A DNA stretch of 64,000 bases from the NCBI GenBank assembly GCA_963754655.1, contig CAVWGN010000001.1, positions 128,001-192,000 of the forward strand. Direction: 5' to 3'. Below the pieces are notes generated by a model. The model saw only the letters and a list, made by a program, of their open reading frames with translations. It was not told the DNA's origin and searched no databases. Each line of letters starts with the position of its first letter. The first letter of the stretch is position 1. The DNA is from an uncultured Chlamydiae bacterium (GTDB taxonomy: Bacteria > Chlamydiota > Chlamydiia > Chlamydiales > Parachlamydiaceae). Position numbers and translations under genes: made by a program. Of this stretch, positions 1 through 64,000 are shown in pieces.

Positions 1-1
1 T

Positions 2-457
2 TGGCTGCACAGTTATAAATCTCAAACATCTTTTGATGCCCACCTTTATTTCAAAAATATCGAGGCTGTAAACTTAGCTGGCAAAGGAATAGTGAGAGCT
101 GACAAAGAAATTAAAAGTAATAGTTTAACCATCAAAGTTAGCGGCGCTGGAAAAGTAAATTTAGCTTTGGAAACTGAACATTTGACTACAAGTATCAACG
201 GATCTGCCAAATATCGCTTAACAGGAAAAGCAACTAATCAAAATGTCCAAATCAGCGGCAGTGGTTTATATAACGCTTCTCAATTGATCAGTCAGTATAC
301 AGTCATCGATATACGCGGCTCTGGACAAGCTGATGTCAATGTTCAAACCCAACTTAATGTAATCATTACTGGTAAAGGTTTAGTGCGTTATGTTGGTAAA
401 CCCCAAATAACGAAAGAAATTTTTGGCTCTGGAGACATTGAGGAGCTACCACAATAA
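2..457 (+). CDS. GIN/DUF2807-type beta-solenoid protein (5'-partial)
   Basis: The frame is open from base 2. Repeating I-x-GSG motifs (VSGAG, INGSA, ISGSG, IRGSG, IFGSG) are typical of DUF2807. Confidence 0.8.
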   Translation, partial: WLHSYKSQTSFDAHLYFKNIEAVNLAGKGIVRADKEIKSNSLTIKVSGAGKVNLALETEHLTTSINGSAKYRLTGKATNQNVQISGSGLYNASQLISQYTVIDIRGSGQADVNVQTQLNVIITGKGLVRYVGKPQITKEIFGSGDIEELPQ

Positions 458-492
458 TCTCATCCTAGTGGACCATAACCGTAGGTGCTTAG

Positions 493-527
493 GCTAAGCG
501 GCGCGGCGACTGAATGCGTCGCTTAGC
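493..527. repeat. GC-rich intergenic hairpin, related to 7315..7345
   Basis: GCTAAGCG...CGCTTAGC stem; the core AAGCGGCGCGGCGA(C/A)TGAA(T/G)GCGT recurs at ~7318. Confidence 0.55.
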
Positions 528-617
528 ATAAGAATCATTTTAAATACTCGATATCGCTATAAATTCTATCGTTTGGTTTAATGATAATTGGAAAATTGGA
601 AAATCGGAGAACTGCCA

Positions 618-1808
618 ATGCCCTTTTTCAATGAGATTCCCCAATTGCCAGATGATCCCATTTTAGGGCTGCCGATCGCTTTTGCAGCAGATCCTCGCCC
701 CAATAAAATCAATTTGGGGATTGGAGCTTATAAAACAGCTGAAGGACAACCCCTTGTTTTAAACAGCGTCAGAAAAGCAGAAAGTCTATTAATACAAAAA
801 CATCTCCCCAAAGAATATTTACCTATTGAGGGTGATGCAGCCTTTCTTCGCTATGCACTTCAGCTCTTGTTGGGAACAGACTCTTCTCTTTTGCAATCAG
901 GTCGATTTTTTGCTGCCCAAACAGTGGGTGGAGCGAGTGCTTTACGCATAGGAGGCGAATTTTTAGCCAAACTTATCAGCAAAACAATTTTTTTGTCTCA
1001 ACCTTCTTGGTCCAACCACAAATCAATATTTGAAAAATCTGGACTTAATGTGGGAAGCTATCCCTATTTCAATCTCACAACTCGCCTTTTCGATTATCAG
1101 GGAATGTCGGAAGCCATTAAAAATATGCCTCCTGCAAGCGTTATTCTCCTTCATGGATGTTGCCATAATCCAACAGGAATTGATCCTACAGTTGAGCAAT
1201 GGAAAGACCTCTCGGATTTAATTAAAAAGCAAAAGTTGATTCCTTTTTTTGATATTGCCTATCAAGGATTTGGACATGGTCTTGACGAAGATGCTTGGCC
1301 GATTCGTCATTTTATCAATGAAGAACATGAAATGTTGATTGCCTATTCTTTTTCCAAAAATTTTGGCCTTTATGGAGAACGAGTAGGATTTTTAACAGTG
1401 ATTTGTTCTCAAGCAGATCGTGTTCCTCAGATAGGAAGTCAAATTAAACATTTAATTCGGGGAAATTATTCCAATCCTCCTTTGCATGGAGCACGCATTG
1501 TTTCTACCATTTTAAAATCACATGAATTAACTTTAGAATGGAAAGCAGAATTAAGCAATATGTGCGAAAGAGTCAAAGAAATGCGTAAAGCTTTGATTGC
1601 CGCCTTACTTGTCCATGGACAAGATCGCAATTTTGCCTATATGCATCAGCAAAATGGGCTATTTTCTTTTTCAGGGCTTAATCCCGATCAAGTTCAAACT
1701 TTACGCAAAGAAAAAGCCATTTACATGCCAAGCAACGGGCGCATCAACATTGCCGGACTCAATACGCAAAATGTCTCCTATGTAGCTGAAGCGCTTTTGA
1801 GCGTGTAA
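618..1808 (+). CDS. aspC: Aspartate/aromatic amino acid aminotransferase (class I PLP)
   Basis: KINLGIGAYK, CCHNPTGID, DIAYQGFG, SFSKNFGLYGERVG (PLP lysine), GRINIAG. ATG at 618 preferred over TTG at 588. Confidence 0.92.
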   Translation: MPFFNEIPQLPDDPILGLPIAFAADPRPNKINLGIGAYKTAEGQPLVLNSVRKAESLLIQKHLPKEYLPIEGDAAFLRYALQLLLGTDSSLLQSGRFFAAQTVGGASALRIGGEFLAKLISKTIFLSQPSWSNHKSIFEKSGLNVGSYPYFNLTTRLFDYQGMSEAIKNMPPASVILLHGCCHNPTGIDPTVEQWKDLSDLIKKQKLIPFFDIAYQGFGHGLDEDAWPIRHFINEEHEMLIAYSFSKNFGLYGERVGFLTVICSQADRVPQIGSQIKHLIRGNYSNPPLHGARIVSTILKSHELTLEWKAELSNMCERVKEMRKALIAALLVHGQDRNFAYMHQQNGLFSFSGLNPDQVQTLRKEKAIYMPSNGRINIAGLNTQNVSYVAEALLSV

Positions 1809-1836
1809 AAACTCATGTCAATTATAAGGTCCTGTT

Positions 1837-3027
1837 GTGCAAAAAAAATTTATTCTTACTTATCTCATCATTTTCATCACTTTTTTAACTATCATGAGTT
1901 TATCGCGTCATAGCAACGATAAAATACGCGGTCAGTCAGTTGCTCTCATGGCTCCTTTATGGGAGAAAATCCTTAACTTTAAATATTTTATTTTTCATCC
2001 TACCTCTCCTTCCCCTTTTTCTCACTTATCTATTGAAGAAGAAAAGCAACGTTTGCAAATGCAAAATCAATTACTTGAAAATGAAATTTCCTATTTGCAA
2101 AAACAACTCCATGAAAAACTTCTCATTTCTTCTCAAATTGCACAAATTGCTGCTTTTAGTCCACAAGAAGAGCAGGGATTAATCACGGAGTATCAAAAAT
2201 CCTTGCAGAGCTCTCTTAACATGATGAAAAGACGCATACAGTCTGTACCTGCCCGTGTGATTTTCCGTTCCTTTGATACATGGAATAGTTCTTTATGGAT
2301 TAATGTGGGAGAATCTTCTAATCAGGCTGACCAAATGCCAATCGTCGCTCTCAATAGCCCTGTCGTAGTAGGACGGGCCATTATAGGAATTATTGATTAT
2401 GTGGGTCGATCTCAATCACGCGTGCGCTTAATTAGTGATAGTCGTTTAACGCCTTCTGTTCGTGCAGCACGCGGCGGAGAGCAAGATTTTTTAATCAGTG
2501 AGCAAATTGAAGCATTAGTGCAACACATGAACCATCACAAAGGAGAGCTTCTTTCTTCTGAGGATCAAACACAGCTTACCCAACTTCTTAAACAGCTTAA
2601 GCAAAATTTACAGCCTTTAAAGAAAACTTGGTATCTAGCCAAAGGAGAGCTTTTGGGTAGCTCTTTCTCTGCACGCTTAGGACAAAATATCTATCTTAAA
2701 GGAACAGGATTTAATTATGATTTTGCCGATGAAGAAGGTCCTAGTCGAGATCTGCGTAATGGTAAACCCTTGCAGCAGCCCCAAGCAGAAGCACTATCCA
2801 TTTTAAAAGTTAACGATATCTTAGTCACAACTGGAATGGATGGCGTTTTTCAACCTGGATTTCAAGTGGCCATTGTGACTCACGTTGCTTTATTAAAAGA
2901 GGGAGATTACTTTTATGATTTAGAGGCTCGGCCTATTGCGGGTCCCTTGGAAGAGCTGACCTTAGTTTTTGTCTTGCCGCCCCTTAAAGAAGAAAAAGCA
3001 TTTGACTCCGAATACCCCCCAAGCTAA
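1837..3027 (+). CDS. mreC: Rod shape-determining protein MreC
   Basis: N-terminal TM helix, coiled coil, ARVIFR...LWINVG, SRVRLISD, DILVTTGMDGVF.PG. Confidence 0.85.
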   Translation: MQKKFILTYLIIFITFLTIMSLSRHSNDKIRGQSVALMAPLWEKILNFKYFIFHPTSPSPFSHLSIEEEKQRLQMQNQLLENEISYLQKQLHEKLLISSQIAQIAAFSPQEEQGLITEYQKSLQSSLNMMKRRIQSVPARVIFRSFDTWNSSLWINVGESSNQADQMPIVALNSPVVVGRAIIGIIDYVGRSQSRVRLISDSRLTPSVRAARGGEQDFLISEQIEALVQHMNHHKGELLSSEDQTQLTQLLKQLKQNLQPLKKTWYLAKGELLGSSFSARLGQNIYLKGTGFNYDFADEEGPSRDLRNGKPLQQPQAEALSILKVNDILVTTGMDGVFQPGFQVAIVTHVALLKEGDYFYDLEARPIAGPLEELTLVFVLPPLKEEKAFDSEYPPS

Positions 3028-3060
3028 GATAGCCACTCTATCAATTGTCTAATAAAGTGT

Positions 3061-3993
3061 ATGCATCCTTCCATTGGCATTGTCATTCCGACCTTTCAAG
3101 CTGCCAAGCATTTGCCTCACTGTTTGCCGCCGCTTTTGCATTCTCCCTTAAAGCCCCGCCTATTGATTATTGACTCTTCATCAACAGATAATACAGTGAA
3201 AATTGCCCGCTCAATGGGCGCTGAAACGCTCATCATTCCCCAAAGTGAATTTAATCACGGGAAAACGCGTGAAAAAGGCAGACAATACTTAAACACATCG
3301 ATTGTGGTCATGGTCACACAAGATGCCTATGCGACTTCTATTCATATGTTAGAGCATCTTGTTAAACCGCTTCTTGAGCATCAAGCCTCAATTGCTTATG
3401 CCCGTCAATTGCCTCATCGAAATGCCAGTGTTTTTGCTTCTTTTGCTCGTTGCTTTAATTATCCGCCTCTTAGCCACATCCGCAGCCTTCAAGATATTCA
3501 GACTTACGGAATTTACACTTTTTTTTGCTCGAACTCCTGCGCCGCCTATCTTAACAAGGCTCTCGATGAAATCGACGGCTTTCCTTCCGTTTTATTTGGA
3601 GAGGATACCGTTGTTGTCGCCAAACTTTTGCACCGTCAGCATCGCATTGCCTACGTGGCTGAAGCCGAAGTTTACCATTCTCATGACTACACTCTTAAGC
3701 AAGAATTTTGCCGTCATTTTGACATTGGCTTAGCTCGACGAACTTATCAAGATCTTCTCACCATCGGCGGCTCGGATAACCAAAGAGGGAAAGCTTATGC
3801 TCGAGCGATCTTAAAAAAATTATGGCAAACATCTCCTTTGCAAATTCCTTATGCTATTCTGCAAATCTTAGCGAAATGGAGCGGCTACCGCTTAGGACAA
3901 GCAAGTTTCAAATCTTCTCCTAAATGGAAAAAATTTTTTAGCAGTCAAAAATCTTATTGGAAAACGCATGCGAAGAAGTCAAACTATCCCTAA
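3061..3993 (+). CDS. Glycosyltransferase family 2 (rhamnosyltransferase-like)
   Basis: IVIPT, IIDSSSTDNT, FNHGKTR, TQDA, AYARQLP, GED, VYHSH. Confidence 0.88.
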   Translation: MHPSIGIVIPTFQAAKHLPHCLPPLLHSPLKPRLLIIDSSSTDNTVKIARSMGAETLIIPQSEFNHGKTREKGRQYLNTSIVVMVTQDAYATSIHMLEHLVKPLLEHQASIAYARQLPHRNASVFASFARCFNYPPLSHIRSLQDIQTYGIYTFFCSNSCAAYLNKALDEIDGFPSVLFGEDTVVVAKLLHRQHRIAYVAEAEVYHSHDYTLKQEFCRHFDIGLARRTYQDLLTIGGSDNQRGKAYARAILKKLWQTSPLQIPYAILQILAKWSGYRLGQASFKSSPKWKKFFSSQKSYWKTHAKKSNYP

Positions 3994-4106
3994 ACTTTAA
4001 TAAGCCTGACTCTTTTTGCAAACATCATCCATTTTAATAATTAATTTTATCATATGAATTTTTAATGTGATTTGATATTATGTTTGTTTATTAATAAAAT
4101 AATAGG

Positions 4107-6239
4107 TTGATGATGATAGATAATGCTCTTCCTTTTATAGAGGAAAATGCTGGTTATTGGCCGCGCATGAATGCTACAAAAGTGGTCCACTGTTTGAAAT
4201 CAGCTGCGATCCTTTCTACCTTAGCAGTGAGTCTATTAGGTTCTGCTTATTTAGCGTATACGAATCCCCGCAAGTGGATATTGACAACAGCTTCTGTCCT
4301 GCTAGTCAATTTATATGCATTGCCCAAGATTTTGCATTATGGCAATGCAACAATGATTAAATTTGGCTTGATAGCGAATTTAATTGCTTTGAGCACTTTA
4401 TCACTTGGGGGACTGGGAGTAGCGAACTTTAATGCCATGCAATTGCTGTGGACTTCCGTTAAAACTTGCAATTTTAAAGGCATGCTTTTTACCTCCTTCT
4501 TGGTGACTGGTATGCTCGGTTATGGTGTGCCTCTATTTCGAGGGGCGCTAGAAAAAGCCTATCATTTTTTGCAGGATCCTCATTTACAAGAACGCTTTGA
4601 ATCGTTAAGAGAACAATTTCATGCAAGAGCAGAGGTGGGATTGGGACTCATGCAGGGTGGTTTGCAAGAAAATTTTCTCCTTCATATTGCTCTTTTTCAA
4701 CCGCGGCTTCTCTTAGATTTTTGTCAACTATTTGAAATCGCCCTTCCCAATTATGCCTGGCCACTGGTGGCAGCAGCTTCTGATAAGATAGAGGTGGACC
4801 AATTTAATCATTTACTTACAGAGTTAGAGAATGTCTCAAATTTAGTCAATTTTCAAAGACATCCCTTATCTGATACCATGCAAGCCACTTATTATCTAAG
4901 CTTAAAATTAGCCCTCAGATCTTTAAAACAGTCCGATTTGCCTGTTGCCCTTTCTTCACTTTTACCACGTGGAGCTAAGCTTATTCCCAACATCATTTCT
5001 AACAAACAATTTTTGGAACTGTTTACAGAAGATGCGTTAACTGCCACAAATGAAGCCCTTGAGAACTTTTTAGAGTTAATGGATGGTTGGGAAGAGTTGA
5101 GCAAAGAGCAGGATGCTTTGAGTGTGGATATTCAACAACTTGAGCAAGATATTCAAAATCAAAATCTACAGAAAATGACCTCTGAAGAGGAAGAAATTTT
5201 TTTTCAACGCCAAAAAGATGTGCAGCAGCAGTTTACTGAATTGCGTACACAGATAGAAAAAATTTATTTCCAGAAACGCCTCTGGCAAGATTTCGCTCCT
5301 TTGTGGGATAAAGAGACCGACATCCCCTTTGAAAGGACGGCAGAATTTTTAGATATTTTGCATAATCAAAATTTATTGAAAGAGATTGAAGATATTTATT
5401 ATACAATGATTGCAAATGGGCAAGGGGGCAATCGAACTTTAATCGATCGCATGCAATACATTAAAAACAAGCTTGTTACTCTTCATGGAGATGAAGAGGA
5501 AGAAGAAGTTGTTTCTTCTATCATGTATTTAGCGGCCAACAGAAATTTTGTCCAAAAAGATTTTGAAGATTTACAAGAATGGCTCCATTTAGATTCTCCG
5601 CATGATTTAGAAGATGCCTTGGCTGAAATGGGATTAGCAACAGAAAAAGATCTTTATGAAAATGACATCTTGCCACATCAAGGTGTCATTCCTAAATCAA
5701 CTATCCTGACGAATCTTCGTCAATTTATTGAAAAAGCGCCTCAGCCTAAACTAACAGATCGGGTAAAACCGCAAGCGATAATGAATCCAGCGGCGCCTGC
5801 CTATAAAGTCGCAGAAAAAGTGACTCGGTTCATTTTTTATGCCATGACTTCTGGACTCATTTTAGTTCCCATTCTGATTAAACCCATTGCGGGTGGAATA
5901 GGTTTTGTCTTAGGAACATGTTTCTTTATCCTGCGACGATTTGGCGTTCCTGGTACAGAAGCGTTTGCCGATTTTAGTTATAATTTTATAAATGATCTTC
6001 CCTTTGGAAGCTTTATACACTCGCTTTTGGCCCGTCGCATCTTTTCTATTAATCGCGACCGCAGAGACCAAGCCAATCAATTCGTTAATAGCGATTTCTT
6101 TGCACGCATGAGAATCATTAATTTTCAGGTGGGTCTTTCTCTTTTTATGTCTTATTTTAGTATAAGATTTGAGGAGCCAATATGTGGAAGCTTCTTTCAA
6201 GGAGTTGCCATTGCAGACGAGGCTTTAAGCCTGTTTTAG
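4107..6239 (+). CDS. Hypothetical membrane protein with a central coiled coil
   Basis: 710-aa ORF with hydrophobic hairpins near both termini, a Q/E-rich coiled coil and an AT-rich upstream region. Confidence 0.65.
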   Translation: MMMIDNALPFIEENAGYWPRMNATKVVHCLKSAAILSTLAVSLLGSAYLAYTNPRKWILTTASVLLVNLYALPKILHYGNATMIKFGLIANLIALSTLSLGGLGVANFNAMQLLWTSVKTCNFKGMLFTSFLVTGMLGYGVPLFRGALEKAYHFLQDPHLQERFESLREQFHARAEVGLGLMQGGLQENFLLHIALFQPRLLLDFCQLFEIALPNYAWPLVAAASDKIEVDQFNHLLTELENVSNLVNFQRHPLSDTMQATYYLSLKLALRSLKQSDLPVALSSLLPRGAKLIPNIISNKQFLELFTEDALTATNEALENFLELMDGWEELSKEQDALSVDIQQLEQDIQNQNLQKMTSEEEEIFFQRQKDVQQQFTELRTQIEKIYFQKRLWQDFAPLWDKETDIPFERTAEFLDILHNQNLLKEIEDIYYTMIANGQGGNRTLIDRMQYIKNKLVTLHGDEEEEEVVSSIMYLAANRNFVQKDFEDLQEWLHLDSPHDLEDALAEMGLATEKDLYENDILPHQGVIPKSTILTNLRQFIEKAPQPKLTDRVKPQAIMNPAAPAYKVAEKVTRFIFYAMTSGLILVPILIKPIAGGIGFVLGTCFFILRRFGVPGTEAFADFSYNFINDLPFGSFIHSLLARRIFSINRDRRDQANQFVNSDFFARMRIINFQVGLSLFMSYFSIRFEEPICGSFFQGVAIADEALSLF

Positions 6240-6265
6240 GGTTGGGCGTATCTTAAAAGTGGTCA

Positions 6266-7069
6266 TTACCATTTAACAAGAGGAGGCATCGAACAGAGAA
6301 TAGCTTCTGGGTTTCCACCCGATTGAAAGCCAAAGCGCGTTCCACGATCATAAAGCAAGTTAAATTCCACATAATGGGCCCGAACATGTAATTGTTGCTC
6401 GCGCTCTACGTCTGTATAAGGTTGATGAATGCGTCTTTGATAGATGGGCAAAAGGGCTTGTAAAAATGAATGGCCGACCGCTTTCCAAAGATTTAAATCT
6501 TGTTCAAAATTTCCTGTATTGAGAGAGTCAAAAAAAAGCCCTCCCACGCCTCTTTCTTTTTGCCGATGCGGAATATAAAAATACTCGCGCGCATGTTGCG
6601 AAAAATTTTCGTAAATATCTGGTCCAAAAGGAGTCAGAGCTTTTTTCGCTTCTACATGAAAATGGAAGGTATCTTCTTCATACGCAAATCCCATAGGAGT
6701 TAAGTCATATCCTCCGCCAAACCAAGATTTTTCTTGCGTTTCAATAAAACGGATATTGAAATGGGCTGTGGGGGCATGTGGATTGGCCATATGTGTGATC
6801 AAACTCACACCAGTTGCAAAAAAGGGACCTTTTCCATCAGCCATTGGAAAATCAGGCCCTCCAACTCCCGACCAATTGACAGCCGCCTTTTCAAATACTT
6901 GGCCCCTTAATACCGCCATTTCTCCTCCTCCCTCATGTCGATATTCCCAAGGTTGCCGAACAAAACGCTGCGAGGATTCAAATTGCTCAAAAGCAGTTAT
7001 CATTTCTTCTCGCAAATTTTTAAGAAATTGAATGATCTCACTTCGTTGTGAATGGGGAAAAGTTGCCAT
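6266..7069 (-). CDS. hemF: Oxygen-dependent coproporphyrinogen III oxidase
   Basis: FEKAAVNWS, ATGVSL, HFNIRF, WFGGGYDLTP, RGVGGLFFD, YVEFNLLYDRGTRFG, ILCSMPP. Confidence 0.95.
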   Translation of the reverse strand: MATFPHSQRSEIIQFLKNLREEMITAFEQFESSQRFVRQPWEYRHEGGGEMAVLRGQVFEKAAVNWSGVGGPDFPMADGKGPFFATGVSLITHMANPHAPTAHFNIRFIETQEKSWFGGGYDLTPMGFAYEEDTFHFHVEAKKALTPFGPDIYENFSQHAREYFYIPHRQKERGVGGLFFDSLNTGNFEQDLNLWKAVGHSFLQALLPIYQRRIHQPYTDVEREQQLHVRAHYVEFNLLYDRGTRFGFQSGGNPEAILCSMPPLVKW

Positions 7070-7372
7070 ACGTCCTCAAGCGATTGGAATTGATTGATTT
7101 CGTCCTTACACGACTCAAGTAAATTGGATCATCCCCAGGTCTCTACTTCGCTCCGATCTGAGCTGTAACATAAAGGCCCTTCAGGCCTAAACAAATTTTA
7201 TGACTTTGCCCTTTTTTATATAAAGCTTTTAATTTCAAAATAAAAAAGGTCCAAATTATAGAAACCGAAGGGCGACCGAAGATGAGTCCACAACCCCTCA
7301 CATAAGAACCCAGAGCGAAGCGGCGCGGCGAATGAAGGCGTTCGCATCACCTAGTGCCGACTATCAAAAAAC

Positions 7373-10300
7373 TCATGATTCATCACGGGCCTTGATCATC
7401 ACTTGAGCCGGAACAGAGACATTTCCAAATTGGTCGACAGAAACGATAAAATAGGTATAGGTTTTTCCTTCTTTGCGATTATGATCTTTAAAACGCAAAC
7501 GCTCTTTAGCTGAAATCTCGGCAATCAATTTAGTGAGACTCCGATCTCGATAAATTTTATAAGCAACAATAGGAGTTCCCTTGTTTGGCGCCTTCCATAC
7601 CAAGATATTGACAATGTCTCTTTGCGTTGCAAATATATTGGTTCTTTGAAATCCTTTCAGATGAGTAGGTGGAAAAGCGGTGATCACAGTGAGAACAACG
7701 ACAGAAGAAGCAGAGGGACAATAGGCGCTGTCTCCACTATAAGCAGCCGAAAGTGCTTGATTGCCGACAGCTAAAGAAGAAAGAGTAAAAACAGCAGTCC
7801 CATTCACCAAGGGAGCAGTTCCCAGAACAGAGTCTCCGTCCAAGAAGGTTACAATTCCGGTCGCAGTAGAAGGTGTCACCGTTGCAGTTAACGTCACTGG
7901 CTGGCCTAAAGGAGTAGGATTAGGGGATACAGTGAGCATCGTCCTTGTGGTTTGTTGATAGGTAAATCCATCAGCAGCTGAAGTTAGGGAAGTCCCGCCG
8001 CAGGTTATGACTGTGACATCGACTGTTCCTATCCCTAGAGGGGAAGTAGCGGTTATTTGGGTATCACTGTTGACCACAAAGGGTGCAGCAGTAGAGCCAA
8101 AATAAACAGTTGAGACTCCAGTAAAGTTTGCGCCAGTGATCGTCACAGTTGTTCCGCCTGTTGCACAACCAGCAGAGGGATTGAGGCTTGCCACAGTGGG
8201 AGTTGGAACGTAAGTGAATTGGCTAGCAGCTGAAGGTTCGGAAGGCCCGCCCGGTGCTGTGACAGTGATATTGGCTGTTCCGGCTGTCCCTGAAGGTGAA
8301 ACGGCGATAATTTGGGTATCATTGTTGATTATCAGAAAAGAAGCGGCATTAAAACCAAAATCAACAGCTGTCGCATTAGTAAAATTCTGACCCGTGAGGA
8401 TCACACTGGTTCCTCCGCTCGTCGGTCCGCAAGTGGAGGAAATTGCTGTGATAACTGGAGTGCCTATTTCAAACTTGGAAATAAACGCATTCCCATTAAA
8501 TATGCTTGCACGCGAGGTCTGGAATGCACCGGCTGTGGTTGGAAAGTTGGTGGAGTTGGTAAATCCCGTCACATAGGCACTACCACTGCTGTCCACGGCA
8601 ATGCCATACCCTTCATCAAGAAGACTGCCACCCAAATAGCTCGAGTAACTAAGCGCGGTTCCTCCAGAGTTTAGCTTTGTAATAAACGCATCATAAAAAC
8701 CTGAAATCGATGTTTGGAATGCATCCGTTGTGGTTGGAAAATCTGAGGAACGAGTATTTCCTGTCACATAAGCGCTACCGCTGTTGTCCACGGCAATACC
8801 AAAACCTAGATCATTCCCGCCACCCAAGTAAGTTGAGTAGCTAAGCGCGCTTTCTCCAGGGATTAACTTTGTAATAAAGGCATTTTGGCCACCTTTAAGC
8901 GATGTTTGAAATGCATTCATTGTGATTGGAAAGTTTAAGGAGTTGGTAGCTCCCGTCACATAGGCGCTGCCGCTGCTGTCCACGGTAATGCCATTCCCTA
9001 TATCAGCACCATTGCCACCCAAATAGGTCGAATAGCTAAGCGCGATTTCTCCAGGGATCAACTTTGTAATAAAGGCATCAGTAATACCTAAAAGCGTTTT
9101 TTGGAAGGCATCCGTTGTGGTTGGAAAGTTTGAAGAGTTGGTAGCTCCCGTCACATAGGCGGTGCCGCTGCTGTCCACGGCGATGCCATTCCCCGAATCA
9201 GTTCCATTGCCACCCAAATAGGTCGAGTAGCTAAGTGCATTTTCTCCAGGGATTAGCTTTGTAATAAACGCATTCTGACTTGCGTTTGCTGCAAGCGATG
9301 GCTGGAACGCATCCGTTGTGGTTGGAAAGTTTGAAGAGGATGTGAATCCCGTTACATAGGTATTGCCGCCGCTGTCTACGGCAATGCCATTCCCTTGATC
9401 AACTCCATTGCCACCCAAATAGGTCGAGTAGCTAAGGGCAGTTCCTCCAGGGTTTAGCTTTGTAATAAAGGCATTCTGAGTTGCGTTCATTGCAAGCGAT
9501 GTCTGGAATGCATCCGCTGTGAGTGGAAAGTTTGAGGATTGGGTATTTCCCGTCACATAGGCACTGCCACTGCTGTCCACGGCAATGCCATTCCCTTGAT
9601 CCATTCCATTGCCACCCAAATAGGTCGAGTAGCTAAGTGCGGTTCCTCCAGGATTTAACTTTGTAATAAAGGCATTCCTCCTACTACTTGTAAGCGAAGC
9701 CTGGTAGGCACCCGTTGTAGTTGGAAAGTTTAAGGATTCGGTATATCCTGTCACATAGGCGCTGCCACTGCTGTCCACCGCAATGCCCATCCCTATCTCA
9801 CTACCGCCTCCACCCAAATAGGTCGAGTAGGCTAAGACCGGATCAATAACTAAAGTTTGATTCCGATCATACTTTCCAAGCAAAAATCCCACCTCATTTT
9901 GCGCCAATAAGACAAACTGTCCCTCAATAGCGATTTGATTTTCTCCCATCATTTGATAAACAAAGGGTTTTTGCATTTGCACTTCTTGCTGATCTTCTAA
10001 AACGAGATGCAAATGTCCGCTTTCATCAATTGAGAGCTCTTTTGCACCTTCGATATGAAGGCGAACATGTTGGGGATCTTGGCCGGGAGCTACGAGGATG
10101 TCATATTCTAGCTGCCTTGCGTTGCCATAAAAGAGAGCATCAATACCAGAATATAAATCTTGATAAGAGACTTTGGCATAATGGGGGATGTTGGTCAGCC
10201 ATTTCTCCGGTTGATTTCCAATAAAATAATTGCTTTTGGATGGCTGTTCATCGATTCCCGTGATCAGGGGATTGACTTGGGCTCCTACAAATTGGATTTT

Positions 10301-10672
10301 GAGAACAGAGGAAGTCAATGTTTTTGGTTCCGTGTCCTGAAATTGTTTTTGCAAAACCATCACAATTTCTCGAGGAGTGAAATAAAAGGTGGACCCATAT
10401 TCGCGAGTCAAGTACTTGACACTGGGATCGATTTGCCCCTCATTTTTTTCAAAATACATGGGAAGCTTAACTATTTGAGCAATGACATCTGTCTTTGTTG
10501 AAGGAGAGGCTTCCGCTTCCTTTGATGGTAAAGTCTTTTTTTCAGAAAATGGTGAAAAAGAACCAAAAGAGAGACCTGCTGTCAGAAGAACCACACCCAA
10601 TAAGGCTGTCAGTCCACTTCCTATTCGCAAAAATTTTTGTTTGCTTGCCTGATGCATCCCGTTAATCCTCAA
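7373..10672 (-). CDS. Secreted SBBP beta-propeller repeat protein with two IPT/TIG domains, an Ig-like domain and a C-terminal FN3-like domain
   Basis: Signal/TM segment; seven YS(T/S)YLGG...GIAVDSSG.AYVTG.T.S.NFP repeats; GPTSGGTSVILTG IPT motifs; PNPTPLGQPVTLTATV Ig domain. Confidence 0.85.
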   Translation of the reverse strand: MRINGMHQASKQKFLRIGSGLTALLGVVLLTAGLSFGSFSPFSEKKTLPSKEAEASPSTKTDVIAQIVKLPMYFEKNEGQIDPSVKYLTREYGSTFYFTPREIVMVLQKQFQDTEPKTLTSSVLKIQFVGAQVNPLITGIDEQPSKSNYFIGNQPEKWLTNIPHYAKVSYQDLYSGIDALFYGNARQLEYDILVAPGQDPQHVRLHIEGAKELSIDESGHLHLVLEDQQEVQMQKPFVYQMMGENQIAIEGQFVLLAQNEVGFLLGKYDRNQTLVIDPVLAYSTYLGGGGSEIGMGIAVDSSGSAYVTGYTESLNFPTTTGAYQASLTSSRRNAFITKLNPGGTALSYSTYLGGNGMDQGNGIAVDSSGSAYVTGNTQSSNFPLTADAFQTSLAMNATQNAFITKLNPGGTALSYSTYLGGNGVDQGNGIAVDSGGNTYVTGFTSSSNFPTTTDAFQPSLAANASQNAFITKLIPGENALSYSTYLGGNGTDSGNGIAVDSSGTAYVTGATNSSNFPTTTDAFQKTLLGITDAFITKLIPGEIALSYSTYLGGNGADIGNGITVDSSGSAYVTGATNSLNFPITMNAFQTSLKGGQNAFITKLIPGESALSYSTYLGGGNDLGFGIAVDNSGSAYVTGNTRSSDFPTTTDAFQTSISGFYDAFITKLNSGGTALSYSSYLGGSLLDEGYGIAVDSSGSAYVTGFTNSTNFPTTAGAFQTSRASIFNGNAFISKFEIGTPVITAISSTCGPTSGGTSVILTGQNFTNATAVDFGFNAASFLIINNDTQIIAVSPSGTAGTANITVTAPGGPSEPSAASQFTYVPTPTVASLNPSAGCATGGTTVTITGANFTGVSTVYFGSTAAPFVVNSDTQITATSPLGIGTVDVTVITCGGTSLTSAADGFTYQQTTRTMLTVSPNPTPLGQPVTLTATVTPSTATGIVTFLDGDSVLGTAPLVNGTAVFTLSSLAVGNQALSAAYSGDSAYCPSASSVVVLTVITAFPPTHLKGFQRTNIFATQRDIVNILVWKAPNKGTPIVAYKIYRDRSLTKLIAEISAKERLRFKDHNRKEGKTYTYFIVSVDQFGNVSVPAQVMIKARDES
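8470..9835 (-). repeat. Seven intragenic ~60-codon SBBP repeats
   Basis: Recurrent CCACCCAAATAGGTCGAGTAGCTAAG and CTGTCCACGGCAATGCCATTCCC blocks; boundaries approximate. Confidence 0.8.
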
Positions 10673-10753
10673 AAATTAATTGATCAAAGTTTTCCATGAA
10701 TTGTTCAATAGTTTGAGTTTCTAGGACTTGAATTTAAAAGTCAAAAATATTTT

Positions 10754-12331
10754 TTAATAAAATCTCTGCATCTTCATATTTATACGTGGGCCAGATGCCG
10801 TCATTACAACTTTAGCCAAAGCTTCTGAAGTATAAGCAAAGGGAAGAATTGAAACTGCTGCAATACGAACTTGATTAGGATCCGCTCCCTTAGCAATTGC
10901 TTGAGCTTTGGCTTGTTCTTTCAATTGTTCCAAGATCTTCTCTCTTTCTTTAAGAGAAACTACAACATCAACCAAACTTGAAACTTCTGCCAATCCTGCT
11001 CCATAAGCATTGGCAACTGCTGCTTCTGCCGGCATCCAGCCCTTCAAACCAAAATCTTGGAAAAGAGGCTGTAAAAGTGAGGCTCCGCCTCCAACCAAAA
11101 TAACAGGAAATTCATGGCGATTGCCTCTTAGGCGCAGAATGGACTGATGGATTTGTTGGCATACATCTTTGACAATTTCCTTAGCTTCTAAACTACTTAA
11201 TCCAATCTTATCTCTTTTTCCTCCCTCTACTAATAAACAGCCTGCAGCAACACCTGCATCTGTTAAAGTAAGAGTAGGACCGCCAAATACTCGGGACAAC
11301 TGTTGCAGCTTCCTGGACACGCTTTGCGGCCCTACTTGGAAAGATTGCCCATCCCTGATTTGAACATGGCTTCCTCCACCAAGAGCCAGTGAGACCATGT
11401 CAGGCATAGCAAAATGCAGTGGCACTCCTCCTATGGCTGCAGCTTGTAAAGAAGAGCGTGCATAGCCTCCTTCAATAATTCCAATATCAGTTGACGTTCC
11501 TCCTATATCCACGACGATCGCTTCATGAATTCCACATAACCGAGAAGCACCCATAAAGGAGTTTGTGGGTCCAGCACCAATCGTTTTAATAGGAAAATGA
11601 ATGGCATCCTCTAAACTGAGCAAGCTACCATTATTTTGCGTTAACCATAAAGAAGCTTGAATATTCAACTGCTTTAACACGCATTCCATGCTGTTGAATC
11701 CATTGGCGATAACTTTTTTAAGCGCTGAGTTCAGCAAAGCGGCATTTTCCCGCTCAATCAATCCAATTCCTCCAATTTGATGCGAAAGAGAAAAAGGAAA
11801 CTCTGCTCCAGCTAATTCTTGAATCAGTATTCCCACTTCTTGTTCTTGATATCCGTTGAGAGGAGAAAAAGCTCCCACTACGCTAATGGCTTCCACTTCA
11901 TTCTCTAGTAAACCCTGAATTGCTGCCTTAATCTCTTGTCGATTAAATCTTGAAGAGGCTCTGCCATCGCATTCATAGCCTCCTTCGCATGTCTCGCAAG
12001 CTCCAATGACCTTTTGTTTAAGAAAATGAGGCCAGCCAAATCCAGCAGAAGGGAATCTAGGTTTGCCATCTAATAATCTTAATAAGCCCACTTTTAGCAA
12101 ATCTTTTCCCTCCAAAATCGCATTGGTTGCATGGGTCGTTCCTATGACGACACTGTCAATCGCATTAGGAGGAATAGCCGCTTGCTTTAATAGCTGCTCT
12201 AGGATGATTTTAACCCCTTCATTCAATAAAGCAGTAGTTGTCGTTTTGCCCCATGCATGATTTTTTCCTTGATTGTCGAGAAGAACCCCATCGATATGTG
12301 TTCCTCCAATGTCAATTCCAATCGTATACAT
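10754..12331 (-). CDS. Hydantoinase/oxoprolinase (HyuA-like) family protein
   Basis: IGIDIGGTHID, IGTTHATNA, ERENAALLN, GPTNS, VVDIGGTSTDIG, VANAYGA. Confidence 0.88.
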   Translation of the reverse strand: MYTIGIDIGGTHIDGVLLDNQGKNHAWGKTTTTALLNEGVKIILEQLLKQAAIPPNAIDSVVIGTTHATNAILEGKDLLKVGLLRLLDGKPRFPSAGFGWPHFLKQKVIGACETCEGGYECDGRASSRFNRQEIKAAIQGLLENEVEAISVVGAFSPLNGYQEQEVGILIQELAGAEFPFSLSHQIGGIGLIERENAALLNSALKKVIANGFNSMECVLKQLNIQASLWLTQNNGSLLSLEDAIHFPIKTIGAGPTNSFMGASRLCGIHEAIVVDIGGTSTDIGIIEGGYARSSLQAAAIGGVPLHFAMPDMVSLALGGGSHVQIRDGQSFQVGPQSVSRKLQQLSRVFGGPTLTLTDAGVAAGCLLVEGGKRDKIGLSSLEAKEIVKDVCQQIHQSILRLRGNRHEFPVILVGGGASLLQPLFQDFGLKGWMPAEAAVANAYGAGLAEVSSLVDVVVSLKEREKILEQLKEQAKAQAIAKGADPNQVRIAAVSILPFAYTSEALAKVVMTASGPRINMKMQRFY

Positions 12332-12336
12332 TATAT

Positions 12337-13416
12337 TTACCCTTTTGCTGATAGAGGATGATAATCACACTGAAATCCAAATGCTTTTGGTCCTACACAC
12401 GCTAAGCCTATCGGTGTTTGCCAAATATGAGGTGCAGGCAAGGCGCAAACGCACACCTGCAGCCCAAAGGCCAGCCGTTCTACAGGCACCGGAAGACCGC
12501 TGTCATTGTCAAATATGACAATGATATCCGGTGTCGTCACCAAAAACTGTTGGTTTTGTCCTTCAACTGCCAAAAATTCATTCTGATAATGGATGTTCCA
12601 TTGTTGCATGCCCTTTTCAATCAGCACATGCCCTTTTAAAAATGAACCCTCCAAAGAAGAGACCACATCCACAATGGTTCCCTCAAATAAGAATTTCCCT
12701 TGCCATTGCTTGAGAAGGGCGGGGGCCGACCGCTCTCCCTTTTCTCCCGCTTCTAAAAAAGCTTTTCCCATTTGAATGGCTAAAGAAAGCGATCCTTTGA
12801 TCAAAATCTGCTTGGCTTGCTTGCCTTGCAAAGGATAAGTGCAAACAGCAGCGCTAGCTCCCATCGAGGTGGTGAGCGCTCGCAATTGCCTTTCCATACT
12901 TTTTCCATCGTTAGCATGGACAATGGCATATTGATCTTGATTATCCACAATGATAGCAGGAGAAGGAGATAAACCCGCCAGTTCGCAAACACTCATATTC
13001 ATTTCTGGAAAAGCTCTTCCAAATGTATCCGCATCGAGTACCGGAAGACCTAATTGACCTGCAGCACAGAAAGGAGCAAATGCATTAGATCCTCCAATTT
13101 CAAAAGGCACTAAAGCTGAAACGGGTCTTTGACATTGAGCCAATTGCTTGACAATGAGTGGAAATTCTCTACCGCTTGGAAGTTTCTCTAAACAGACAAG
13201 CGGAGCACCCATGTATCCAACTGGAGCCACCCAAGCATGATCATCCAAATCTTCTACTGAAAGCAAAAGGACAGGTCCCCATTCGCGAATGCATTCCTTG
13301 GCCGTGATCAGGTCATAAGCTGGATCGCCTCCTCCTCCTGATCCCAAAATATTTGCTCCGATGGCCAAAGCATCCAATTCTCTTTCTCCAATCATGGATG
13401 GTGTAGATAGTTTCAT
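12337..13416 (-). CDS. DUF917 family protein (S-methyl thiohydantoin desulfurase-like)
   Basis: GA.ILGSGGGGDP, MGAP, EIGGSN, DADTFGRAFPE, QNE, TPDII. Confidence 0.88.
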   Translation of the reverse strand: MKLSTPSMIGERELDALAIGANILGSGGGGDPAYDLITAKECIREWGPVLLLSVEDLDDHAWVAPVGYMGAPLVCLEKLPSGREFPLIVKQLAQCQRPVSALVPFEIGGSNAFAPFCAAGQLGLPVLDADTFGRAFPEMNMSVCELAGLSPSPAIIVDNQDQYAIVHANDGKSMERQLRALTTSMGASAAVCTYPLQGKQAKQILIKGSLSLAIQMGKAFLEAGEKGERSAPALLKQWQGKFLFEGTIVDVVSSLEGSFLKGHVLIEKGMQQWNIHYQNEFLAVEGQNQQFLVTTPDIIVIFDNDSGLPVPVERLAFGLQVCVCALPAPHIWQTPIGLACVGPKAFGFQCDYHPLSAKG

Positions 13417-14684
13417 CCGATTTCCTCCCTTAGTGTGTGTTGAACAGGTTTAAAGAAACTCTCTAATAGTTGAATGACAGGTAAAGTCATCATGGCAACT
13501 AAACCTGCATCCAAAACCGGAGCTCCCGATCCCCATTGAGGCCAGATAAAAGCGCTGAGTCCTATTCCAATTCCTAAACCCCAGGACAACCAAATGAAAA
13601 GAGGTTTGGCAGCCAAACCATAGCATTCTAAAACATAAGCCATAAACATGACGCCTCCCATAGCAACGACAAAGATTCCCATGAGATCTAAGACCAAGGC
13701 AAATTGTTCTAACACGGGAATAAAAACAAGCAAGCATCCTGCAATGCCTGCCAATCCCATGGCACCAGGAAAAGATAATCCCTTTGAAAGACTTTTCAAA
13801 CTCAACGCCGCTGAATAGAGATTAACATTATTCGTGGTCCAACCAGCTAAGAGCATGAAGCAAACCACCCAAATCTTCCATGAAAGAGACGGCTGAGCAG
13901 CCAAAGCTTCACTAATCGTTGACGCTTGGGTACCATAATAGAGCCACATCCCAGCGAGTTGAACCAGGGGCATTGCAATGAGATAATTAGCCACAGATGC
14001 GCCAATTGTTGCTTTTCGAGAATTAGCATGTCGATAAAAGGTAGGGAGATCAATTGTAGCCGCCATAGAGGAAGCCAATACAAGTGAAACTCCTTTACCA
14101 TCCCATAATATGTTGGACCAAGAAGGCATAGCGGATAATTCTGCCCAAGAGACATCGCCTAATTGATAAACAGAATAACCAATGGTGAACACAAGCAAAG
14201 GAATGCAAACATTAGACATCCAAGTTAAAAAATGGAGCCCCCAAAAAGCCCCTGCGATCATGAGCGCAGCAAGCATGAAGCTCAGCAAATGCTTCCAAGA
14301 CTCGTGGTTTAAAGACTCGGCTCCTTGCAAATATTGCATCAAATGAAAAACATCGGTGCCCATGCACTGGGTCTGAATGGCAAACCATCCCAACATCGAA
14401 CTCGCTAAGGTCAAAGCAAAAAATGCTCTTCCTGTTGAACCAAAGTAAAAAGACGCATACTCCGCCGTTGTCAGATTGCGCTTAGCGCTCATAAAACCTG
14501 CAATCAACGCTAAAGCAAACAACAAAAGGTTACCCCATAGAATGGAAAATAGCATGCTCAGCGGATGCCCTTGTTTAGCAAGTTCATAGCCTACCAGGAG
14601 GAGAGGAAGGCAAATCGCTCCTCCGACTTGTACGCTAGCAAGTTGCCTCCAGTTTTGTTTTTCAATTGTTGATAATTGATTCAT
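13413..14684 (-). CDS. Purine-cytosine permease (NCS1/CodB-like) transporter
   Basis: About 12 TM segments; GWFAIQT and WTTNNVNLYS motifs; ATGA overlaps with both neighbours. Confidence 0.82.
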   Translation of the reverse strand: MNQLSTIEKQNWRQLASVQVGGAICLPLLLVGYELAKQGHPLSMLFSILWGNLLLFALALIAGFMSAKRNLTTAEYASFYFGSTGRAFFALTLASSMLGWFAIQTQCMGTDVFHLMQYLQGAESLNHESWKHLLSFMLAALMIAGAFWGLHFLTWMSNVCIPLLVFTIGYSVYQLGDVSWAELSAMPSWSNILWDGKGVSLVLASSMAATIDLPTFYRHANSRKATIGASVANYLIAMPLVQLAGMWLYYGTQASTISEALAAQPSLSWKIWVVCFMLLAGWTTNNVNLYSAALSLKSLSKGLSFPGAMGLAGIAGCLLVFIPVLEQFALVLDLMGIFVVAMGGVMFMAYVLECYGLAAKPLFIWLSWGLGIGIGLSAFIWPQWGSGAPVLDAGLVAMMTLPVIQLLESFFKPVQHTLREEIG

Positions 14685-16162
14685 TGCGCACCCCTTGATT
14701 TGTCCTCTTTAAATTCCTCTTTAAAATTCAATCCGTCTTCATTGGATGTGGATGTGGCTATTGATGCACATAAATCAAGTTCTGCCTGCTGATTGCTTAA
14801 TCTATCGGCAAAAATATGCGAAAGAATAAGCAGAGATTGATTATAAAAGGCGCATCCTTTTTCCTGTGCTTCTTCTTTGAGAGCATCCAGTCGTTGGGCT
14901 TCAAAGTTGTATTTTGGTTCTTTTAAAATGGCAATGACCTCCGATGGCTTCTGTTGAAAGGAATCTGCATCACTCGTGTATTGCTTATGCTGTGCTCCAT
15001 CTAATTCGCAAATGTGCATAAAGTCGAAGTCTTTTAACAATCTTTCCAAATAAACAGATGTCAATTCTTTCTCGACTAACTTGCCGCTTCTTTTTCCTTC
15101 TACTACAACGACAGGTCCATCTACCCATTTTTGATCAAAGGGTGTAATGACAAAATGTTTCCCATTTTGAGGAGATAAGTAAAGGGCAATGTCAGAGGGT
15201 GTTTCTGGCTCTTGATAACGGTGAGCATGAACGCATTTTTTCAATTTAAGCAAAATAGGAATTTGCTTTTGCAAGCAAACTTGAAAGGTTCCTGTTAAGC
15301 TATAAAAATCGGGAAGCTCTATTTTTCCTTCTACCGTTTTCTGGCTTTGACTTAAAATTGAATAGATATCTGAATCTTTTAGTTTCTGCGTCTCCTTCAA
15401 AAGAAACTGCACAGATAAATTTGTTAGATTTTTTTTTGCCAATCGATAGACATCTTTTTCAATGAGATTCATATTAATCGTAGGACTTTCCCATTTTTTT
15501 AAGCAGTCACTGAGTTTTTTCTCAATTGTCACCTCTTTAAACACATGGTGATGCAAGTCAAGGATTTGTCCACATGATTTATGAGCACACATGACATTGT
15601 CTTTTTTTTCCACCGCCTTATAGTCCTTAACAAGAGTTAAAATATAAGCATGAATGACATAAATGAGTTCAAGGTCAATCTCTGTTTTTACCTCTAATTT
15701 TGCTAAGGCATCTTGAATGGTAAAGCAATAAGAATTCGATTTGTGATCTGATTGCAAGGTTTTAATGGCAGAGACAATAGGAGTTAAAAAGCCTGACATT
15801 TGTTTGCCTTTTTGGCACCACGTAGAGAGATCAGGCCCCACCCCTCTCAAAATTGCTTGTTTAGCTTTTAAATCTTGCAAAACAAGCTCTAGATTCTCTT
15901 TCAACAAAGAATCTTTAGCAAAAAGATTTTGTGCAATAGCAGCGATGCGCAAGGCTCGTAAGTGGCAGGAGCAATCGGTTGCCAACGAATCAAAAGCTGT
16001 TAACTCTCCGTTTTTAAGACTTTCCAGGGCTCGAATTGCAAAGCCATACATTCCAGAAATCGTATTACATACCTTGATCGCTTCTCCTGCTTTTGAAAAA
16101 TCAACCCCTTTATTGACAGGAAGAAGAACATCGGGGAAACAATATGTTTGATGAACTAACAT
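14681..16162 (-). CDS. Hypothetical protein, first gene of the DUF917 operon
   Basis: 493-aa ORF whose stop overlaps the permease start (ATGA); no family recognised. Confidence 0.7.
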   Translation of the reverse strand: MLVHQTYCFPDVLLPVNKGVDFSKAGEAIKVCNTISGMYGFAIRALESLKNGELTAFDSLATDCSCHLRALRIAAIAQNLFAKDSLLKENLELVLQDLKAKQAILRGVGPDLSTWCQKGKQMSGFLTPIVSAIKTLQSDHKSNSYCFTIQDALAKLEVKTEIDLELIYVIHAYILTLVKDYKAVEKKDNVMCAHKSCGQILDLHHHVFKEVTIEKKLSDCLKKWESPTINMNLIEKDVYRLAKKNLTNLSVQFLLKETQKLKDSDIYSILSQSQKTVEGKIELPDFYSLTGTFQVCLQKQIPILLKLKKCVHAHRYQEPETPSDIALYLSPQNGKHFVITPFDQKWVDGPVVVVEGKRSGKLVEKELTSVYLERLLKDFDFMHICELDGAQHKQYTSDADSFQQKPSEVIAILKEPKYNFEAQRLDALKEEAQEKGCAFYNQSLLILSHIFADRLSNQQAELDLCASIATSTSNEDGLNFKEEFKEDKSRGAQ

Positions 16163-16371
16163 AAATATAAATCCTTATCACTTAGTCGCATAAGCGAGTA
16201 AAATTAAAATTAATTACAGTTATTTGACCGCAGTCAGGCATCTGCAAAAGTTGTGATAAATGATTTTAATTAACGTTTGATCGACAACTCTAAAGCAGAC
16301 AGAAAGCTCATGCCAAGTTAAGCAAAGCCTTTCATCGATAAATCAAAGTGTAAGAAAAATAAGTGTTACGC

Positions 16372-16494
16372 CTAACGGCGGCGAGAATAAAAATGGCGGG
16401 AAGGGCAAGACAAAGCAAAACATCCAGTTGCAGCTGCAACTGATGCAGAAGAATGAAAGGCCTTTAAGGCTGTATCAAAGGAGTGATGTTTCAT
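16372..16494 (-). CDS. Putative 40-aa leader peptide MKHHSFDTALKAFHSSASVAAATGCFALSCPSRHFYSRRR
   Basis: ATG to TAG ORF on the operon strand, ending ~210 nt upstream of the 493-aa gene; TATAAT (minus strand) at 16505-16510; no clear SD. Confidence 0.3.
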   Translation of the reverse strand: MKHHSFDTALKAFHSSASVAAATGCFALSCPSRHFYSRRR

Positions 16495-16679
16495 AATTTA
16501 TCTAATTATATTAAAAGTTCTCTAAATATAATAGCAAATTCATTGAATTTTGTCTTGCATTTTTTTTCTTAATGTGAAATTGCGAAATTGCGTTTGATGA
16601 AAACATGTTTGGGATGGGACGATTCTCTTGTAGTCCTTCAGACTACATGACGAGAGCCAATCTAACCCAGGGCATCGCC

Positions 16680-18153
16680 CAATGTCATCAAATTAAAAAA
16701 AATAATATATTCATAAGGCTCGCCTCCTGTTCATAGGGTACTTCCTACGGGTTTTTCGAATATGTGGAAATCTTCTTTCAGATCTTATTGGTACAGTACT
16801 TTTTTTCATGGCTTTTTTCATTTGTTCGCAAAATACCTCTAAATTCCTTTCAGGATCATATAGAGCTTCTACAATTTCATCTTTCAAAATACTAATCGAA
16901 ATATTTTTATTAATTTTATAATCATATTTATATTTTCCTTTATATATTTGTTCTTCCTCTGCTTGCGCTTCTTCAGCTAGTAAAGCTCTGATATTTCCTG
17001 TAAAGATTGTCGCATAGAAATCTTGTTCAATAGCATGTGGTGTTTTACCACTAAAATTTTCAATTTCTACCCAAACTTTTTGAAATTTGTAGTTTTCCTC
17101 TCCTCCCCATCTCAGATGGTACAAATCCTTAAAAATCTTATATTCAAATATTTTTTTATCTAATAACGAAGTAATTAATATTTCTTTTTCTCCTGTACAA
17201 AGATCAATAATAAGAACTCTAATTTTAATAAAAGATTTTAAGCTTACATTAGGAAGTCGCTTTTGAAAATCTTCTTCTTTTTTCACCGAAAAGCCTACTC
17301 GGATTGATTTCTATAATTACATCTCTTTTACCACTTGTAAGAAATTCGATTGACAACAGAGAGCCAAGCTGTACTGCATCTCATAACAAAATTTTTCTTA
17401 TGAAAAAGTAAAAAAAATATTAAAGTAATAAAAGGATAGCCTCGATCAAATAGATAAAGGTCTTCAGCTTCCTTAGAAGGGAGGACTTCTAAAATATGAT
17501 CAAAAGCCATTGTTCGTTCGCAGACTTTATAAGGCCTCATAATGGCGTCCAAAGTTATTCCATTAAGAGGGTCATATGCATACGAAATTCGAGCCATGCT
17601 CATCCCTTCCTTTTGATTTGAACATGTTCCATATTTTTCTTTAATAGAGTCGCCTTCAGGTAATTGAAGAGTAGATCCATCTACAACAATAAGACGATAG
17701 CCTAGAAATGTTTTAAACTCGTTATCAGAATAAAATTCTTCAATCAATGTCTTATTCAATCTCTATAAAAGCTGTAGGTAATAATTTTTTTCTTGCTGCA
17801 GAAAAAGCTTGTTTTGATATTATTGGCAAGTACATGAATTTTCCAAAATTGTTTAATTCGACTTGCAAGCTTCTACGCATAAAATTTAAAATAAGCAAGA
17901 TCAAGATTGGAAATGTAATGATGCAGGATCGAATGAAATCTTCCTTATTTGATCTATAAGTCATTTTAAAATTTTCACTTAGAATAAGAACTCTGATTTT
18001 TTCTAAGATTTCGTGCGTTTTCTTTTTCATGGTATTCCTTTTTTCGGGTTCACAGTGGTATGTAAAACCGAAAGAATATACCATGAAATTTTATAATAAT
18101 TAAATCATAAAATGATGTTTTTAAGTATGTTGGAGCTTATTTTGACGACATTG
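16680..18153 (-). mobile_element. IS4-family insertion sequence, 1474 bp
   Basis: 17-bp TIRs CAATGTCATCAAATTAA and TTATTTTGACGACATTG (2 mismatches); 10-bp TSD GGGCATCGCC at 16670-16679 and 18154-18163. Confidence 0.92.
16711..18030 (-). pseudogene. IS4-family DDE transposase, frameshifted
   Basis: Fragments carry SKQAFSAARKKL, LIVVDGS, LFDRGY and LYHLRWGGE...K (YREK-like). Frame breaks near 17755, 17340 and 17280. Confidence 0.85.
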
Positions 18154-18168
18154 GGGCATCGCCCTGGG

Positions 18169-18314
18169 TCGGGACTTAACAAAGAACTGTTTTTGGGCTT
18201 AATATTCGTCGAGTCAATTTAACAATACCCCGCCTGTAACAGGCTTTAGAGGCATATTTCACGAAAATGACGCGAAAAACATCAAGCCCAAAACAGTTCT
18301 TTGTTAAGTCCCGG
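18169..18314. mobile_element. 146-bp MITE, copy 1
   Basis: ~30-bp terminal IR (C/T)CGGGACTTAACAAAGAACTGTTTTGGGCTT; inverted copy at 18679..18824. Confidence 0.85.
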
Positions 18315-18371
18315 CCATAGGCTAGGGACGAAATGCTTCTGGCAAACTCCAGAAGCTAAAATTGTCGCTCA

Positions 18372-18601
18372 AGCGGCGTTAGCCGCACATGGATAGTAGC
18401 CGTGGGTGTAGGCGAAGCCGGAACCCACGGTGTGGTAAAAAATGAAGCCACGTTAGTGGCGTAGGAAATGTGATTGTGGAGCAATGTTTATTTAAACGAA
18501 TGCTACGCCACTAACGTGGCTCAAATTTGTTTTTTGGGTAGCCGTGGGTTTCGGCTTGCGCCTACACCCACGGCTACTATCCATGCGCGGCTAACGCCGC
18601 T
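18372..18601. repeat. REPIN-like 230-bp palindrome
   Basis: Arms 18372-18430 and 18542-18601 contain a GTAG-CCGTGGG...CCCACGG REP-type hairpin; inner arms AGCCACGTTAGTGGCGTAG at 18446-18464 and 18503-18521. Confidence 0.85.
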
Positions 18602-18678
18602 CGTCGCTGAGGGAAAGGATATGGATCAAGCAACATTGCAAAAACAAAGATAAAAAATTCCGATTACCTAGCCATATG

Positions 18679-18824
18679 CCGGGACTTAACAAAGAACTGT
18701 TTTGGGCTTGATGGTTTTTCGCGTCATTTTCGAGAAATATGCCTTTAAAGCCTGTTACAGCCGGGTATTGTTAAATTGACACGAAGAATATCAAGCCCAA
18801 AAATAGTTCTTTGTTAAGTCCCGG
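18679..18824. mobile_element. 146-bp MITE, copy 2 (inverted relative to copy 1)
   Basis: Its reverse complement matches 18169..18314 with few substitutions; followed by CCCTGGG, which also precedes copy 1. Confidence 0.85.
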
Positions 18825-18933
18825 CCCTGGGCTGTCTTTATTGAAGCCTTTCAGGCTATTAAACAAATCAAGCGATTTGGTTATGTAAGGGACATCCCTG
18901 ATTCTTTGATCTCGCTCGTGTAAGGTTCTTTAA

Positions 18934-19635
18934 TTAGAGCTTAGCTTTAGACAAAGGGATGGCATTGAACATCATTTCAGCATACTCAAATGCCACGTAA
19001 GCCTCTTGAACAAGTTGGTTTTGAACTTGCTTATTGATTGCTAAACTATTTAATTTCTCTTTATAGAGCTCTTTAAAAGCATGCGTATTAGGTCTCCCCG
19101 ATGCTTTAAAGAGCTCAGAAAAATCATACAAATGAACAGCATCCGGCCATTTTTTTTCAATATATCTTTTAAGAATCATTCCACCAGACAAATCTCCCAA
19201 ATAACGCACATAAGCATGTGCGACGAGCAATAGGGGATAACTCCTTCCCAATTGACGGAGATGTTCAGCATAACGCAAAGCAGCTGCTGATGTTCGCCTC
19301 GGAAAATGCTTAAAAGAATCAGAATTTAAGTCTTCTTCAAGAGCTTGTTGCCGATTTAATGCAGGATAATTGATTTTTTTTAACTCTGGACAAATCTTGA
19401 GATTAAGTTGTATTTCCTCTTCCAGAACTGTATAAATCAATGTTAAATCTACTAAATACTGGTGGTAGCTTCTCCTTTCCAATGTCCCTTTTAGTAAATT
19501 TTTCATAAAAGAATGATTTTCAACGTGTGCATGAATGTCTTTGGTTCCTTCATACAAGGCTGTTGACAGCGCAGGAAGAGAGGGAGCAGATGCACCTGTG
19601 AAAGAGTTATCTAAGAAGATGTAAAATGAATTCAT
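18934..19635 (-). CDS. Biliverdin-producing haem oxygenase
   Basis: TKDIH (proximal His), LVAHAYVRYLGDLSGG, EA..AF. Confidence 0.92.
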   Translation of the reverse strand: MNSFYIFLDNSFTGASAPSLPALSTALYEGTKDIHAHVENHSFMKNLLKGTLERRSYHQYLVDLTLIYTVLEEEIQLNLKICPELKKINYPALNRQQALEEDLNSDSFKHFPRRTSAAALRYAEHLRQLGRSYPLLLVAHAYVRYLGDLSGGMILKRYIEKKWPDAVHLYDFSELFKASGRPNTHAFKELYKEKLNSLAINKQVQNQLVQEAYVAFEYAEMMFNAIPLSKAKL

Positions 19636-19737
19636 AAATATTCTCCAAATTAGTAGTAGTCAGATTGAAGGTTGATTTTTTTTCTCGATTTTATGCACTA
19701 ACGAATAGGAAATGGTCGAAAATCTCGCTTAAACTCG

Positions 19738-20058
19738 CTAACGTAAGGATTGAGTTTCAGGTTCCTCTTGTTCTTCCAGGAGGTGATTATTTTGCAATAG
19801 CATATTTTGATTCTCAATGGGAAAAGTGGTATTTGCAGCAATTTGTAGCTCATGCCAATAGCCGCGATCAAACCATCCTAGGCTTCCATTCCAAAAGAAA
19901 CAAAGAGTCACAATTCCCCATATAGGCCAAAAAAGATAGGTAAGTTTTAAAAATTTGGGTACCTTGGCATCAAAGGTTGCAATACCTGGATCTCCATAAA
20001 GCTCTATTTCCCCTTCAAAATGGGGATCCTCTACTTTATCTTTTCCTTCGTGAGGCAT
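19738..20058 (-). CDS. cbb3 CcoP N-terminal-like membrane protein with no haem motif
   Basis: DPGIATFDAKVPKFL plus a TM helix resembles the CcoP/FixP N-terminus (DGIEEYDNPLPxWW); no CxxCH. Confidence 0.5.
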   Translation of the reverse strand: MPHEGKDKVEDPHFEGEIELYGDPGIATFDAKVPKFLKLTYLFWPIWGIVTLCFFWNGSLGWFDRGYWHELQIAANTTFPIENQNMLLQNNHLLEEQEEPETQSLR

Positions 20059-20249
20059 GAACGCTCTCCTTGTTTGACTTCATCTTCTTGCATCATTTGA
20101 AATTTAGGTTCTTCATCCATATCTAAACGCTTTTTCTTCCATAAATACAAAAATATAAGGAAGGCACTCCCCACAAGGGAAATGACTAAACCATAGTGAA
20201 AAAAGTTGCCATATACCCCTATTCCATCGATGACTGCACAAATCGTCAT
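20031..20249 (-). CDS. Small cbb3 accessory membrane protein (CcoQ/CcoS-like)
   Basis: One TM helix followed by WKKKRLDMDEEPK; ATGA overlap with the ccoO stop. Confidence 0.5.
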   Translation of the reverse strand: MTICAVIDGIGVYGNFFHYGLVISLVGSAFLIFLYLWKKKRLDMDEEPKFQMMQEDEVKQGERSCLTKEKIK

Positions 20250-21556
20250 GGCAATTTCCTTTGCCCTTCAATAATTTCCTTAGTTTTAATCGGATCTTTT
20301 CCTAGCCACCATGCTTGAGTAGGAGGCGTAATGCGCGTTCCCTTAGTCATCATATACTGATAAATGGCTTCGAAGCGATAATTCGGAATTCCAATTGAAC
20401 TTTTGCCCGTTCCTCGTGGATCATGATCAAAAAAATGTTGGAAAGCAGGCATGATAGATCCTGCACTTGCTGTTTTTGGAGCCCAAAAGTGAGATTGATG
20501 CCAATCTCGGCTAGGTCTTTTGACTCCTACACGTGATAAATCGGGTCCAATGCGCCGAGTGCCTGGAAAAGTAATTTTTTGGTAGATGAACTCATTAGCC
20601 GAAGAAGGAGGAGCTGGGTATGAATCAGAACCGTTAAGCACCACATCTTGAATCAACGTGCGCGTTTGATCGGTATGACAATACCAGCATCCTTCAATGG
20701 CATAAATTTTTTCACCCAAATAAATAAGTTCTTGGCGTGAGTAAAACCCCAGCATAGGACTTGTCAATTCAGCCAAACCCTTCATAGGCCTTCCTTGAGG
20801 GTCATAACGCCAACGTTCTTGATCTCCATAATGAATCGGAATGATGCGAAATTCGCGCGGATTTTGCACATACACCACACCATATTCTTGATGATAAGGT
20901 TGTTTGACAGCGTCATCTAAAATCTTAAAATTCTCATCCACCCAATTTTGTAAAATTCCACCTGAAGGATCCAGGGAAAAAGCTTCTTGGACTTGAGGAT
21001 CATAGAGCTCTAAAATTTGATACTGAACTTTTGACGTTTCTTCTTCTTTTGATGCTTGGCTATGCTGCTCTTTCCCATTGTGTTGCAAATTTTTTTGCAA
21101 TTTTTCAGCGTGTGTGCGCATCTCGCTTTCTGGCTCGCGCAACATGAGCAAACGCGAAGTCAATTTAAGTTCAGGCTCTTGATAACGAGTAATGTATTTT
21201 TCCAATTCTTGTGGAGCAACCAAGCGCAAATTTTCAGATTCTTTAAAAGTGAGTAAGGTAAAATCTTGCTTGAGATGATGCACATATTGCAGTTCGTGAC
21301 CTCCTGTCGAGGCGCTGCTCATGTAATAATTGGGATCTTCAACTTCATACATCTGGACTTGATAAGGGCTAGATGGGCTCGTCCAAGTGGAGTCAATAAA
21401 ACGAGGAGCAACCAACACGGCCATGACCGACATTGAAAAAAGAAGAATGATGCCTCCGATCATCAGGATGGCAGAGCGATCTAACTTATGGACAAAGTGG
21501 GTATGCGGCTTTAGCTTTTCTTCTTGTGCTTTTTTTTCCTCTCTAGAATCTGTCAT
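20246..21556 (-). CDS. ccoO: cbb3-type cytochrome c oxidase subunit II, with a large insertion
   Basis: TM helix, G.KIYAIEGCWYCH, GTRRIGPDLSRVG, WH..HF..P, SIMP. Confidence 0.85.
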   Translation of the reverse strand: MTDSREEKKAQEEKLKPHTHFVHKLDRSAILMIGGIILLFSMSVMAVLVAPRFIDSTWTSPSSPYQVQMYEVEDPNYYMSSASTGGHELQYVHHLKQDFTLLTFKESENLRLVAPQELEKYITRYQEPELKLTSRLLMLREPESEMRTHAEKLQKNLQHNGKEQHSQASKEEETSKVQYQILELYDPQVQEAFSLDPSGGILQNWVDENFKILDDAVKQPYHQEYGVVYVQNPREFRIIPIHYGDQERWRYDPQGRPMKGLAELTSPMLGFYSRQELIYLGEKIYAIEGCWYCHTDQTRTLIQDVVLNGSDSYPAPPSSANEFIYQKITFPGTRRIGPDLSRVGVKRPSRDWHQSHFWAPKTASAGSIMPAFQHFFDHDPRGTGKSSIGIPNYRFEAIYQYMMTKGTRITPPTQAWWLGKDPIKTKEIIEGQRKLP

Positions 21557-22986
21557 ACACTTGCCCTCACTTCACGAGGGGTCTCGGGTTGTGAGGCTGG
21601 TTTAAGAACAATGGTGTTATACATGTTAATGACAAATAAAATGTTGCCTAATAAAATAATGACGCCTCCAATTCCTCTTAAAATCCACCACTCTCGCATA
21701 TCGGCAACCGTTTGCAAAAAAGGCAAGCGCGTGAGATTATCGTGAAACTCTGCATAAGAAGTGCCATCAGCCCAATTAGCCCACATCAAACCCTGTAAAA
21801 ATCCTCCCACCCAAAGAGAAAATAAAAAGAGCAAACTGCCCCAGAGATTCAGAGCAAAATGCCAATCAGCCAATTTATTTGACCACAGCGGCTTTTTGGT
21901 CATGGCAGGAATGGCTTGATAGATCCCTGCAATAGCAAAAAAAGTAAACGTCCCATACAAAGAAATATGCGAATGTCCAATCACCCAATCTGTTTTAGAG
22001 GTAATTTCATTGACATTTCGCAAAGCCATCAGAGGCCCTTGAATGCAAGTAATCAGATAGAAAATATTGCCCATCATTAAAAAACGAATAGGTGCACTCT
22101 GCAAATATTTAGACCAATCCTTTTGGAGCGTTGCAAAAAGATTATAAACGACTGTCCAAACAGGAATAAAAAGCCATATTGAAAAGACAATGGAGGTCGT
22201 TTGCAGCCACTGAGACATAGGACCATGAATTTGATGATGAGTGCCAATCCACGCGTAAATGAAAGCAATAGACCAAAAACCAATCATTGATAAGCGATGG
22301 CTATAAATAGGAGTATTGGCTAATTTGGGCAAAAAGTAGTAAGCCGTGGCTAAACCCATAGGAGTATAAATCAATCCAACTAAGTTATGGACATAAAACC
22401 AGCTAGCATTGACCCGCGACATCCCCTCTGGCAGCCAGTTTAAAACAAAATTCCCCACTAAAACGGTAAATGTTGTCCAAATGAGAGTTCCCATGCTGTA
22501 CCACAAAGAGACATATAATTTTTCAAAGCGTCGGTTGAAAATTGTCATCAAAAAATCTACTACCAACAGGATCCAACTGACAGCAAATAAAAACTTGATA
22601 GGCAGCCAAGAAATCCACATGGGCAGTTCAGCATATTCCCAGCCCCAATTTGTTCCCCATGGAAAAGAATTAGAACCTATAATGAGTGAAAACCACCATA
22701 AGGCTCCTGCCCAAAGAGCAAGAGAGGGACTCCATAAAGAAATTCCACATAAGCGCGGAATAAAGTAGAGCATCAGACCAATATCGACAGAAAGCAGCCA
22801 TAATAAGGTGACGGTACTGACATGCACGGGACGAACCCGTCCAAAGTGAATATATTCACCAGAAAAGTAATCGGGAAAAACAAAAGCATTAAACGCAATA
22901 AAGACGCCGACTATCATGCCAATGATCATGAAAACAATGGCTGGATAAATAAAGAGCTTAGCCGCTCTATCATCGTAAGTTACCAT
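21553..22986 (-). CDS. ccoN: cbb3-type (C-family) haem-copper oxidase subunit I
   Basis: GRVRPVH, EYAE, WFYVHN, PIYSHRLS, IYAWIGTHH (cross-link Tyr), DWVIGHSH; all six His ligands present. Confidence 0.93.
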   Translation of the reverse strand: MVTYDDRAAKLFIYPAIVFMIIGMIVGVFIAFNAFVFPDYFSGEYIHFGRVRPVHVSTVTLLWLLSVDIGLMLYFIPRLCGISLWSPSLALWAGALWWFSLIIGSNSFPWGTNWGWEYAELPMWISWLPIKFLFAVSWILLVVDFLMTIFNRRFEKLYVSLWYSMGTLIWTTFTVLVGNFVLNWLPEGMSRVNASWFYVHNLVGLIYTPMGLATAYYFLPKLANTPIYSHRLSMIGFWSIAFIYAWIGTHHQIHGPMSQWLQTTSIVFSIWLFIPVWTVVYNLFATLQKDWSKYLQSAPIRFLMMGNIFYLITCIQGPLMALRNVNEITSKTDWVIGHSHISLYGTFTFFAIAGIYQAIPAMTKKPLWSNKLADWHFALNLWGSLLFLFSLWVGGFLQGLMWANWADGTSYAEFHDNLTRLPFLQTVADMREWWILRGIGGVIILLGNILFVINMYNTIVLKPASQPETPREVRASV

Positions 22987-23249
22987 ATATCTTGTCTCTT
23001 CTAAATAACAAAAATGTTTTTATAACATTGTTTGCTTAAAAAGAGCAAGAAGCGATAGATGAATGATAGCACTGACGCTTAAATCTTCGTTACCAACATG
23101 AGACTTTAACCAATCGCAAAAGCATTGTATTAAGTCATCCATACAATGTCTCTTGCGATCGTTTAACGATGGGGTTTTTCAGTCACTTTTAAATTCCTAT
23201 GAACAAACGAAATGACCCTCACATGAGTCTAAAATTAATTACTTAGGTT

Positions 23250-24566
23250 TTATAGTTGAGCGAAAGCTTGTTTAATGGTCTCTACCACCTTCTCCTGCTT
23301 TTGTAATTTCGCGTTAAGTTCATCAATTTGTGTATCTTTTTCTTGTGAACTTTTTTGTAAATTTTTCATTTGTGCATCTGTATTTTCTACTTGGGCTTGT
23401 AGAATTAAATTTTTCATTTTTTCTTGCTGGATGAGCTCTTCTTTTAATTTTTTTTCTTTCAATAATTCGTCAAAATCCTTTTGCTTAACTTCTTGTTGAG
23501 ATTGAGTCTTTTGAGAGACCTCTTTCTCACTCTTAAGTTCTTGATTTAAAGAAGAAATCTTTTTTTCTTGTTGGTTAATTCGTTCATTCAATTGAACTTT
23601 ATCTTCTTTTAATTGCAAACACTTCTCCTGATTTTCAAGATGTTCCAATTGATCGAGTCGAATTTTTTCATTTAAAGCAACGATTGCCTTTTGTTGACTC
23701 TCATATCGAGTTTTAATATCTGTCTGTTGATTTTTTTCAACTTGAATTGTATCTTTTAAAGAAAAGATGATTTGTTCTTGATGATTAAACTTCTGATTCC
23801 AAGCGGCTTGCTCTGATTGATAATTGGTTGCCAATTGCTGATATTGATTTTTTAAATGGATATTCATATCTTCTTGGGCACGCAGTTTTTCTTCCCATAA
23901 AGAAAGGGTGTTATTCCAAGAGGTTTGCATCCTGTATTTTTCTAACTGTAATTGAACCATGGAAGTAGCAATTCGATCTTTTTCCTTGGATAAGGCTTGA
24001 TGACTCAATTCCTTTTCTTGCAATTTTTGTGAAACGATTTTCAGATCGTTGTCTTTTTGTGTAAGATCGTTAGAGAGCTGTTCATTTTTTGATAGGGATT
24101 CATCGATCTTTCTCTTTTTTTGTGCCACCTCTTCTTCAAGTGTTGTACATTGCTCTTCTAATTTTCTTTTTTTACTCTCTTCTACCTGAAGTTGCTCTCT
24201 CTTTAGGACAAGCTCATAATTTTTTTGCATGGTCTGTTTTTGGGTTTCTTGAAAGGTCATTTTATCTTGTGCTCTTTTGTCTCTAAGCTCTTGATAACAA
24301 TGTTCTAGTTCAATTAATTTAAAACTCTTTAATTCATTTTTCTTTTCAGATGCATCAGGTTGTGTTTTAATGATCTCCTCTAACTCTTTTATTTTCAAAC
24401 ATACCCCTTGTCTTTCTAAGGGGTTGAGAAGTCTAAATTTTTTGATCCCTTCCTTTTGTTTAGATGAACAACTTTCTGAAGAGACATCAGGTGTTGGTGT
24501 TGATTGAGAAAGAAGGAGATGATTGTCATTATGACAAGAAGGGAAAGAAAAGTTTGACGCTTGCAT
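23250..24566 (-). CDS. Coiled-coil hypothetical protein, effector-like
   Basis: Q/E/K-rich heptads over most of its length, a Ser/Pro/Thr-rich N-terminus and an extremely AT-rich upstream spacer. Confidence 0.7.
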   Translation of the reverse strand: MQASNFSFPSCHNDNHLLLSQSTPTPDVSSESCSSKQKEGIKKFRLLNPLERQGVCLKIKELEEIIKTQPDASEKKNELKSFKLIELEHCYQELRDKRAQDKMTFQETQKQTMQKNYELVLKREQLQVEESKKRKLEEQCTTLEEEVAQKKRKIDESLSKNEQLSNDLTQKDNDLKIVSQKLQEKELSHQALSKEKDRIATSMVQLQLEKYRMQTSWNNTLSLWEEKLRAQEDMNIHLKNQYQQLATNYQSEQAAWNQKFNHQEQIIFSLKDTIQVEKNQQTDIKTRYESQQKAIVALNEKIRLDQLEHLENQEKCLQLKEDKVQLNERINQQEKKISSLNQELKSEKEVSQKTQSQQEVKQKDFDELLKEKKLKEELIQQEKMKNLILQAQVENTDAQMKNLQKSSQEKDTQIDELNAKLQKQEKVVETIKQAFAQL

Positions 24567-24750
24567 ACTGCATCCTTTTTGTTGGTTTAGCTAAATTTAT
24601 TTAGCAAAAATGTTTTGGAAATTTATTAGTTTTATAATAAAAACAAGTTAATTTTATTAAAATAAAACATTAATTTATTGTAAAGAAAATTAAAATTATT
24701 ATTTAAAGATAGTTAAATAATAAATTAAAATTAATTAGGATTGTTAAAAT

Positions 24751-27700
24751 TTAAGCAACATTTTTCTTTTGAGGTACAAAAGTCCTTCTCTTTCCACTTG
24801 GCTTTTTTTCTTCTGATTTTTGACTCTCAGATCGTGGCTCTTTCCTTTCTTCCTGCTGATTGAGCTTGATCACTATGTTAGCCTGTTCGTCTGCCAAACG
24901 CAGAGCTTCTTCCGTATCAGTAATCAATTTAGCCTTTATCTTTTTATAGCCTTCAATATTTGCTTGATGGATGCTGAGCTCTTCTCTTTGCTCAGCGGAA
25001 GAGATTTTACCTTCAGTGATTCGGCGTTGTTGCTCTAAGGAAGCAATCTGTTTATCTAATTCATTGACAATTTCTTTGCGAATTAATCGAATATGCTCTT
25101 TCACTTGTAAATTTTGATGCACAAGGAGTTGATGACTTTGCCAAGTATAACGATTGGCATTGAGGCGAATTAAATTAAAATAAGTTTGTAAGACAGATTG
25201 AGGAATCTCTTTGCTCATGAGGGTAATGCCAACATGATAGTAAAGATCTCGTTCATTCTTCAGTTGGGTTTTTATATTGAGCAGTTGTTGATCTCGATCT
25301 TCCAAACTCTTCATTTTCTTTTCCACCTCCAAATTTTTTTCATAAATTTGCAAAACTTCTTGTGACTGTGCTGGTCCCTCTGTCATTTTGCGCTCTAATT
25401 TTTCTTGTTGCATACGAAATTGATTCATTTCTTTTTGAAGCTGCTCAATTTGTTTACTTCCATCAATTCGAGCATTTTCAACAGTTAATTGCGCCATTTC
25501 AAAAGCTTGATAAAGTGCTTGGAATAATTGGCTGCGCTGCTCTTGCTCTTGCGTCAAAGAACGAAGGAAGATGACTAATTGCAAACGTTGCAGCGAGTTA
25601 GTAAAATCCCCCCAAGGAGTCATCGCAGTGCCTGGAACCCCATATTTGATGGATCGTAAAAGCCGTAAATCATCGTGGGAATTAATCCAATCCAAATTAG
25701 TCAACATGCGAGGCTTTGCCTCTTGCATGGCTTGAGCGCGTGCTCCACTCCCATCGGCTTCATTTCCATGGCAAACAGCGCAGTTGATGAGAAAGAACTT
25801 CTGTCCTTCTTCAATGTTATAAGGAGTGTAATATTTTTTTTTGATATAATAGCTATCCTGACCTGTATCGGTTGGATTGGAAATAACATCGAAAACATCT
25901 TCGACCTTATTCTGCTGCTGAACGCCTTTTGGAGCTTCTCTAGGGTAAATTTCAGGAGTAATGGAAGCATAGTAAGTGTCATTTGGCGCGAGTAAAAGAG
26001 AAAGATTGTTATCGGGAATTGGCGCGGGATTATTTTCTTCAGGCATTTCGCGTTCAGGCGGTTGGATCTGCTTGATTCCTTCTTTTGATTGTTGCTCCGG
26101 CGTCATTGGAATAAAATGTCCACCTTCCTTCTCTAGCTCTTTTAAGACATCTTCAGGAGTATATTGCCATTTAGGTACGTCAGTTGATTGGCGAATCACC
26201 TCTCCACCAGGCAGCGTTGAAAAGAGCCAATTGACGAGATAGCGAATTTCACTTTCTTTTAAAACACTCTGTCCATGAGAAATTTTTTGAATATCAACTG
26301 GTTTATGAGGTGCAACTTCATCCCATGGAGGCATTGGAGTCCCTTTTACGCCATGCTTAATCGAATAGATGGCCTTATCTTTTGTTAAGTTACGCAAAAA
26401 TTCAGGATTGTGGAGGTTCTTGGGAATAGGATAAATCCACTCCGCAATGGCACCATTTCCCACTAAGCCTATTCCATGGCATTGCGCACATAACATGTCA
26501 TAGGCTTCTGCTGGATTAAATCCCCGATGATCCCAAATTTGACGAATGGCATTGCGATTATGGACAGCAAGCACATCCAACATATGCGTCAAAGCATAAA
26601 ATTTTGTATCATCAAAGGGAAAGAGTGGCATAAGGGAGTGAGGGACGTGGCTTGAGGGATTGTGAAAATGTTCCATCAACCATTCATCAGTGCGATAAAT
26701 TCCCGACCAATTTAAATGGGGCCCAATGAGGCGGCCAAGTCCATAAGTTTGAATATACATCATGAGTACGCGATGAATGCGATCTTTCCAATTTTGCCAT
26801 TCTGCTTTAATTTGAACAACTTTCTTAGGATCTTTTTCTTGTTTGATTAAAGACTCATACTCGGCATTTTTAGCTCTTGAAGCATAACGAAAAGGAGAAT
26901 AGAGCGACTCAATGACTTCCGGATGATTGCGATCTATTTCTTCTAAAATTCCATTTTGCCGAACATGATTGACAATTCGTTCATCAATTTCTTTCGCATG
27001 TTGATCAATGATTGTCACCATTTCTGAGCCAGGCAATTCTTCATCATAAGAAGAAAAGTGCACAACTTCTGGAAAGAGTTTCCTAAACCAAAGTTGCTGT
27101 TCATAAAGTTGATCAAAAGAAGGCAATTCCTCTTTTTCAACGGCAAATCCCACATTGGAATCAAATCCTTGCAAGCGATGGCAAGCTGCACATCCCTCTG
27201 TGGCAAATACGGTCATGGCATAGCGCAAATCATACATTTTTGCAGGAGAGATAGGCTTTTCAACAGACGTTTTACGCCCTGCTTCCCACGATTGGACGGC
27301 AGCTTGGTAATCTGTTTTAGCCATCGCACGACTGCTCCCTTTTTGGGCAAGAAGGAAGGTCATTAAATCTTCTAGTTCTTTAGAATCAAAATGCATATTA
27401 GGCATGGTGGAGGTGGGCAAATCTCCTTGCGGCCAAACCAGCTTCCTTTTTAAATACCACGGATAGTTATCGCCAGAATGAGTCAACTCAGGTCCCACTC
27501 CTCCTCGCGAAAATCCTGTAATGCGATGACAAGCATAACAAGCTTGTGAAAGATAGAGCTCTTTTCCTCTTTGGTAATCGCGCGTTAATTCATCCACATC
27601 AGAAATCATCGCCGCTATCAGCTTTCTATCTTTTGTCGCTTCGGAAAAAGATTGCTGAGCTTCTTGCGCATGGCGCATAAGATCCTGGTTGAGATCTAAT

Positions 27701-29022
27701 GCCGCCGCTTTTGTAAATAAAATTCCAGTCGCTTGTGCATCATGCTGATGCTGCTTAAGAAAAGAATCAACTTCTTCTAGTCCCTTAGTTCGATAAGCCT
27801 GTTCTAATCCATTGACTAAAAATTCTGATCCCAATAAATGCATTAAATCTTGATTAAGCTTGTCAATGACACTCTCTTTTGCTCCTTTTTCTTCAACTTG
27901 ATTTTTAGCAGCCTGTTCTAAATATTTCACTTGTGAGGCCAAATGCTCAAGTTCAAGCGCCGGCAAAGAGTAATCTGTTTCTTTGATTTGCAATTGCTTA
28001 ATTGTTTTGGAATACCCCTGCTCATTCACCATTTGGTATAATTTAAGTAAATCGACAGCTGCCTGTTTTTCATTTTGGTAGGCGTCTGTCAATGATTTGA
28101 CTTTCTGTTGTTGCATCAAAGCCAAATCAGAGACAGATGTCTCTGCTCCAGCAAGTTTAATATCAGATGTTTGATGGCATTGCACACATTTTGATTGGAT
28201 TAAAGCTCCAACAAAAATAGGCTCTGTTTGAAAAATTAAATGATCTCCAGGCTTATGATTAAAGATACGAGCAAACTGCGGATCATTTTTCGCATCCTGC
28301 TCTGTAAATTGAGGCATAGGACCTAAATCTTCAATTTCATATTGTCCATCAAAGACTGGACCATGTGCTTTATCGGTGACGAGTCCACGCCCATTTCCAT
28401 TATGACACGATGTACAGCCATATTCTTCTAACGGATGGTATTCAAAAGGGTAAGTTTCATTACCCATAAGAGGATGCATCGTCAAAACTTTTGTTACGTC
28501 GTAAACGACATCTCCCACATGGGCAGTTTTCAAAGCTTCATATTGGTTTGCTTGATCTAATCGTTGCGTGATTTCCCCAGCTTGACCTTGACCTCTGAGT
28601 TGTTCGAGGACTTTTTCATCGCGAAGTGCTGCAATTTTTTCATCTAATTTTTGCCAAATATACTCTTCATTTGGAACTAAAACAGGATGACCTTTTTGGT
28701 CACGCACAATATTTCCATTAAGATCATGCGCAACTTTAGTCGGAGAAAAATAAGGAATTTGAAGAGCAACATGACAAGAAATGCAGCGATCGATGCTTGG
28801 AGGGCCGCGATCCTCGCGTTCTAAAACAATTTGCCGGATTCCTGACTGGAAAATTGGCGGAGATTGATGTGTATAAGTCGAGCGAAATTCTTCTAATGCC
28901 AGGTAGTCATTCTGATAAATTTTGTACTCAGGGAAAATTTCGCGGTATAGAAAAATACCAAAAAAAGCTGCGACAATCACTCCTGCTAAAATCAATAAAA
29001 TCTGGTAAGTATCTGCTCGCAT
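24751..29022 (-). CDS. Membrane-anchored hepta-haem c-type cytochrome (1423 aa)
   Basis: N-terminal TM helix; CISCH, CTSCH, CVQCH, CYACH, CAACH, CAQCH, CAVCH; distal Met motifs TMPN, LMPL, GTPMPPW, GTAMTPW. Confidence 0.88.
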   Translation of the reverse strand: MRADTYQILLILAGVIVAAFFGIFLYREIFPEYKIYQNDYLALEEFRSTYTHQSPPIFQSGIRQIVLEREDRGPPSIDRCISCHVALQIPYFSPTKVAHDLNGNIVRDQKGHPVLVPNEEYIWQKLDEKIAALRDEKVLEQLRGQGQAGEITQRLDQANQYEALKTAHVGDVVYDVTKVLTMHPLMGNETYPFEYHPLEEYGCTSCHNGNGRGLVTDKAHGPVFDGQYEIEDLGPMPQFTEQDAKNDPQFARIFNHKPGDHLIFQTEPIFVGALIQSKCVQCHQTSDIKLAGAETSVSDLALMQQQKVKSLTDAYQNEKQAAVDLLKLYQMVNEQGYSKTIKQLQIKETDYSLPALELEHLASQVKYLEQAAKNQVEEKGAKESVIDKLNQDLMHLLGSEFLVNGLEQAYRTKGLEEVDSFLKQHQHDAQATGILFTKAAALDLNQDLMRHAQEAQQSFSEATKDRKLIAAMISDVDELTRDYQRGKELYLSQACYACHRITGFSRGGVGPELTHSGDNYPWYLKRKLVWPQGDLPTSTMPNMHFDSKELEDLMTFLLAQKGSSRAMAKTDYQAAVQSWEAGRKTSVEKPISPAKMYDLRYAMTVFATEGCAACHRLQGFDSNVGFAVEKEELPSFDQLYEQQLWFRKLFPEVVHFSSYDEELPGSEMVTIIDQHAKEIDERIVNHVRQNGILEEIDRNHPEVIESLYSPFRYASRAKNAEYESLIKQEKDPKKVVQIKAEWQNWKDRIHRVLMMYIQTYGLGRLIGPHLNWSGIYRTDEWLMEHFHNPSSHVPHSLMPLFPFDDTKFYALTHMLDVLAVHNRNAIRQIWDHRGFNPAEAYDMLCAQCHGIGLVGNGAIAEWIYPIPKNLHNPEFLRNLTKDKAIYSIKHGVKGTPMPPWDEVAPHKPVDIQKISHGQSVLKESEIRYLVNWLFSTLPGGEVIRQSTDVPKWQYTPEDVLKELEKEGGHFIPMTPEQQSKEGIKQIQPPEREMPEENNPAPIPDNNLSLLLAPNDTYYASITPEIYPREAPKGVQQQNKVEDVFDVISNPTDTGQDSYYIKKKYYTPYNIEEGQKFFLINCAVCHGNEADGSGARAQAMQEAKPRMLTNLDWINSHDDLRLLRSIKYGVPGTAMTPWGDFTNSLQRLQLVIFLRSLTQEQEQRSQLFQALYQAFEMAQLTVENARIDGSKQIEQLQKEMNQFRMQQEKLERKMTEGPAQSQEVLQIYEKNLEVEKKMKSLEDRDQQLLNIKTQLKNERDLYYHVGITLMSKEIPQSVLQTYFNLIRLNANRYTWQSHQLLVHQNLQVKEHIRLIRKEIVNELDKQIASLEQQRRITEGKISSAEQREELSIHQANIEGYKKIKAKLITDTEEALRLADEQANIVIKLNQQEERKEPRSESQKSEEKKPSGKRRTFVPQKKNVA

Positions 29023-29039
29023 TATTTATTCCTAAGCAA

Positions 29040-30365
29040 CTAGTGCCTTGCAAAATTTTCTGTCCATGGCCATACCCAACCCCAGTTTGCTCCCCTAAAA
29101 TAGGTTCCAATGATAATGAGAATTCCTTGCCAAGTCATGAATAGGGTATAGAAGAAGATGGCAAGATAACGGCTGCGATGAAACCAGACACCTTCTCCAT
29201 GAGGATTGCGATCCAAATAAGGAATTGCCATCAACCCCAACACCATAAGACTTGGAATTCCCACTCCTCCCCAAAAAGCATTATAAGCGACCATTTCTTG
29301 TAGCCCTAAAAAGTACCAAGGAGCTTTTGAAGGATTTGTCGGTTTTGTTGGATTCGCAGGTTCTTCCAAAGGAGCATTGATAAAAGATAATGCCAATACA
29401 ACAGCTGTCGTTAACAAAAAAACAAGAAGTTCAGCACGCAGCAAATGTGGCCATGTAAACACAAAATTATAGGGACCTTTATCCACTGTGGGACAAGTTC
29501 CTCGTACGAGTTCCATCAATCCATAAGTACGTTTGACACCTGGTGCAAAAGATTCTTTTGTATCAGAACGCTGAACAACACGATAAGGAGCAGGTCGAAA
29601 TTTATCTGGCGGACGAGAAAGCCCACCATCCTTACGGATACGCCAGAAATGTACACCAATTAATGTTCCTGCTATTAAGGGCAAAACAGCCACATGTAGA
29701 ACATAAAAACGAATCAAGGCATCTTGCCCGACAACGGTCGATGCTAGTAACATCACACGGTTGACATTGTATTCAAAGCCCGGCAGATTAGGAACATAAC
29801 CTGCGATATTGGTTCCAACTGTAATCGCCCAAAAGGCCAGTTGATCCCAAGGCAGTAAATAACCTGTAAAAGATAAAACAAGCGTGAGAACCATCAGTAT
29901 CACACCAATGACCCAGTTAAAACGTCGTGTGCCTTTATATGATCCTGTATAAAAAACGCGTGACATATGCAAAAAGACAAACAGAACCATGAGATGGGCG
30001 CTCCAGCGATGCATATTGCGATACATCATGGCAAAGGGCGTTGTATCTTGCCAATCTTTCATGATCTCATAGGCGCGATCTTCAGCAGGAATGTAATAAA
30101 ACATGAGAATAACGCCAGTAAAGGTCAAAAATAGAAATAAGCTGGTCGTAATGGTCCCAAGGCCAAGCGTATAAAAGGGATCAAGCGAATGTTTGTGACA
30201 CTTGACCGGATGGAAATGCAAAAAAAAGTTTTTAAAGACAATCTCGGAGCGATCGACATCATTATTGGGATAATTATGACGAAAAATGGATCGTACAAAT
30301 AGAGAAGGAAGATTGGCTAGATATTCTCCCCATGTTTCCCTTTTTTTTCCTTGAAAAACAGCCAT
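29040..30365 (-). CDS. Cytochrome b of a Rieske/b complex (b6-like domain fused to a subunit IV-like domain)
   Basis: [11 protein letters not shown]...[15 protein letters not shown]-x14-H in helix [10 protein letters not shown] (PEWY equivalent), PYLD; SD AAGGAG before the ATG at 30365. Confidence 0.92.
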
Positions 30366-30895
30366 AAATGACTTCTGCTCCTTATGTTGGTAGGTAAATA
30401 CCAGGCAGCATCCCAATCCAGCGTTGTTTTAGACTTGTCAACCATCAAATCTCCTGATGCTGCTTTAAAGACTTTAAAATAAACAAGCGGTAAAGGAGCG
30501 GGGCCTCCCGTATTTTTTCCATGACGATCATAGGTCGATCCATGGCAGGGACAAGCATAGCCCGTTTCCACCATGTTGACCGTACACCCCAAATGCGTAC
30601 ATACAGCAGTTTGCACCCTCACTTTTCCAGACAAGGTTTCCACAAAGACTTTTTGCTTAGGATAAAACAATTTTCCATCCCGCGACAAAATCTCTTCAGG
30701 ACGCCCAATTGAAAAAATACTTGGAGGAACTTTCATGGCATTAGGATATAAAAATCCTAAAACTGAAGCCCCAACTAATTGGCCTGCTCCTATCAAGCAA
30801 GCTCCAACTCCCATCAGCGCCAAAAATGAGCGCCTGGAAATGCGAGGATCTTTATCTTCTGGATCGACATTTAACGTATTTCTATATTTTGGCAT
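30317..30895 (-). CDS. Rieske [2Fe-2S] protein
   Basis: Tat motif [26 protein letters not shown]. Confidence 0.93.
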
Positions 30896-30907
30896 TTTTC
30901 ATCTCTT

Positions 30908-31048
30908 TCAACTATCAGGGTTTTCTTCTCGAAATAACTGGTATTTAACAGCTTCATCATCTTCAAATTGTCCTTTGCGCCAATAGTAAACGTAAAGTCC
31001 AAGACCGCCTAAAGCTGCTGCTATCGAACCGATAATCATCCAAAACAT
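30908..31048 (-). CDS. ccoS: cbb3 oxidase maturation protein CcoS-like (46 aa, absent from the ORF track)
   Basis: MFWMIIGSIAAALGGLGLYVYYWRKGQFEDDEAVKYQLFREENPDS; TM helix plus W-x-x-GQF(E/D)D motif; GGAG SD upstream. Confidence 0.75.
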   Translation of the reverse strand: MFWMIIGSIAAALGGLGLYVYYWRKGQFEDDEAVKYQLFREENPDS

Positions 31049-31214
31049 CTATACTACTCCTTCACTTTACTTTTGGCACCTTGGATAATTCTCTGAAACC
31101 TCCTTCGATTAAACGATTGCTAGTGGATCACTATTAAACAATATGGAACACTTACAATCATTTTATCCCCGGGCTTTCAATCAGTCCAATAGGCAAAAAC
31201 TAATGTAAACGTTA

Positions 31215-33059
31215 CTAACCTATCCAACGAAACGAATAATTCATAACATCCATGGTCACTGCCTGAGTGGGACATTTTTCAGCACAAAGCCCACAGCGAA
31301 TGCAAACATCTTCATCTTTAAGCATGGCTGTTCCCATCTCAGCTAAATCTTCATCATCCATACTTGATGAATTGACCCCATAAAAATTATCAACAGCGCG
31401 GCGTAATTCTCCATCTCCTAAATCAAGATTCAGCTTGCTGATGGGAATTTGCTTTAGGCAATTACATGGACAAACATCTACACAACCATTGCATTTGATG
31501 CATAAAGTGCCATCGAAAACCGGAGAAACATGGCATTGAAGACAGCGGTGAGCTTGATTGTGTGCCTCTTCGGCCGTATAATTATTTTCCACCATGTTTT
31601 CATTTTTCACTCTGATTTGAGGAGGCTGCATGGTGGGCAACGCCCATTTGGTGCGCAGATAGGTTTTATCACGCATGGGAGGAATTTCAGTAAATTCTCC
31701 TACAAATTCTTGATAGGGTTTTGTTCCACGCAAATCGCTGTCAATGGAACGAGCAGCTTCTTGACCATGCCGAATGCCAGTAATGAACAAAGCAGGCCCA
31801 AAAGCAGCATCACCTCCTGCATACACTCCTTTAACGGAGGTACGTCCCGACTCACGTTCTGTTTTGATGATGCCTCGATCAATTTTGAGTTGATCTTTTT
31901 GATCCCAGCCATCAAAAATGCTGAGATCCATCGCTTGTCCAATGGCTAAGGCAATGGTATCGCAAGGAATGACATATTGACTATCAGGAATATATTTAGG
32001 AGCAAACCGCCCGGTGTGATCAAAGAGCGAATAAATGGGTTGGACGCGTAGCCCAATGACTTTACCCTCTGCATTGCGTTCTACAGCAATAGGTCCGACG
32101 CGATTGATGATTTTAATCCCTTCTTCAATTCCATCTTCAATTTCAAATTCATCTGCTGTTTGTTCATCCCTCGATTCTAAACAAACCATGGTCACAGTTT
32201 GAGCTCCATTACGAACTGATGTGCGAGCAACGTCAAAAGCCACATTTCCTCCGCCCACAACCACAATGTGTTTGCCAATTTTCCAGGGCTCTTCTACGCA
32301 ACGTACACGCAAATATTCAATGCCGCGAATAATATCAGGAGCATCTGCACCTGGGATAGGAAGATCACGCGACTTCCATAATCCAATTCCAATAAAAACA
32401 GCTTGATAGCGCTGCATGAGCTCTGTCAGGGTAATGTCGCGACCGACTTTCATATTGTAGTGAATTTTAGCACCCAAATACTCAATGGCATAACATTCGT
32501 TAATGGCAATCTCATTTTTCAGGCGATAGGACGGAACGCCATACACCAACATGCCACCAGGTAAACGCATCATTTCATAGATATCGACAGCATATCCCAA
32601 CCGCAGTAAGTCATGCGCACAAGTCAAAGAAGCAACACCCGCACCAATACAGGCAACACGCAATCCATTGGGTTCTGGGTGAGTAGAACCGCGAGCATAG
32701 CTAAATTCTAAGGATTTGACATGCGCCTCTTTGCTAAGACCAAACCACTCATCCAAGTAGCGTTTTTGGGCACGAATGGTCAGTGTTTTGTCAATGCGGT
32801 CGCGCCTGCAAGTCACTTCACAGGGAGCGCCGCAAATCATTCCGCAAATGGAGGCAAAGGGATTGGGCCCACGTGCAATCTTATATCCTTCTAAAAGATT
32901 GCCCGCATGCAAGGCCATCATGTAGCCTCGGCCATCTGTTTTGACAGGACAGCCATCACGACAATCAATTTGACGAATAAAATAATCCAAATCCGGAATG
33001 GTGACATCATAAAGCTCTCGATAGCTCTCAATGATCTTTTCATCTTGTTCATCTGTCAT
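31215..33059 (-). CDS. FAD/NAD(P)-binding Fe-S oxidoreductase, GltD/NfnB/DsrL-like, with a C-terminal 2x[4Fe-4S] ferredoxin
   Basis: CRDGCP, CGMICGAPCEVTC, GGML.YG.P.YRL, VVVGGGNVAFD, RCLQC, CIKCNGCVDVCP, CIRCGLCAEKCP. Confidence 0.88.
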   Translation of the reverse strand: MTDEQDEKIIESYRELYDVTIPDLDYFIRQIDCRDGCPVKTDGRGYMMALHAGNLLEGYKIARGPNPFASICGMICGAPCEVTCRRDRIDKTLTIRAQKRYLDEWFGLSKEAHVKSLEFSYARGSTHPEPNGLRVACIGAGVASLTCAHDLLRLGYAVDIYEMMRLPGGMLVYGVPSYRLKNEIAINECYAIEYLGAKIHYNMKVGRDITLTELMQRYQAVFIGIGLWKSRDLPIPGADAPDIIRGIEYLRVRCVEEPWKIGKHIVVVGGGNVAFDVARTSVRNGAQTVTMVCLESRDEQTADEFEIEDGIEEGIKIINRVGPIAVERNAEGKVIGLRVQPIYSLFDHTGRFAPKYIPDSQYVIPCDTIALAIGQAMDLSIFDGWDQKDQLKIDRGIIKTERESGRTSVKGVYAGGDAAFGPALFITGIRHGQEAARSIDSDLRGTKPYQEFVGEFTEIPPMRDKTYLRTKWALPTMQPPQIRVKNENMVENNYTAEEAHNQAHRCLQCHVSPVFDGTLCIKCNGCVDVCPCNCLKQIPISKLNLDLGDGELRRAVDNFYGVNSSSMDDEDLAEMGTAMLKDEDVCIRCGLCAEKCPTQAVTMDVMNYSFRWIG

Positions 33060-33182
33060 AAGGTGCCAGTCTTAAAAGCTCTCACTGATCTCTCAACTCA
33101 AAACTTATTTTACTAGCAATCTATCAAACTAAGTTGTTTTTTAAAAAGATTATTTAATTCTTTTGAATTGTAAGCGTTTTTT

Positions 33183-34367
33183 TCACTTCAAATCAAATGA
33201 ACTCAATTCTAATTGAAATCGCTTTTCAAGAGATGGATGAACATGCAGCAGGTGTTTAAACTTCACATAGGCTTGCCAAGCTGCCTTACAATGTCCATCT
33301 GGTTGAGAACGCTTGATAGCACGAATAAGGAGATTTTTGGGCGTATGCTCAACATCAATAAATTCCAAAATCTGTGCTTGATAGCCTAGAGCTTCCAATA
33401 ATTGAACGCGCGCCGCATCAGTTGCTAATGCAGCAAAGCGCTCTTTTAAAATGCCGTGCTTTAAAAGAGGACGGAGTTCTTCTTGTTGGATTTGATGCAT
33501 CAATTCATGTTGGCAACAAGGAACACTTAAGATCACTTGAGCCTGCCAACGAATGGCCTTTTCCAAGGCAGCATCGGTTGCCGTGTCGCAAGCATGCAGC
33601 GACACCACCATATCGATGGGATGCTTTGCTTGATAATGATCGATATCTTCCCGAATAAAGTGAAGATCGTCTTGATAGCCTAAAGATTGCGCTAATTCCT
33701 GGCAATATTGAATGACATCCTGTTTGAGATCTAACCCCAAGAGTTGCACTTGATATCCTTTTATAGCCTTCAAGAAGTGATAGAGGGCAAATGTAAGATA
33801 AGCCTTGCCACACCCAAAATCAATGATATGCAAAGGCCGCGAAGAATCTAAATGAAGTAAAACATCATCGATCATTTCTAAGAAACGATTGATCTGGCGA
33901 AATTTATCTTTCTTGGCTGCATGGACTTTGCCTTCGGCATTCATCACTCCCAGATGCACAAGAAAGGGAATCGGCTCTCCCTCTTGCAGCAAATATTCCT
34001 TTTGCCGATTATGAATGAGGTCAAGAGGTGCTTTTGAAGGCGCTTTTTTTAAGAGCGTGACGTTGCCTTTTTTACTCAATAGCACATGATAATCGGCAGA
34101 AGTTGTATAAAAAAAGATTTGCTTGAAATTTTCAAGGTGTTGCTTCACCCAATTCAAACATTCCTCTTTAAATAAATTACGATGAAAAGCCTGCTGCTGA
34201 CGGTTTTCCGTGACTTGGTAACTCAGTTTCCCCTTAATTAAAAGCGGACGAATGACAACTTTCGAAATATCCTTTGCAATACGTGGTGCACTAAGAGTTG
34301 CTAAAATGAGCTCTTGTTTTTCAAGAATAGTTTCAATTAAATGCTCAATCTCTTGACGCGCTGCCAT
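33183..34367 (-). CDS. SAM-dependent methyltransferase (Methyltransf_32-like)
   Basis: KFRQINRF, IIDFGCGKAYLTF, SLHACDTATD, VPCCQHE, HTPKN. Confidence 0.85.
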   Translation of the reverse strand: MAARQEIEHLIETILEKQELILATLSAPRIAKDISKVVIRPLLIKGKLSYQVTENRQQQAFHRNLFKEECLNWVKQHLENFKQIFFYTTSADYHVLLSKKGNVTLLKKAPSKAPLDLIHNRQKEYLLQEGEPIPFLVHLGVMNAEGKVHAAKKDKFRQINRFLEMIDDVLLHLDSSRPLHIIDFGCGKAYLTFALYHFLKAIKGYQVQLLGLDLKQDVIQYCQELAQSLGYQDDLHFIREDIDHYQAKHPIDMVVSLHACDTATDAALEKAIRWQAQVILSVPCCQHELMHQIQQEELRPLLKHGILKERFAALATDAARVQLLEALGYQAQILEFIDVEHTPKNLLIRAIKRSQPDGHCKAAWQAYVKFKHLLHVHPSLEKRFQLELSSFDLK

Positions 34368-34370
34368 GGC

Positions 34371-35033
34371 TTAAGAAATAAAAAGAGGAGTATTGACATT
34401 TTTCCAATCTCTGGCAAACTGCTCGACCCCTTCTAAAGTCATCGCATCACTTTCAATCAATTTTTCAAACAGTTCATCTTTGACTGTGACTCCATAAATG
34501 CCAGCTTCTGCGCATTGCAAAACATGTTCCACGCTTTGAAGCGATGCGGCTAAAATTTTCGTCTTTAATCGATAAATCTGGAACATCTGCACAATGCTTT
34601 TTAACATGTTCCAAGGATTTTCTCCCGCCATTTCTAAACGACCTACATAAGGAGCAACGAAATCAGCTCCTGCTAGAGCCGCTAGTAGCGCTTGACGAGG
34701 ATGAAAAATCAGCGTTGCCATCGTGGGAATGCCTTGGCGAGACAATAAATGGATGGCTTCTAGTCCATTTTTTGTTAAAGGAATTTTAATAATCAAGCGA
34801 TTGGATAAGGAGTAAAGGTTCTGCCCTTGCTGCACCATCTCACCCGTCTCTTCTGCTACAACTTGAGCTGTCACAGGCCCTTCCTGATAGTGCAAGAGAT
34901 CTTCTAATACTTCTTCCAAATCGCGCTCAGATCGAGCAATCAAAGTGGGATTAGTGGTCACACCGGCTAGCAATCCAAATTTCACTGCTTTTTGAACTAT
35001 TCGAATATTCGTTGTATCTAACCAAATATCCAT
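34371..35033 (-). CDS. Transaldolase, short FSA/TalC type
   Basis: IWLDT, GVTTNPTL, IIKIP (Schiff-base lysine), VAPYVGR, ILAAS. Confidence 0.88.
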   Translation of the reverse strand: MDIWLDTTNIRIVQKAVKFGLLAGVTTNPTLIARSERDLEEVLEDLLHYQEGPVTAQVVAEETGEMVQQGQNLYSLSNRLIIKIPLTKNGLEAIHLLSRQGIPTMATLIFHPRQALLAALAGADFVAPYVGRLEMAGENPWNMLKSIVQMFQIYRLKTKILAASLQSVEHVLQCAEAGIYGVTVKDELFEKLIESDAMTLEGVEQFARDWKNVNTPLFIS

Positions 35034-35154
35034 AATGTTAATCCTCGTCCTTAATCATTTAACTCATTCACAATGAGTCTATCAAAAATAGTCAATTTGG
35101 AAAACAAAGTTATTGTATTGATCCTCTGTTTTCCAACCTGAAGGCGGGGATACT

Positions 35155-35235
35155 CTAGTACCTAACCACAGGAGTTTTGCCTATTGGGCTGCTTGAAAGC
35201 CCCAATAAGTAAAAACTCATATGGTTAAGTACTAG
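35155..35235. repeat. 81-bp imperfect palindrome bounded by CTAG
   Basis: CTAGTACCTAACCACAGGAGTTTTGCCTATTGGGCT pairs with AGCCCCAATAAGTAAAAACTCATATGGTTAAGTACTAG. Confidence 0.7.
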
Positions 35236-35297
35236 GAATTGTCTTAAAATGATAGCGCCTTAGTCCATTAGTTAAGCTTTCGGCTTAAGGAGAGGCA

Positions 35298-35849
35298 CTA
35301 TTGATCATGTCTTAGACTCCTTGCCAAATCTTGAATAAAATTATTCATCACATCTTGAATTAAATCTTGCATTAATCCTATATTCATTTGTTCTTTTTGT
35401 TTGCATGAGCGGCCTATTGAAGTTTGATTAAATACAGATTGCATCTCAGTCATCTTTTGCATTTTTACTTGGTCGCTTATCTCATTGTCTCCTAGAATTT
35501 TTTTTATTTCTATAGAAAATTCTTGCGCCTTTTCCAACTCTTCAATTGTATAAATTTCTAATACCTTAAAAAGTTTCGTTTCATTTACAACATATTTTAC
35601 CTGTTTCTCAAGTGCAAAATTTCCCGCAAAATTTCCCGTTGTTAATTGCAGATCGTTGATACTTTCATAAAGGAAAGATTGCTTGATAGCAGGCGATTCT
35701 CTTAATTTTGATACGTGTTGGAAAAATAGTTGACAAACTAGAGAGATAGGATAAAGATCTTTAACATCTATTTTTTTAAAAATATTGAGTATAGAATCTT
35801 CATTTAAAATAGAATGAAAAATAGATTGATTTTGTTGAATAGGTAACAT
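35298..35849 (-). CDS. F-box domain protein (putative effector)
   Basis: LNEDSILNIFKKIDVKDLYPISLVCQLF matches the F-box consensus. Confidence 0.7.
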   Translation of the reverse strand: MLPIQQNQSIFHSILNEDSILNIFKKIDVKDLYPISLVCQLFFQHVSKLRESPAIKQSFLYESINDLQLTTGNFAGNFALEKQVKYVVNETKLFKVLEIYTIEELEKAQEFSIEIKKILGDNEISDQVKMQKMTEMQSVFNQTSIGRSCKQKEQMNIGLMQDLIQDVMNNFIQDLARSLRHDQ

Positions 35850-36119
35850 ATTTAATAAACTCCTTTTTATAAATTATTAAAACTAATTTATTATTATATT
35901 TTAATTAATAATTAAAATCAAACAAATTATTATTTAAATCATTATTTAAAATATATCATTATAAAATTTTAAAGCTCATGTTGAGAATCATCATTCAATT
36001 GCAAAACGCCACAAAAATTGATCATCTAAGTTAAAGTTATTGGACAAGACATATGAACCTATCGACACTTTACTTTTCATGACCTATAGTGGTCATTACA
36101 GGTCTAAAGACAAGGAATC

Positions 36120-37151
36120 ATGGCAATGATCAAACGTCCCCTCATGGAGTTCACTTCTCGTGGCATTTACTGTCCTAAGGGTCGTTTTTACATCGATCCT
36201 TGGCAGCCAGTCAGTAAAGCAATCATCACACATGCTCATAGCGATCATGCCTATGTTGGACATCGCTATTATTTAACGCAACGCGAGGGCTTACCCATCC
36301 TTCAATACCGTGTTGAAAGACCCGGCGCCCACTTTTATGGTTTAGACTACGGAGAAACAATAAATCTCAATGGCGTTAAGGTTTCTCTGCATCCTGCCGG
36401 TCACATCTTAGGCTCTTCTCAAGTGCGTCTCGAGACCGAGGGACAAGTATGGGTATTTTCAGGCGATTATAAACTCGTTGCAGATGGGATTTGCACACCT
36501 TTTGAACCGGTCAAATGCGATGTGTTTGTTACCGAATCTACTTTTGGTCTTCCCTGCTTTCAATGGGAACCGCAGCATCTCGTCTTTGAAGAAATCAATG
36601 CTTGGTGGCGCTATAATCGCTCGCAAGGCATTACCTCTATTTTACTTGGATATGCACTGGGCAAAGCTCAACGCATTTTAAAGGGAATCGATCCTTCTAT
36701 TGGTCCTTTATTTGCCCATGGAGCTGTATGGAATTTAACGGAAATCATTCGACATCGCTATCCAGATTTATTTCCTCCTATGCCAAAAGTTTCATCTGAA
36801 ATTGCTAAAAAAGATTACACCGGATCTCTTGTCTTAGCCCCTCCCTCTGCCGGTCACAGCACCTGGGTCAATCGCTTTCAACCTTTTCGTATTGGCTATG
36901 CATCTGGTTGGATGGCACTACGTGGAATTCGCCGACGAAATGGAGCCGACAAGGGATTTGTCCTCTCCGATCACGCGGACTGGCCTGGATTGCAGCAAGC
37001 AATTCAAGAGACTGGAGCGCAACGCATCATCGTGACACATGGCTTTACCGAGGTATTTAGCCGCTGGCTACAAGAACAAGGTTATGAGGCTCATGAAGCA
37101 AAAACAGCTTATCGAGGCGAAGAAGATAAGACAGGAGAAGAGAGCGAATGA
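36120..37151 (+). CDS. Ligase-associated DNA damage response exonuclease (MBL/beta-CASP-like)
   Basis: FYIDPW, THAHSDH, AGHILGS, SGDYK, TESTFGLP, LSDHADW. Confidence 0.9.
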   Translation: MAMIKRPLMEFTSRGIYCPKGRFYIDPWQPVSKAIITHAHSDHAYVGHRYYLTQREGLPILQYRVERPGAHFYGLDYGETINLNGVKVSLHPAGHILGSSQVRLETEGQVWVFSGDYKLVADGICTPFEPVKCDVFVTESTFGLPCFQWEPQHLVFEEINAWWRYNRSQGITSILLGYALGKAQRILKGIDPSIGPLFAHGAVWNLTEIIRHRYPDLFPPMPKVSSEIAKKDYTGSLVLAPPSAGHSTWVNRFQPFRIGYASGWMALRGIRRRNGADKGFVLSDHADWPGLQQAIQETGAQRIIVTHGFTEVFSRWLQEQGYEAHEAKTAYRGEEDKTGEESE

Positions 37152-38740
37152 ACGAATTTGTGGAACTTTTCTTAAAACTTGATCAAACCAATAAAACCAA
37201 TGACAAAATTGAAGCTTTAGAAGATTTTTTTAGGCACGCGCCTTCCTCTGATCGCCTTTGGATGATTGCCCTTTTCACGGGACGCCAGCCAAAGCGCACT
37301 GTCAGCAGCCGCTACTTAAAGGAATGGACCATTGAGAAAACACAACTGCCTGAATGGCTGTATGAAGAAACCTATCATGTAGTGGGCGATCTAGCTGAAA
37401 CATTAGCTCTTTTGCTTCCTCAGCAATCTTCTACTAAAAAAAATACGTTAACAGAGTGGATGCTTGCCATACAACACTTGACCACTCAATCACTGTCTGA
37501 AAAAAAAGCGACGATTTTAACTTTCTGGGATCAATTGGATTCAAAAGAGAGATGGGTGTTTAATAAAGTTCTTATTGGAGGATTTCGATTAGGCGTTTCT
37601 CAAAATCTTATTGTACGTGCTTTGGCTAACGTCACTGGTATAGAGGCCAATGTCATTGCTCATCGTTTGATGGGAAATTGGCATCCTACAACTGTTTCAC
37701 CCGATTTTCTACACATTCAGACAGAAGAGCAAGCGCATATTAGCCGTCCTTATCCCTTTTGCCTCGCTTATCCACTAGATATGGAATTAGAAGATTTAGG
37801 ACAATGCTCAGATTGGGCTGCAGAGTGGAAGTGGGATGGAATTCGCGGACAAATAGTGTTTCGGCAAGATGTTATCACCCTGTGGTCGCGCGGCGAAGAA
37901 ATGGTCAATGATCGCTTTCCAGAGCTTGTAAAGCTAGAAAAAATTTTGCCACCCAATTGCGTCATTGATGGGGAAATTGTTGCATTTCGAACTAGCAATG
38001 TACTGCCTTTTCAGCTGCTTCAGCAACGAATTGGACGCAAAAAAATTACCGAGTCTATTTTAAAAGATGTTCCTATTGCATTTTTAGCCTATGATCTAAT
38101 GGAATGGCAAGGAAAAGATTGGCGCAATGAACCCTTTGCCAAACGTCGCAACCAGCTTGAAAAGCTCATTCAACAATTGCCTGCTTCAATTCCCTTGCAT
38201 CTCTCTCCTTTGATTGAATTCAGTACCTGGGAAGATCTCAAAGCTCTGCGTCAACAGTCGCGCCAAAAACAGGCTGAGGGCATTATGCTGAAAAAAAAAG
38301 ATGCTTATTATCATGTAGGACGTAAAAGGGGAGATTGGTGGAAATGGAAAATTGAAGCGTTTACCATTGATGCCGTCATGATTTACGCTCAAAAAGGGCA
38401 TGGCTGGAGAGCGAATGTTTTTTCAGACTACACCTTTGCTGTTTGGTTGAATGACCAACTCATTCCTTTTGCCAAAGCCTATTCTGGACTCACAAAACAG
38501 GAACTTGCCGAGGTCGACCGCTATATCAGAACGCATACCATTGAAAAATTTGGACCTGTTCATGCAGTGAAACCCGAACTTGTCTTTGAAATTGCCTTCG
38601 AAGGCATTCAACTTTCCAAACGCCATAAATCAGGAGTCGCAGTGCGTTTTCCCCGGATTCAACGCTGGCGGCGCGATAAAAAGCCTGAAGATGCTGATAC
38701 CATTGAAACATTGAAAGCTTTGATCGATGTTCCTAACTAA
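37148..38740 (+). CDS. ATP-dependent DNA ligase
   Basis: EWKWDGIR, IDGEI, EGIMLK, WWKWK, VRFPRI.R.R.DK. Confidence 0.95.
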   Translation: MNEFVELFLKLDQTNKTNDKIEALEDFFRHAPSSDRLWMIALFTGRQPKRTVSSRYLKEWTIEKTQLPEWLYEETYHVVGDLAETLALLLPQQSSTKKNTLTEWMLAIQHLTTQSLSEKKATILTFWDQLDSKERWVFNKVLIGGFRLGVSQNLIVRALANVTGIEANVIAHRLMGNWHPTTVSPDFLHIQTEEQAHISRPYPFCLAYPLDMELEDLGQCSDWAAEWKWDGIRGQIVFRQDVITLWSRGEEMVNDRFPELVKLEKILPPNCVIDGEIVAFRTSNVLPFQLLQQRIGRKKITESILKDVPIAFLAYDLMEWQGKDWRNEPFAKRRNQLEKLIQQLPASIPLHLSPLIEFSTWEDLKALRQQSRQKQAEGIMLKKKDAYYHVGRKRGDWWKWKIEAFTIDAVMIYAQKGHGWRANVFSDYTFAVWLNDQLIPFAKAYSGLTKQELAEVDRYIRTHTIEKFGPVHAVKPELVFEIAFEGIQLSKRHKSGVAVRFPRIQRWRRDKKPEDADTIETLKALIDVPN

Positions 38741-38858
38741 TTTTAATCCTAAAACATTGATACACGTCTCTAGGTTAACTTGAGCGCTTTTAAACCGTTT
38801 TCGTTTCTAAAATAAATGCTTATTAGATCACCTTACGCAAGCGAGGCTAAAGAATCAA

Positions 38859-39386
38859 TGATATCCTTTAAATAACCAAATAGCTTGATTTGTTTAATAG
38901 CCTGAACGGTTTCAAAGAAAATAGCCCAGGGCATCGCGCTGGGTTAGATTAGCCCTCGTCATGTAGTCTGAAGGACTACAAGAAAATCATCTCATCCCCA
39001 ACATGTTTTCATTAAACGCAATTCTCCATTTGTTTTTATCCAGTTAGAAGATCCTTTCTTAATTTCCTGAATAAGCTTACTCAATGGCAAAGTACATGGT
39101 AAAGAAACAAAAGGTGAGTCAAAAAGAATACCATAAAACAATGACATTTCAAAATGATTACTGCGGATTTTAAAAAATATGAAGTGGCGTTTGATGAAAG
39201 CGTGTTTGGGATAGATGATTCTCTTGTAGTCCTTCAGACTACATGACGAGGGCACATCTAACCCAGGGCGATGCCCTGGGCTATTTTATTTGAAGCCCTT
39301 CAGGCTATTAAACAAATCAAGCTATTTGGTTATTTAAGGTTATCACTGAGCCCTGGGCTATTTTATTTAAAGCCTTTCAGGCTATT
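38859..39386. mobile_element. Back-to-back IS200/IS605-type tnpA remnants with REP-like ends
   Basis: Inverted repeat 38859-39019 / 39187-39345. Minus-strand LPLSKLIQEIKKGSSNWIK; plus-strand QKEYHKTMTFQ...KKYEVAFDE (frameshifted). Partial third end at 39350-39386. Confidence 0.78.
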
Positions 39387-41580
39387 GTTCTAGAGGAGTC
39401 ACTTTCAAACCTACAGGTTCAGATTCATTACCTGCAGCATCAACAGAAACAATAAAATAAGTGTAAAAAGGTTCTCGTTTGCGTATAGGGTCAATAAATT
39501 CTAACTCATGCTTAGAGGGAATTGTGGCAATGAGTGTTTTTAATTCCGAATCGCGATAAATGTGATAAGCAACAGGAATCTCCCCTTCTGTTGGAGGTTT
39601 CCATCTTAAAATGTTGACCCAGTTAATTTCATTTCCTATTGCATTGTTTATTTGAAATCCCGTGACTAGTGTAGGAGGTAAAATGGCTAAATGGGTCATC
39701 TGCAGTAAAGGTGCTGAAGTGGACGGATTAAAGTTCTCATCGCCAGAATAAATTGCAATAATTCGATGTTCACCTTTTTTTAGCTCTTTAAAAACTGTCA
39801 AAGTAGCCTGATGACTATCAGTTAATTTTAAGGGATCTCCTACCTTTTCTTCATTAATTTGAAATTGAATGGTTCCTGTCAGTTTTTTATGGGCAGCAAC
39901 AGTGGCTGTAAAAGTGACAGATTGGCCAAGAATAGAGGGATTAACTGAAGAAACCACGGTTGTAGAAGTGTCGGCTTTATCGATTTGTTGGGTCAACACC
40001 ACATCAGAAGGACTAAAATTTTCACTCCCTAAATAATTAGCTTCTATTTGATGAGTTCCTGCATTTAAATGCTGGATAATGACAGAAACTTGGCCGTTTT
40101 TAAGAGAGCGCGCTTCTTCAAAATTTTTTCCATCAATTTTGAACTGAACAAGACCTGTGGGCTGCAATCCCTCAGCTGTCACCTTAGCCGTAATCTTTAC
40201 AGGACTGCCATACGTAGACGGATTTTTAGAAGAAGTTAATCCCGTCGTTTTAGCTTTTTTAACCTGTTGCATCAAAGAGTCTGCAGAAGGGCTAAAATTT
40301 TCATTGCCGCTGTATTCAGCTTCTATTTGATGAGAACCTGCTGTCAATTGATTAAGGGTAACGGAAACTTGTCCACTTCTTGAGAGAGATTGAATGCTGC
40401 CGAATTCTTTTCCATCCACTCTGAATCGAATCCATCCCTGGGGACGCGCAGTTTCAGAAGTCACTTTTGCTGTCATTCTCACTGCTATCCCATATGTCGA
40501 GGGATTTTCAGAAGAGATTAAATCCGTCTCGGTTTTAGCTTGTCCGATCATTTGGGTTAACAAACTAGTCGAAGGATCAAAATTTTTATTTCCTAGATAA
40601 TGAGCTTCAATATTGTAAGAGCCGCTAGGTAAGTCTTTGAGAATAATTATGGTTTGTCCATTGCTATCTAAAGATAAAGGATTACCATAATGAAGTTCAT
40701 TCATCATCAATTGAACCATGCCATCGGGTATTCCAGCTGAAGAAGTAACTTTTACCGTGAAGGTCATGGGTTGACCAAATAAAGAAGGATTCTCCGAAGA
40801 GGTTAATTGTGTCTTCGTGGGTCCTCTGTCAACTTGTTGCGTAAGTTGAATTTGCGAGGCTTGAAAATTCTCATTTCCTTGATAAATTGCCGTTATCGTA
40901 TGTGCTCCAACAGAAATATCCGCTGTTGAAAAAATGGCTTTTCCACTTGTATCAAGCTCACCTGTTGCGAAAGAAGATCCATCAATGAAGAGTTCGACTA
41001 ATCCGTTAGGTGTTGCCTTAGCAGGTGCCTCTGCATTAACGCCCACTGTGAATTTGACTAATTGATTCAACACAGAAGAGTTAGGTCCGGCTTTAATCAC
41101 ACAAGATGTTTTAGCTGGATACACCCAAAGATTCCAATAATCTCTTGAACTTTCAAAGATCTCATCTCCCGAATAAATTGCGGTAATAGAGTGTTGCTTT
41201 AAATGAGTAGGAGAAAGATTCGAAATGGTAAATTTTGTTTCTCCATTGGCAAGAGGCTGAGTAGAAGCGAGCACTTGATCAACTTCAAATTGAATCGTCC
41301 CTGTAGGGATGGATGCCGGAAGACGGGTGGGAACAACATGGGCAAAAAAAACAACGGGTTGGCTATAAATTGAGCTTTCTTCAGAAGAGCTTGTGATAAC
41401 AGTTTGAGTAGGCCTTGATCCTTCTTGAGGAACTGAAAAAACCTCTTGATTCTCTTCAACCTTTTTTGGCTCTTTTAAAAGATTTTGCAAGTCAGAATTT
41501 CCAACCAAGCTCTGAAAGAATGCAAAGAAGCAAAACAATAATAAGAAACAAGTTAACATTCTTAATGGCTTGAGTCTCAT
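39382..41580 (-). CDS. Secreted Ig-like (Big_3) repeat protein with a C-terminal FN3-like domain
   Basis: Signal peptide; six T.L.SS.NPS..G..V.FT...G.H.I.A.Y.G..NF..S repeats. Confidence 0.85.
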   Translation of the reverse strand: MRLKPLRMLTCFLLLFCFFAFFQSLVGNSDLQNLLKEPKKVEENQEVFSVPQEGSRPTQTVITSSSEESSIYSQPVVFFAHVVPTRLPASIPTGTIQFEVDQVLASTQPLANGETKFTISNLSPTHLKQHSITAIYSGDEIFESSRDYWNLWVYPAKTSCVIKAGPNSSVLNQLVKFTVGVNAEAPAKATPNGLVELFIDGSSFATGELDTSGKAIFSTADISVGAHTITAIYQGNENFQASQIQLTQQVDRGPTKTQLTSSENPSLFGQPMTFTVKVTSSAGIPDGMVQLMMNELHYGNPLSLDSNGQTIIILKDLPSGSYNIEAHYLGNKNFDPSTSLLTQMIGQAKTETDLISSENPSTYGIAVRMTAKVTSETARPQGWIRFRVDGKEFGSIQSLSRSGQVSVTLNQLTAGSHQIEAEYSGNENFSPSADSLMQQVKKAKTTGLTSSKNPSTYGSPVKITAKVTAEGLQPTGLVQFKIDGKNFEEARSLKNGQVSVIIQHLNAGTHQIEANYLGSENFSPSDVVLTQQIDKADTSTTVVSSVNPSILGQSVTFTATVAAHKKLTGTIQFQINEEKVGDPLKLTDSHQATLTVFKELKKGEHRIIAIYSGDENFNPSTSAPLLQMTHLAILPPTLVTGFQINNAIGNEINWVNILRWKPPTEGEIPVAYHIYRDSELKTLIATIPSKHELEFIDPIRKREPFYTYFIVSVDAAGNESEPVGLKVTPLEQ

Positions 41581-41724
41581 GACATCCTTCCTTTATTGGT
41601 GACGCATTGATTCAAATCTTTATGCCATTTATTCTTTAAAAACAATCTGTTAGTTTAGCAGGCACTATTATTTCATATAAAAGAGAGCTTTAACAAGCTC
41701 TATAGTTTGGAGGGAACTCGGCCC

Positions 41725-42018
41725 CTAATGGATAATACGGAAGTCGTCATGCGGCGTGTCAATAGGAAAAAACTGAATGGCTGCCTCTTCAATTTGTCCA
41801 GGAAAAGTTTCCTCTTTTAGCTTTTGCATCAATTCTTCTAAGCGCTTTTTAGAACCATGTGCATAAATTTCAACTGTTCCATCAATTAAATTACGAACTG
41901 TTCCAGTCAGTCTTAAACCCATTGCATAATAACGAGTCATAGCCCGAAATCCGACGCCTTGCACATTGCCTCTAACAATCGCGTGCATTTCGTAGAGATC
42001 TCTTGCTGAGTGTTCCAT
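41725..42018 (-). CDS. acyP: Acylphosphatase
   Basis: VRGNVQGVGFR, GTVRNLIDGTVE. Confidence 0.93.
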   Translation of the reverse strand: MEHSARDLYEMHAIVRGNVQGVGFRAMTRYYAMGLRLTGTVRNLIDGTVEIYAHGSKKRLEELMQKLKEETFPGQIEEAAIQFFPIDTPHDDFRIIH

Positions 42019-42091
42019 CCCGCCCTCCCGAATTTCAATTTTGAATTCACTTCGGTATTACATCATTCTTGTTATGTAACATAAACAGATG

Positions 42092-43129
42092 TTATAAACA
42101 ACAATCGGATTCTTGCTCTTGCTGTAATCCTTCATTGCCTTCTATTTCACCTAAAGGAAAATGAAGAATGAGATCATGAATTTCTTGAACGCTTTTTGCC
42201 CGACTAATCAATTCACGAAATTGACGCGTTCCAGAAGATTTTTTGAGATACCAACATCCTACGCGGCGCATATCGACACAAACTCGATGGTCATGATGAT
42301 AACGCTGTGTAAAGAGAAAATGTTCAAATAAAGCACTGCGACAATCTTCGAGCGAGCGTTCAATAGCTGGATCTCCTACAAGATAACGTAAAATATCTTC
42401 TACAATCCAAGGCTGTCCCATTGTTCCACGTGCCACTAGTACTGCATCGCATCCCGTCTTAGCATAAATTTCCTCCGCCGAAGGTCCATTGATGACATCT
42501 CCATTGCCAATGACTAAAATGTGGGAAGCGGCCAATTTGCAAGCCTTGATATATTCCCAATTGGCCGGACCCCGGTAGCCCTGCTGGCGCGTCCGTCCAT
42601 GCACACAAATCGCCTTTGCTCCCGCCTTTTCTGCTATTTTGACAATTTGCTCTGCATTAATGTGCTGTTCATCCCATCCCGCTCTAATTTTAACCGTCAC
42701 AGGAATTTTCACAGCCGCCACCATATTAGCCACCACCTCACCAATGAGCTCCGGCGTTTTGAGCATGCCCGAACCACTGCCATCTTTCGTCACTTTATCA
42801 ACAGGACATCCACAATTGAGATCAACCACATCAAATCCTAAATCTTCAATGATTTTAGCCGCTTGACCGGCGAGCCCGGGCTTGCTTCCACAAATCTGAG
42901 CGCCAATAGGATGCATGTCAGCCGAATAATCCAAGAGATGAAAAGTTCCCGCATCGTGCCGCACAAGTGCGTCCATTTTGATCATTTCACAATACATCAA
43001 TCCAGGCCGATACCTGGCCGACATCTTACGAAAGGGGAAATCAGAACATCCCGCTAAAGGAGCATACAAAATGCGATGGGAAAGCTTTAACGATCCCAGT
43101 TGAAGGGGTTGTGTTAACAGTTGTTTCAT
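42092..43129 (-). CDS. dusB: tRNA-dihydrouridine synthase
   Basis: APLAG, DLNCGCP, PVTVKIRAGW, VHGRT, GNGD. Confidence 0.9.
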   Translation of the reverse strand: MKQLLTQPLQLGSLKLSHRILYAPLAGCSDFPFRKMSARYRPGLMYCEMIKMDALVRHDAGTFHLLDYSADMHPIGAQICGSKPGLAGQAAKIIEDLGFDVVDLNCGCPVDKVTKDGSGSGMLKTPELIGEVVANMVAAVKIPVTVKIRAGWDEQHINAEQIVKIAEKAGAKAICVHGRTRQQGYRGPANWEYIKACKLAASHILVIGNGDVINGPSAEEIYAKTGCDAVLVARGTMGQPWIVEDILRYLVGDPAIERSLEDCRSALFEHFLFTQRYHHDHRVCVDMRRVGCWYLKKSSGTRQFRELISRAKSVQEIHDLILHFPLGEIEGNEGLQQEQESDCCL

Positions 43130-43389
43130 GCTAAATACGCGAGGAAATTAATCACTAAATTTTGGATAAATCTCAAACATAGAAAAGCCACAATGGGACT
43201 TAAATCAAACATACCCAAGGGGGGAATAATGCGTCGAAAAAAATTCAAATAGGGATCGGTATAATACCTAATAAATTGCATAATTCGATACTCATTAATT
43301 TGGGGTACCCAAGAAGACAGAATACGCGCAAATAAAAACAACGTATAAACTTGAAAAATTAAATTGACAAAGTAGATAATGATCACCAT
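43126..43389 (-). CDS. yggT: YggT family membrane protein
   Basis: ILSSW, TDPYL..FRRIIPPLGMFDLSPIVA. Confidence 0.9.
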   Translation of the reverse strand: MVIIIYFVNLIFQVYTLFLFARILSSWVPQINEYRIMQFIRYYTDPYLNFFRRIIPPLGMFDLSPIVAFLCLRFIQNLVINFLAYLA

Positions 43390-43510
43390 AGATTGACTTC
43401 CCAATAATCGTAGACTTCTATAAAATTTTAATAATTTGAATTCAAAACTTGAATTAATATTAAAATCCTACTAAAATCATCTATTTTAAGCATTAAAAAA
43501 ACTAAAAAGC

Positions 43511-45157
43511 ATGTTTAATTTCATTTCTTCGCCTACTTCGATTGGATTAGAACGCACGCTCAATGGCATTAAAGGGGCAAGCGTTGTGGCCGGCCGCAAA
43601 AGACCCTCTCTCCTTCGCCTTTTTACTCTTCATCCAGAAAAGGATAATGTAAAGCCGCTTTACATGCATCATCCAGTCATTACGACAGGATTAGAGGGCA
43701 AAGAGGTATTGGTCCGCCCTCTACGCTTGCCTTTAACTAAAAAAAAAGATATTGAAGAGGCTTTGGCTTTTCAAGCCGAGCCGCTTTTGCCCTATGCCGC
43801 TGATCAGGCTTTTTTAGCTTATCAAGAAATCGTTAAAACGGCGGATAGTACTGATTTAACTCTTTTAGCTGTGCGCAAAGAGGCCATTCAAGCCCATCTT
43901 GAGCCTTGGCAAGCTTTGCAAATTGAGCCAGAAAAGATTGCCTGCGTTTCTTCTGCTCTTTGCGAATTTGGAGCAACCTATTTAACCTCTGTTAAAACCT
44001 ATTTAATTTTGCATCTTCAGCGTCAAGAGATGACCTGTGTGTTAATTCAAGATGGCAAGTTATGGGCTTCTTTTGCCAAGCCAGAAGGATTAGATCTTCT
44101 ATGGGCAGCCCAATCTAACGAGGGCTCGGTCTCTTTACCTCAAAATGAAGAGGAGTGGCAAGCACTTGAACAGGAAAAAGAAAACCCCTTGACCGAGACT
44201 CTCAAACGGCTTCAAAAAGAAGTCACGAAAATGGGCTATGCTTTGGCCAAAGAGTGCAAGAGCGGCACAATTGAAGGCATTGCCGTGACAGGAGAAACTG
44301 CTGAATGGCAGGGATTCAGCCAAATCCTCACTCAACATCTGCACCTTCCCTTGTTGACCTGTCAACCTCCTGCTGGCTATTCTTCGCTAGATCTTTTCTC
44401 TTATGCTGTTCCGATTGGATTGGCCATCGGTTCATTGCCTGGCCGCGCACATTGCATTGATTTCCGCCAACAAGAATGGAGTTATCCACATCCTTGGCGT
44501 AGACTAAGAGCTCCTGTTGCGATGTATTTTGTTTCTATTCTTTTACTTTCTTACGCCTTTTATTTTTTTGGTCAGCAATACTTACATGATCATGAAAATC
44601 AGTTGAAGCAGAATTACATTCATTTGCTTTCTAGCATGAACAAATCGCATGAAGAGTTTGAATTGGCATTCGCAGCCAAAAATCCCGGCGCACATGAGCA
44701 ATTTAACGGTGAAATTCCAAAGATTGAACACATTCGTCAAGACGATTTGATGATGCGTTTGGCTTTTTTGCAAAAAGAACTGCAAGCAACACCCGATTCT
44801 TTTCCCTTATTTGCAAATGTTCCTCGCGTCAGCGACATCCTCGCTTGGCTAAGCCAACATCCTGCTGTGATTTTTACCGATGAAGAGGGAAAGCGACAAG
44901 CCAAGCTGCAAATTGAAAACTTTAGTTACACTATGATGAAGAGGCCGCAGCAGGGAAAAAAGCAAGAAAAGTATCAGGTAAAAGTAGAATTAGAATTTAG
45001 TAGTCCCACTCCCAAATGGGCACGCGAATTTCATGATGCTTTAATTGCTCCTAATGATTGGGTTGATTCTAAAGGAGAAGTGAAATGGAATACAAATCAC
45101 GGAAAATATAAAGCCTCATTTTTTTTAAAAGATAAAACCGCTTACCCCAGTTTATGA
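43511..45157 (+). CDS. PilM/GspL-like protein (conserved chlamydial)
   Basis: VLVRPLRLP...AL.FQAE.LLPY actin-like signature, followed by a TM helix and a periplasmic domain. Confidence 0.55.
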   Translation: MFNFISSPTSIGLERTLNGIKGASVVAGRKRPSLLRLFTLHPEKDNVKPLYMHHPVITTGLEGKEVLVRPLRLPLTKKKDIEEALAFQAEPLLPYAADQAFLAYQEIVKTADSTDLTLLAVRKEAIQAHLEPWQALQIEPEKIACVSSALCEFGATYLTSVKTYLILHLQRQEMTCVLIQDGKLWASFAKPEGLDLLWAAQSNEGSVSLPQNEEEWQALEQEKENPLTETLKRLQKEVTKMGYALAKECKSGTIEGIAVTGETAEWQGFSQILTQHLHLPLLTCQPPAGYSSLDLFSYAVPIGLAIGSLPGRAHCIDFRQQEWSYPHPWRRLRAPVAMYFVSILLLSYAFYFFGQQYLHDHENQLKQNYIHLLSSMNKSHEEFELAFAAKNPGAHEQFNGEIPKIEHIRQDDLMMRLAFLQKELQATPDSFPLFANVPRVSDILAWLSQHPAVIFTDEEGKRQAKLQIENFSYTMMKRPQQGKKQEKYQVKVELEFSSPTPKWAREFHDALIAPNDWVDSKGEVKWNTNHGKYKASFFLKDKTAYPSL

Positions 45158-45167
45158 ACGCATAGTT

Positions 45168-45791
45168 ATGTTTAAAAATATTCCTCTTTCCCGCTTTATT
45201 CTTTATTTGATTTGCCTTGGTTTGTTCCCTTTTATTTTTGTGGTTTTTTTGTTTATTTCTCAAAAAAATGAATTAGAAGAATTCGAAAATACACTTGAAA
45301 ACGTGGAAAATCAGGTTTTTATAAAAGAGAAAAAACAAGCACTCAATTTAGCCGTGCGCCAACACTTTCGCGATGCCGATCATTTTTACATTGATAAATA
45401 CTTAGAAACGTTGATTTTTTTGGAACCTGAAATTGAGCAGCTGCAAAAAATTGTCCAGGATAAGAATTTTGCCGATGACGATCGGATAAAAAAACGACTG
45501 GAATTATTGACGAGTCAAGGCAATGCGCTTGTTTTTTCAGAGGGCAGTGTTCAAACTTTTCCTTTATTTCAAGAAACATCTGAGACGCTGGTTCATCCTG
45601 TTGAAGTAAATGTGAGTGATATTCAAAAGATTCTTTCTCGCATTGAGGGGATAAAAATGGGTGAGTTTGCTACTGGCCTTCACCGCCCGCAGCTTGTCAT
45701 CACTGAATTTAAGCTTGATAAGAAGAAGCAAAATGATAAAAATGAAGTCTATCTTTTAAACTTAAAGCTTATCAAACGGGAATTCTTATGA
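45168..45791 (+). CDS. Conserved hypothetical membrane-anchored protein (possibly PilO/GspM-like)
   Basis: TM helix, coiled coil and beta-rich C-terminus; operonic with its neighbours. Confidence 0.55.
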   Translation: MFKNIPLSRFILYLICLGLFPFIFVVFLFISQKNELEEFENTLENVENQVFIKEKKQALNLAVRQHFRDADHFYIDKYLETLIFLEPEIEQLQKIVQDKNFADDDRIKKRLELLTSQGNALVFSEGSVQTFPLFQETSETLVHPVEVNVSDIQKILSRIEGIKMGEFATGLHRPQLVITEFKLDKKKQNDKNEVYLLNLKLIKREFL

Positions 45792-47098
45792 AAGAATGGA
45801 AAATATTCAAGCAATTGGGATTGGGCATTCTGCTTTGTGTGCTTCTGTTTGCCTTTACTGGAGCCAAACGTTCTCAAAACCGCAAACCGCGGCTTCTGCC
45901 TTTGTCGAGCGTTCATATTATTGACCGCAATGGATTTTCAGAGACAATCAGCAATAAAGAGCGCTTAAATCAATTTCAGAATGTCAATTTTTTGAGCTCA
46001 CAGCCTTATCAAAAGGTCTTACGTATCTATGCACGGAGTTCAACAGGAAATATTCGATCGGTTGTCAATACTTATCATGAAAATGGAAATCCCAAACAGT
46101 TTTTGGAAATTTTAAATGCCCGTGCAAATGGAAGCTATTGTGAATGGCATGAGAATGGCAATATGAGCATCCTGGCCAAAGTCATTGGAGGGATGGCAGA
46201 CGTCACTTCAGTAGCTGAGAAAACATGGTTATTTGATGGACCTTGTTATGCTTGGGATGAAGAAGAACGACAAATCGCAGAGATTAATTATTCTCAGGGC
46301 TCTTTAGAAGAACTGACCACTTATTTTCATCCTAATGGACAAATTTGGAAACGCATTCCCTATACCAAAAATCAAATCGAAGGAACAACAGAAATTTTCA
46401 GAAGCAATGGAGAGCTGCTTCAACAAATGACCTATTCCCAAGGACAAAGACACGGAGCTAGCGTACGCTATTGGGAAGGGCAGCAGCTGGCAAGCCATGA
46501 AGATTATTGTCGCGGCAAACTTGAAAATGGACAATACTTTGACAAAAAGGGAAATCTTGTCGCAGAAGTTAAACAGGGAGTGGGTTATCGTGCCATTTTC
46601 GGCAAAGAGAACATTCAAGAATTGCAAGAGTTTGTTGATGGTTCTTTAGAAGGCGAAGTGAAAGTTTTCAACCAAGAAGGGCGTCTCAAGCGGATTTATC
46701 ATGTCAAAAATGACATTAAACATGGTGAAGAAGTGGAGTATTATGATCGATTTTTTGCTTCTTCTGCACCTCCGCAACCCAAACTTTCTTTTTATTGGTA
46801 TGAGGGAAAAATCCAAGGAATGGTGAAAACTTGGTATCCTACAGGAGCTTTAGAAAGCCAAAAAGAGATGGCCAACAGTGCTAGGAATGGTGTGCTGACT
46901 GCCTGGTATCGCGACAGCAACCTCATGATGATTGAAGAATATGATAATGATAAACTGATGCGAGGAGATTACTTTAAAAGGGAAGAAAAAGTGCCTGTGA
47001 GCCAAATCATCGAAGGCAAAGGCGTTGCCACGATTTTTGATGCTGATGGACATTTCGTCCAAAAAATTTCCTATCTCAATGGCAAGCCTGAAATTTGA
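45788..47098 (+). CDS. YwqK/MORN-variant repeat protein
   Basis: Signal peptide; repeated Y/W-H.NG.......Y..G..(H/E)G motifs. Confidence 0.8.
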   Translation: MKEWKIFKQLGLGILLCVLLFAFTGAKRSQNRKPRLLPLSSVHIIDRNGFSETISNKERLNQFQNVNFLSSQPYQKVLRIYARSSTGNIRSVVNTYHENGNPKQFLEILNARANGSYCEWHENGNMSILAKVIGGMADVTSVAEKTWLFDGPCYAWDEEERQIAEINYSQGSLEELTTYFHPNGQIWKRIPYTKNQIEGTTEIFRSNGELLQQMTYSQGQRHGASVRYWEGQQLASHEDYCRGKLENGQYFDKKGNLVAEVKQGVGYRAIFGKENIQELQEFVDGSLEGEVKVFNQEGRLKRIYHVKNDIKHGEEVEYYDRFFASSAPPQPKLSFYWYEGKIQGMVKTWYPTGALESQKEMANSARNGVLTAWYRDSNLMMIEEYDNDKLMRGDYFKREEKVPVSQIIEGKGVATIFDADGHFVQKISYLNGKPEI

Positions 47099-47651
47099 TT
47101 CTCCCGACTCTATTGCTGCTTTAAAGCAGCAATGGCGCCATCGCTTGAAAAAGAGATGTCTAGAATTATCTATTGAAAAACGAAAACAAGCATCGGCACA
47201 AGCGTGTCACTTTCTCAAAAAAAGCTGTCAAGCAGCGCGCTTTGTCCTTTCTTTTGCTAGCTTTGGCTTTGAAATTAGTCTTTGGCCTTTCAATCAAGAG
47301 CTTGCTGCAGAAGAACGCCTTGTCTTGCCTGGCATTAAAGAAGAAAAATTGCTCTTATTTCAAGTCACCCATTTAAGCCATTTAGAGTCTCATCAGTGGG
47401 GAATGCTTGAACCTAAGATTTCTGTTTGTCCACTCCTTGATATTTCTCTAATAGACATTGCCCTTATTCCTGGCCTTGGATTTGATTTAAAAACAAAACA
47501 TCGCCTTGGATATGGCAAGGGTTATTATGATCGACTATTGGCATCGTCCTCTTCTATGCAAAGATGGGGAGTGGGGCTTCTAGAACAAGCTGTCAAAAAT
47601 CTCCCTTATTCCCAAGAAGACATTCCTTTGCATCAAATTCACTTATTTTGA
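47079..47651 (+). CDS. ygfA: 5-formyltetrahydrofolate cyclo-ligase
   Basis: GMLEP, LIPGLGFD...RLGYGKGYYDR; start codon uncertain. Confidence 0.9.
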   Translation: MASLKFDSPDSIAALKQQWRHRLKKRCLELSIEKRKQASAQACHFLKKSCQAARFVLSFASFGFEISLWPFNQELAAEERLVLPGIKEEKLLLFQVTHLSHLESHQWGMLEPKISVCPLLDISLIDIALIPGLGFDLKTKHRLGYGKGYYDRLLASSSSMQRWGVGLLEQAVKNLPYSQEDIPLHQIHLF

Positions 47652-47778
47652 ATTGGAGTGACCAAAAGACCTGCAATGGCGATACTCATCCAAAGAAAAT
47701 CACAACCTAATCGCAAAATAGAGCAAATTTTAAATTGAACAGCTCTTTCAGTTATAAAAGAGCCATTCTTTAAAAAAA

Positions 47779-48198
47779 TTATGGTCCTTGGTCACGTGGT
47801 GGAATGACATTTGAATCTTGATCGTTCTGCCTATCAGCACATTTGCTACAGCCAAAGCCCAAATACAAGGCAAAGATTGCAATAATGACATGCAAAACGA
47901 CATCGGCAGTATTATTAGCAATGAGCCCCAAAATGGGACGATCGCCATAGAACATTCCCAAGATGGCTACAAGCGCATAGATAATTCCAAAAATTTGGAA
48001 ATAAAGGCGAGAAGCATGTTCGCTAGTCAAACCACATAAAATGCTTACAACACCTGTTAAAATATGAATCCAGTTATGTTCAACGTTGACGTGGAATAAA
48101 TCCAATAATAAGCCATGTGGAGTCACCTGTGGAATAAATCCCAAGATGCCCACAATCACCATGATAATACCAAAGATAATTGCACACGTTTTTAACAT
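47779..48198 (-). CDS. DUF4383 membrane protein
   Basis: VGILGFIP, FHVN..HNWIH, N.AD..LH. Confidence 0.78.
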   Translation of the reverse strand: MLKTCAIIFGIIMVIVGILGFIPQVTPHGLLLDLFHVNVEHNWIHILTGVVSILCGLTSEHASRLYFQIFGIIYALVAILGMFYGDRPILGLIANNTADVVLHVIIAIFALYLGFGCSKCADRQNDQDSNVIPPRDQGP

Positions 48199-48757
48199 GC
48201 TAAACTCCTTCTTTAATGATTGGACTCAATAGTCTCCTTATCCACTGCTTTAGATTTATTTTTCAATAAAATATTTTATGTGATTCTATTAAATCTTATT
48301 TTAAGAAAATTATATCGAATATAATACATCATTAAATCAAAACAAGCATTTTTAAAATTAAACAGTCATAAATATAAATCGTGTATAACTCTTTATCACA
48401 CATCACAACTTTTTCAGATTACATGATGATGCCGGCAGGGTTCAATTGAAGGTAACATGTTTATGCCGTCCTTTCAGGCTATTAGATTCACGACAAGCAA
48501 ATGTCAAAAAAAACCCCATCTTTTTCCCTATGAACGGATAAGATGATTTGCTTTAAAAACTAATAAAATTTTATTAAAAAAAAGGTGATTTCTTCCCTGG
48601 AATCTTAATCCTAAAAAGGTTATGATTAAGACTCATTTTCGCCTATTTTGATTTGCCTTCAGAAACCACTTTGAACACCCTTTACACCCTTTCGGAGATG
48701 GGCAGAAAAAATGACTAATTTTTAGTTGTTAATTATCCTAAATTTAAAGGAGTTTGT

Positions 48758-49840
48758 ATGTCTCAACAAGCACCAGATGCCGAACGCAAAAAAGCGTTGG
48801 GCCTAGCTCTTAATCAAATTAAAAAACAATTTGGTGATGGTTCCATTATGACTTTTGGCAAGCACTCGTTAGAAAAAGAAATCGACGTCATCAAAACAGG
48901 TGCGCTAGCTCTTGACATTGCCTTGGGAATTGGCGGGGTTCCACGCGGCCGTATGGTAGAAATTTATGGTCCAGAATCTTCTGGAAAATCAACCCTAGCA
49001 ACACATATTGTCGCCAATGCGCAACGCAATGGAGGAGTCGCGGCTTATATTGACGCAGAACACGCATTGGATCCCAATTATGCCGCCAAAATTGGTGTTA
49101 ACCTCGACGATCTGCTCATTTCTCAACCTGACTCAGGTGAAGAAGCGCTCAATATTGCTGAGATGCTAGCCCGTTCTAATGCTGTCGATGTCATTGTGAT
49201 TGACTCGGTTGCTGCTCTTGTTCCTAAATCAGAACTTGAAGGGGAGATTGGAGATCAGTTCATGGGTCTTCACGCACGCTTAATGTCTCAGGCCTTGCGC
49301 AAACTCACTTCGGCTTTGGCAAAAAGCAATACTTGCGCCATTTTCATCAACCAAATCCGCGATAAGATTGGCGTGGTGTATGGCAATCCCGAGACAACAA
49401 CAGGCGGACGCGCTCTTAAATTCTATGCCTCTGTTCGCCTTGATATTCGCCGCACTGGAGGAATTAAAGGGCCAGACAACTCAGAAATTGGAAACCGTGT
49501 CAAAGTCAAGGTAAGCAAAAATAAAATGGCGCCTCCTTTCCAAATCGCTGAATTTGATATTCTCTTTAATGAGGGAATTTCGCGCACAGGTTCTGCCATT
49601 GACATGGCAACTGAGTTCAATGTCATTGATAAAAAAGGAGCTTGGTTTAGTTATAAAGGTCAACGCCTTGGACAAGGTCGCGAAGCTGTCAGAGAAGAAT
49701 TAAAAAACAATCCTAAGCTTCTCGAAGAAATTGAATCGTTGATTATTCAACATTATAAAGAGCGTCCTCGGTCTCCTAAAGGCGCTGCTCAACCCGCTGA
49801 ACAAGAAGAGCCTCAAACGGAAGAGGCACTAAACTCTTAA
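48758..49840 (+). CDS. recA: Recombinase RecA
   Basis: [37 protein letters not shown]. Confidence 0.99.
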
Positions 49841-49852
49841 TGTGTTTCTTTT

Positions 49853-49900
49853 GGCCTGCCTCTGGGCGTGTTTGCAAATGCTAGCGCCCTTTGGCAGGCT
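49853..49900. terminator. Hairpin between convergent recA and ispA
   Basis: GCCTGCC...GGGCG / CGCCC...GGCAGGC stem with T-rich flanks. Confidence 0.55.
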
Positions 49901-49907
49901 CTTTATT

Positions 49908-50819
49908 TTAGCCTATTTGTTGCACTTGAAAAATCAATAAACGAGTCAAAGCCTCCAAATCTCCCTGATTCAGTTTTAAGTCCACAAGGGTTTGATTGAA
50001 TTGTTGAATTTCCTCGTGGAACATTTGCTTAGCTTGTTCTTTTCCAAGGATATTGGCAATATTTAGGGGGTGTTGATGCGCCAAATCTTGAGCCATATCA
50101 TCTAAATCATCTGCTATTTGAAAAGCCCGACCAAAGTGGGCAGCGCTTTTCTTAACTAATTCAAGTTGAGCGAGATTTCCGCCGCCAAAAAGCCAACCTA
50201 AAACAAAAGAAATTTCAAAGAGAGTCACGGTTTTCTTTTGAATGACCTCTTGCACTAGCTCAAGCGAAAGGTTAGGAGGGATTAAATCCAAAAATTGGCC
50301 TCCTGTCGCCCCACACAAACCAGTGTTATGGGTGGCACTTTCAAGAGCAAGAACGCATAAGTAGTCGCGTTGAGCAGCGAAAGGATGTAAACTGTGTTTG
50401 AGTGCATGGGCGTTTTTTGCCAAACACGCATAGCCAGCAGCTATGAGGGCGTAGGTGGCGAGCAAGGCAACAGACTCTCCATAGATGCGATGAGTAGTGG
50501 GCTTGTTGCGCCGCTCATCCTCATTATCCATGCAAGGAAGATCATCAGCAATTAAAGAAGCAGTGTGAAAAAATTCTATTCCCATCGCAGCTTGCGAAAC
50601 GTCCACATCATATCCAAGAGCTTTAGCAATCATGAAAACTAAAGCTGGACGAAATCGCTTGCCTCCATTGAGCAAGGCATATTCACAAGCATCTCTTAAT
50701 GAGCTACGAGCCCCTAGTTGTTCAATATTTTTCCGAAGCTCTTGCTCGACAAGCTGCTTGTAGGGCTCTAAAATGCTCTCTAAAGAAAATTGAGTTTGCA
50801 TTGCCATTTTGGTTATCAT
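49908..50819 (-). CDS. ispA: Polyprenyl (farnesyl/geranylgeranyl) diphosphate synthase
   Basis: GGKRFRP, SLIADDLPCMD...RR, GQFLD, FQIADD. Confidence 0.9.
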   Translation of the reverse strand: MITKMAMQTQFSLESILEPYKQLVEQELRKNIEQLGARSSLRDACEYALLNGGKRFRPALVFMIAKALGYDVDVSQAAMGIEFFHTASLIADDLPCMDNEDERRNKPTTHRIYGESVALLATYALIAAGYACLAKNAHALKHSLHPFAAQRDYLCVLALESATHNTGLCGATGGQFLDLIPPNLSLELVQEVIQKKTVTLFEISFVLGWLFGGGNLAQLELVKKSAAHFGRAFQIADDLDDMAQDLAHQHPLNIANILGKEQAKQMFHEEIQQFNQTLVDLKLNQGDLEALTRLLIFQVQQIG

Positions 50820-50891
50820 CTGCTAACGACTCTTCATTTAAAAGAAAACCATTTTACTCGGTAAGCGATTAAATGAATAGATCATATTCAC

Positions 50892-51608
50892 TTAATAAGA
50901 GGTGATAATAGGTTTGGCATAAGGCTTAATTAACGAGCGAGAAGGAATAAAGCCTTCAATATTTAAACAAGGATAGCAACGCACTTCTTGTCCAATTAAC
51001 GTTCCTGGATTAGTCACCGTATTGCATCCAATTTGGCTTTTGTCTCCTATCATTGCTCCCAATTTACGCATGTGGGTAGAAATGTGTTGGCCGGTTATAT
51101 GAAGATTAATGGATGTTTGATCAAGCTTAAAATTGGCGCATTTAGTGCCAGCTCCTAAATTGACTTCATTGCCTACAATGCAATCTCCTACATAGGCAAA
51201 ATGGGCAGCATGGGCTCGATTGAGAAAAATGGAATGCTTGACTTCAGAATCATGTCCAATTACGCAATAATCGCCCGTCAAAACATTTCCTCTAATATAG
51301 GCTCCATGACGAATCAGACAATGCTTACCAATCACGCATGGCCCTTGAATATAGGCGCCAGGTTCAACAATAGATCCCTCGCCAATAAAAATTTCTTCGG
51401 GATTAACAAGATAAGCATAAGGCGAAACGATACCTTCTTGGCGACCCAAAGACTGCGTTTGAAGATAAGCGGCCAGTTGCTGTAAGACAAGCCATGGAAA
51501 TGGGTCACCTTGGAAAAGAGATGCATGGTGAAATTGCGAAAAGTCAAAGAAATACGATGAAAGAGACACAAATGGATTCACCTCGATAAAGAATAAGTTG
51601 AAGAGCAA
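50892..51608 (-). CDS. glmU: GlmU-like left-handed beta-helix acyltransferase (chlamydial GlmU)
   Basis: Hexapeptide repeats, AHFAYVGD, NLGAGT..AN, RKLGA..GD; start uncertain. Confidence 0.72.
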   Translation of the reverse strand: MLFNLFFIEVNPFVSLSSYFFDFSQFHHASLFQGDPFPWLVLQQLAAYLQTQSLGRQEGIVSPYAYLVNPEEIFIGEGSIVEPGAYIQGPCVIGKHCLIRHGAYIRGNVLTGDYCVIGHDSEVKHSIFLNRAHAAHFAYVGDCIVGNEVNLGAGTKCANFKLDQTSINLHITGQHISTHMRKLGAMIGDKSQIGCNTVTNPGTLIGQEVRCYPCLNIEGFIPSRSLIKPYAKPIITSY

Positions 51609-51617
51609 AACATAAAG

Positions 51618-51990
51618 TTTCCCACACCTTTCTTACAAGAAGAATAATAGTTATTTATAATACTTCTTCTTCTTCTGGTGTTGTGGGTTTGTTTATAACT
51701 CGAGCATTCTCCTCTTAATTCCTCTGTTGATAACCTCTTAAACTTTTGTTTAAAAGTTGGCAGTTATAAGCAGGTAGCCCTGTTATCGTCATTTCCTCTT
51801 GCCTCTTATGAACATTAAATCCAGCGTTATTTACACAGACAAAAAGCAATCTGCGTCATGTATTTGCTATTTTCACAGCAATAACTAATTACTTGTTTAT
51901 TTAATTTTTTTCTTCAGTTTTTAACGTTTTTTTAATTTTTGCTGTGAATTAATGTTAATTAGATTTAAAATTAGATAATTATAATCAAAC
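51618..51990. promoter_or_regulatory. Cluster of DnaA-box-like 9-mers plus an AT-rich tract (candidate oriC)
   Basis: Single-mismatch TTWTNCACA-like 9-mers at 51618, 51690(rc), 51725(rc), 51747(rc), 51806, 51827 and 51869. Confidence 0.45.
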
Positions 51991-52004
51991 TTTGGAAAAA
52001 TGCT

Positions 52005-53006
52005 ATGCAAGTTTCAAGATTTTATTCTCTCCAGGATCTGATGGTTGATGAGTGGTTCGATATGCTGGATAATCAGGCTCAGCCTGATCTAGAGATCGAT
52101 GAACAAGAAACAACGTATATTTATAAAGTGGAATCAGACGCTAGTTTTTATCTCAATAATAAGACTCAGGAGCCAGGAATCTATTTGATGAAGGCATCAC
52201 CTGCTATTGCTGAGGACATTTCTAAGAATTATTCACTGAATGTGCACAAATTTTCTTTTTCTCAGCTGGTCTTTTTATCCGATCTTTTTTCGACAAGTGT
52301 GCCAATTTTAATTCCGGATGAAGAGGAAATTTTAGCGATTGCTGACAAAGGAGAGGCTGCGAATTACCTCAAAGAATTTCCATCTACTGAAGGTCTGGTT
52401 AAAATGCGCGAAAAAGTTTGGAACAAATATTTTGATCAGGGATTAATGGCAATGATTCGTCGCTTTTTTTCTAGTCTTAGCCAGTTTTTTATTAAGTATA
52501 ATAAATTTGTTGAGACAGGTGTTTGGCCAGGAAATACTTGTACGTATGCTGATCAAGTTGTAGCTCAAATTAATTTAATTAAAAGAATTTTTATTGCTTA
52601 TGCTTATAAAGCGAGTAAACTCATTCTTAGCGAACGGTTGGGGAAAACGTTAGAAGAATTAGAAGAAATGGAATTTGAAGCCATTCAAAAGCTTTATAGA
52701 CAAAAAGCATTGCGGACTCATCCAGATAAGAATCGAGCTTCTAATGCAGCGGCGCAATTTGAAGAGATCAATAGTATTTGGGAAGACTTTGCTAAATTGA
52801 ATAGATTGAAACTAGAATTTAAAGTCGATCAATTACAAGAGGAAGATGAAAAAAGTCTTTTAATTTTTGAAAAAGAGCTTGCAAAATCAGATAAAATTCT
52901 TTCTACAGAAGACCCTACTTCGTTAGACAAAATTTTAGGTGAGTACCGTTTCAAAACCGGTCATCCTTTTAAAAGTCTTTTAACTTTGCCAGCTTCTGTT
53001 AACTAG
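52005..53006 (+). CDS. Protein with an internal J (DnaJ) domain
   Basis: IQKLYRQKALRTHPDKN...AAAQFEEIN in the C-terminal half. Confidence 0.75.
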   Translation: MQVSRFYSLQDLMVDEWFDMLDNQAQPDLEIDEQETTYIYKVESDASFYLNNKTQEPGIYLMKASPAIAEDISKNYSLNVHKFSFSQLVFLSDLFSTSVPILIPDEEEILAIADKGEAANYLKEFPSTEGLVKMREKVWNKYFDQGLMAMIRRFFSSLSQFFIKYNKFVETGVWPGNTCTYADQVVAQINLIKRIFIAYAYKASKLILSERLGKTLEELEEMEFEAIQKLYRQKALRTHPDKNRASNAAAQFEEINSIWEDFAKLNRLKLEFKVDQLQEEDEKSLLIFEKELAKSDKILSTEDPTSLDKILGEYRFKTGHPFKSLLTLPASVN

Positions 53007-53009
53007 ATC

Positions 53010-54161
53010 ATGAATCATTCCATCCCTTTCTTTTCTCGCTGCTCCCATTTTGGGCAGTGCGCAGGATGTAGTGAATACTTATCATTAGAGCCTCCTCCTA
53101 TATGGGAAGAGGTGTTATCTTTTTTTAATTTCTCTTCACCCCCAACTTTGCATGTAGGCTCTCCCGTTCATTGGCGCCATCGTGCCAAAATGGCCATTAG
53201 GGGAACCTTCACACATCCTCAAATTGGACTTTTTAAGCGCAATTCACATGAGGTTTTTTCCATTCCATTATGTTTAGTTCACCACCCTCATCTTAATCAA
53301 GCTTTTGAAATTGTTCGCAAATGGATGCAAATGCACGCACTTATTCCTTATGAAGAAAAAACTAGGCAAGGCGAGTTACGTTATTTGCAGGGGGTTGTGC
53401 AAAGGTCAACCGGTCAAGTTCAACTTGCCTTTGTTTTCAATTCTTCCTCTTTGAAAAAGGAGCAAGTCCGCCGTTGGCATGCACTTGTTGAGCAGCTGGG
53501 AAAAGAGCATTCCACCTTTTGGCATTCTTTATGGATCAATTTTAATGATCGTCCTGTCAACACGATTTTTGGACAAGAATGGCGTCATGTTTGGGGAGAA
53601 GAACAATTATGGGAACAATTTGGAGAAGTGGCAGTTTGTTATGGTCCTGCAAGCTTTGGCCAGGCGAATTTGCCCCTTTTTGAACGTATGCTCAATCGCA
53701 TCTGCGAATTGTTACCCCATCAAGCGCGTGTAGCCGAATTTTATGCAGGAGTCGGAGCGATAGGATTATGCATTTCTCCGCATTGCCAATGGGTTCGCTG
53801 CAGCGAGATGAATCCTTTTGCAGAGACTTATTTTCAACAAGCACGCGCACAAATGTCCTCACATCTATCTTCTCGTTTAACATTTTTCTCAGGAACTACT
53901 CAAGATACTCTTTCGCTTTTAGAAGATGCTACAACAGCCATTGTAGATCCTCCTAGAAAAGGATTACATATCCATTTCTTTTCTGCTTTAAAAGATGCTC
54001 AAACTGTTCGACAACTATTATACATTAGTTGCGGATGGGAATCTTTCAAACAAGATTGTCAAAAATTATGCGAGGAAGGATGGAAAGTGCAAAGTGTTGA
54101 TGGCTATCATTTTTTTCCGGGCAGCAATCACATAGAATTGTTGGTGCATTTTGAAAGATGA
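53010..54161 (+). CDS. RlmD/TrmA-family RNA (uracil-5)-methyltransferase
   Basis: CSHFGQCAGC, SFGQAN, FYAGVG, VDPPRKGL, YISC, FFPGSNHIE. Confidence 0.9.
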   Translation: MNHSIPFFSRCSHFGQCAGCSEYLSLEPPPIWEEVLSFFNFSSPPTLHVGSPVHWRHRAKMAIRGTFTHPQIGLFKRNSHEVFSIPLCLVHHPHLNQAFEIVRKWMQMHALIPYEEKTRQGELRYLQGVVQRSTGQVQLAFVFNSSSLKKEQVRRWHALVEQLGKEHSTFWHSLWINFNDRPVNTIFGQEWRHVWGEEQLWEQFGEVAVCYGPASFGQANLPLFERMLNRICELLPHQARVAEFYAGVGAIGLCISPHCQWVRCSEMNPFAETYFQQARAQMSSHLSSRLTFFSGTTQDTLSLLEDATTAIVDPPRKGLHIHFFSALKDAQTVRQLLYISCGWESFKQDCQKLCEEGWKVQSVDGYHFFPGSNHIELLVHFER

Positions 54162-54178
54162 AATTGATTACTTGTTGA

Positions 54179-55261
54179 TTACTTTTTGGTTTTATCAAGA
54201 TTATTTTGTTCGTTGCTTGGCATGTTCGTATCAAAAAATTTCAGAGCCGCATTACCAATTGCTTCATGCATTTGTGCTCGGTTTACGCCAGGGGCGTCAA
54301 TGCAGGCTTCCGGAAATGCGTCTTTACCCATTTGGTCGCATTCATTGACAAAGATTTCATGATCCACCGGGCCTGGAATGACTTCCAATTTTACATTAGG
54401 AATATATTTAGCTGCAAATTCTGCATTTTCTTTGACGGGGGCTTGTGTATCAATTGAGCCAACAATAATATAGGTGGGGATTTTCAGCTGTTGAAGTCCT
54501 TCTTTATCCATTCCAAAACCTTGAATATCGCCGGGAGCCATCGAAAAAACTGCTTTAACACGACTGTCGTGAACATTGAGTGTTTGCTCTGCATCGAGTG
54601 GTAACTCTTTTCGCAAATATTCTGGCACCATTGGATTATTAATCCACCAGCGTTGAAAATCGAGATATTTATTAGGATTAACTTTTGCTCCACCTATCCA
54701 AAGCGCTGTAAAACCACCTTGTGAGTGACCGGCAACTCCAATTCGATTCGCATCAATGTGTGGTCCCCAAAACTTGTCTTCCAATAAAAAGGAGATGATT
54801 AGGCTGATATCCAGTGGACGCTGCCAAAGCTTATTTGCCAAGTACATAATCGTTGAATCATATGTGTTGGCACGATAATGATAAATACTTGCGACAATAT
54901 AACCGCGCGCCGCTAAGAATTCAGCGAACCAAGCGTAATAAATTCCATTACTACCACGACCATGTGAAAATAGGATAAGGGGCCGTTTGACGTTATCGGA
55001 TAAGGGTGGAGCATCTTGATAGATTTTTAGCTTAGTGAAAAAGGGTATGCGAGTAGGCGTTATTTCATTTTGAATAACAGCTGGATAGAATAATGCAAAT
55101 GTCACATGGCGATCAATGCTTCCTGGAGCAACAAATTCCATTTGTTTCATTCCAACTGGATAGAGAGCCTTAGATGAATCATTTTCGACGGCTATTACTC
55201 TAGAGCACACCATCAGGTAACAAAGCATACTTAAAAAGAAATGATTGGTTGACATAGTCAC
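54179..55261 (-). CDS. Secreted alpha/beta hydrolase (dienelactone hydrolase/PAF-AH-like)
   Basis: Signal peptide, PLILFSHG, LAARGYIV, GHSQGG nucleophile elbow. Confidence 0.85.
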   Translation of the reverse strand: MTMSTNHFFLSMLCYLMVCSRVIAVENDSSKALYPVGMKQMEFVAPGSIDRHVTFALFYPAVIQNEITPTRIPFFTKLKIYQDAPPLSDNVKRPLILFSHGRGSNGIYYAWFAEFLAARGYIVASIYHYRANTYDSTIMYLANKLWQRPLDISLIISFLLEDKFWGPHIDANRIGVAGHSQGGFTALWIGGAKVNPNKYLDFQRWWINNPMVPEYLRKELPLDAEQTLNVHDSRVKAVFSMAPGDIQGFGMDKEGLQQLKIPTYIIVGSIDTQAPVKENAEFAAKYIPNVKLEVIPGPVDHEIFVNECDQMGKDAFPEACIDAPGVNRAQMHEAIGNAALKFFDTNMPSNEQNNLDKTKK

Positions 55262-55535
55262 AGCTCTGTTTTTGGTAATAATTTAGTGCTCTAGTATTCT
55301 TTATCCATATATCCATATGCTCCAATCCCCTCCTATTGTCAATTAATTTTTTAAAATTTTATCCATTATCACCTTTATTAAGAAGACGGGTCAAGTTAGA
55401 GAATTTTAAATTCATAAACATCTTGTTTTGTTTCATTTATAATTGAATTTGTCAACCTCCTTTTCTATCGACAATAAATGAAATCCTTTTTATAGATGAG
55501 TTTAATTAAAAATAAGTAGAGAGAGGAGTTTTCTT

Positions 55536-55742
55536 ATGTCAAACTCAGCCTGGATACGTGATTGGGATACAGCAAGGCTTTTAATATTAAGACGATGGGA
55601 TAAAATAAAACCTCAAGAACTTGAATATGCTCCTGCCCTATTTGGTGAGGTAGTGAAGATTATTCAAAAACATTATCACGACGACCCCAAACCCAATATA
55701 GAATCAGATTTAAGAAATTTGATCGACCAAATAGATCGATAA
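55536..55742 (+). CDS. Small hypothetical protein
   Basis: 68-aa ORF with a strong SD (GAGGAG). Confidence 0.5.
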   Translation: MSNSAWIRDWDTARLLILRRWDKIKPQELEYAPALFGEVVKIIQKHYHDDPKPNIESDLRNLIDQIDR

Positions 55743-55848
55743 GATTCAGGGTATTTTTTGAGAAAATCTTGTGAGATCTAAACAAATATCCCTAGTAGTT
55801 TTGCGTATTTGGACTGCTTGAAGGAGGACTAGTCCTTAAGGAAAAGAA

Positions 55849-55896
55849 TCTGGGTGATAGGATTCGAACCTACGACCCCTTGCACCCCATGCAAGT
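55849..55896 (-). repeat. 3' fragment of tRNA-Pro(GGG), probable att site
   Basis: Reverse complement ACTTGCATGGGGTGCAAGGGGTCGTAGGTTCGAATCCTATCACCCAGA gives anticodon arm, T arm and acceptor 3' strand; the D arm and 5' strand are missing. Confidence 0.85.
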
Positions 55897-56067
55897 TTAT
55901 CTGTGTCTTATTCAGTTTAATTTAGTCTCATCCAGTCTCACAAAAATCAACTTCACAATGCATCTTAGATGTTGATATCTAATTTTACTTGTCTTATCAT
56001 GTCTTCATGAATTCGATGCAATTTCATGTGGTCTCATCCACCACCTATTCACCACCCAGAGATTTTC

Positions 56068-57384
56068 ATGAGCATGAGCAATACTATACCACGTAGCAGC
56101 GGGGATGACTACTGTCAAAAGTTAAAACCGCAAGAAAAGGCGATTTATATTCGCGATTCGCAGGTCAAGGGCTTAGTTCTGCGGGTTAAACCGACAGGAT
56201 CAAAATCTTGGATTTTTTGCTATTCAGTTCCTTGTCCTAAAAGAAAATGGAGGGAAAGAAAAAAAGGACTTGGGCCCTTCAGGCTCGGACGAAACGATGC
56301 AGCAGGACTCACAGTTAATGCAGCTCGCATGGAAGCTGAGCGATTGAAAAATGAAGTGAGACATAATCAAGCAGATCCTGTTGAAGATAAAAGAAGATTG
56401 GCAGCTGAAATACGTCGCGAAAAAGCGAATAATATTTTTGTCAGTGAGCTTTTCGAAAAATGGTTTGATGCCGATCTAGTAAATCGTAAAGATAAAGGAG
56501 CAGAGGCTCGCCGAATGATGTTGAAAGATGTACTTCCTGACATCGGTAACTTCAACATCAAAGATGTTCAGAAGAGCCAAATCTTTGAAATTACCGATAA
56601 ATTATTAAAACGAGGCGTTAACCGGATGGCAAAAGTGGTTTTTAGCTTAATCCGGCAGATGTTTCGCTTTGCTGTAGCTCGTGATCTTTTAAAAATTGAT
56701 CCCACAGCATCGATTAGTAAAATCAATATCGGTGGCTCGAATGTAGAACGAGATAGACTCTTAACTGAAGATGAAATCAAAGAATTGGCCAAAAAGCTAC
56801 CAGAAGCCAACATGAAGGAAGTCAGCATCATTGCAATCTGGATTACTCTTGCGACATGTTGTCGTATTGGAGAAATTTTAAGGGCTCGTTGGTCGCATTT
56901 TGATATGAATAAAAGAATTTGGGAAATCCCTGCAGAACATAGCAAGAATGAAAAGGAACATACAGTATTTCTATCCGATTTTGCCTTCGATTTATTTCAA
57001 AAGCTTCAGGCGATCACAGGAAATAGCGAGTGGTGTTTTCCAACAAAAGAGAAAAGTTCTCACATATGCGTTAAAACGATTACCAAACAAGTTTCCGATC
57101 GGCAACGGAAAAAAGACCCATATTCCAAAAGAGCACAACTAACAGATATTCTGATACTTTCGAAAGGCATTTGGAAACCACATGATTTAAGAAGAACAGG
57201 CGCTACTCTGATGACTTCATTGGGCGTGCTTCCCGAGGTTGCTGAACGCTGTCTTAACCACGCTGAAGAAAACAAAGTCAAAAGAATCTATCAACGTTAT
57301 GGTTACGAGCCGGAAATGAAACAAGCTTGGGAAAAGCTTGGAGACCACCTTAATAAGCTAATCACTGAAAAATCACATCACTGA
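56068..57384 (+). CDS. P4-like tyrosine integrase with an arm-binding domain
   Basis: GLVLRVKPTGSKSW arm domain; catalytic R (CCRIGE), HDLRRT, LNH, Y. Confidence 0.93.
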   Translation: MSMSNTIPRSSGDDYCQKLKPQEKAIYIRDSQVKGLVLRVKPTGSKSWIFCYSVPCPKRKWRERKKGLGPFRLGRNDAAGLTVNAARMEAERLKNEVRHNQADPVEDKRRLAAEIRREKANNIFVSELFEKWFDADLVNRKDKGAEARRMMLKDVLPDIGNFNIKDVQKSQIFEITDKLLKRGVNRMAKVVFSLIRQMFRFAVARDLLKIDPTASISKINIGGSNVERDRLLTEDEIKELAKKLPEANMKEVSIIAIWITLATCCRIGEILRARWSHFDMNKRIWEIPAEHSKNEKEHTVFLSDFAFDLFQKLQAITGNSEWCFPTKEKSSHICVKTITKQVSDRQRKKDPYSKRAQLTDILILSKGIWKPHDLRRTGATLMTSLGVLPEVAERCLNHAEENKVKRIYQRYGYEPEMKQAWEKLGDHLNKLITEKSHH

Positions 57385-57391
57385 GGTTTTC

Positions 57392-58159
57392 ATGTATAAA
57401 ACTTTTAAACCCAATATTTCAGCTGATTTTCTAAAAACAATGGAAGATAGCCTTCTTGTAAAAGCTCTTATAGAAAGAGCAGGTATAAGTGCATTTAAAA
57501 TGCTTAGTCGATTCACATTAACTTTACCGTTTGCATCGAATCCTGCAGATTGGCTTGTAGAATCAGATGTAAGCCTTCCCAATCAGCTTCCTGATATCAT
57601 TCTATTTCTTAAATATGCATGGCTTTATTCCGAACGTGAGCAAAATGAGCATGTTGACCGGTTGAGAAAATCGGTCTCTGATGAGGTAACATCTTTTGAA
57701 AAAGATCTCTTAATCGAAAATGAGCAAAAGAAGCAGCGCGCAACTGCTAAATTGCTAAGAAATCGCGAAGAAGAGATCAGAACAGCTGAAGAAGAATTGA
57801 TTCGATCTCAATTGCAGTTGAAATCTCAAAACTCTCAAATAAAACAGCAAAAAAAAGATCTTAAAGGTATCCAAAAAGAGTTAGAAATCAAGCGGCAAAA
57901 AGAAAGAGAAAGTAGTATTAGACACTCAGAAGCTGCCAGCAAGCCTCGTAGCTGCGAAGAGCTGAACGAATATCTTGAGGACTTGGTAACGAATAATCCT
58001 GGTAAACTTCCTGGCGAATTGTGGGCTCTCATCCCTAGAGAAAGAGATGGAAGCGATGTTTATAAAGAAAATAACAAAATATGTCATGAAGGATGTAGGT
58101 GTAAACCATTTGGTAAGAAAGCTTTTACCCAAGGATTCAAAAAATCAATGAAAAATTAA
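57392..58159 (+). CDS. Hypothetical coiled-coil protein
   Basis: 255-aa ORF directly after the integrase. Confidence 0.6.
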   Translation: MYKTFKPNISADFLKTMEDSLLVKALIERAGISAFKMLSRFTLTLPFASNPADWLVESDVSLPNQLPDIILFLKYAWLYSEREQNEHVDRLRKSVSDEVTSFEKDLLIENEQKKQRATAKLLRNREEEIRTAEEELIRSQLQLKSQNSQIKQQKKDLKGIQKELEIKRQKERESSIRHSEAASKPRSCEELNEYLEDLVTNNPGKLPGELWALIPRERDGSDVYKENNKICHEGCRCKPFGKKAFTQGFKKSMKN

Positions 58160-58243
58160 GGGAGAATTCTAGCTAGCCACGCTAAAAAGAATCCAGTGTG
58201 AGACCGTATGCACATAGTTAACAACAAAGGAGACTATGTGCAA

Positions 58244-58434
58244 ATGCAATCCACAACATTTTTAAAAGTCATTCAAGTGCCGATCGCTACAGTGTAAATC
58301 GATCTACGATTTGGCGATGGGTCAAACACGGACACTTCCCCAAACCAAAGAAAATTAGCTGCGGTTCAAGTCGATGGAGTATAATAGACCTTGAACAATG
58401 GGAGTACTTAAAAACTTTAAGGGAGGATAAATGA
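58244..58434 (+). pseudogene. AlpA-family excisionase/regulator with a 1-nt frameshift
   Basis: MQSTTFLKVIQV / ADRYSVNRSTIWRWVKHGHFPKPKKISCGSSRWSIIDLEQWE; frame breaks at ~58279; SD AAGGAG. Confidence 0.8.
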
Positions 58435-59078
58435 TGTCAAAATCAAATCCTTCCGAAAAAAAAGATGCCGTCCAGACTATGGACGGCATCCTTATAGATC
58501 AAAAAGCTAATCCGAACAACGTCAAGTCTATCGAAGATCACCCAAAAATACAACATAATGCCTTCAAAATTATGACTGCAAAGGGTGTTGTTCTTGCAAA
58601 ATCTATTAAAAGCACGTTAAAGCAGTTACATGAATGCCGATTTAGTGATTGCTATAGGGCATTTATCTGCCCAATTGCGAAGAAAAGTGAAGTTCAAGTC
58701 TTCCTGGATAAATTCGCGATAGAAGCTGAATTAATAGACGTTTTTGCCGACCTTGAAAAAAGCCGAAAAGTCGATGGGCTGGAAACTCGCTTGAGCATAC
58801 TCGATCAAGAAATATATAAGACATTCAATGATTTCGTTATTAAAGCTCATCAATACGATCCCGAGCGGCCGTACCATGATTTTGAAGTAGAGCCTCTTCC
58901 ATATGATTCTGATAAGCCAAACGATGATATTCGTTTTCGTATTGAACAAGATCTTTACGAACAGTCAGTCAAAAGAAAGAGTATGGAAAAGGAGAGAGAG
59001 AATCTTAGGCGCTCTATAGAATTACACGATACTGAGGCCCTGAAAAAGGAGGAGGCGAAGAAACGCGACTTAGCTTAA
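58431..59078 (+). CDS. Hypothetical protein
   Basis: 215 aa; SD GGAGG; ATGA overlap with the AlpA stop. Confidence 0.6.
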   Translation: MMSKSNPSEKKDAVQTMDGILIDQKANPNNVKSIEDHPKIQHNAFKIMTAKGVVLAKSIKSTLKQLHECRFSDCYRAFICPIAKKSEVQVFLDKFAIEAELIDVFADLEKSRKVDGLETRLSILDQEIYKTFNDFVIKAHQYDPERPYHDFEVEPLPYDSDKPNDDIRFRIEQDLYEQSVKRKSMEKERENLRRSIELHDTEALKKEEAKKRDLA

Positions 59079-59092
59079 AAGAATTCATATTC

Positions 59093-60082
59093 GTGAAGGC
59101 AAGTGAACTTGAAATATCGCCTCCAAAATGGATTGTTGAAGATTATTTTGAAGAGAATAGTTTAGCGCAAATCTTTGGAGACCCGGCTTCTGGCAAGAGT
59201 TTTATTGCATTGGATTTGGCTGCGTCCATCGCTACTGGAAAGTCTTGGATGGGTAAAGAAGTAAAGAAAGGAGTCGTTTTTTATATAGCTGGAGAGGCGC
59301 ATAATGGCCTATCACGACGCTTGAAAGCGTGGAGTGAATATCATAAATTGGTTATTGAAGATTTGTATATTAGTAAACAACCTGCTCAATTTATGGATGA
59401 GAACCATGCAAAAGTTGTTTCAGAAGCGATTCGGAATTTATCAATGTTACACGGAAAACCGGTTCTTGTCGTCATTGACACTCTTGCTCGGAATTTTGGT
59501 AGTGGAGATGAAAGTAAAACTCAAGACATGAACAGATTTATTTATTCAATCGACATGTATATAAGGCTCCCGTTTTCATGTTGTATTCTGATCGTTCATC
59601 ACACTGGACATAACGAGAAAGAGCGAGCAAGAGGCGCGATGGCTTTAAAGGTTGCTCTGGACGCTGAATATTGCATTAAGAAAAAGAATGAATTGATTTC
59701 AATGATTGCCACTAAAATGAAGGACGCCGAATTACCTGCTTCTATTTCGTTCCATCTAACTCCTGTGAACATTGGCATTGTAGATCACAAAGGTAGAAGC
59801 ATCAACAGTGCAGTTTTAAAGCTTACATCCTGCGTTGATGCTGATCTTGAAAAAATTAAAGCCTTAATCCCTGACATTGGAATCAACCAGGGAGATTTGA
59901 TAGAAAAGATCAAAGTCAATTTGGTGGATATGTCAAATGCAAAAGCTCTGGTGCTGCTAGAAGCAGGAGTAACTGCTTCTTACTGGCGTACAGAAAAAGG
60001 GAGGAACAATGCAACGATTTATAATCTGTTTTCTGGTTTTCAATCCTATAAGGATCAAGAAACCGAAAAACCAATGGAATGA
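59093..60082 (+). CDS. RepA-family (AAA_25) helicase
   Basis: GDPASGKS, VFYIAGE, VVIDTLAR, IVHHTG...RARG. Confidence 0.85.
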   Translation: MKASELEISPPKWIVEDYFEENSLAQIFGDPASGKSFIALDLAASIATGKSWMGKEVKKGVVFYIAGEAHNGLSRRLKAWSEYHKLVIEDLYISKQPAQFMDENHAKVVSEAIRNLSMLHGKPVLVVIDTLARNFGSGDESKTQDMNRFIYSIDMYIRLPFSCCILIVHHTGHNEKERARGAMALKVALDAEYCIKKKNELISMIATKMKDAELPASISFHLTPVNIGIVDHKGRSINSAVLKLTSCVDADLEKIKALIPDIGINQGDLIEKIKVNLVDMSNAKALVLLEAGVTASYWRTEKGRNNATIYNLFSGFQSYKDQETEKPME

Positions 60083-60175
60083 ACAATATCGGAAAGGTGG
60101 TGGGTGGTTTTTTGGTTTTTCAATGTCAGCTTCGAAAAACCAGAAAACCGTCCGATTAATTGGGTGGTGATTCAT

Positions 60176-60616
60176 ATGCCTGAAAATGCAGGAAAAATGC
60201 AGGTATCTGGAAAATTCCAGAAAGGTCAATCTGGAAATCCGAATGGCAAAGCAAAAGGCACAAAAAATCGTGCTACGCTTGCTGCTGAACAGCTGTTACA
60301 AGGAGATTTGGATAGTATTTGTCGAAAGTTGGTTGAAGAGGCTTTGACTGGCAATGTGCAGGCTATCAAACTCGTTCTAGATCGCGTGCTGCCACCAAAG
60401 AAAGATCGTGTTATTGATGTTCAGCTTCCAAAACTACAAACCACAGATGATGCCGTGAATGCGATATCAATAATCATTGATGCTCTAGGAAGTGGAGAGA
60501 TTACGCCAAGTGAGGGAGAAGCTATGTCTAGAGTTGTTGATGTGTTTATAAAGACCTTGCAGGAATATGAGATTGAAAAAAGGGTTAGCATGTTGGAGCA
60601 AGGACTGAAGAAATGA
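60176..60616 (+). CDS. DUF5681 protein (terminase small subunit-like)
   Basis: GKFQKGQSGNPNGKAKGTKNR, AL.G.VQAIK.VLDR; ATG at 60176 preferred. Confidence 0.72.
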   Translation: MPENAGKMQVSGKFQKGQSGNPNGKAKGTKNRATLAAEQLLQGDLDSICRKLVEEALTGNVQAIKLVLDRVLPPKKDRVIDVQLPKLQTTDDAVNAISIIIDALGSGEITPSEGEAMSRVVDVFIKTLQEYEIEKRVSMLEQGLKK

Positions 60617-60837
60617 CAAAATCAATTGAAAGGCGGGTGAAAAAGCTTGAAAACTCGTTGAATACTAATCGGAGTAAACGACGAGTGGCAACCGTGGTTT
60701 ATGATCCAAATATTTGCCCGCAATCCAATCTCCCTCTGATCGATGCAGATGTTATCTTGTGCTTGCCCGATAACGGGCACAGAATGCCTAAAGATCAACC
60801 TATACCGCCTGAGGGATATTTGATAGCCTACTCATAG
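60613..60837 (+). CDS. Small hypothetical protein
   Basis: 74 aa; ATGA overlap with the DUF5681 gene. Confidence 0.5.
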   Translation: MTKSIERRVKKLENSLNTNRSKRRVATVVYDPNICPQSNLPLIDADVILCLPDNGHRMPKDQPIPPEGYLIAYS

Positions 60838-60923
60838 TTTTTTTGAAATCAACACTTATGGCAGCTGTGCAGCTTTTTTATGCATAGTGTTGCATAGTAA
60901 AATGCATAGCTGTGTTATACGTT

Positions 60924-62585
60924 TTATACTGTATACGCTTGATTTGGAGAGTTTCCTCTTTCAGGATAAATATATTTCAATTTGCCGTCTTTGACTAGTG
61001 GGGTTAAATATTGCGTTACTAAATGTTTTTTATCTTTCCTGTTAAGGAATTTTGCAATTTCTTGAGCCGTAAGAGGTTTCCAAGAACAAAGTGCGTAAAT
61101 TAGAGATCTAACTTCTTCATTTTTAGATCTTTTATTTAACTTTTCAATCTTTGACTTCAATACATCGGGTAGCTTTTCTACTTCTAAAAACTCTTCAAAC
61201 TGGTAGGTTTTGGACGCTAGCTGGTGGGTTTTGAGCTCAGACTGGCAGGTTTTAGGTTCCAACTGGTGGGTTTTATACTCAAATAGCCCGTCTTTCTCTT
61301 CATTTGATGTAGATTTTTTCTTTGAAGAAATTTTACGAGAGGCTTCAGCATGGATGGGTAAAGTCACTAAGAAAAAGCTTTGGTTTTCATCAGTTTCAAA
61401 TTTAGGCGACGGAGAACCATTAGTTACCATAGCGTTATGGATTTTAGGAACACCGGTGCAGCGGCCTTCCGTTAAGTGTAGTTCTTTAAGAAAATCCCCT
61501 ATGCGTCTATTTCTATACGTTCTAACTCGTACAGTTCCTTTGTTTAAATCTTCAATTTTAAGTGGAGGGAGAGGTCCTGGAAAAGACAAAATTTCAATAC
61601 GATCATTGTGGATGCTAACCTCAATTGGCTCTCTTTGAGCATAATTTTTATGATAGACTGCATTGGCTAAAACTTCTTCTAAAGCAACATAAGGATAGTT
61701 ATAGAAGCGGTCGGCTTCAGCGCGATCGGGTCGTTTACGTACCTCCTCTTTAATCAAGATTGATTGAAGATATCGCAATGCCTCTTTTAGCTGAATGTGA
61801 ATAGGACCTTTAAAAATTTTCTCTGAAAAGCTATCTCCAATTTCGTCGTGAAATTCTACAATATCAATCTGGGCACAGGGAAAGAATTTTTCAGGTTGGT
61901 CATTGAACATCAGAAGGCCGATGTTCAAAGGTTTCAAAAATTCTTCTGGACCCTGAACAATTTGCATTTGGCGACACAGATTGGTAAACGGAATTTTATC
62001 TACTTCAGAAATGAGGTCGCTTTTAACTTCGCGCAAGAAATCTTTGATTATCCCTAAATTCAGATCAGAAAGTTTAGCTTGATGGCAAATACGATCATCA
62101 AAAGGTACTTGATTGGCCATTTCGTGGAGTTTTTGAATATCGCTTGTCTGAGCTTTCACCGTCGAAGAATTTCGTCTGATGAAATATGCGTAAATAGCGT
62201 TTTTTCCTAATGTCTCTGGAGACTGATAGGGCCTTGTTTGCCCACCCGGACACCAAACGACCAGAATCATTTTGTCTTGGAAGATGACGGGTGCAACAAC
62301 TGGATTGTATTGAGGACGTATTCTGTGGCTCAGTTCCAGCATCTCTTTTTGAATCGAATCGATTTTATTGGGCGATAAGCCAGTAGGAGGAAAAACTGGT
62401 TGGCCATTTTCTTCTTTTACGCCAATAATGAGATACCCACCTCCCCAGTTGTTAATATCGTTGGCGAAGGCTGAAACGGTACGAATGAATGCTTCAGGAT
62501 TCCAACCTTCTTTGAATTCCAAACGCTCCCATTCGACAATCTGTCCTTTAAGCAATTCATCAATGTTTATTGGCAGCGCAGTCAT
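60924..62585 (-). CDS. Schlafen/AlbA_2-domain protein with a HATPase_c_4-like domain and C-terminal wHTH
   Basis: EWERLEFKE, SAFAND..GGYLIIGV, ALEE.LANAV.HKNY, RNRRI, EGRCTG. Confidence 0.85.
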   Translation of the reverse strand: MTALPINIDELLKGQIVEWERLEFKEGWNPEAFIRTVSAFANDINNWGGGYLIIGVKEENGQPVFPPTGLSPNKIDSIQKEMLELSHRIRPQYNPVVAPVIFQDKMILVVWCPGGQTRPYQSPETLGKNAIYAYFIRRNSSTVKAQTSDIQKLHEMANQVPFDDRICHQAKLSDLNLGIIKDFLREVKSDLISEVDKIPFTNLCRQMQIVQGPEEFLKPLNIGLLMFNDQPEKFFPCAQIDIVEFHDEIGDSFSEKIFKGPIHIQLKEALRYLQSILIKEEVRKRPDRAEADRFYNYPYVALEEVLANAVYHKNYAQREPIEVSIHNDRIEILSFPGPLPPLKIEDLNKGTVRVRTYRNRRIGDFLKELHLTEGRCTGVPKIHNAMVTNGSPSPKFETDENQSFFLVTLPIHAEASRKISSKKKSTSNEEKDGLFEYKTHQLEPKTCQSELKTHQLASKTYQFEEFLEVEKLPDVLKSKIEKLNKRSKNEEVRSLIYALCSWKPLTAQEIAKFLNRKDKKHLVTQYLTPLVKDGKLKYIYPERGNSPNQAYTV

Positions 62586-62594
62586 TAAATATCC

Positions 62595-62894
62595 TTAATT
62601 TACTCCAACAATGGAGTCAGAAGTTGATTGATTCCGATGTTTCAATTGATTTTTCTTTTTGAGAACCAAAATTAGCTTTTGCAATTTTTGGAAAGCTAGT
62701 GGTGAGGGTTTAGCTTTTTGGTTTTCCCAACGATTTACTGTAGGAAATGAGACACCGAGCCTAACTGCAAATTGTTCCTGAGTTAATCCCATTTCTATTC
62801 GCAATTTACGGATTTGTTGACCAATTTGGTTTTCAGCACCTTCTTGTGCATCATCAAACTGGAACATACGGTTACCTTTAGGCCTGTTTTTCAT
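62595..62894 (-). CDS. XRE-family HTH transcriptional regulator
   Basis: LRIEMGLTQEQFAVRLGVSFPTVNRWEN..AKPS. Confidence 0.9.
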   Translation of the reverse strand: MKNRPKGNRMFQFDDAQEGAENQIGQQIRKLRIEMGLTQEQFAVRLGVSFPTVNRWENQKAKPSPLAFQKLQKLILVLKKKNQLKHRNQSTSDSIVGVN

Positions 62895-62910
62895 ATATCA
62901 GATGATATAT
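62893..62910. promoter_or_regulatory. Palindromic operator candidate ATATATCA-GA-TGATATAT
   Basis: Perfect 8-bp arms at the 5' end of the XRE gene. Confidence 0.4.
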
Positions 62911-63243
62911 TCTACAACAGATTGATAACAAGAAAAATATAGTCTGAAAGGAACTCCATGGAACAACATCTCCATTTTGTCCCAAGCCTATTGTCAAGTG
63001 GAAGAAGGTTGAGAGCCGTTGCAAACGAGATTTGGAGTGGTCCACTTAATTCAACGTTTTATGAATTTATTGAAGACTATGGAATTAACCTTATAGGCGA
63101 CTCTGGTAGATAGAGAAGGAAGAAGAAACGTCTAACGATGAACAAAATGCAAGGGCATTCCATTTCCTTCGACTGGCAAATGCAAAGTTACATCTTTGCC
63201 CTTATACCCATTGTCTATACTTTGCTCTCCGACCCTTCTGGGG

Positions 63244-63270
63244 GAAAAGGAGCCGCTGACAGCTCCTTTC
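63244..63270. terminator. Hairpin AAAGGAGC...GCTCCTTT
   Basis: Stem-loop downstream of the minus-strand hydrolase gene. Confidence 0.5.
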
Positions 63271-63345
63271 CTCTAGTCAATCATCTTGGCTAAATCAGCC
63301 ATGCATAATATTCCGTTCTTAATTCGCTCCCATGTTCCTGTTCAA

Positions 63346-63999
63346 TTAACCAATTTGAGAAGCAAATAACTCAAGGATTGAATTGAATTCTTCTGGTTTT
63401 TGCCGAAATACAGCATGCCCACCTTCAATAAAGTGGACCTTGCCAATCAAATTTCTATAGCTTAACGTTTTGATATAGTCATTATTTATTCCCTGGTCAC
63501 CCTTCCCCTGAATAATACAAAGAGGTGTGTCATCAGTTTCAACAAGCGCTTTTTGATCCCCACCAATTCCTTGTCCCATCGATTGAGCTAAGCGCTGGCG
63601 GGCATAACCATCAGTTTTTAGGGCGGCATCAATAATGAAACTTTCTTTTTGAACATCAAATCCACCACTGGTCATAAATTCGGATGCTTCTTCATATGTA
63701 AAGTTTGGCTTTGGAAATAATTCTCCAATGCGTGGATTAAAATTGAAGCCCATGCCCATTCCCTCAGATGAAACTGGGATAGGAGGCGTACCAGAAAGGA
63801 TTAAGCCAGCAAGTTTAGTCCCTTTTTGAATCATGTTTAATCCAATATGACCACCCAAAGACCAGCCCATAATAATTGGACGATCAAGCTGCAATTTTTT
63901 TATAATTTCGTTTGCTACTTCAGCATATCCTTCAATCGTATAAGCTCTTTCTGGATTTAATGCCTTTTGGCTATTGCCATGCCCAGGGAGATCAATCAA
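63346..63999 (-). CDS. Alpha/beta hydrolase (5'-partial)
   Basis: IDLPGHG.S, GWSLGG, QG..D, GH. Confidence 0.88.
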   Translation of the reverse strand: MIDLPGHGNSQKALNPERAYTIEGYAEVANEIIKKLQLDRPIIMGWSLGGHIGLNMIQKGTKLAGLILSGTPPIPVSSEGMGMGFNFNPRIGELFPKPNFTYEEASEFMTSGGFDVQKESFIIDAALKTDGYARQRLAQSMGQGIGGDQKALVETDDTPLCIIQGKGDQGINNDYIKTLSYRNLIGKVHFIEGGHAVFRQKPEEFNSILELFASQIG

Positions 64000-64000
64000 A

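What the first reader, a model, noticed from the sequence alone, without database searches (positions are those of the whole stretch)
18934..33059. Respiratory supercluster linking an NAD(P)/Fe-S flavoprotein, a Rieske/b complex, a hepta-haem cytochrome and a cbb3 oxidase in a chlamydia
Seen: co-oriented genes for a GltD/DsrL-type flavoprotein, CcoS, Rieske, cytochrome b, a 7-haem cytochrome c, CcoN, CcoO, two small membrane proteins and haem oxygenase. Known: Rieske/b complexes encoded with an NAD(P) oxidoreductase and multihaem cytochromes are described in anammox Planctomycetota (Kuenenia), where bifurcation to NAD(P) was proposed; pathogenic Chlamydiaceae use cytochrome bd and lack complexes III and IV. 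Inference: this may be a microaerobic III-IV supercomplex with an attached cytoplasmic NAD(P)H module, either feeding electrons in or making NAD(P)H. I know of no characterised example with a cbb3 oxidase as the sink.
Basis: partly seen in the sequence, partly recalled or inferred. Interest (0 to 1): 0.82.

Follow-up and report, generated by a model that had tools for sequence, protein, structure and literature searches.

The report
Flavoprotein-linked Rieske/cytochrome b-cbb3 respiratory operon
An environmental chlamydia encodes, in one gene cluster, a quinol-oxidising Rieske/cytochrome b complex, a giant seven-haem cytochrome, a high-affinity oxygen reductase and an NAD(H)-type iron-sulfur flavoprotein, an oxygen-linked cousin of the puzzling complexes of anammox bacteria.

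Summary
On the minus strand (18934-33059) lie a GltD/NfnB-like Fe-S flavoprotein, CcoS, Rieske, a fused b6/SUIV cytochrome b, a 1423-aa cytochrome c with 7 CxxCH, CcoN, a long CcoO and two small membrane proteins. Haem oxygenase is a neighbour only within the genus.

- In 41 related genomes, flavoprotein and cytochrome b occur in exactly the same 24.
- Gene order is kept across chlamydial families.
- Outside chlamydiae, 44 of 48 loci with a full-length homologue carry cytochrome b beside it, under about 14 phylum labels including Brocadiales.
- Six loci (Ignavibacteriota, Verrucomicrobiota, Acidobacteriota) also carry the multihaem cytochrome (Ignavibacteriota: split 5+2) and ccoNO.
- The flavoprotein is not an ordinary GltD: all NCBIfam scores are below cut-off, the genome has no GltB, and it falls in a separate clade.

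There is no stand-alone CcoP. One small protein resembles the CcoP membrane anchor.

I read this as the cbb3-coupled form of the anammox-type NAD(P)-oxidoreductase Rieske/b complex. Physical association and direction of electron flow are untested.

Complex III and cbb3 in environmental chlamydiae are in print; the flavoprotein link is not in the papers searched. This scan has already noted the same module on other genomes.

The parts
31215..33059 (-). Fe-S flavoprotein (614 aa), NfnB/GltD-like with an extra C-terminal 2x[4Fe-4S] ferredoxin domain. Candidate cytoplasmic NAD(H)-linked subunit of the Rieske/b complex.
   Evidence: Pfam Fer4_20, Pyr_redox_2, Fer4. Best NCBIfam hit PRK12771, 392.8 bits against a cut-off of 516. 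16 conserved Cys in a 40-sequence alignment. AF2 model pLDDT 91.9. Foldseek top hits NfnABC 9bov_A, StnC 8oh5_C, NfnB, GltD. C-L-E where NADPH-binding relatives have Y-R-R. Linked to cyt b in relatives.
30908..31048 (-). CcoS/FixS-like cbb3 maturation protein (46 aa, one helix)
   Evidence: Read from sequence. Pfam FixS E=4.5e-6, 26.7 bits, above cut-off 23.1. TIGR00847 21.8 bits, below cut-off. Kept between flavoprotein and Rieske in chlamydial loci and in verrucomicrobial L099. Stays with ccoNO in G001/G006, which lack the Rieske/b part.
30317..30895 (-). Rieske [2Fe-2S] protein with Tat-like signal; box [10 protein letters not shown] ('SY' type)
   Evidence: Pfam Rieske. NCBIfam PetC/Rieske_proteo partial hits and TAT signal 16.3 bits. 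SY in 12 of 12 chlamydial orthologues sampled.
29040..30365 (-). Cytochrome b, with b6-like and SUIV-like halves fused (441 aa from Met18; the ORF runs up to 30416). It has a family-specific N-terminal extension with an invariant His.
   Evidence: Pfam Cytochrome_B. NCBIfam ExtP 245 bits and ExtQ 66 bits, both below cut-off. Best PDB hit cytochrome b6, 4e-36; Thr aligns with the b6 Cys35 position. His of the 'LH' motif in 57 of 57 flavoprotein-linked cyt b sequences; KAPWYF in place of PEWY.
24751..29022 (-). Membrane-anchored cytochrome c, 1423 aa, 7 CxxCH, coiled-coil inserts and tail. Presumed wire from Rieske to the oxidase; it carries the only CcoP-like haem domain in the genome.
   Evidence: Pfam Cytochrom_C, Cytochrome_CBB3, weak FixO. 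TIGR00782 ccoP partial match at residues 1062-1152. The only ccoP-family match in the genome lies here. 7 CxxCH in 36 of 40 chlamydial loci with this ORF. 7-haem proteins of about 600 aa at the same place in L099, L101, L102, L119.
23250..24566 (-). 438-aa Q/E/K-rich coiled-coil ORF interrupting the cluster. Not a conserved member.
   Evidence: No Pfam family. Only a weak SMC coiled-coil hit. No tblastn match in relatives, where the cyt c to ccoN gap is -163 to +256 nt in 27 of the 30 relatives' loci measured.
21553..22986 (-). CcoN, catalytic subunit of a C-family (cbb3-type) haem-copper oxidase
   Evidence: Pfam COX1 273 bits. TIGR00780 277 bits, below the equivalog cut-off. PDB 3mk7_A 2e-60, with H55, H200, Y244, H250, H251, H338, H340 aligned to H60, H207, Y251, H257, H258, H345, H347.
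20246..21556 (-). CcoO, mono-haem subunit, 436 aa, with an insertion of about 220 aa between the membrane helix and the haem domain
   Evidence: Pfam FixO at residues 279-379. NCBIfam ccoO partial. 373-474 aa in chlamydial loci against 189-219 aa in non-chlamydial clusters.
20031..20249 (-). 72-aa single-helix protein in the CcoQ position, with weak likeness to CcoS
   Evidence: No family hit. Conserved after ccoO in chlamydial loci. tblastn cross-hits with CcoS in L020, L022, L023.
19738..20058 (-). 106-aa single-helix protein, probably the membrane anchor of CcoP without its haem domains
   Evidence: No Pfam hit as a single sequence. A profile of 21 orthologues (A3) gives CcoP chains as the top 4 PDB matches, best 9g83_v E=0.0051, aligned to the N-terminal anchor.
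18934..19635 (-). Haem oxygenase, a co-oriented neighbour. Adjacent only within the genus.
   Evidence: Pfam Heme_oxygenase 146.9 bits. Found next to the cluster only in L016/L035.

Best explanation
**What it is.** This is the chlamydial, cbb3-coupled form of a widespread Rieske/cytochrome b complex. That complex carries a cytoplasmic NfnB/GltD-like Fe-S flavoprotein, the same kind as the 'NAD(P) oxidoreductase' complexes of anammox bacteria.

**What the sequences show.**
- The genes, their cofactor motifs and their conserved order.
- Strict co-occurrence and co-loss of the flavoprotein with Rieske/b.
- The absence of a stand-alone CcoP.

**What I infer about the high-potential branch.**
- Menaquinol is oxidised at the Qo site.
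- The high-potential electron runs Rieske -> seven-haem cytochrome -> CcoO -> CcoN -> O2.
- No soluble carrier is needed. The giant cytochrome replaces both cytochrome c1/f and the haem domains of CcoP, and CcoP survives only as an anchor peptide.

**What I infer about the low-potential branch.**
- On the cytoplasmic face, the flavoprotein's four Fe-S clusters connect FAD, and the NAD pool, to the low-potential b haems.
- The connection may run through an extra haem held by the invariant N-terminal His.
- The nucleotide site looks NAD(H)-type rather than NADP(H)-type.

**Direction.** It is not shown. I put about 0.8 on the architecture. Within it I lean as follows:
- About 0.45: NADH -> flavoprotein -> b haems -> menaquinone at Qi, making the module a self-contained NADH-to-oxygen chain.
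- About 0.35: the reverse, quinol-driven NAD+ reduction.
For: **Gene content and motifs:**

**Synteny and co-occurrence**
- Gene order is kept in 12 of 14 relatives' stretches and across the chlamydial loci.
- Flavoprotein and cyt b are found in the same 24 of 41 genomes; CcoN is found in 27.
- G001 and G006 keep CcoS-CcoN-CcoO-small-small but have lost flavoprotein, Rieske, cyt b and cyt c together.
- Outside chlamydiae, 44 of 48 full-length homologues with enough flank have cyt b in the locus, against 1 of 6 homologues whose match stops short of the C-terminal ferredoxin domain.
- Six loci also carry cyt c + ccoNO.

**Phylogeny**
- Rieske/b-linked flavoproteins form one clade (99).
- Chlamydiae (100) sit with all cbb3-linked rows (90). 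Brocadiales fall inside the linked clade.
- The cyt b tree recovers the same major groups.

**Family hallmarks**
- 16 conserved Cys and an invariant R505 before the first C-terminal Cys.
- An invariant His in the cyt b N-terminal extension, 57 of 57, also present in a Brocadiales copy.
- Hauser et al. 2025 (PMC12954380, sections 3 and 13 read) model just such a His-ligated haem and an Arg contact.

**Oxidase**
- CcoN ligands are conserved.
- No CcoP is found apart from a 24-bit match inside the cytochrome c.

**Nucleotide and quinone**
- C-L-E replaces the Y-R-R of five NADPH-binding relatives.
- MenD is present. MqnA/D is absent. Ubi hydroxylases score below cut-off.
Against: - No physical or expression evidence was obtained.
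- The two trees disagree on the exact sister of the chlamydial clade. In the flavoprotein tree it is verrucomicrobial L099 (95, a long branch). In the cyt b tree it is an 18-row clade without linked oxidase (95).
- The canonical Cys for haem cn, present in the Brocadiales copies, is absent here. The low-potential end therefore differs from the anammox models.
- Flavoprotein and cyt b can be unlinked. In the Capsulimonadaceae genome they lie 3.2 Mb apart. In two chlamydial MAGs they are on different contigs.
- No flavoprotein-Rieske or flavoprotein-cyt b fusion was seen among 9 longer relatives scanned, out of 150 listed.
- On direction, the 'SY' Rieske (300-350 mV by the correlation in PMC3509893) in a menaquinone organism fits the rival bifurcation scheme at least as well as mine.
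- The organism has other NADH dehydrogenases according to the literature on its relatives.
Confidence: 0.45

Rival explanations
1. Same architecture, opposite direction. Qo-site bifurcation sends one electron of menaquinol to O2 through Rieske, the seven haems and cbb3. It pushes the other through very low-potential b haems and the Fe-S chain to reduce NAD(P)+. This is the anammox proposal with oxygen as the high-potential sink.
For: - Orthology with the Brocadiales flavoprotein/Rieske/b clusters.
- Hauser et al. 2025 measured Rieske potentials above +300 mV in a menaquinone organism and argue that this fits NAD(P)H generation (abstract and section 3).
- The chlamydial Rieske is 'SY' type in 12 of 12 sampled. 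Baymann et al. 2012 correlate this type with 300-350 mV (legend passage).
- The genome has MenD but no ubiquinone hydroxylase above cut-off.
- The closest solved relatives are reversible bifurcating enzymes: NfnABC, StnABC, NfnB.
Against: - If a Qi site exists, NADH would reduce menaquinone through the same wire and short-circuit the scheme. Nothing here shows that the Qi site is lost.
- Carriers are mostly aerobic heterotrophs or an intracellular symbiont, with no obvious shortage of NADH (inference).
- The anammox reaction itself has never been demonstrated.
- The SY/SF correlation fails for the anammox proteins, which are SF/GF in the Brocadiales copies yet were measured above +300 mV.
Confidence: 0.35
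2. The flavoprotein is a soluble enzyme of unrelated function (glutamate synthase small subunit, PreT/DPD-like, DsrL-like or a ferredoxin-linked reductase). It merely shares an operon or neighbourhood with the respiratory genes.
For: - It has no membrane helix, and its fold is that of soluble NfnB/GltD enzymes.
- In a Capsulimonadaceae genome the gene lies far from cyt b.
Against: - Identical presence/absence with cyt b in 41 genomes, and joint loss in G001 and G006.
- 44 of 48 linked loci in other phyla.
- Congruent major clades in both trees.
- All GltD-type NCBIfam scores are below cut-off.
- No GltB in the genome.
- No NfnA-like partner among the neighbours.
Confidence: 0.07
3. Two ordinary, separate complexes (a bc-type complex and a cbb3 oxidase) that are only co-regulated. 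The giant cytochrome c acts as a membrane-tethered shuttle, not as part of a fixed supercomplex.
For: Adjacent bc and oxidase genes do not by themselves prove a supercomplex. The coiled-coil linkers of the 1423-aa cytochrome could act as flexible tethers.
Against: - No stand-alone CcoP is found, and the only CcoP-like haem domain is in the giant cytochrome.
- The CcoP anchor peptide is retained.
- Cytochrome c and ccoNO stay adjacent in four phyla.
Confidence: 0.13

Closest known systems
Anammox Rieske/cytochrome b complexes with an NAD(P) oxidoreductase subunit (Kuenenia Kuste4569-4574 and Kustd1480-1485; Kartal 2013 as cited in, and modelled by, Hauser et al. 2025, PMC12954380)
   Same: - Flavoprotein gene beside Rieske and a b6-type cytochrome b, followed by a multihaem cytochrome c.
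- Flavoprotein in the same clade as the Brocadiales copies.
- Same domain order and Cys pattern.
- Conserved Arg before the C-terminal clusters, and a conserved His in the cyt b N-terminal extension.
   Different: - The sink is a cbb3 oxidase instead of an HAO-like octahaem protein.
- Cytochrome b is fused, not split.
- The canonical haem-cn Cys is missing.
- The cytochrome c has 7 haems and is 1423 aa long.
- The host is an aerobic intracellular heterotroph, not an anaerobic autotroph.
cbb3-type cytochrome c oxidase CcoNOQP (Pseudomonas stutzeri, PDB 3mk7/5djq) and solved bc1-cbb3 supercomplexes (6xkw family; 8smr)
   Same: - CcoN with all seven aligned metal-ligand/Tyr positions.
- A mono-haem CcoO.
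- A CcoS maturation factor.
- Small single-helix subunits.
   Different: - No dihaem CcoP. Only an anchor-like 106-aa peptide remains, and the haem domains sit in the giant cytochrome c.
- CcoO carries an insertion of about 220 aa.
- Gln is aligned to Glu323 of the Pseudomonas enzyme.
Electron-bifurcating NfnB-type modules (NfnI 5jca_L, NfnAB 4ylf_B, NfnABC 9bov_A/9n5u_A, StnC 8oh5_C) and GltD (6s6s, 2vdc)
   Same: Fold and cofactor layout of the first ~450 residues. In NfnABC/StnC the alignment also runs through the ferredoxin-like domain: 645-648 aligned columns, TM 0.69 on the query.
   Different: - 27-31% identity.
- C-L-E where these have the Y-R-R of the NADPH site.
- No NfnA/GltB partner.
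- The partner here is a membrane cytochrome b.
Geobacter Ext cluster cytochrome b ExtP / membrane protein ExtQ (NCBIfam NF040969, NF040970)
   Same: These are the best-scoring named families for the two halves of the cytochrome b: 245 and 66 bits.
   Different: Both scores are below the family cut-offs (290, 150). The chlamydial protein is a fusion of both halves. The context is an oxidase, not selenite/tellurite reduction.
Actinobacterial III2IV2 supercomplex with dihaem QcrC (recalled; its cyt b chains appear among weak PDB hits)
   Same: The idea of a hard-wired quinol-to-oxygen chain in a menaquinone organism without a soluble cytochrome c.
   Different: That system uses an aa3 (A-family) oxidase, a dihaem wire and no flavoprotein. 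It is not homologous at the level of the cytochrome c.

Membership tests
Anammox-type NAD(P)-oxidoreductase Rieske/cytochrome b complex | Flavoprotein gene encoded beside Rieske and cytochrome b | tested here: met
   The window has flavoprotein-CcoS-Rieske-cyt b. The same holds in 12 of 14 relatives' stretches. The Brocadiales contig L090 has the same trio twice.
Anammox-type NAD(P)-oxidoreductase Rieske/cytochrome b complex | Flavoprotein = Fer4_20 + FAD/NAD(P) domains + C-terminal ferredoxin domain, with Cys for four Fe-S clusters | tested here: met
   Pfam domains. 14 invariant and 2 nearly invariant Cys in 40 sequences. Only homologues whose match reaches the C-terminal domain are cyt b-linked: 44 of 48, against 1 of 6.
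Anammox-type NAD(P)-oxidoreductase Rieske/cytochrome b complex | Flavoprotein orthologous to the anammox subunits | tested here: met
   Both Brocadiales copies fall inside the Rieske/b-linked clade (SH-aLRT 99), apart from unlinked homologues. Identity to the window protein is 32-35%.
Anammox-type NAD(P)-oxidoreductase Rieske/cytochrome b complex | His in the N-terminal extension of cytochrome b, proposed to ligate an extra interfacial haem b (His43/His62 in the Kuenenia models) | tested here: inconclusive
   An invariant His (ORF residue 67; 50 from Met18) is present in 57 of 57 linked cyt b sequences and in the Brocadiales copy read. Its identity with Kuenenia His43 could not be checked, because I had no Kuenenia sequence.
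Anammox-type NAD(P)-oxidoreductase Rieske/cytochrome b complex | Covalent haem cn (Cys of the b6 'FYCLGG' motif) | tested here: not met
   Thr aligns with b6 Cys35. The Cys is present at or next to that position only in L078, L090 and L077 (three further rows carry a Cys later in the segment), out of 61 rows. Chlamydiae instead have a clade-specific Cys73 (12 of 12).
Anammox-type NAD(P)-oxidoreductase Rieske/cytochrome b complex | Split b6 + five-helix SUIV, and an HAO-like octahaem partner | tested here: not met
   Cytochrome b is one 441-aa chain. No octahaem HAO-like gene is present; ccoNO follows instead.
Anammox-type NAD(P)-oxidoreductase Rieske/cytochrome b complex | Flavoprotein physically bound to the cytoplasmic face of the cytochrome b dimer | not testable with these tools
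   This needs purification, complexome profiling or a structure.
cbb3-type (C-family) haem-copper oxidase | CcoN with haem b, haem b3 and CuB ligands and the cross-link Tyr | tested here: met
   H55, H200, Y244, H250, H251, H338, H340 align with H60, H207, Y251, H257, H258, H345, H347 of 3mk7_A. The roles of these residues are recalled.
cbb3-type (C-family) haem-copper oxidase | Mono-haem CcoO | tested here: met
   FixO match with one CxxCH. The protein is atypically long: 436 aa.
cbb3-type (C-family) haem-copper oxidase | Dihaem CcoP subunit | tested here: not met
   The only TIGR00782 match in the genome is 24.3 bits, inside the giant cytochrome c. The 106-aa protein matches only the CcoP anchor.
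cbb3-type (C-family) haem-copper oxidase | CcoS/FixS maturation factor | tested here: met
   Pfam FixS above cut-off.
Glutamate synthase small subunit (GltD) / PreT | Score above the curated family cut-off, and a GltB (or PreA) partner | tested here: not met
   TIGR01317/01318/01316 and the PRK models all score below cut-off. No PF01645 match in the 96.7%-complete genome.
NfnAB-type bifurcating transhydrogenase | NfnB-like subunit with an NADPH site (Y-R-R) and an NfnA partner | tested here: not met
   The fold matches. The site reads C-L-E, and no NfnA-like gene is in the cluster.

The most novel reading that the evidence does not exclude
Aerobic bacteria of many phyla, including environmental chlamydiae, use the Qo site of a Rieske/cytochrome b complex as a quinol-based electron-bifurcating device. 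Oxygen, through a hard-wired cbb3 oxidase, acts as the pull. Reduced pyridine nucleotide is made directly from menaquinol, without reverse complex I and without spending proton-motive force. If so, the anammox proposal would be one special case of a general and much more tractable aerobic mechanism.
Probability: 0.3. Interest if true: 0.88.

Novelty: new variant of a known kind. Interest (0 to 1): 0.66.

Why it matters
- **Scope.** Rieske/b complexes with an NAD(P) oxidoreductase have been discussed only for anammox bacteria. There they are hard to study, and the proposed quinol-driven NAD(P)+ reduction has never been shown. The same flavoprotein-Rieske/b unit turns up under about 14 phylum labels.
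- **A testable sink.** In chlamydiae, Verrucomicrobiota, Acidobacteriota and Ignavibacteriota it is wired to an oxygen reductase. That supplies a defined, easily controlled high-potential acceptor and aerobic carriers in which to test the mechanism.
- **Chlamydial biology.** It adds a direct link from the NAD pool to complex III/IV, which published reconstructions list only as 'PetBD' and 'CcoNO'.
- **Annotation.** 'Glutamate synthase small subunit' is a misleading label for this gene.

Tried and rejected
**Steps that gave no usable answer**
- Complex prediction of two copies of cytochrome b (residues 11-441) with the flavoprotein's C-terminal domain (residues 478-614). It returned no verdict: score 0.18, mark 0.32, controls not run. 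The size limit kept out the full flavoprotein and the haems.
- Public RNA runs: no RNA holder was listed for window 24000-33500, so co-transcription could not be examined.
- Promoter/terminator consensus scan of 18500-35500. Promoter-like sites were not above shuffles, and there were no convincing intergenic terminators. It is uninformative about operon structure.
- Fusion ('Rosetta stone') search. I scanned 9 of the 150 listed representatives, picked because they are longer than the query. They carry response-regulator, TPR or rubredoxin-like extras but no Rieske or cytochrome b domain.
- PDB sequence search with the giant cytochrome c gave only one small class-I cytochrome (6h5l_B) for the last haem domain.
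- Pfam at E up to 10 found nothing for the 72-aa and 106-aa proteins as single sequences.

**Literature**
- Six searches found no paper describing the flavoprotein in the chlamydial cluster, or outside anammox.
- The library holds open-access papers only. Kartal 2013 and de Almeida 2016 were not seen.
- The Ignavibacterium album paper and the Waddlia iron-starvation paper turned out not to bear on the cluster.

**Ideas considered and dropped**
- That the flavoprotein oxidises NADPH from the pentose-phosphate pathway. This was suggested by a transaldolase gene upstream and by GltD precedent. It was weakened by the C-L-E site.
- Haem oxygenase as a member of the cluster.

Full report
**Setting.** The window is G000:C1:128001-192000 of a 3.16-Mb genome in two contigs, 96.7% complete. 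Its closest relatives are MAGs labelled Parachlamydiaceae, and the same-genus locus L035 has a flavoprotein 92% identical. The genome has three haem-copper oxidase subunit I genes: two long ones elsewhere and the C-family gene of this cluster.

**Observation.** ORF listing, Pfam and NCBIfam confirm a co-oriented minus-strand series:
- A 614-aa flavoprotein (Fer4_20, Pyr_redox_2, C-terminal 4Fe-4S dicluster).
- A 46-aa CcoS, read from the sequence. Pfam FixS scores 26.7 bits, above cut-off.
- Rieske.
- Cytochrome b, whose halves score best against ExtP and ExtQ, i.e. a fused b6 + SUIV.
- A 1423-aa cytochrome c with seven CxxCH.
- CcoN.
- A 436-aa CcoO whose FixO match covers only residues 279-379.
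- Two single-helix proteins of 72 and 106 aa.
- Haem oxygenase.

**Conservation within chlamydiae.**
- The flavoprotein was found in 24 of 41 genomes (G000 plus 40 relatives) at 74-92% identity. Cytochrome b was found in exactly the same 24. CcoN was found in those plus G001, G006 and G035.
- In 12 of 14 20-kb stretches fetched around the flavoprotein gene, the order flavoprotein-CcoS-Rieske-cyt b-cyt c-CcoN-CcoO-small-small is intact. L026 lacks the oxidase part in the stretch fetched. L029 stops after Rieske, and its cyt b lies on another contig.
- In G001 and G006 the oxidase genes remain with CcoS, but flavoprotein, Rieske, cyt b and cyt c are all gone. G035 is cut by a contig end.
- Of the 46 public chlamydial loci plus the window, 40 have the cytochrome c ORF. 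In 36 of these it has seven CxxCH. The other four are truncated or broken (L032, L033, L037, L066). CcoO is 373-474 aa where complete.
- The 438-aa ORF has no counterpart. The cyt c to ccoN gap is -163 to +256 nt in 27 of the 30 relatives' loci measured. It is 1765 nt in the window, and also large in L032, L056 and L061.
- Haem oxygenase follows the cluster only in the same-genus genome.

**Beyond chlamydiae.**
- A HMMER search of 1.84 billion representatives gave one chlamydial representative at 77% identity. Next came about a hundred full-length proteins of about 600-650 aa at 34-45%.
- An alignment of 40 of these retrieved 64 non-chlamydial loci.
- Of the 54 loci with at least 2.5 kb downstream, 45 contain a cytochrome b homologue, 43 of them within 4 kb downstream. 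Of the 48 whose match reaches the C-terminal ferredoxin domain, 44 do. Of the 6 whose match does not, 1 does.
- The linked loci carry labels of Acidobacteriota, Planctomycetota, Verrucomicrobiota, Lentisphaerota, Ignavibacteriota, Calditrichota, Nitrospirota, Actinomycetota, Chloroflexota, Myxococcota and several candidate phyla. These are MAG labels as deposited, and some may be mis-binned.
- The Brocadiales contig L090 holds two tandem sets of flavoprotein-Rieske-b6-SUIV-hexahaem-octahaem. This is the gene content that Hauser et al. 2025 describe for Kuste4569-4574 (section 3 read).
- Six loci also carry cytochrome c and ccoNO: Ignavibacteriota L093 and L122, Verrucomicrobiota L099, and Acidobacteriota L101, L102 and L119. 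L099 also has a CcoS-like ORF after the flavoprotein. In the acidobacterial loci the flavoprotein gene follows ccoO.
- In these loci the cytochrome has seven CxxCH in about 600 aa, or 5 + 2 in two genes. CcoO is 189-219 aa.
- The exceptions were followed up. The Capsulimonadaceae genome has a 57%-identical cyt b 3.2 Mb from the flavoprotein gene. The Dehalococcoidia and Coriobacteriia genomes have no cyt b, and their flavoproteins fall outside the linked clade.

**Trees.**
- In the flavoprotein tree (78 rows; quick search, SH-aLRT only) the Rieske/b-linked proteins form one clade (99), with the Brocadiales inside it.
- A 20-row subclade (90) holds all cbb3-linked rows and the chlamydiae. It also holds L098 and the short contig L113.
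- The chlamydiae are monophyletic (100). Verrucomicrobial L099 is their sister (95), but L099 is a long branch.
- The cytochrome b tree (58 rows, LG+G4) recovers the same major groups, monophyletic chlamydiae (100) and one clade of non-chlamydial cbb3-linked rows (91).
- It differs in placing the chlamydiae as sister (95) to an 18-row clade without linked oxidase, inside a poorly resolved 39-row clade (96). The two proteins therefore broadly co-diverge, but the origin of the chlamydial copy is not settled.
- Baymann et al. 2012 already grouped Parachlamydia and Waddlia cytochrome b with two Kuenenia sequences (legend and text passages).

**The flavoprotein.**
- The AF2 model is confident (pLDDT 91.9, pTM 0.91).
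- The best structural matches are the NfnB-like chains of NfnABC (9bov_A, 9n5u_A) and StnABC (8oh5_C). NfnB, Xfn, GltD and DPD follow.
- Fourteen Cys are invariant and two nearly so, enough for four clusters. R505, just before the first C-terminal Cys, is invariant. Hauser et al. model four clusters and an Arg (Arg511/Arg550) near the propionates of a predicted extra haem (section 13 read). I could not verify the equivalence by numbering.
- At the end of the second Rossmann strand, five NADPH-binding relatives read Y-R-R. The window reads C-L-E, and E295 is conserved in at least 90% of the 40 sequences. That the Arg pair binds the 2'-phosphate is recalled knowledge. On that basis the site looks NAD(H)-type.
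- It is not a glutamate synthase subunit. All GltD-type NCBIfam models score below cut-off, and no GltB domain is found in the genome.

**Cytochrome b and Rieske.**
- PDB alignment begins only at residue 63 of the 441-aa protein, and Thr aligns with the haem-cn Cys35 of b6.
- The preceding extension is family-specific. Its 'LH' His is present in 57 of 57 linked sequences, and the Arg of 'FR' in 53 of 57.
- Chlamydiae alone have a Cys in 'HPVKCHKH' (12 of 12).
- The Qo motif reads KAPWYF.
- The canonical cn Cys (at or next to that position) occurs only in L077, L078 and L090.
- The Rieske box II is CPCHGSTY in 12 of 12 chlamydial sequences. Other linked Rieske proteins are SF (32), SY (7) or AF (1).
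- Baymann et al. relate SY to 300-350 mV and SF to 200-230 mV.
- The genome has MenD above cut-off, no MqnA/D, and no ubiquinone hydroxylase above cut-off. Menaquinone is therefore the likely quinone.

**The oxidase.**
- All seven ligand/Tyr positions of Pseudomonas CcoN are conserved. Gln replaces Glu323.
- The only ccoP-family match in the genome lies inside the giant cytochrome c, at 24.3 bits.
- A profile of 21 orthologues of the 106-aa protein hits CcoP chains as its four best PDB matches, on the N-terminal anchor. The signal is weak: best E = 0.0051.

**Interpretation.**
- Shown: gene content, motifs, conserved order, co-occurrence, joint loss, and membership of the flavoprotein in the anammox-containing clade.
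- Inferred: the flavoprotein docks on the cytoplasmic face of the cytochrome b dimer. The heptahaem cytochrome conducts electrons from Rieske to CcoO/CcoN in place of c1/f and CcoP. The module links menaquinol, O2 and NAD.
- Direction is open. NADH to menaquinone is downhill and needs no special tuning. It would make the cluster a complete NADH-to-O2 chain.
- The reverse needs very low-potential b haems and no competing Qi reaction. It is favoured by the high-potential-type Rieske in a menaquinone organism and by the anammox argument.
- I lean 0.45 to 0.35 towards input.

**What is in print.**
- Dharamshi et al. 2023 reconstruct CcoO/N in the chlamydial ancestor. They reconstruct PetBD in the G2 ancestor, with loss in Chlamydiaceae. 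'Glutamate synthase' does not occur in their main text (passages read); their supplementary data were not opened.
- Koenig et al. 2017 report late up-regulation of respiratory genes in Protochlamydia (passages read); their supplements were not opened.
- Six searches found the flavoprotein-Rieske/b link discussed only for anammox.
- Earlier notes of this scan describe the same module in at least eight other windows and reach the same closest-known system. I saw them after my own tests.

Noticed in passing
window 23250-24566 (-): A 438-aa Q/E/K-rich coiled-coil ORF is inserted between the cytochrome c gene and ccoN. It has no family hit and no counterpart at this position in any relative examined. 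Three other chlamydial loci (L032, L056, L061) also have large gaps at this junction, so it may be an insertion hot spot.
   Followed up: partly
G001:C10 (L142) and G006:C3 (L141): Two relatives keep CcoS-CcoN-CcoO and the two small proteins but lack flavoprotein, Rieske, cytochrome b and the heptahaem cytochrome. They are natural deletion variants whose oxidase has no obvious electron donor.
   Followed up: partly
window 20246-21556 and 24751-29022 (-): Chlamydial CcoO (373-474 aa) and the heptahaem cytochrome (about 1080-1420 aa) are about twice the length of their counterparts in other phyla (189-219 aa and about 600 aa). The extra length comes from inserted, partly coiled-coil segments of unknown role.
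   Followed up: partly
window 29040-30365 (-), residue 73 of the ORF: A Cys in the motif HPVKCHKH is present in 12 of 12 chlamydial cytochrome b sequences and in none of 45 others, while the canonical haem-cn Cys is absent. This may be an alternative covalent haem attachment, or it may be unrelated.
   Followed up: no
window 33183-35033 (-): A class-I methyltransferase (Methyltransf_32) and a transaldolase/FSA-type gene lie just upstream of the flavoprotein. The pair recurs upstream in several Parachlamydiaceae loci (L033-L035, L037, L049), at variable distance.
   Followed up: no
window 35298-35849 (-): A 183-aa ORF with a weak eukaryote-type F-box match (Pfam E=2.9e-4), as seen in effectors of amoeba symbionts.
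   Followed up: no
window 16711-17759 (-): A short DDE transposase fragment (143 aa, Pfam DDE_Tnp_1) and a neighbouring 191-aa ORF in a stretch with 32% G+C, just beyond the cluster.
   Followed up: no
L090 (Brocadiales MAG contig): Two complete flavoprotein-Rieske-b6-SUIV-hexahaem-octahaem sets lie in tandem about 9.5 kb apart. Each is followed by a near-identical 123-aa ORF.
   Followed up: no
L072 (contig labelled Ardenticatenaceae): An 83-residue stretch 94% identical to the chlamydial flavoprotein sits at the end of a 4.9-kb contig binned to Chloroflexota. This is probably a mis-binned chlamydial fragment.
   Followed up: no
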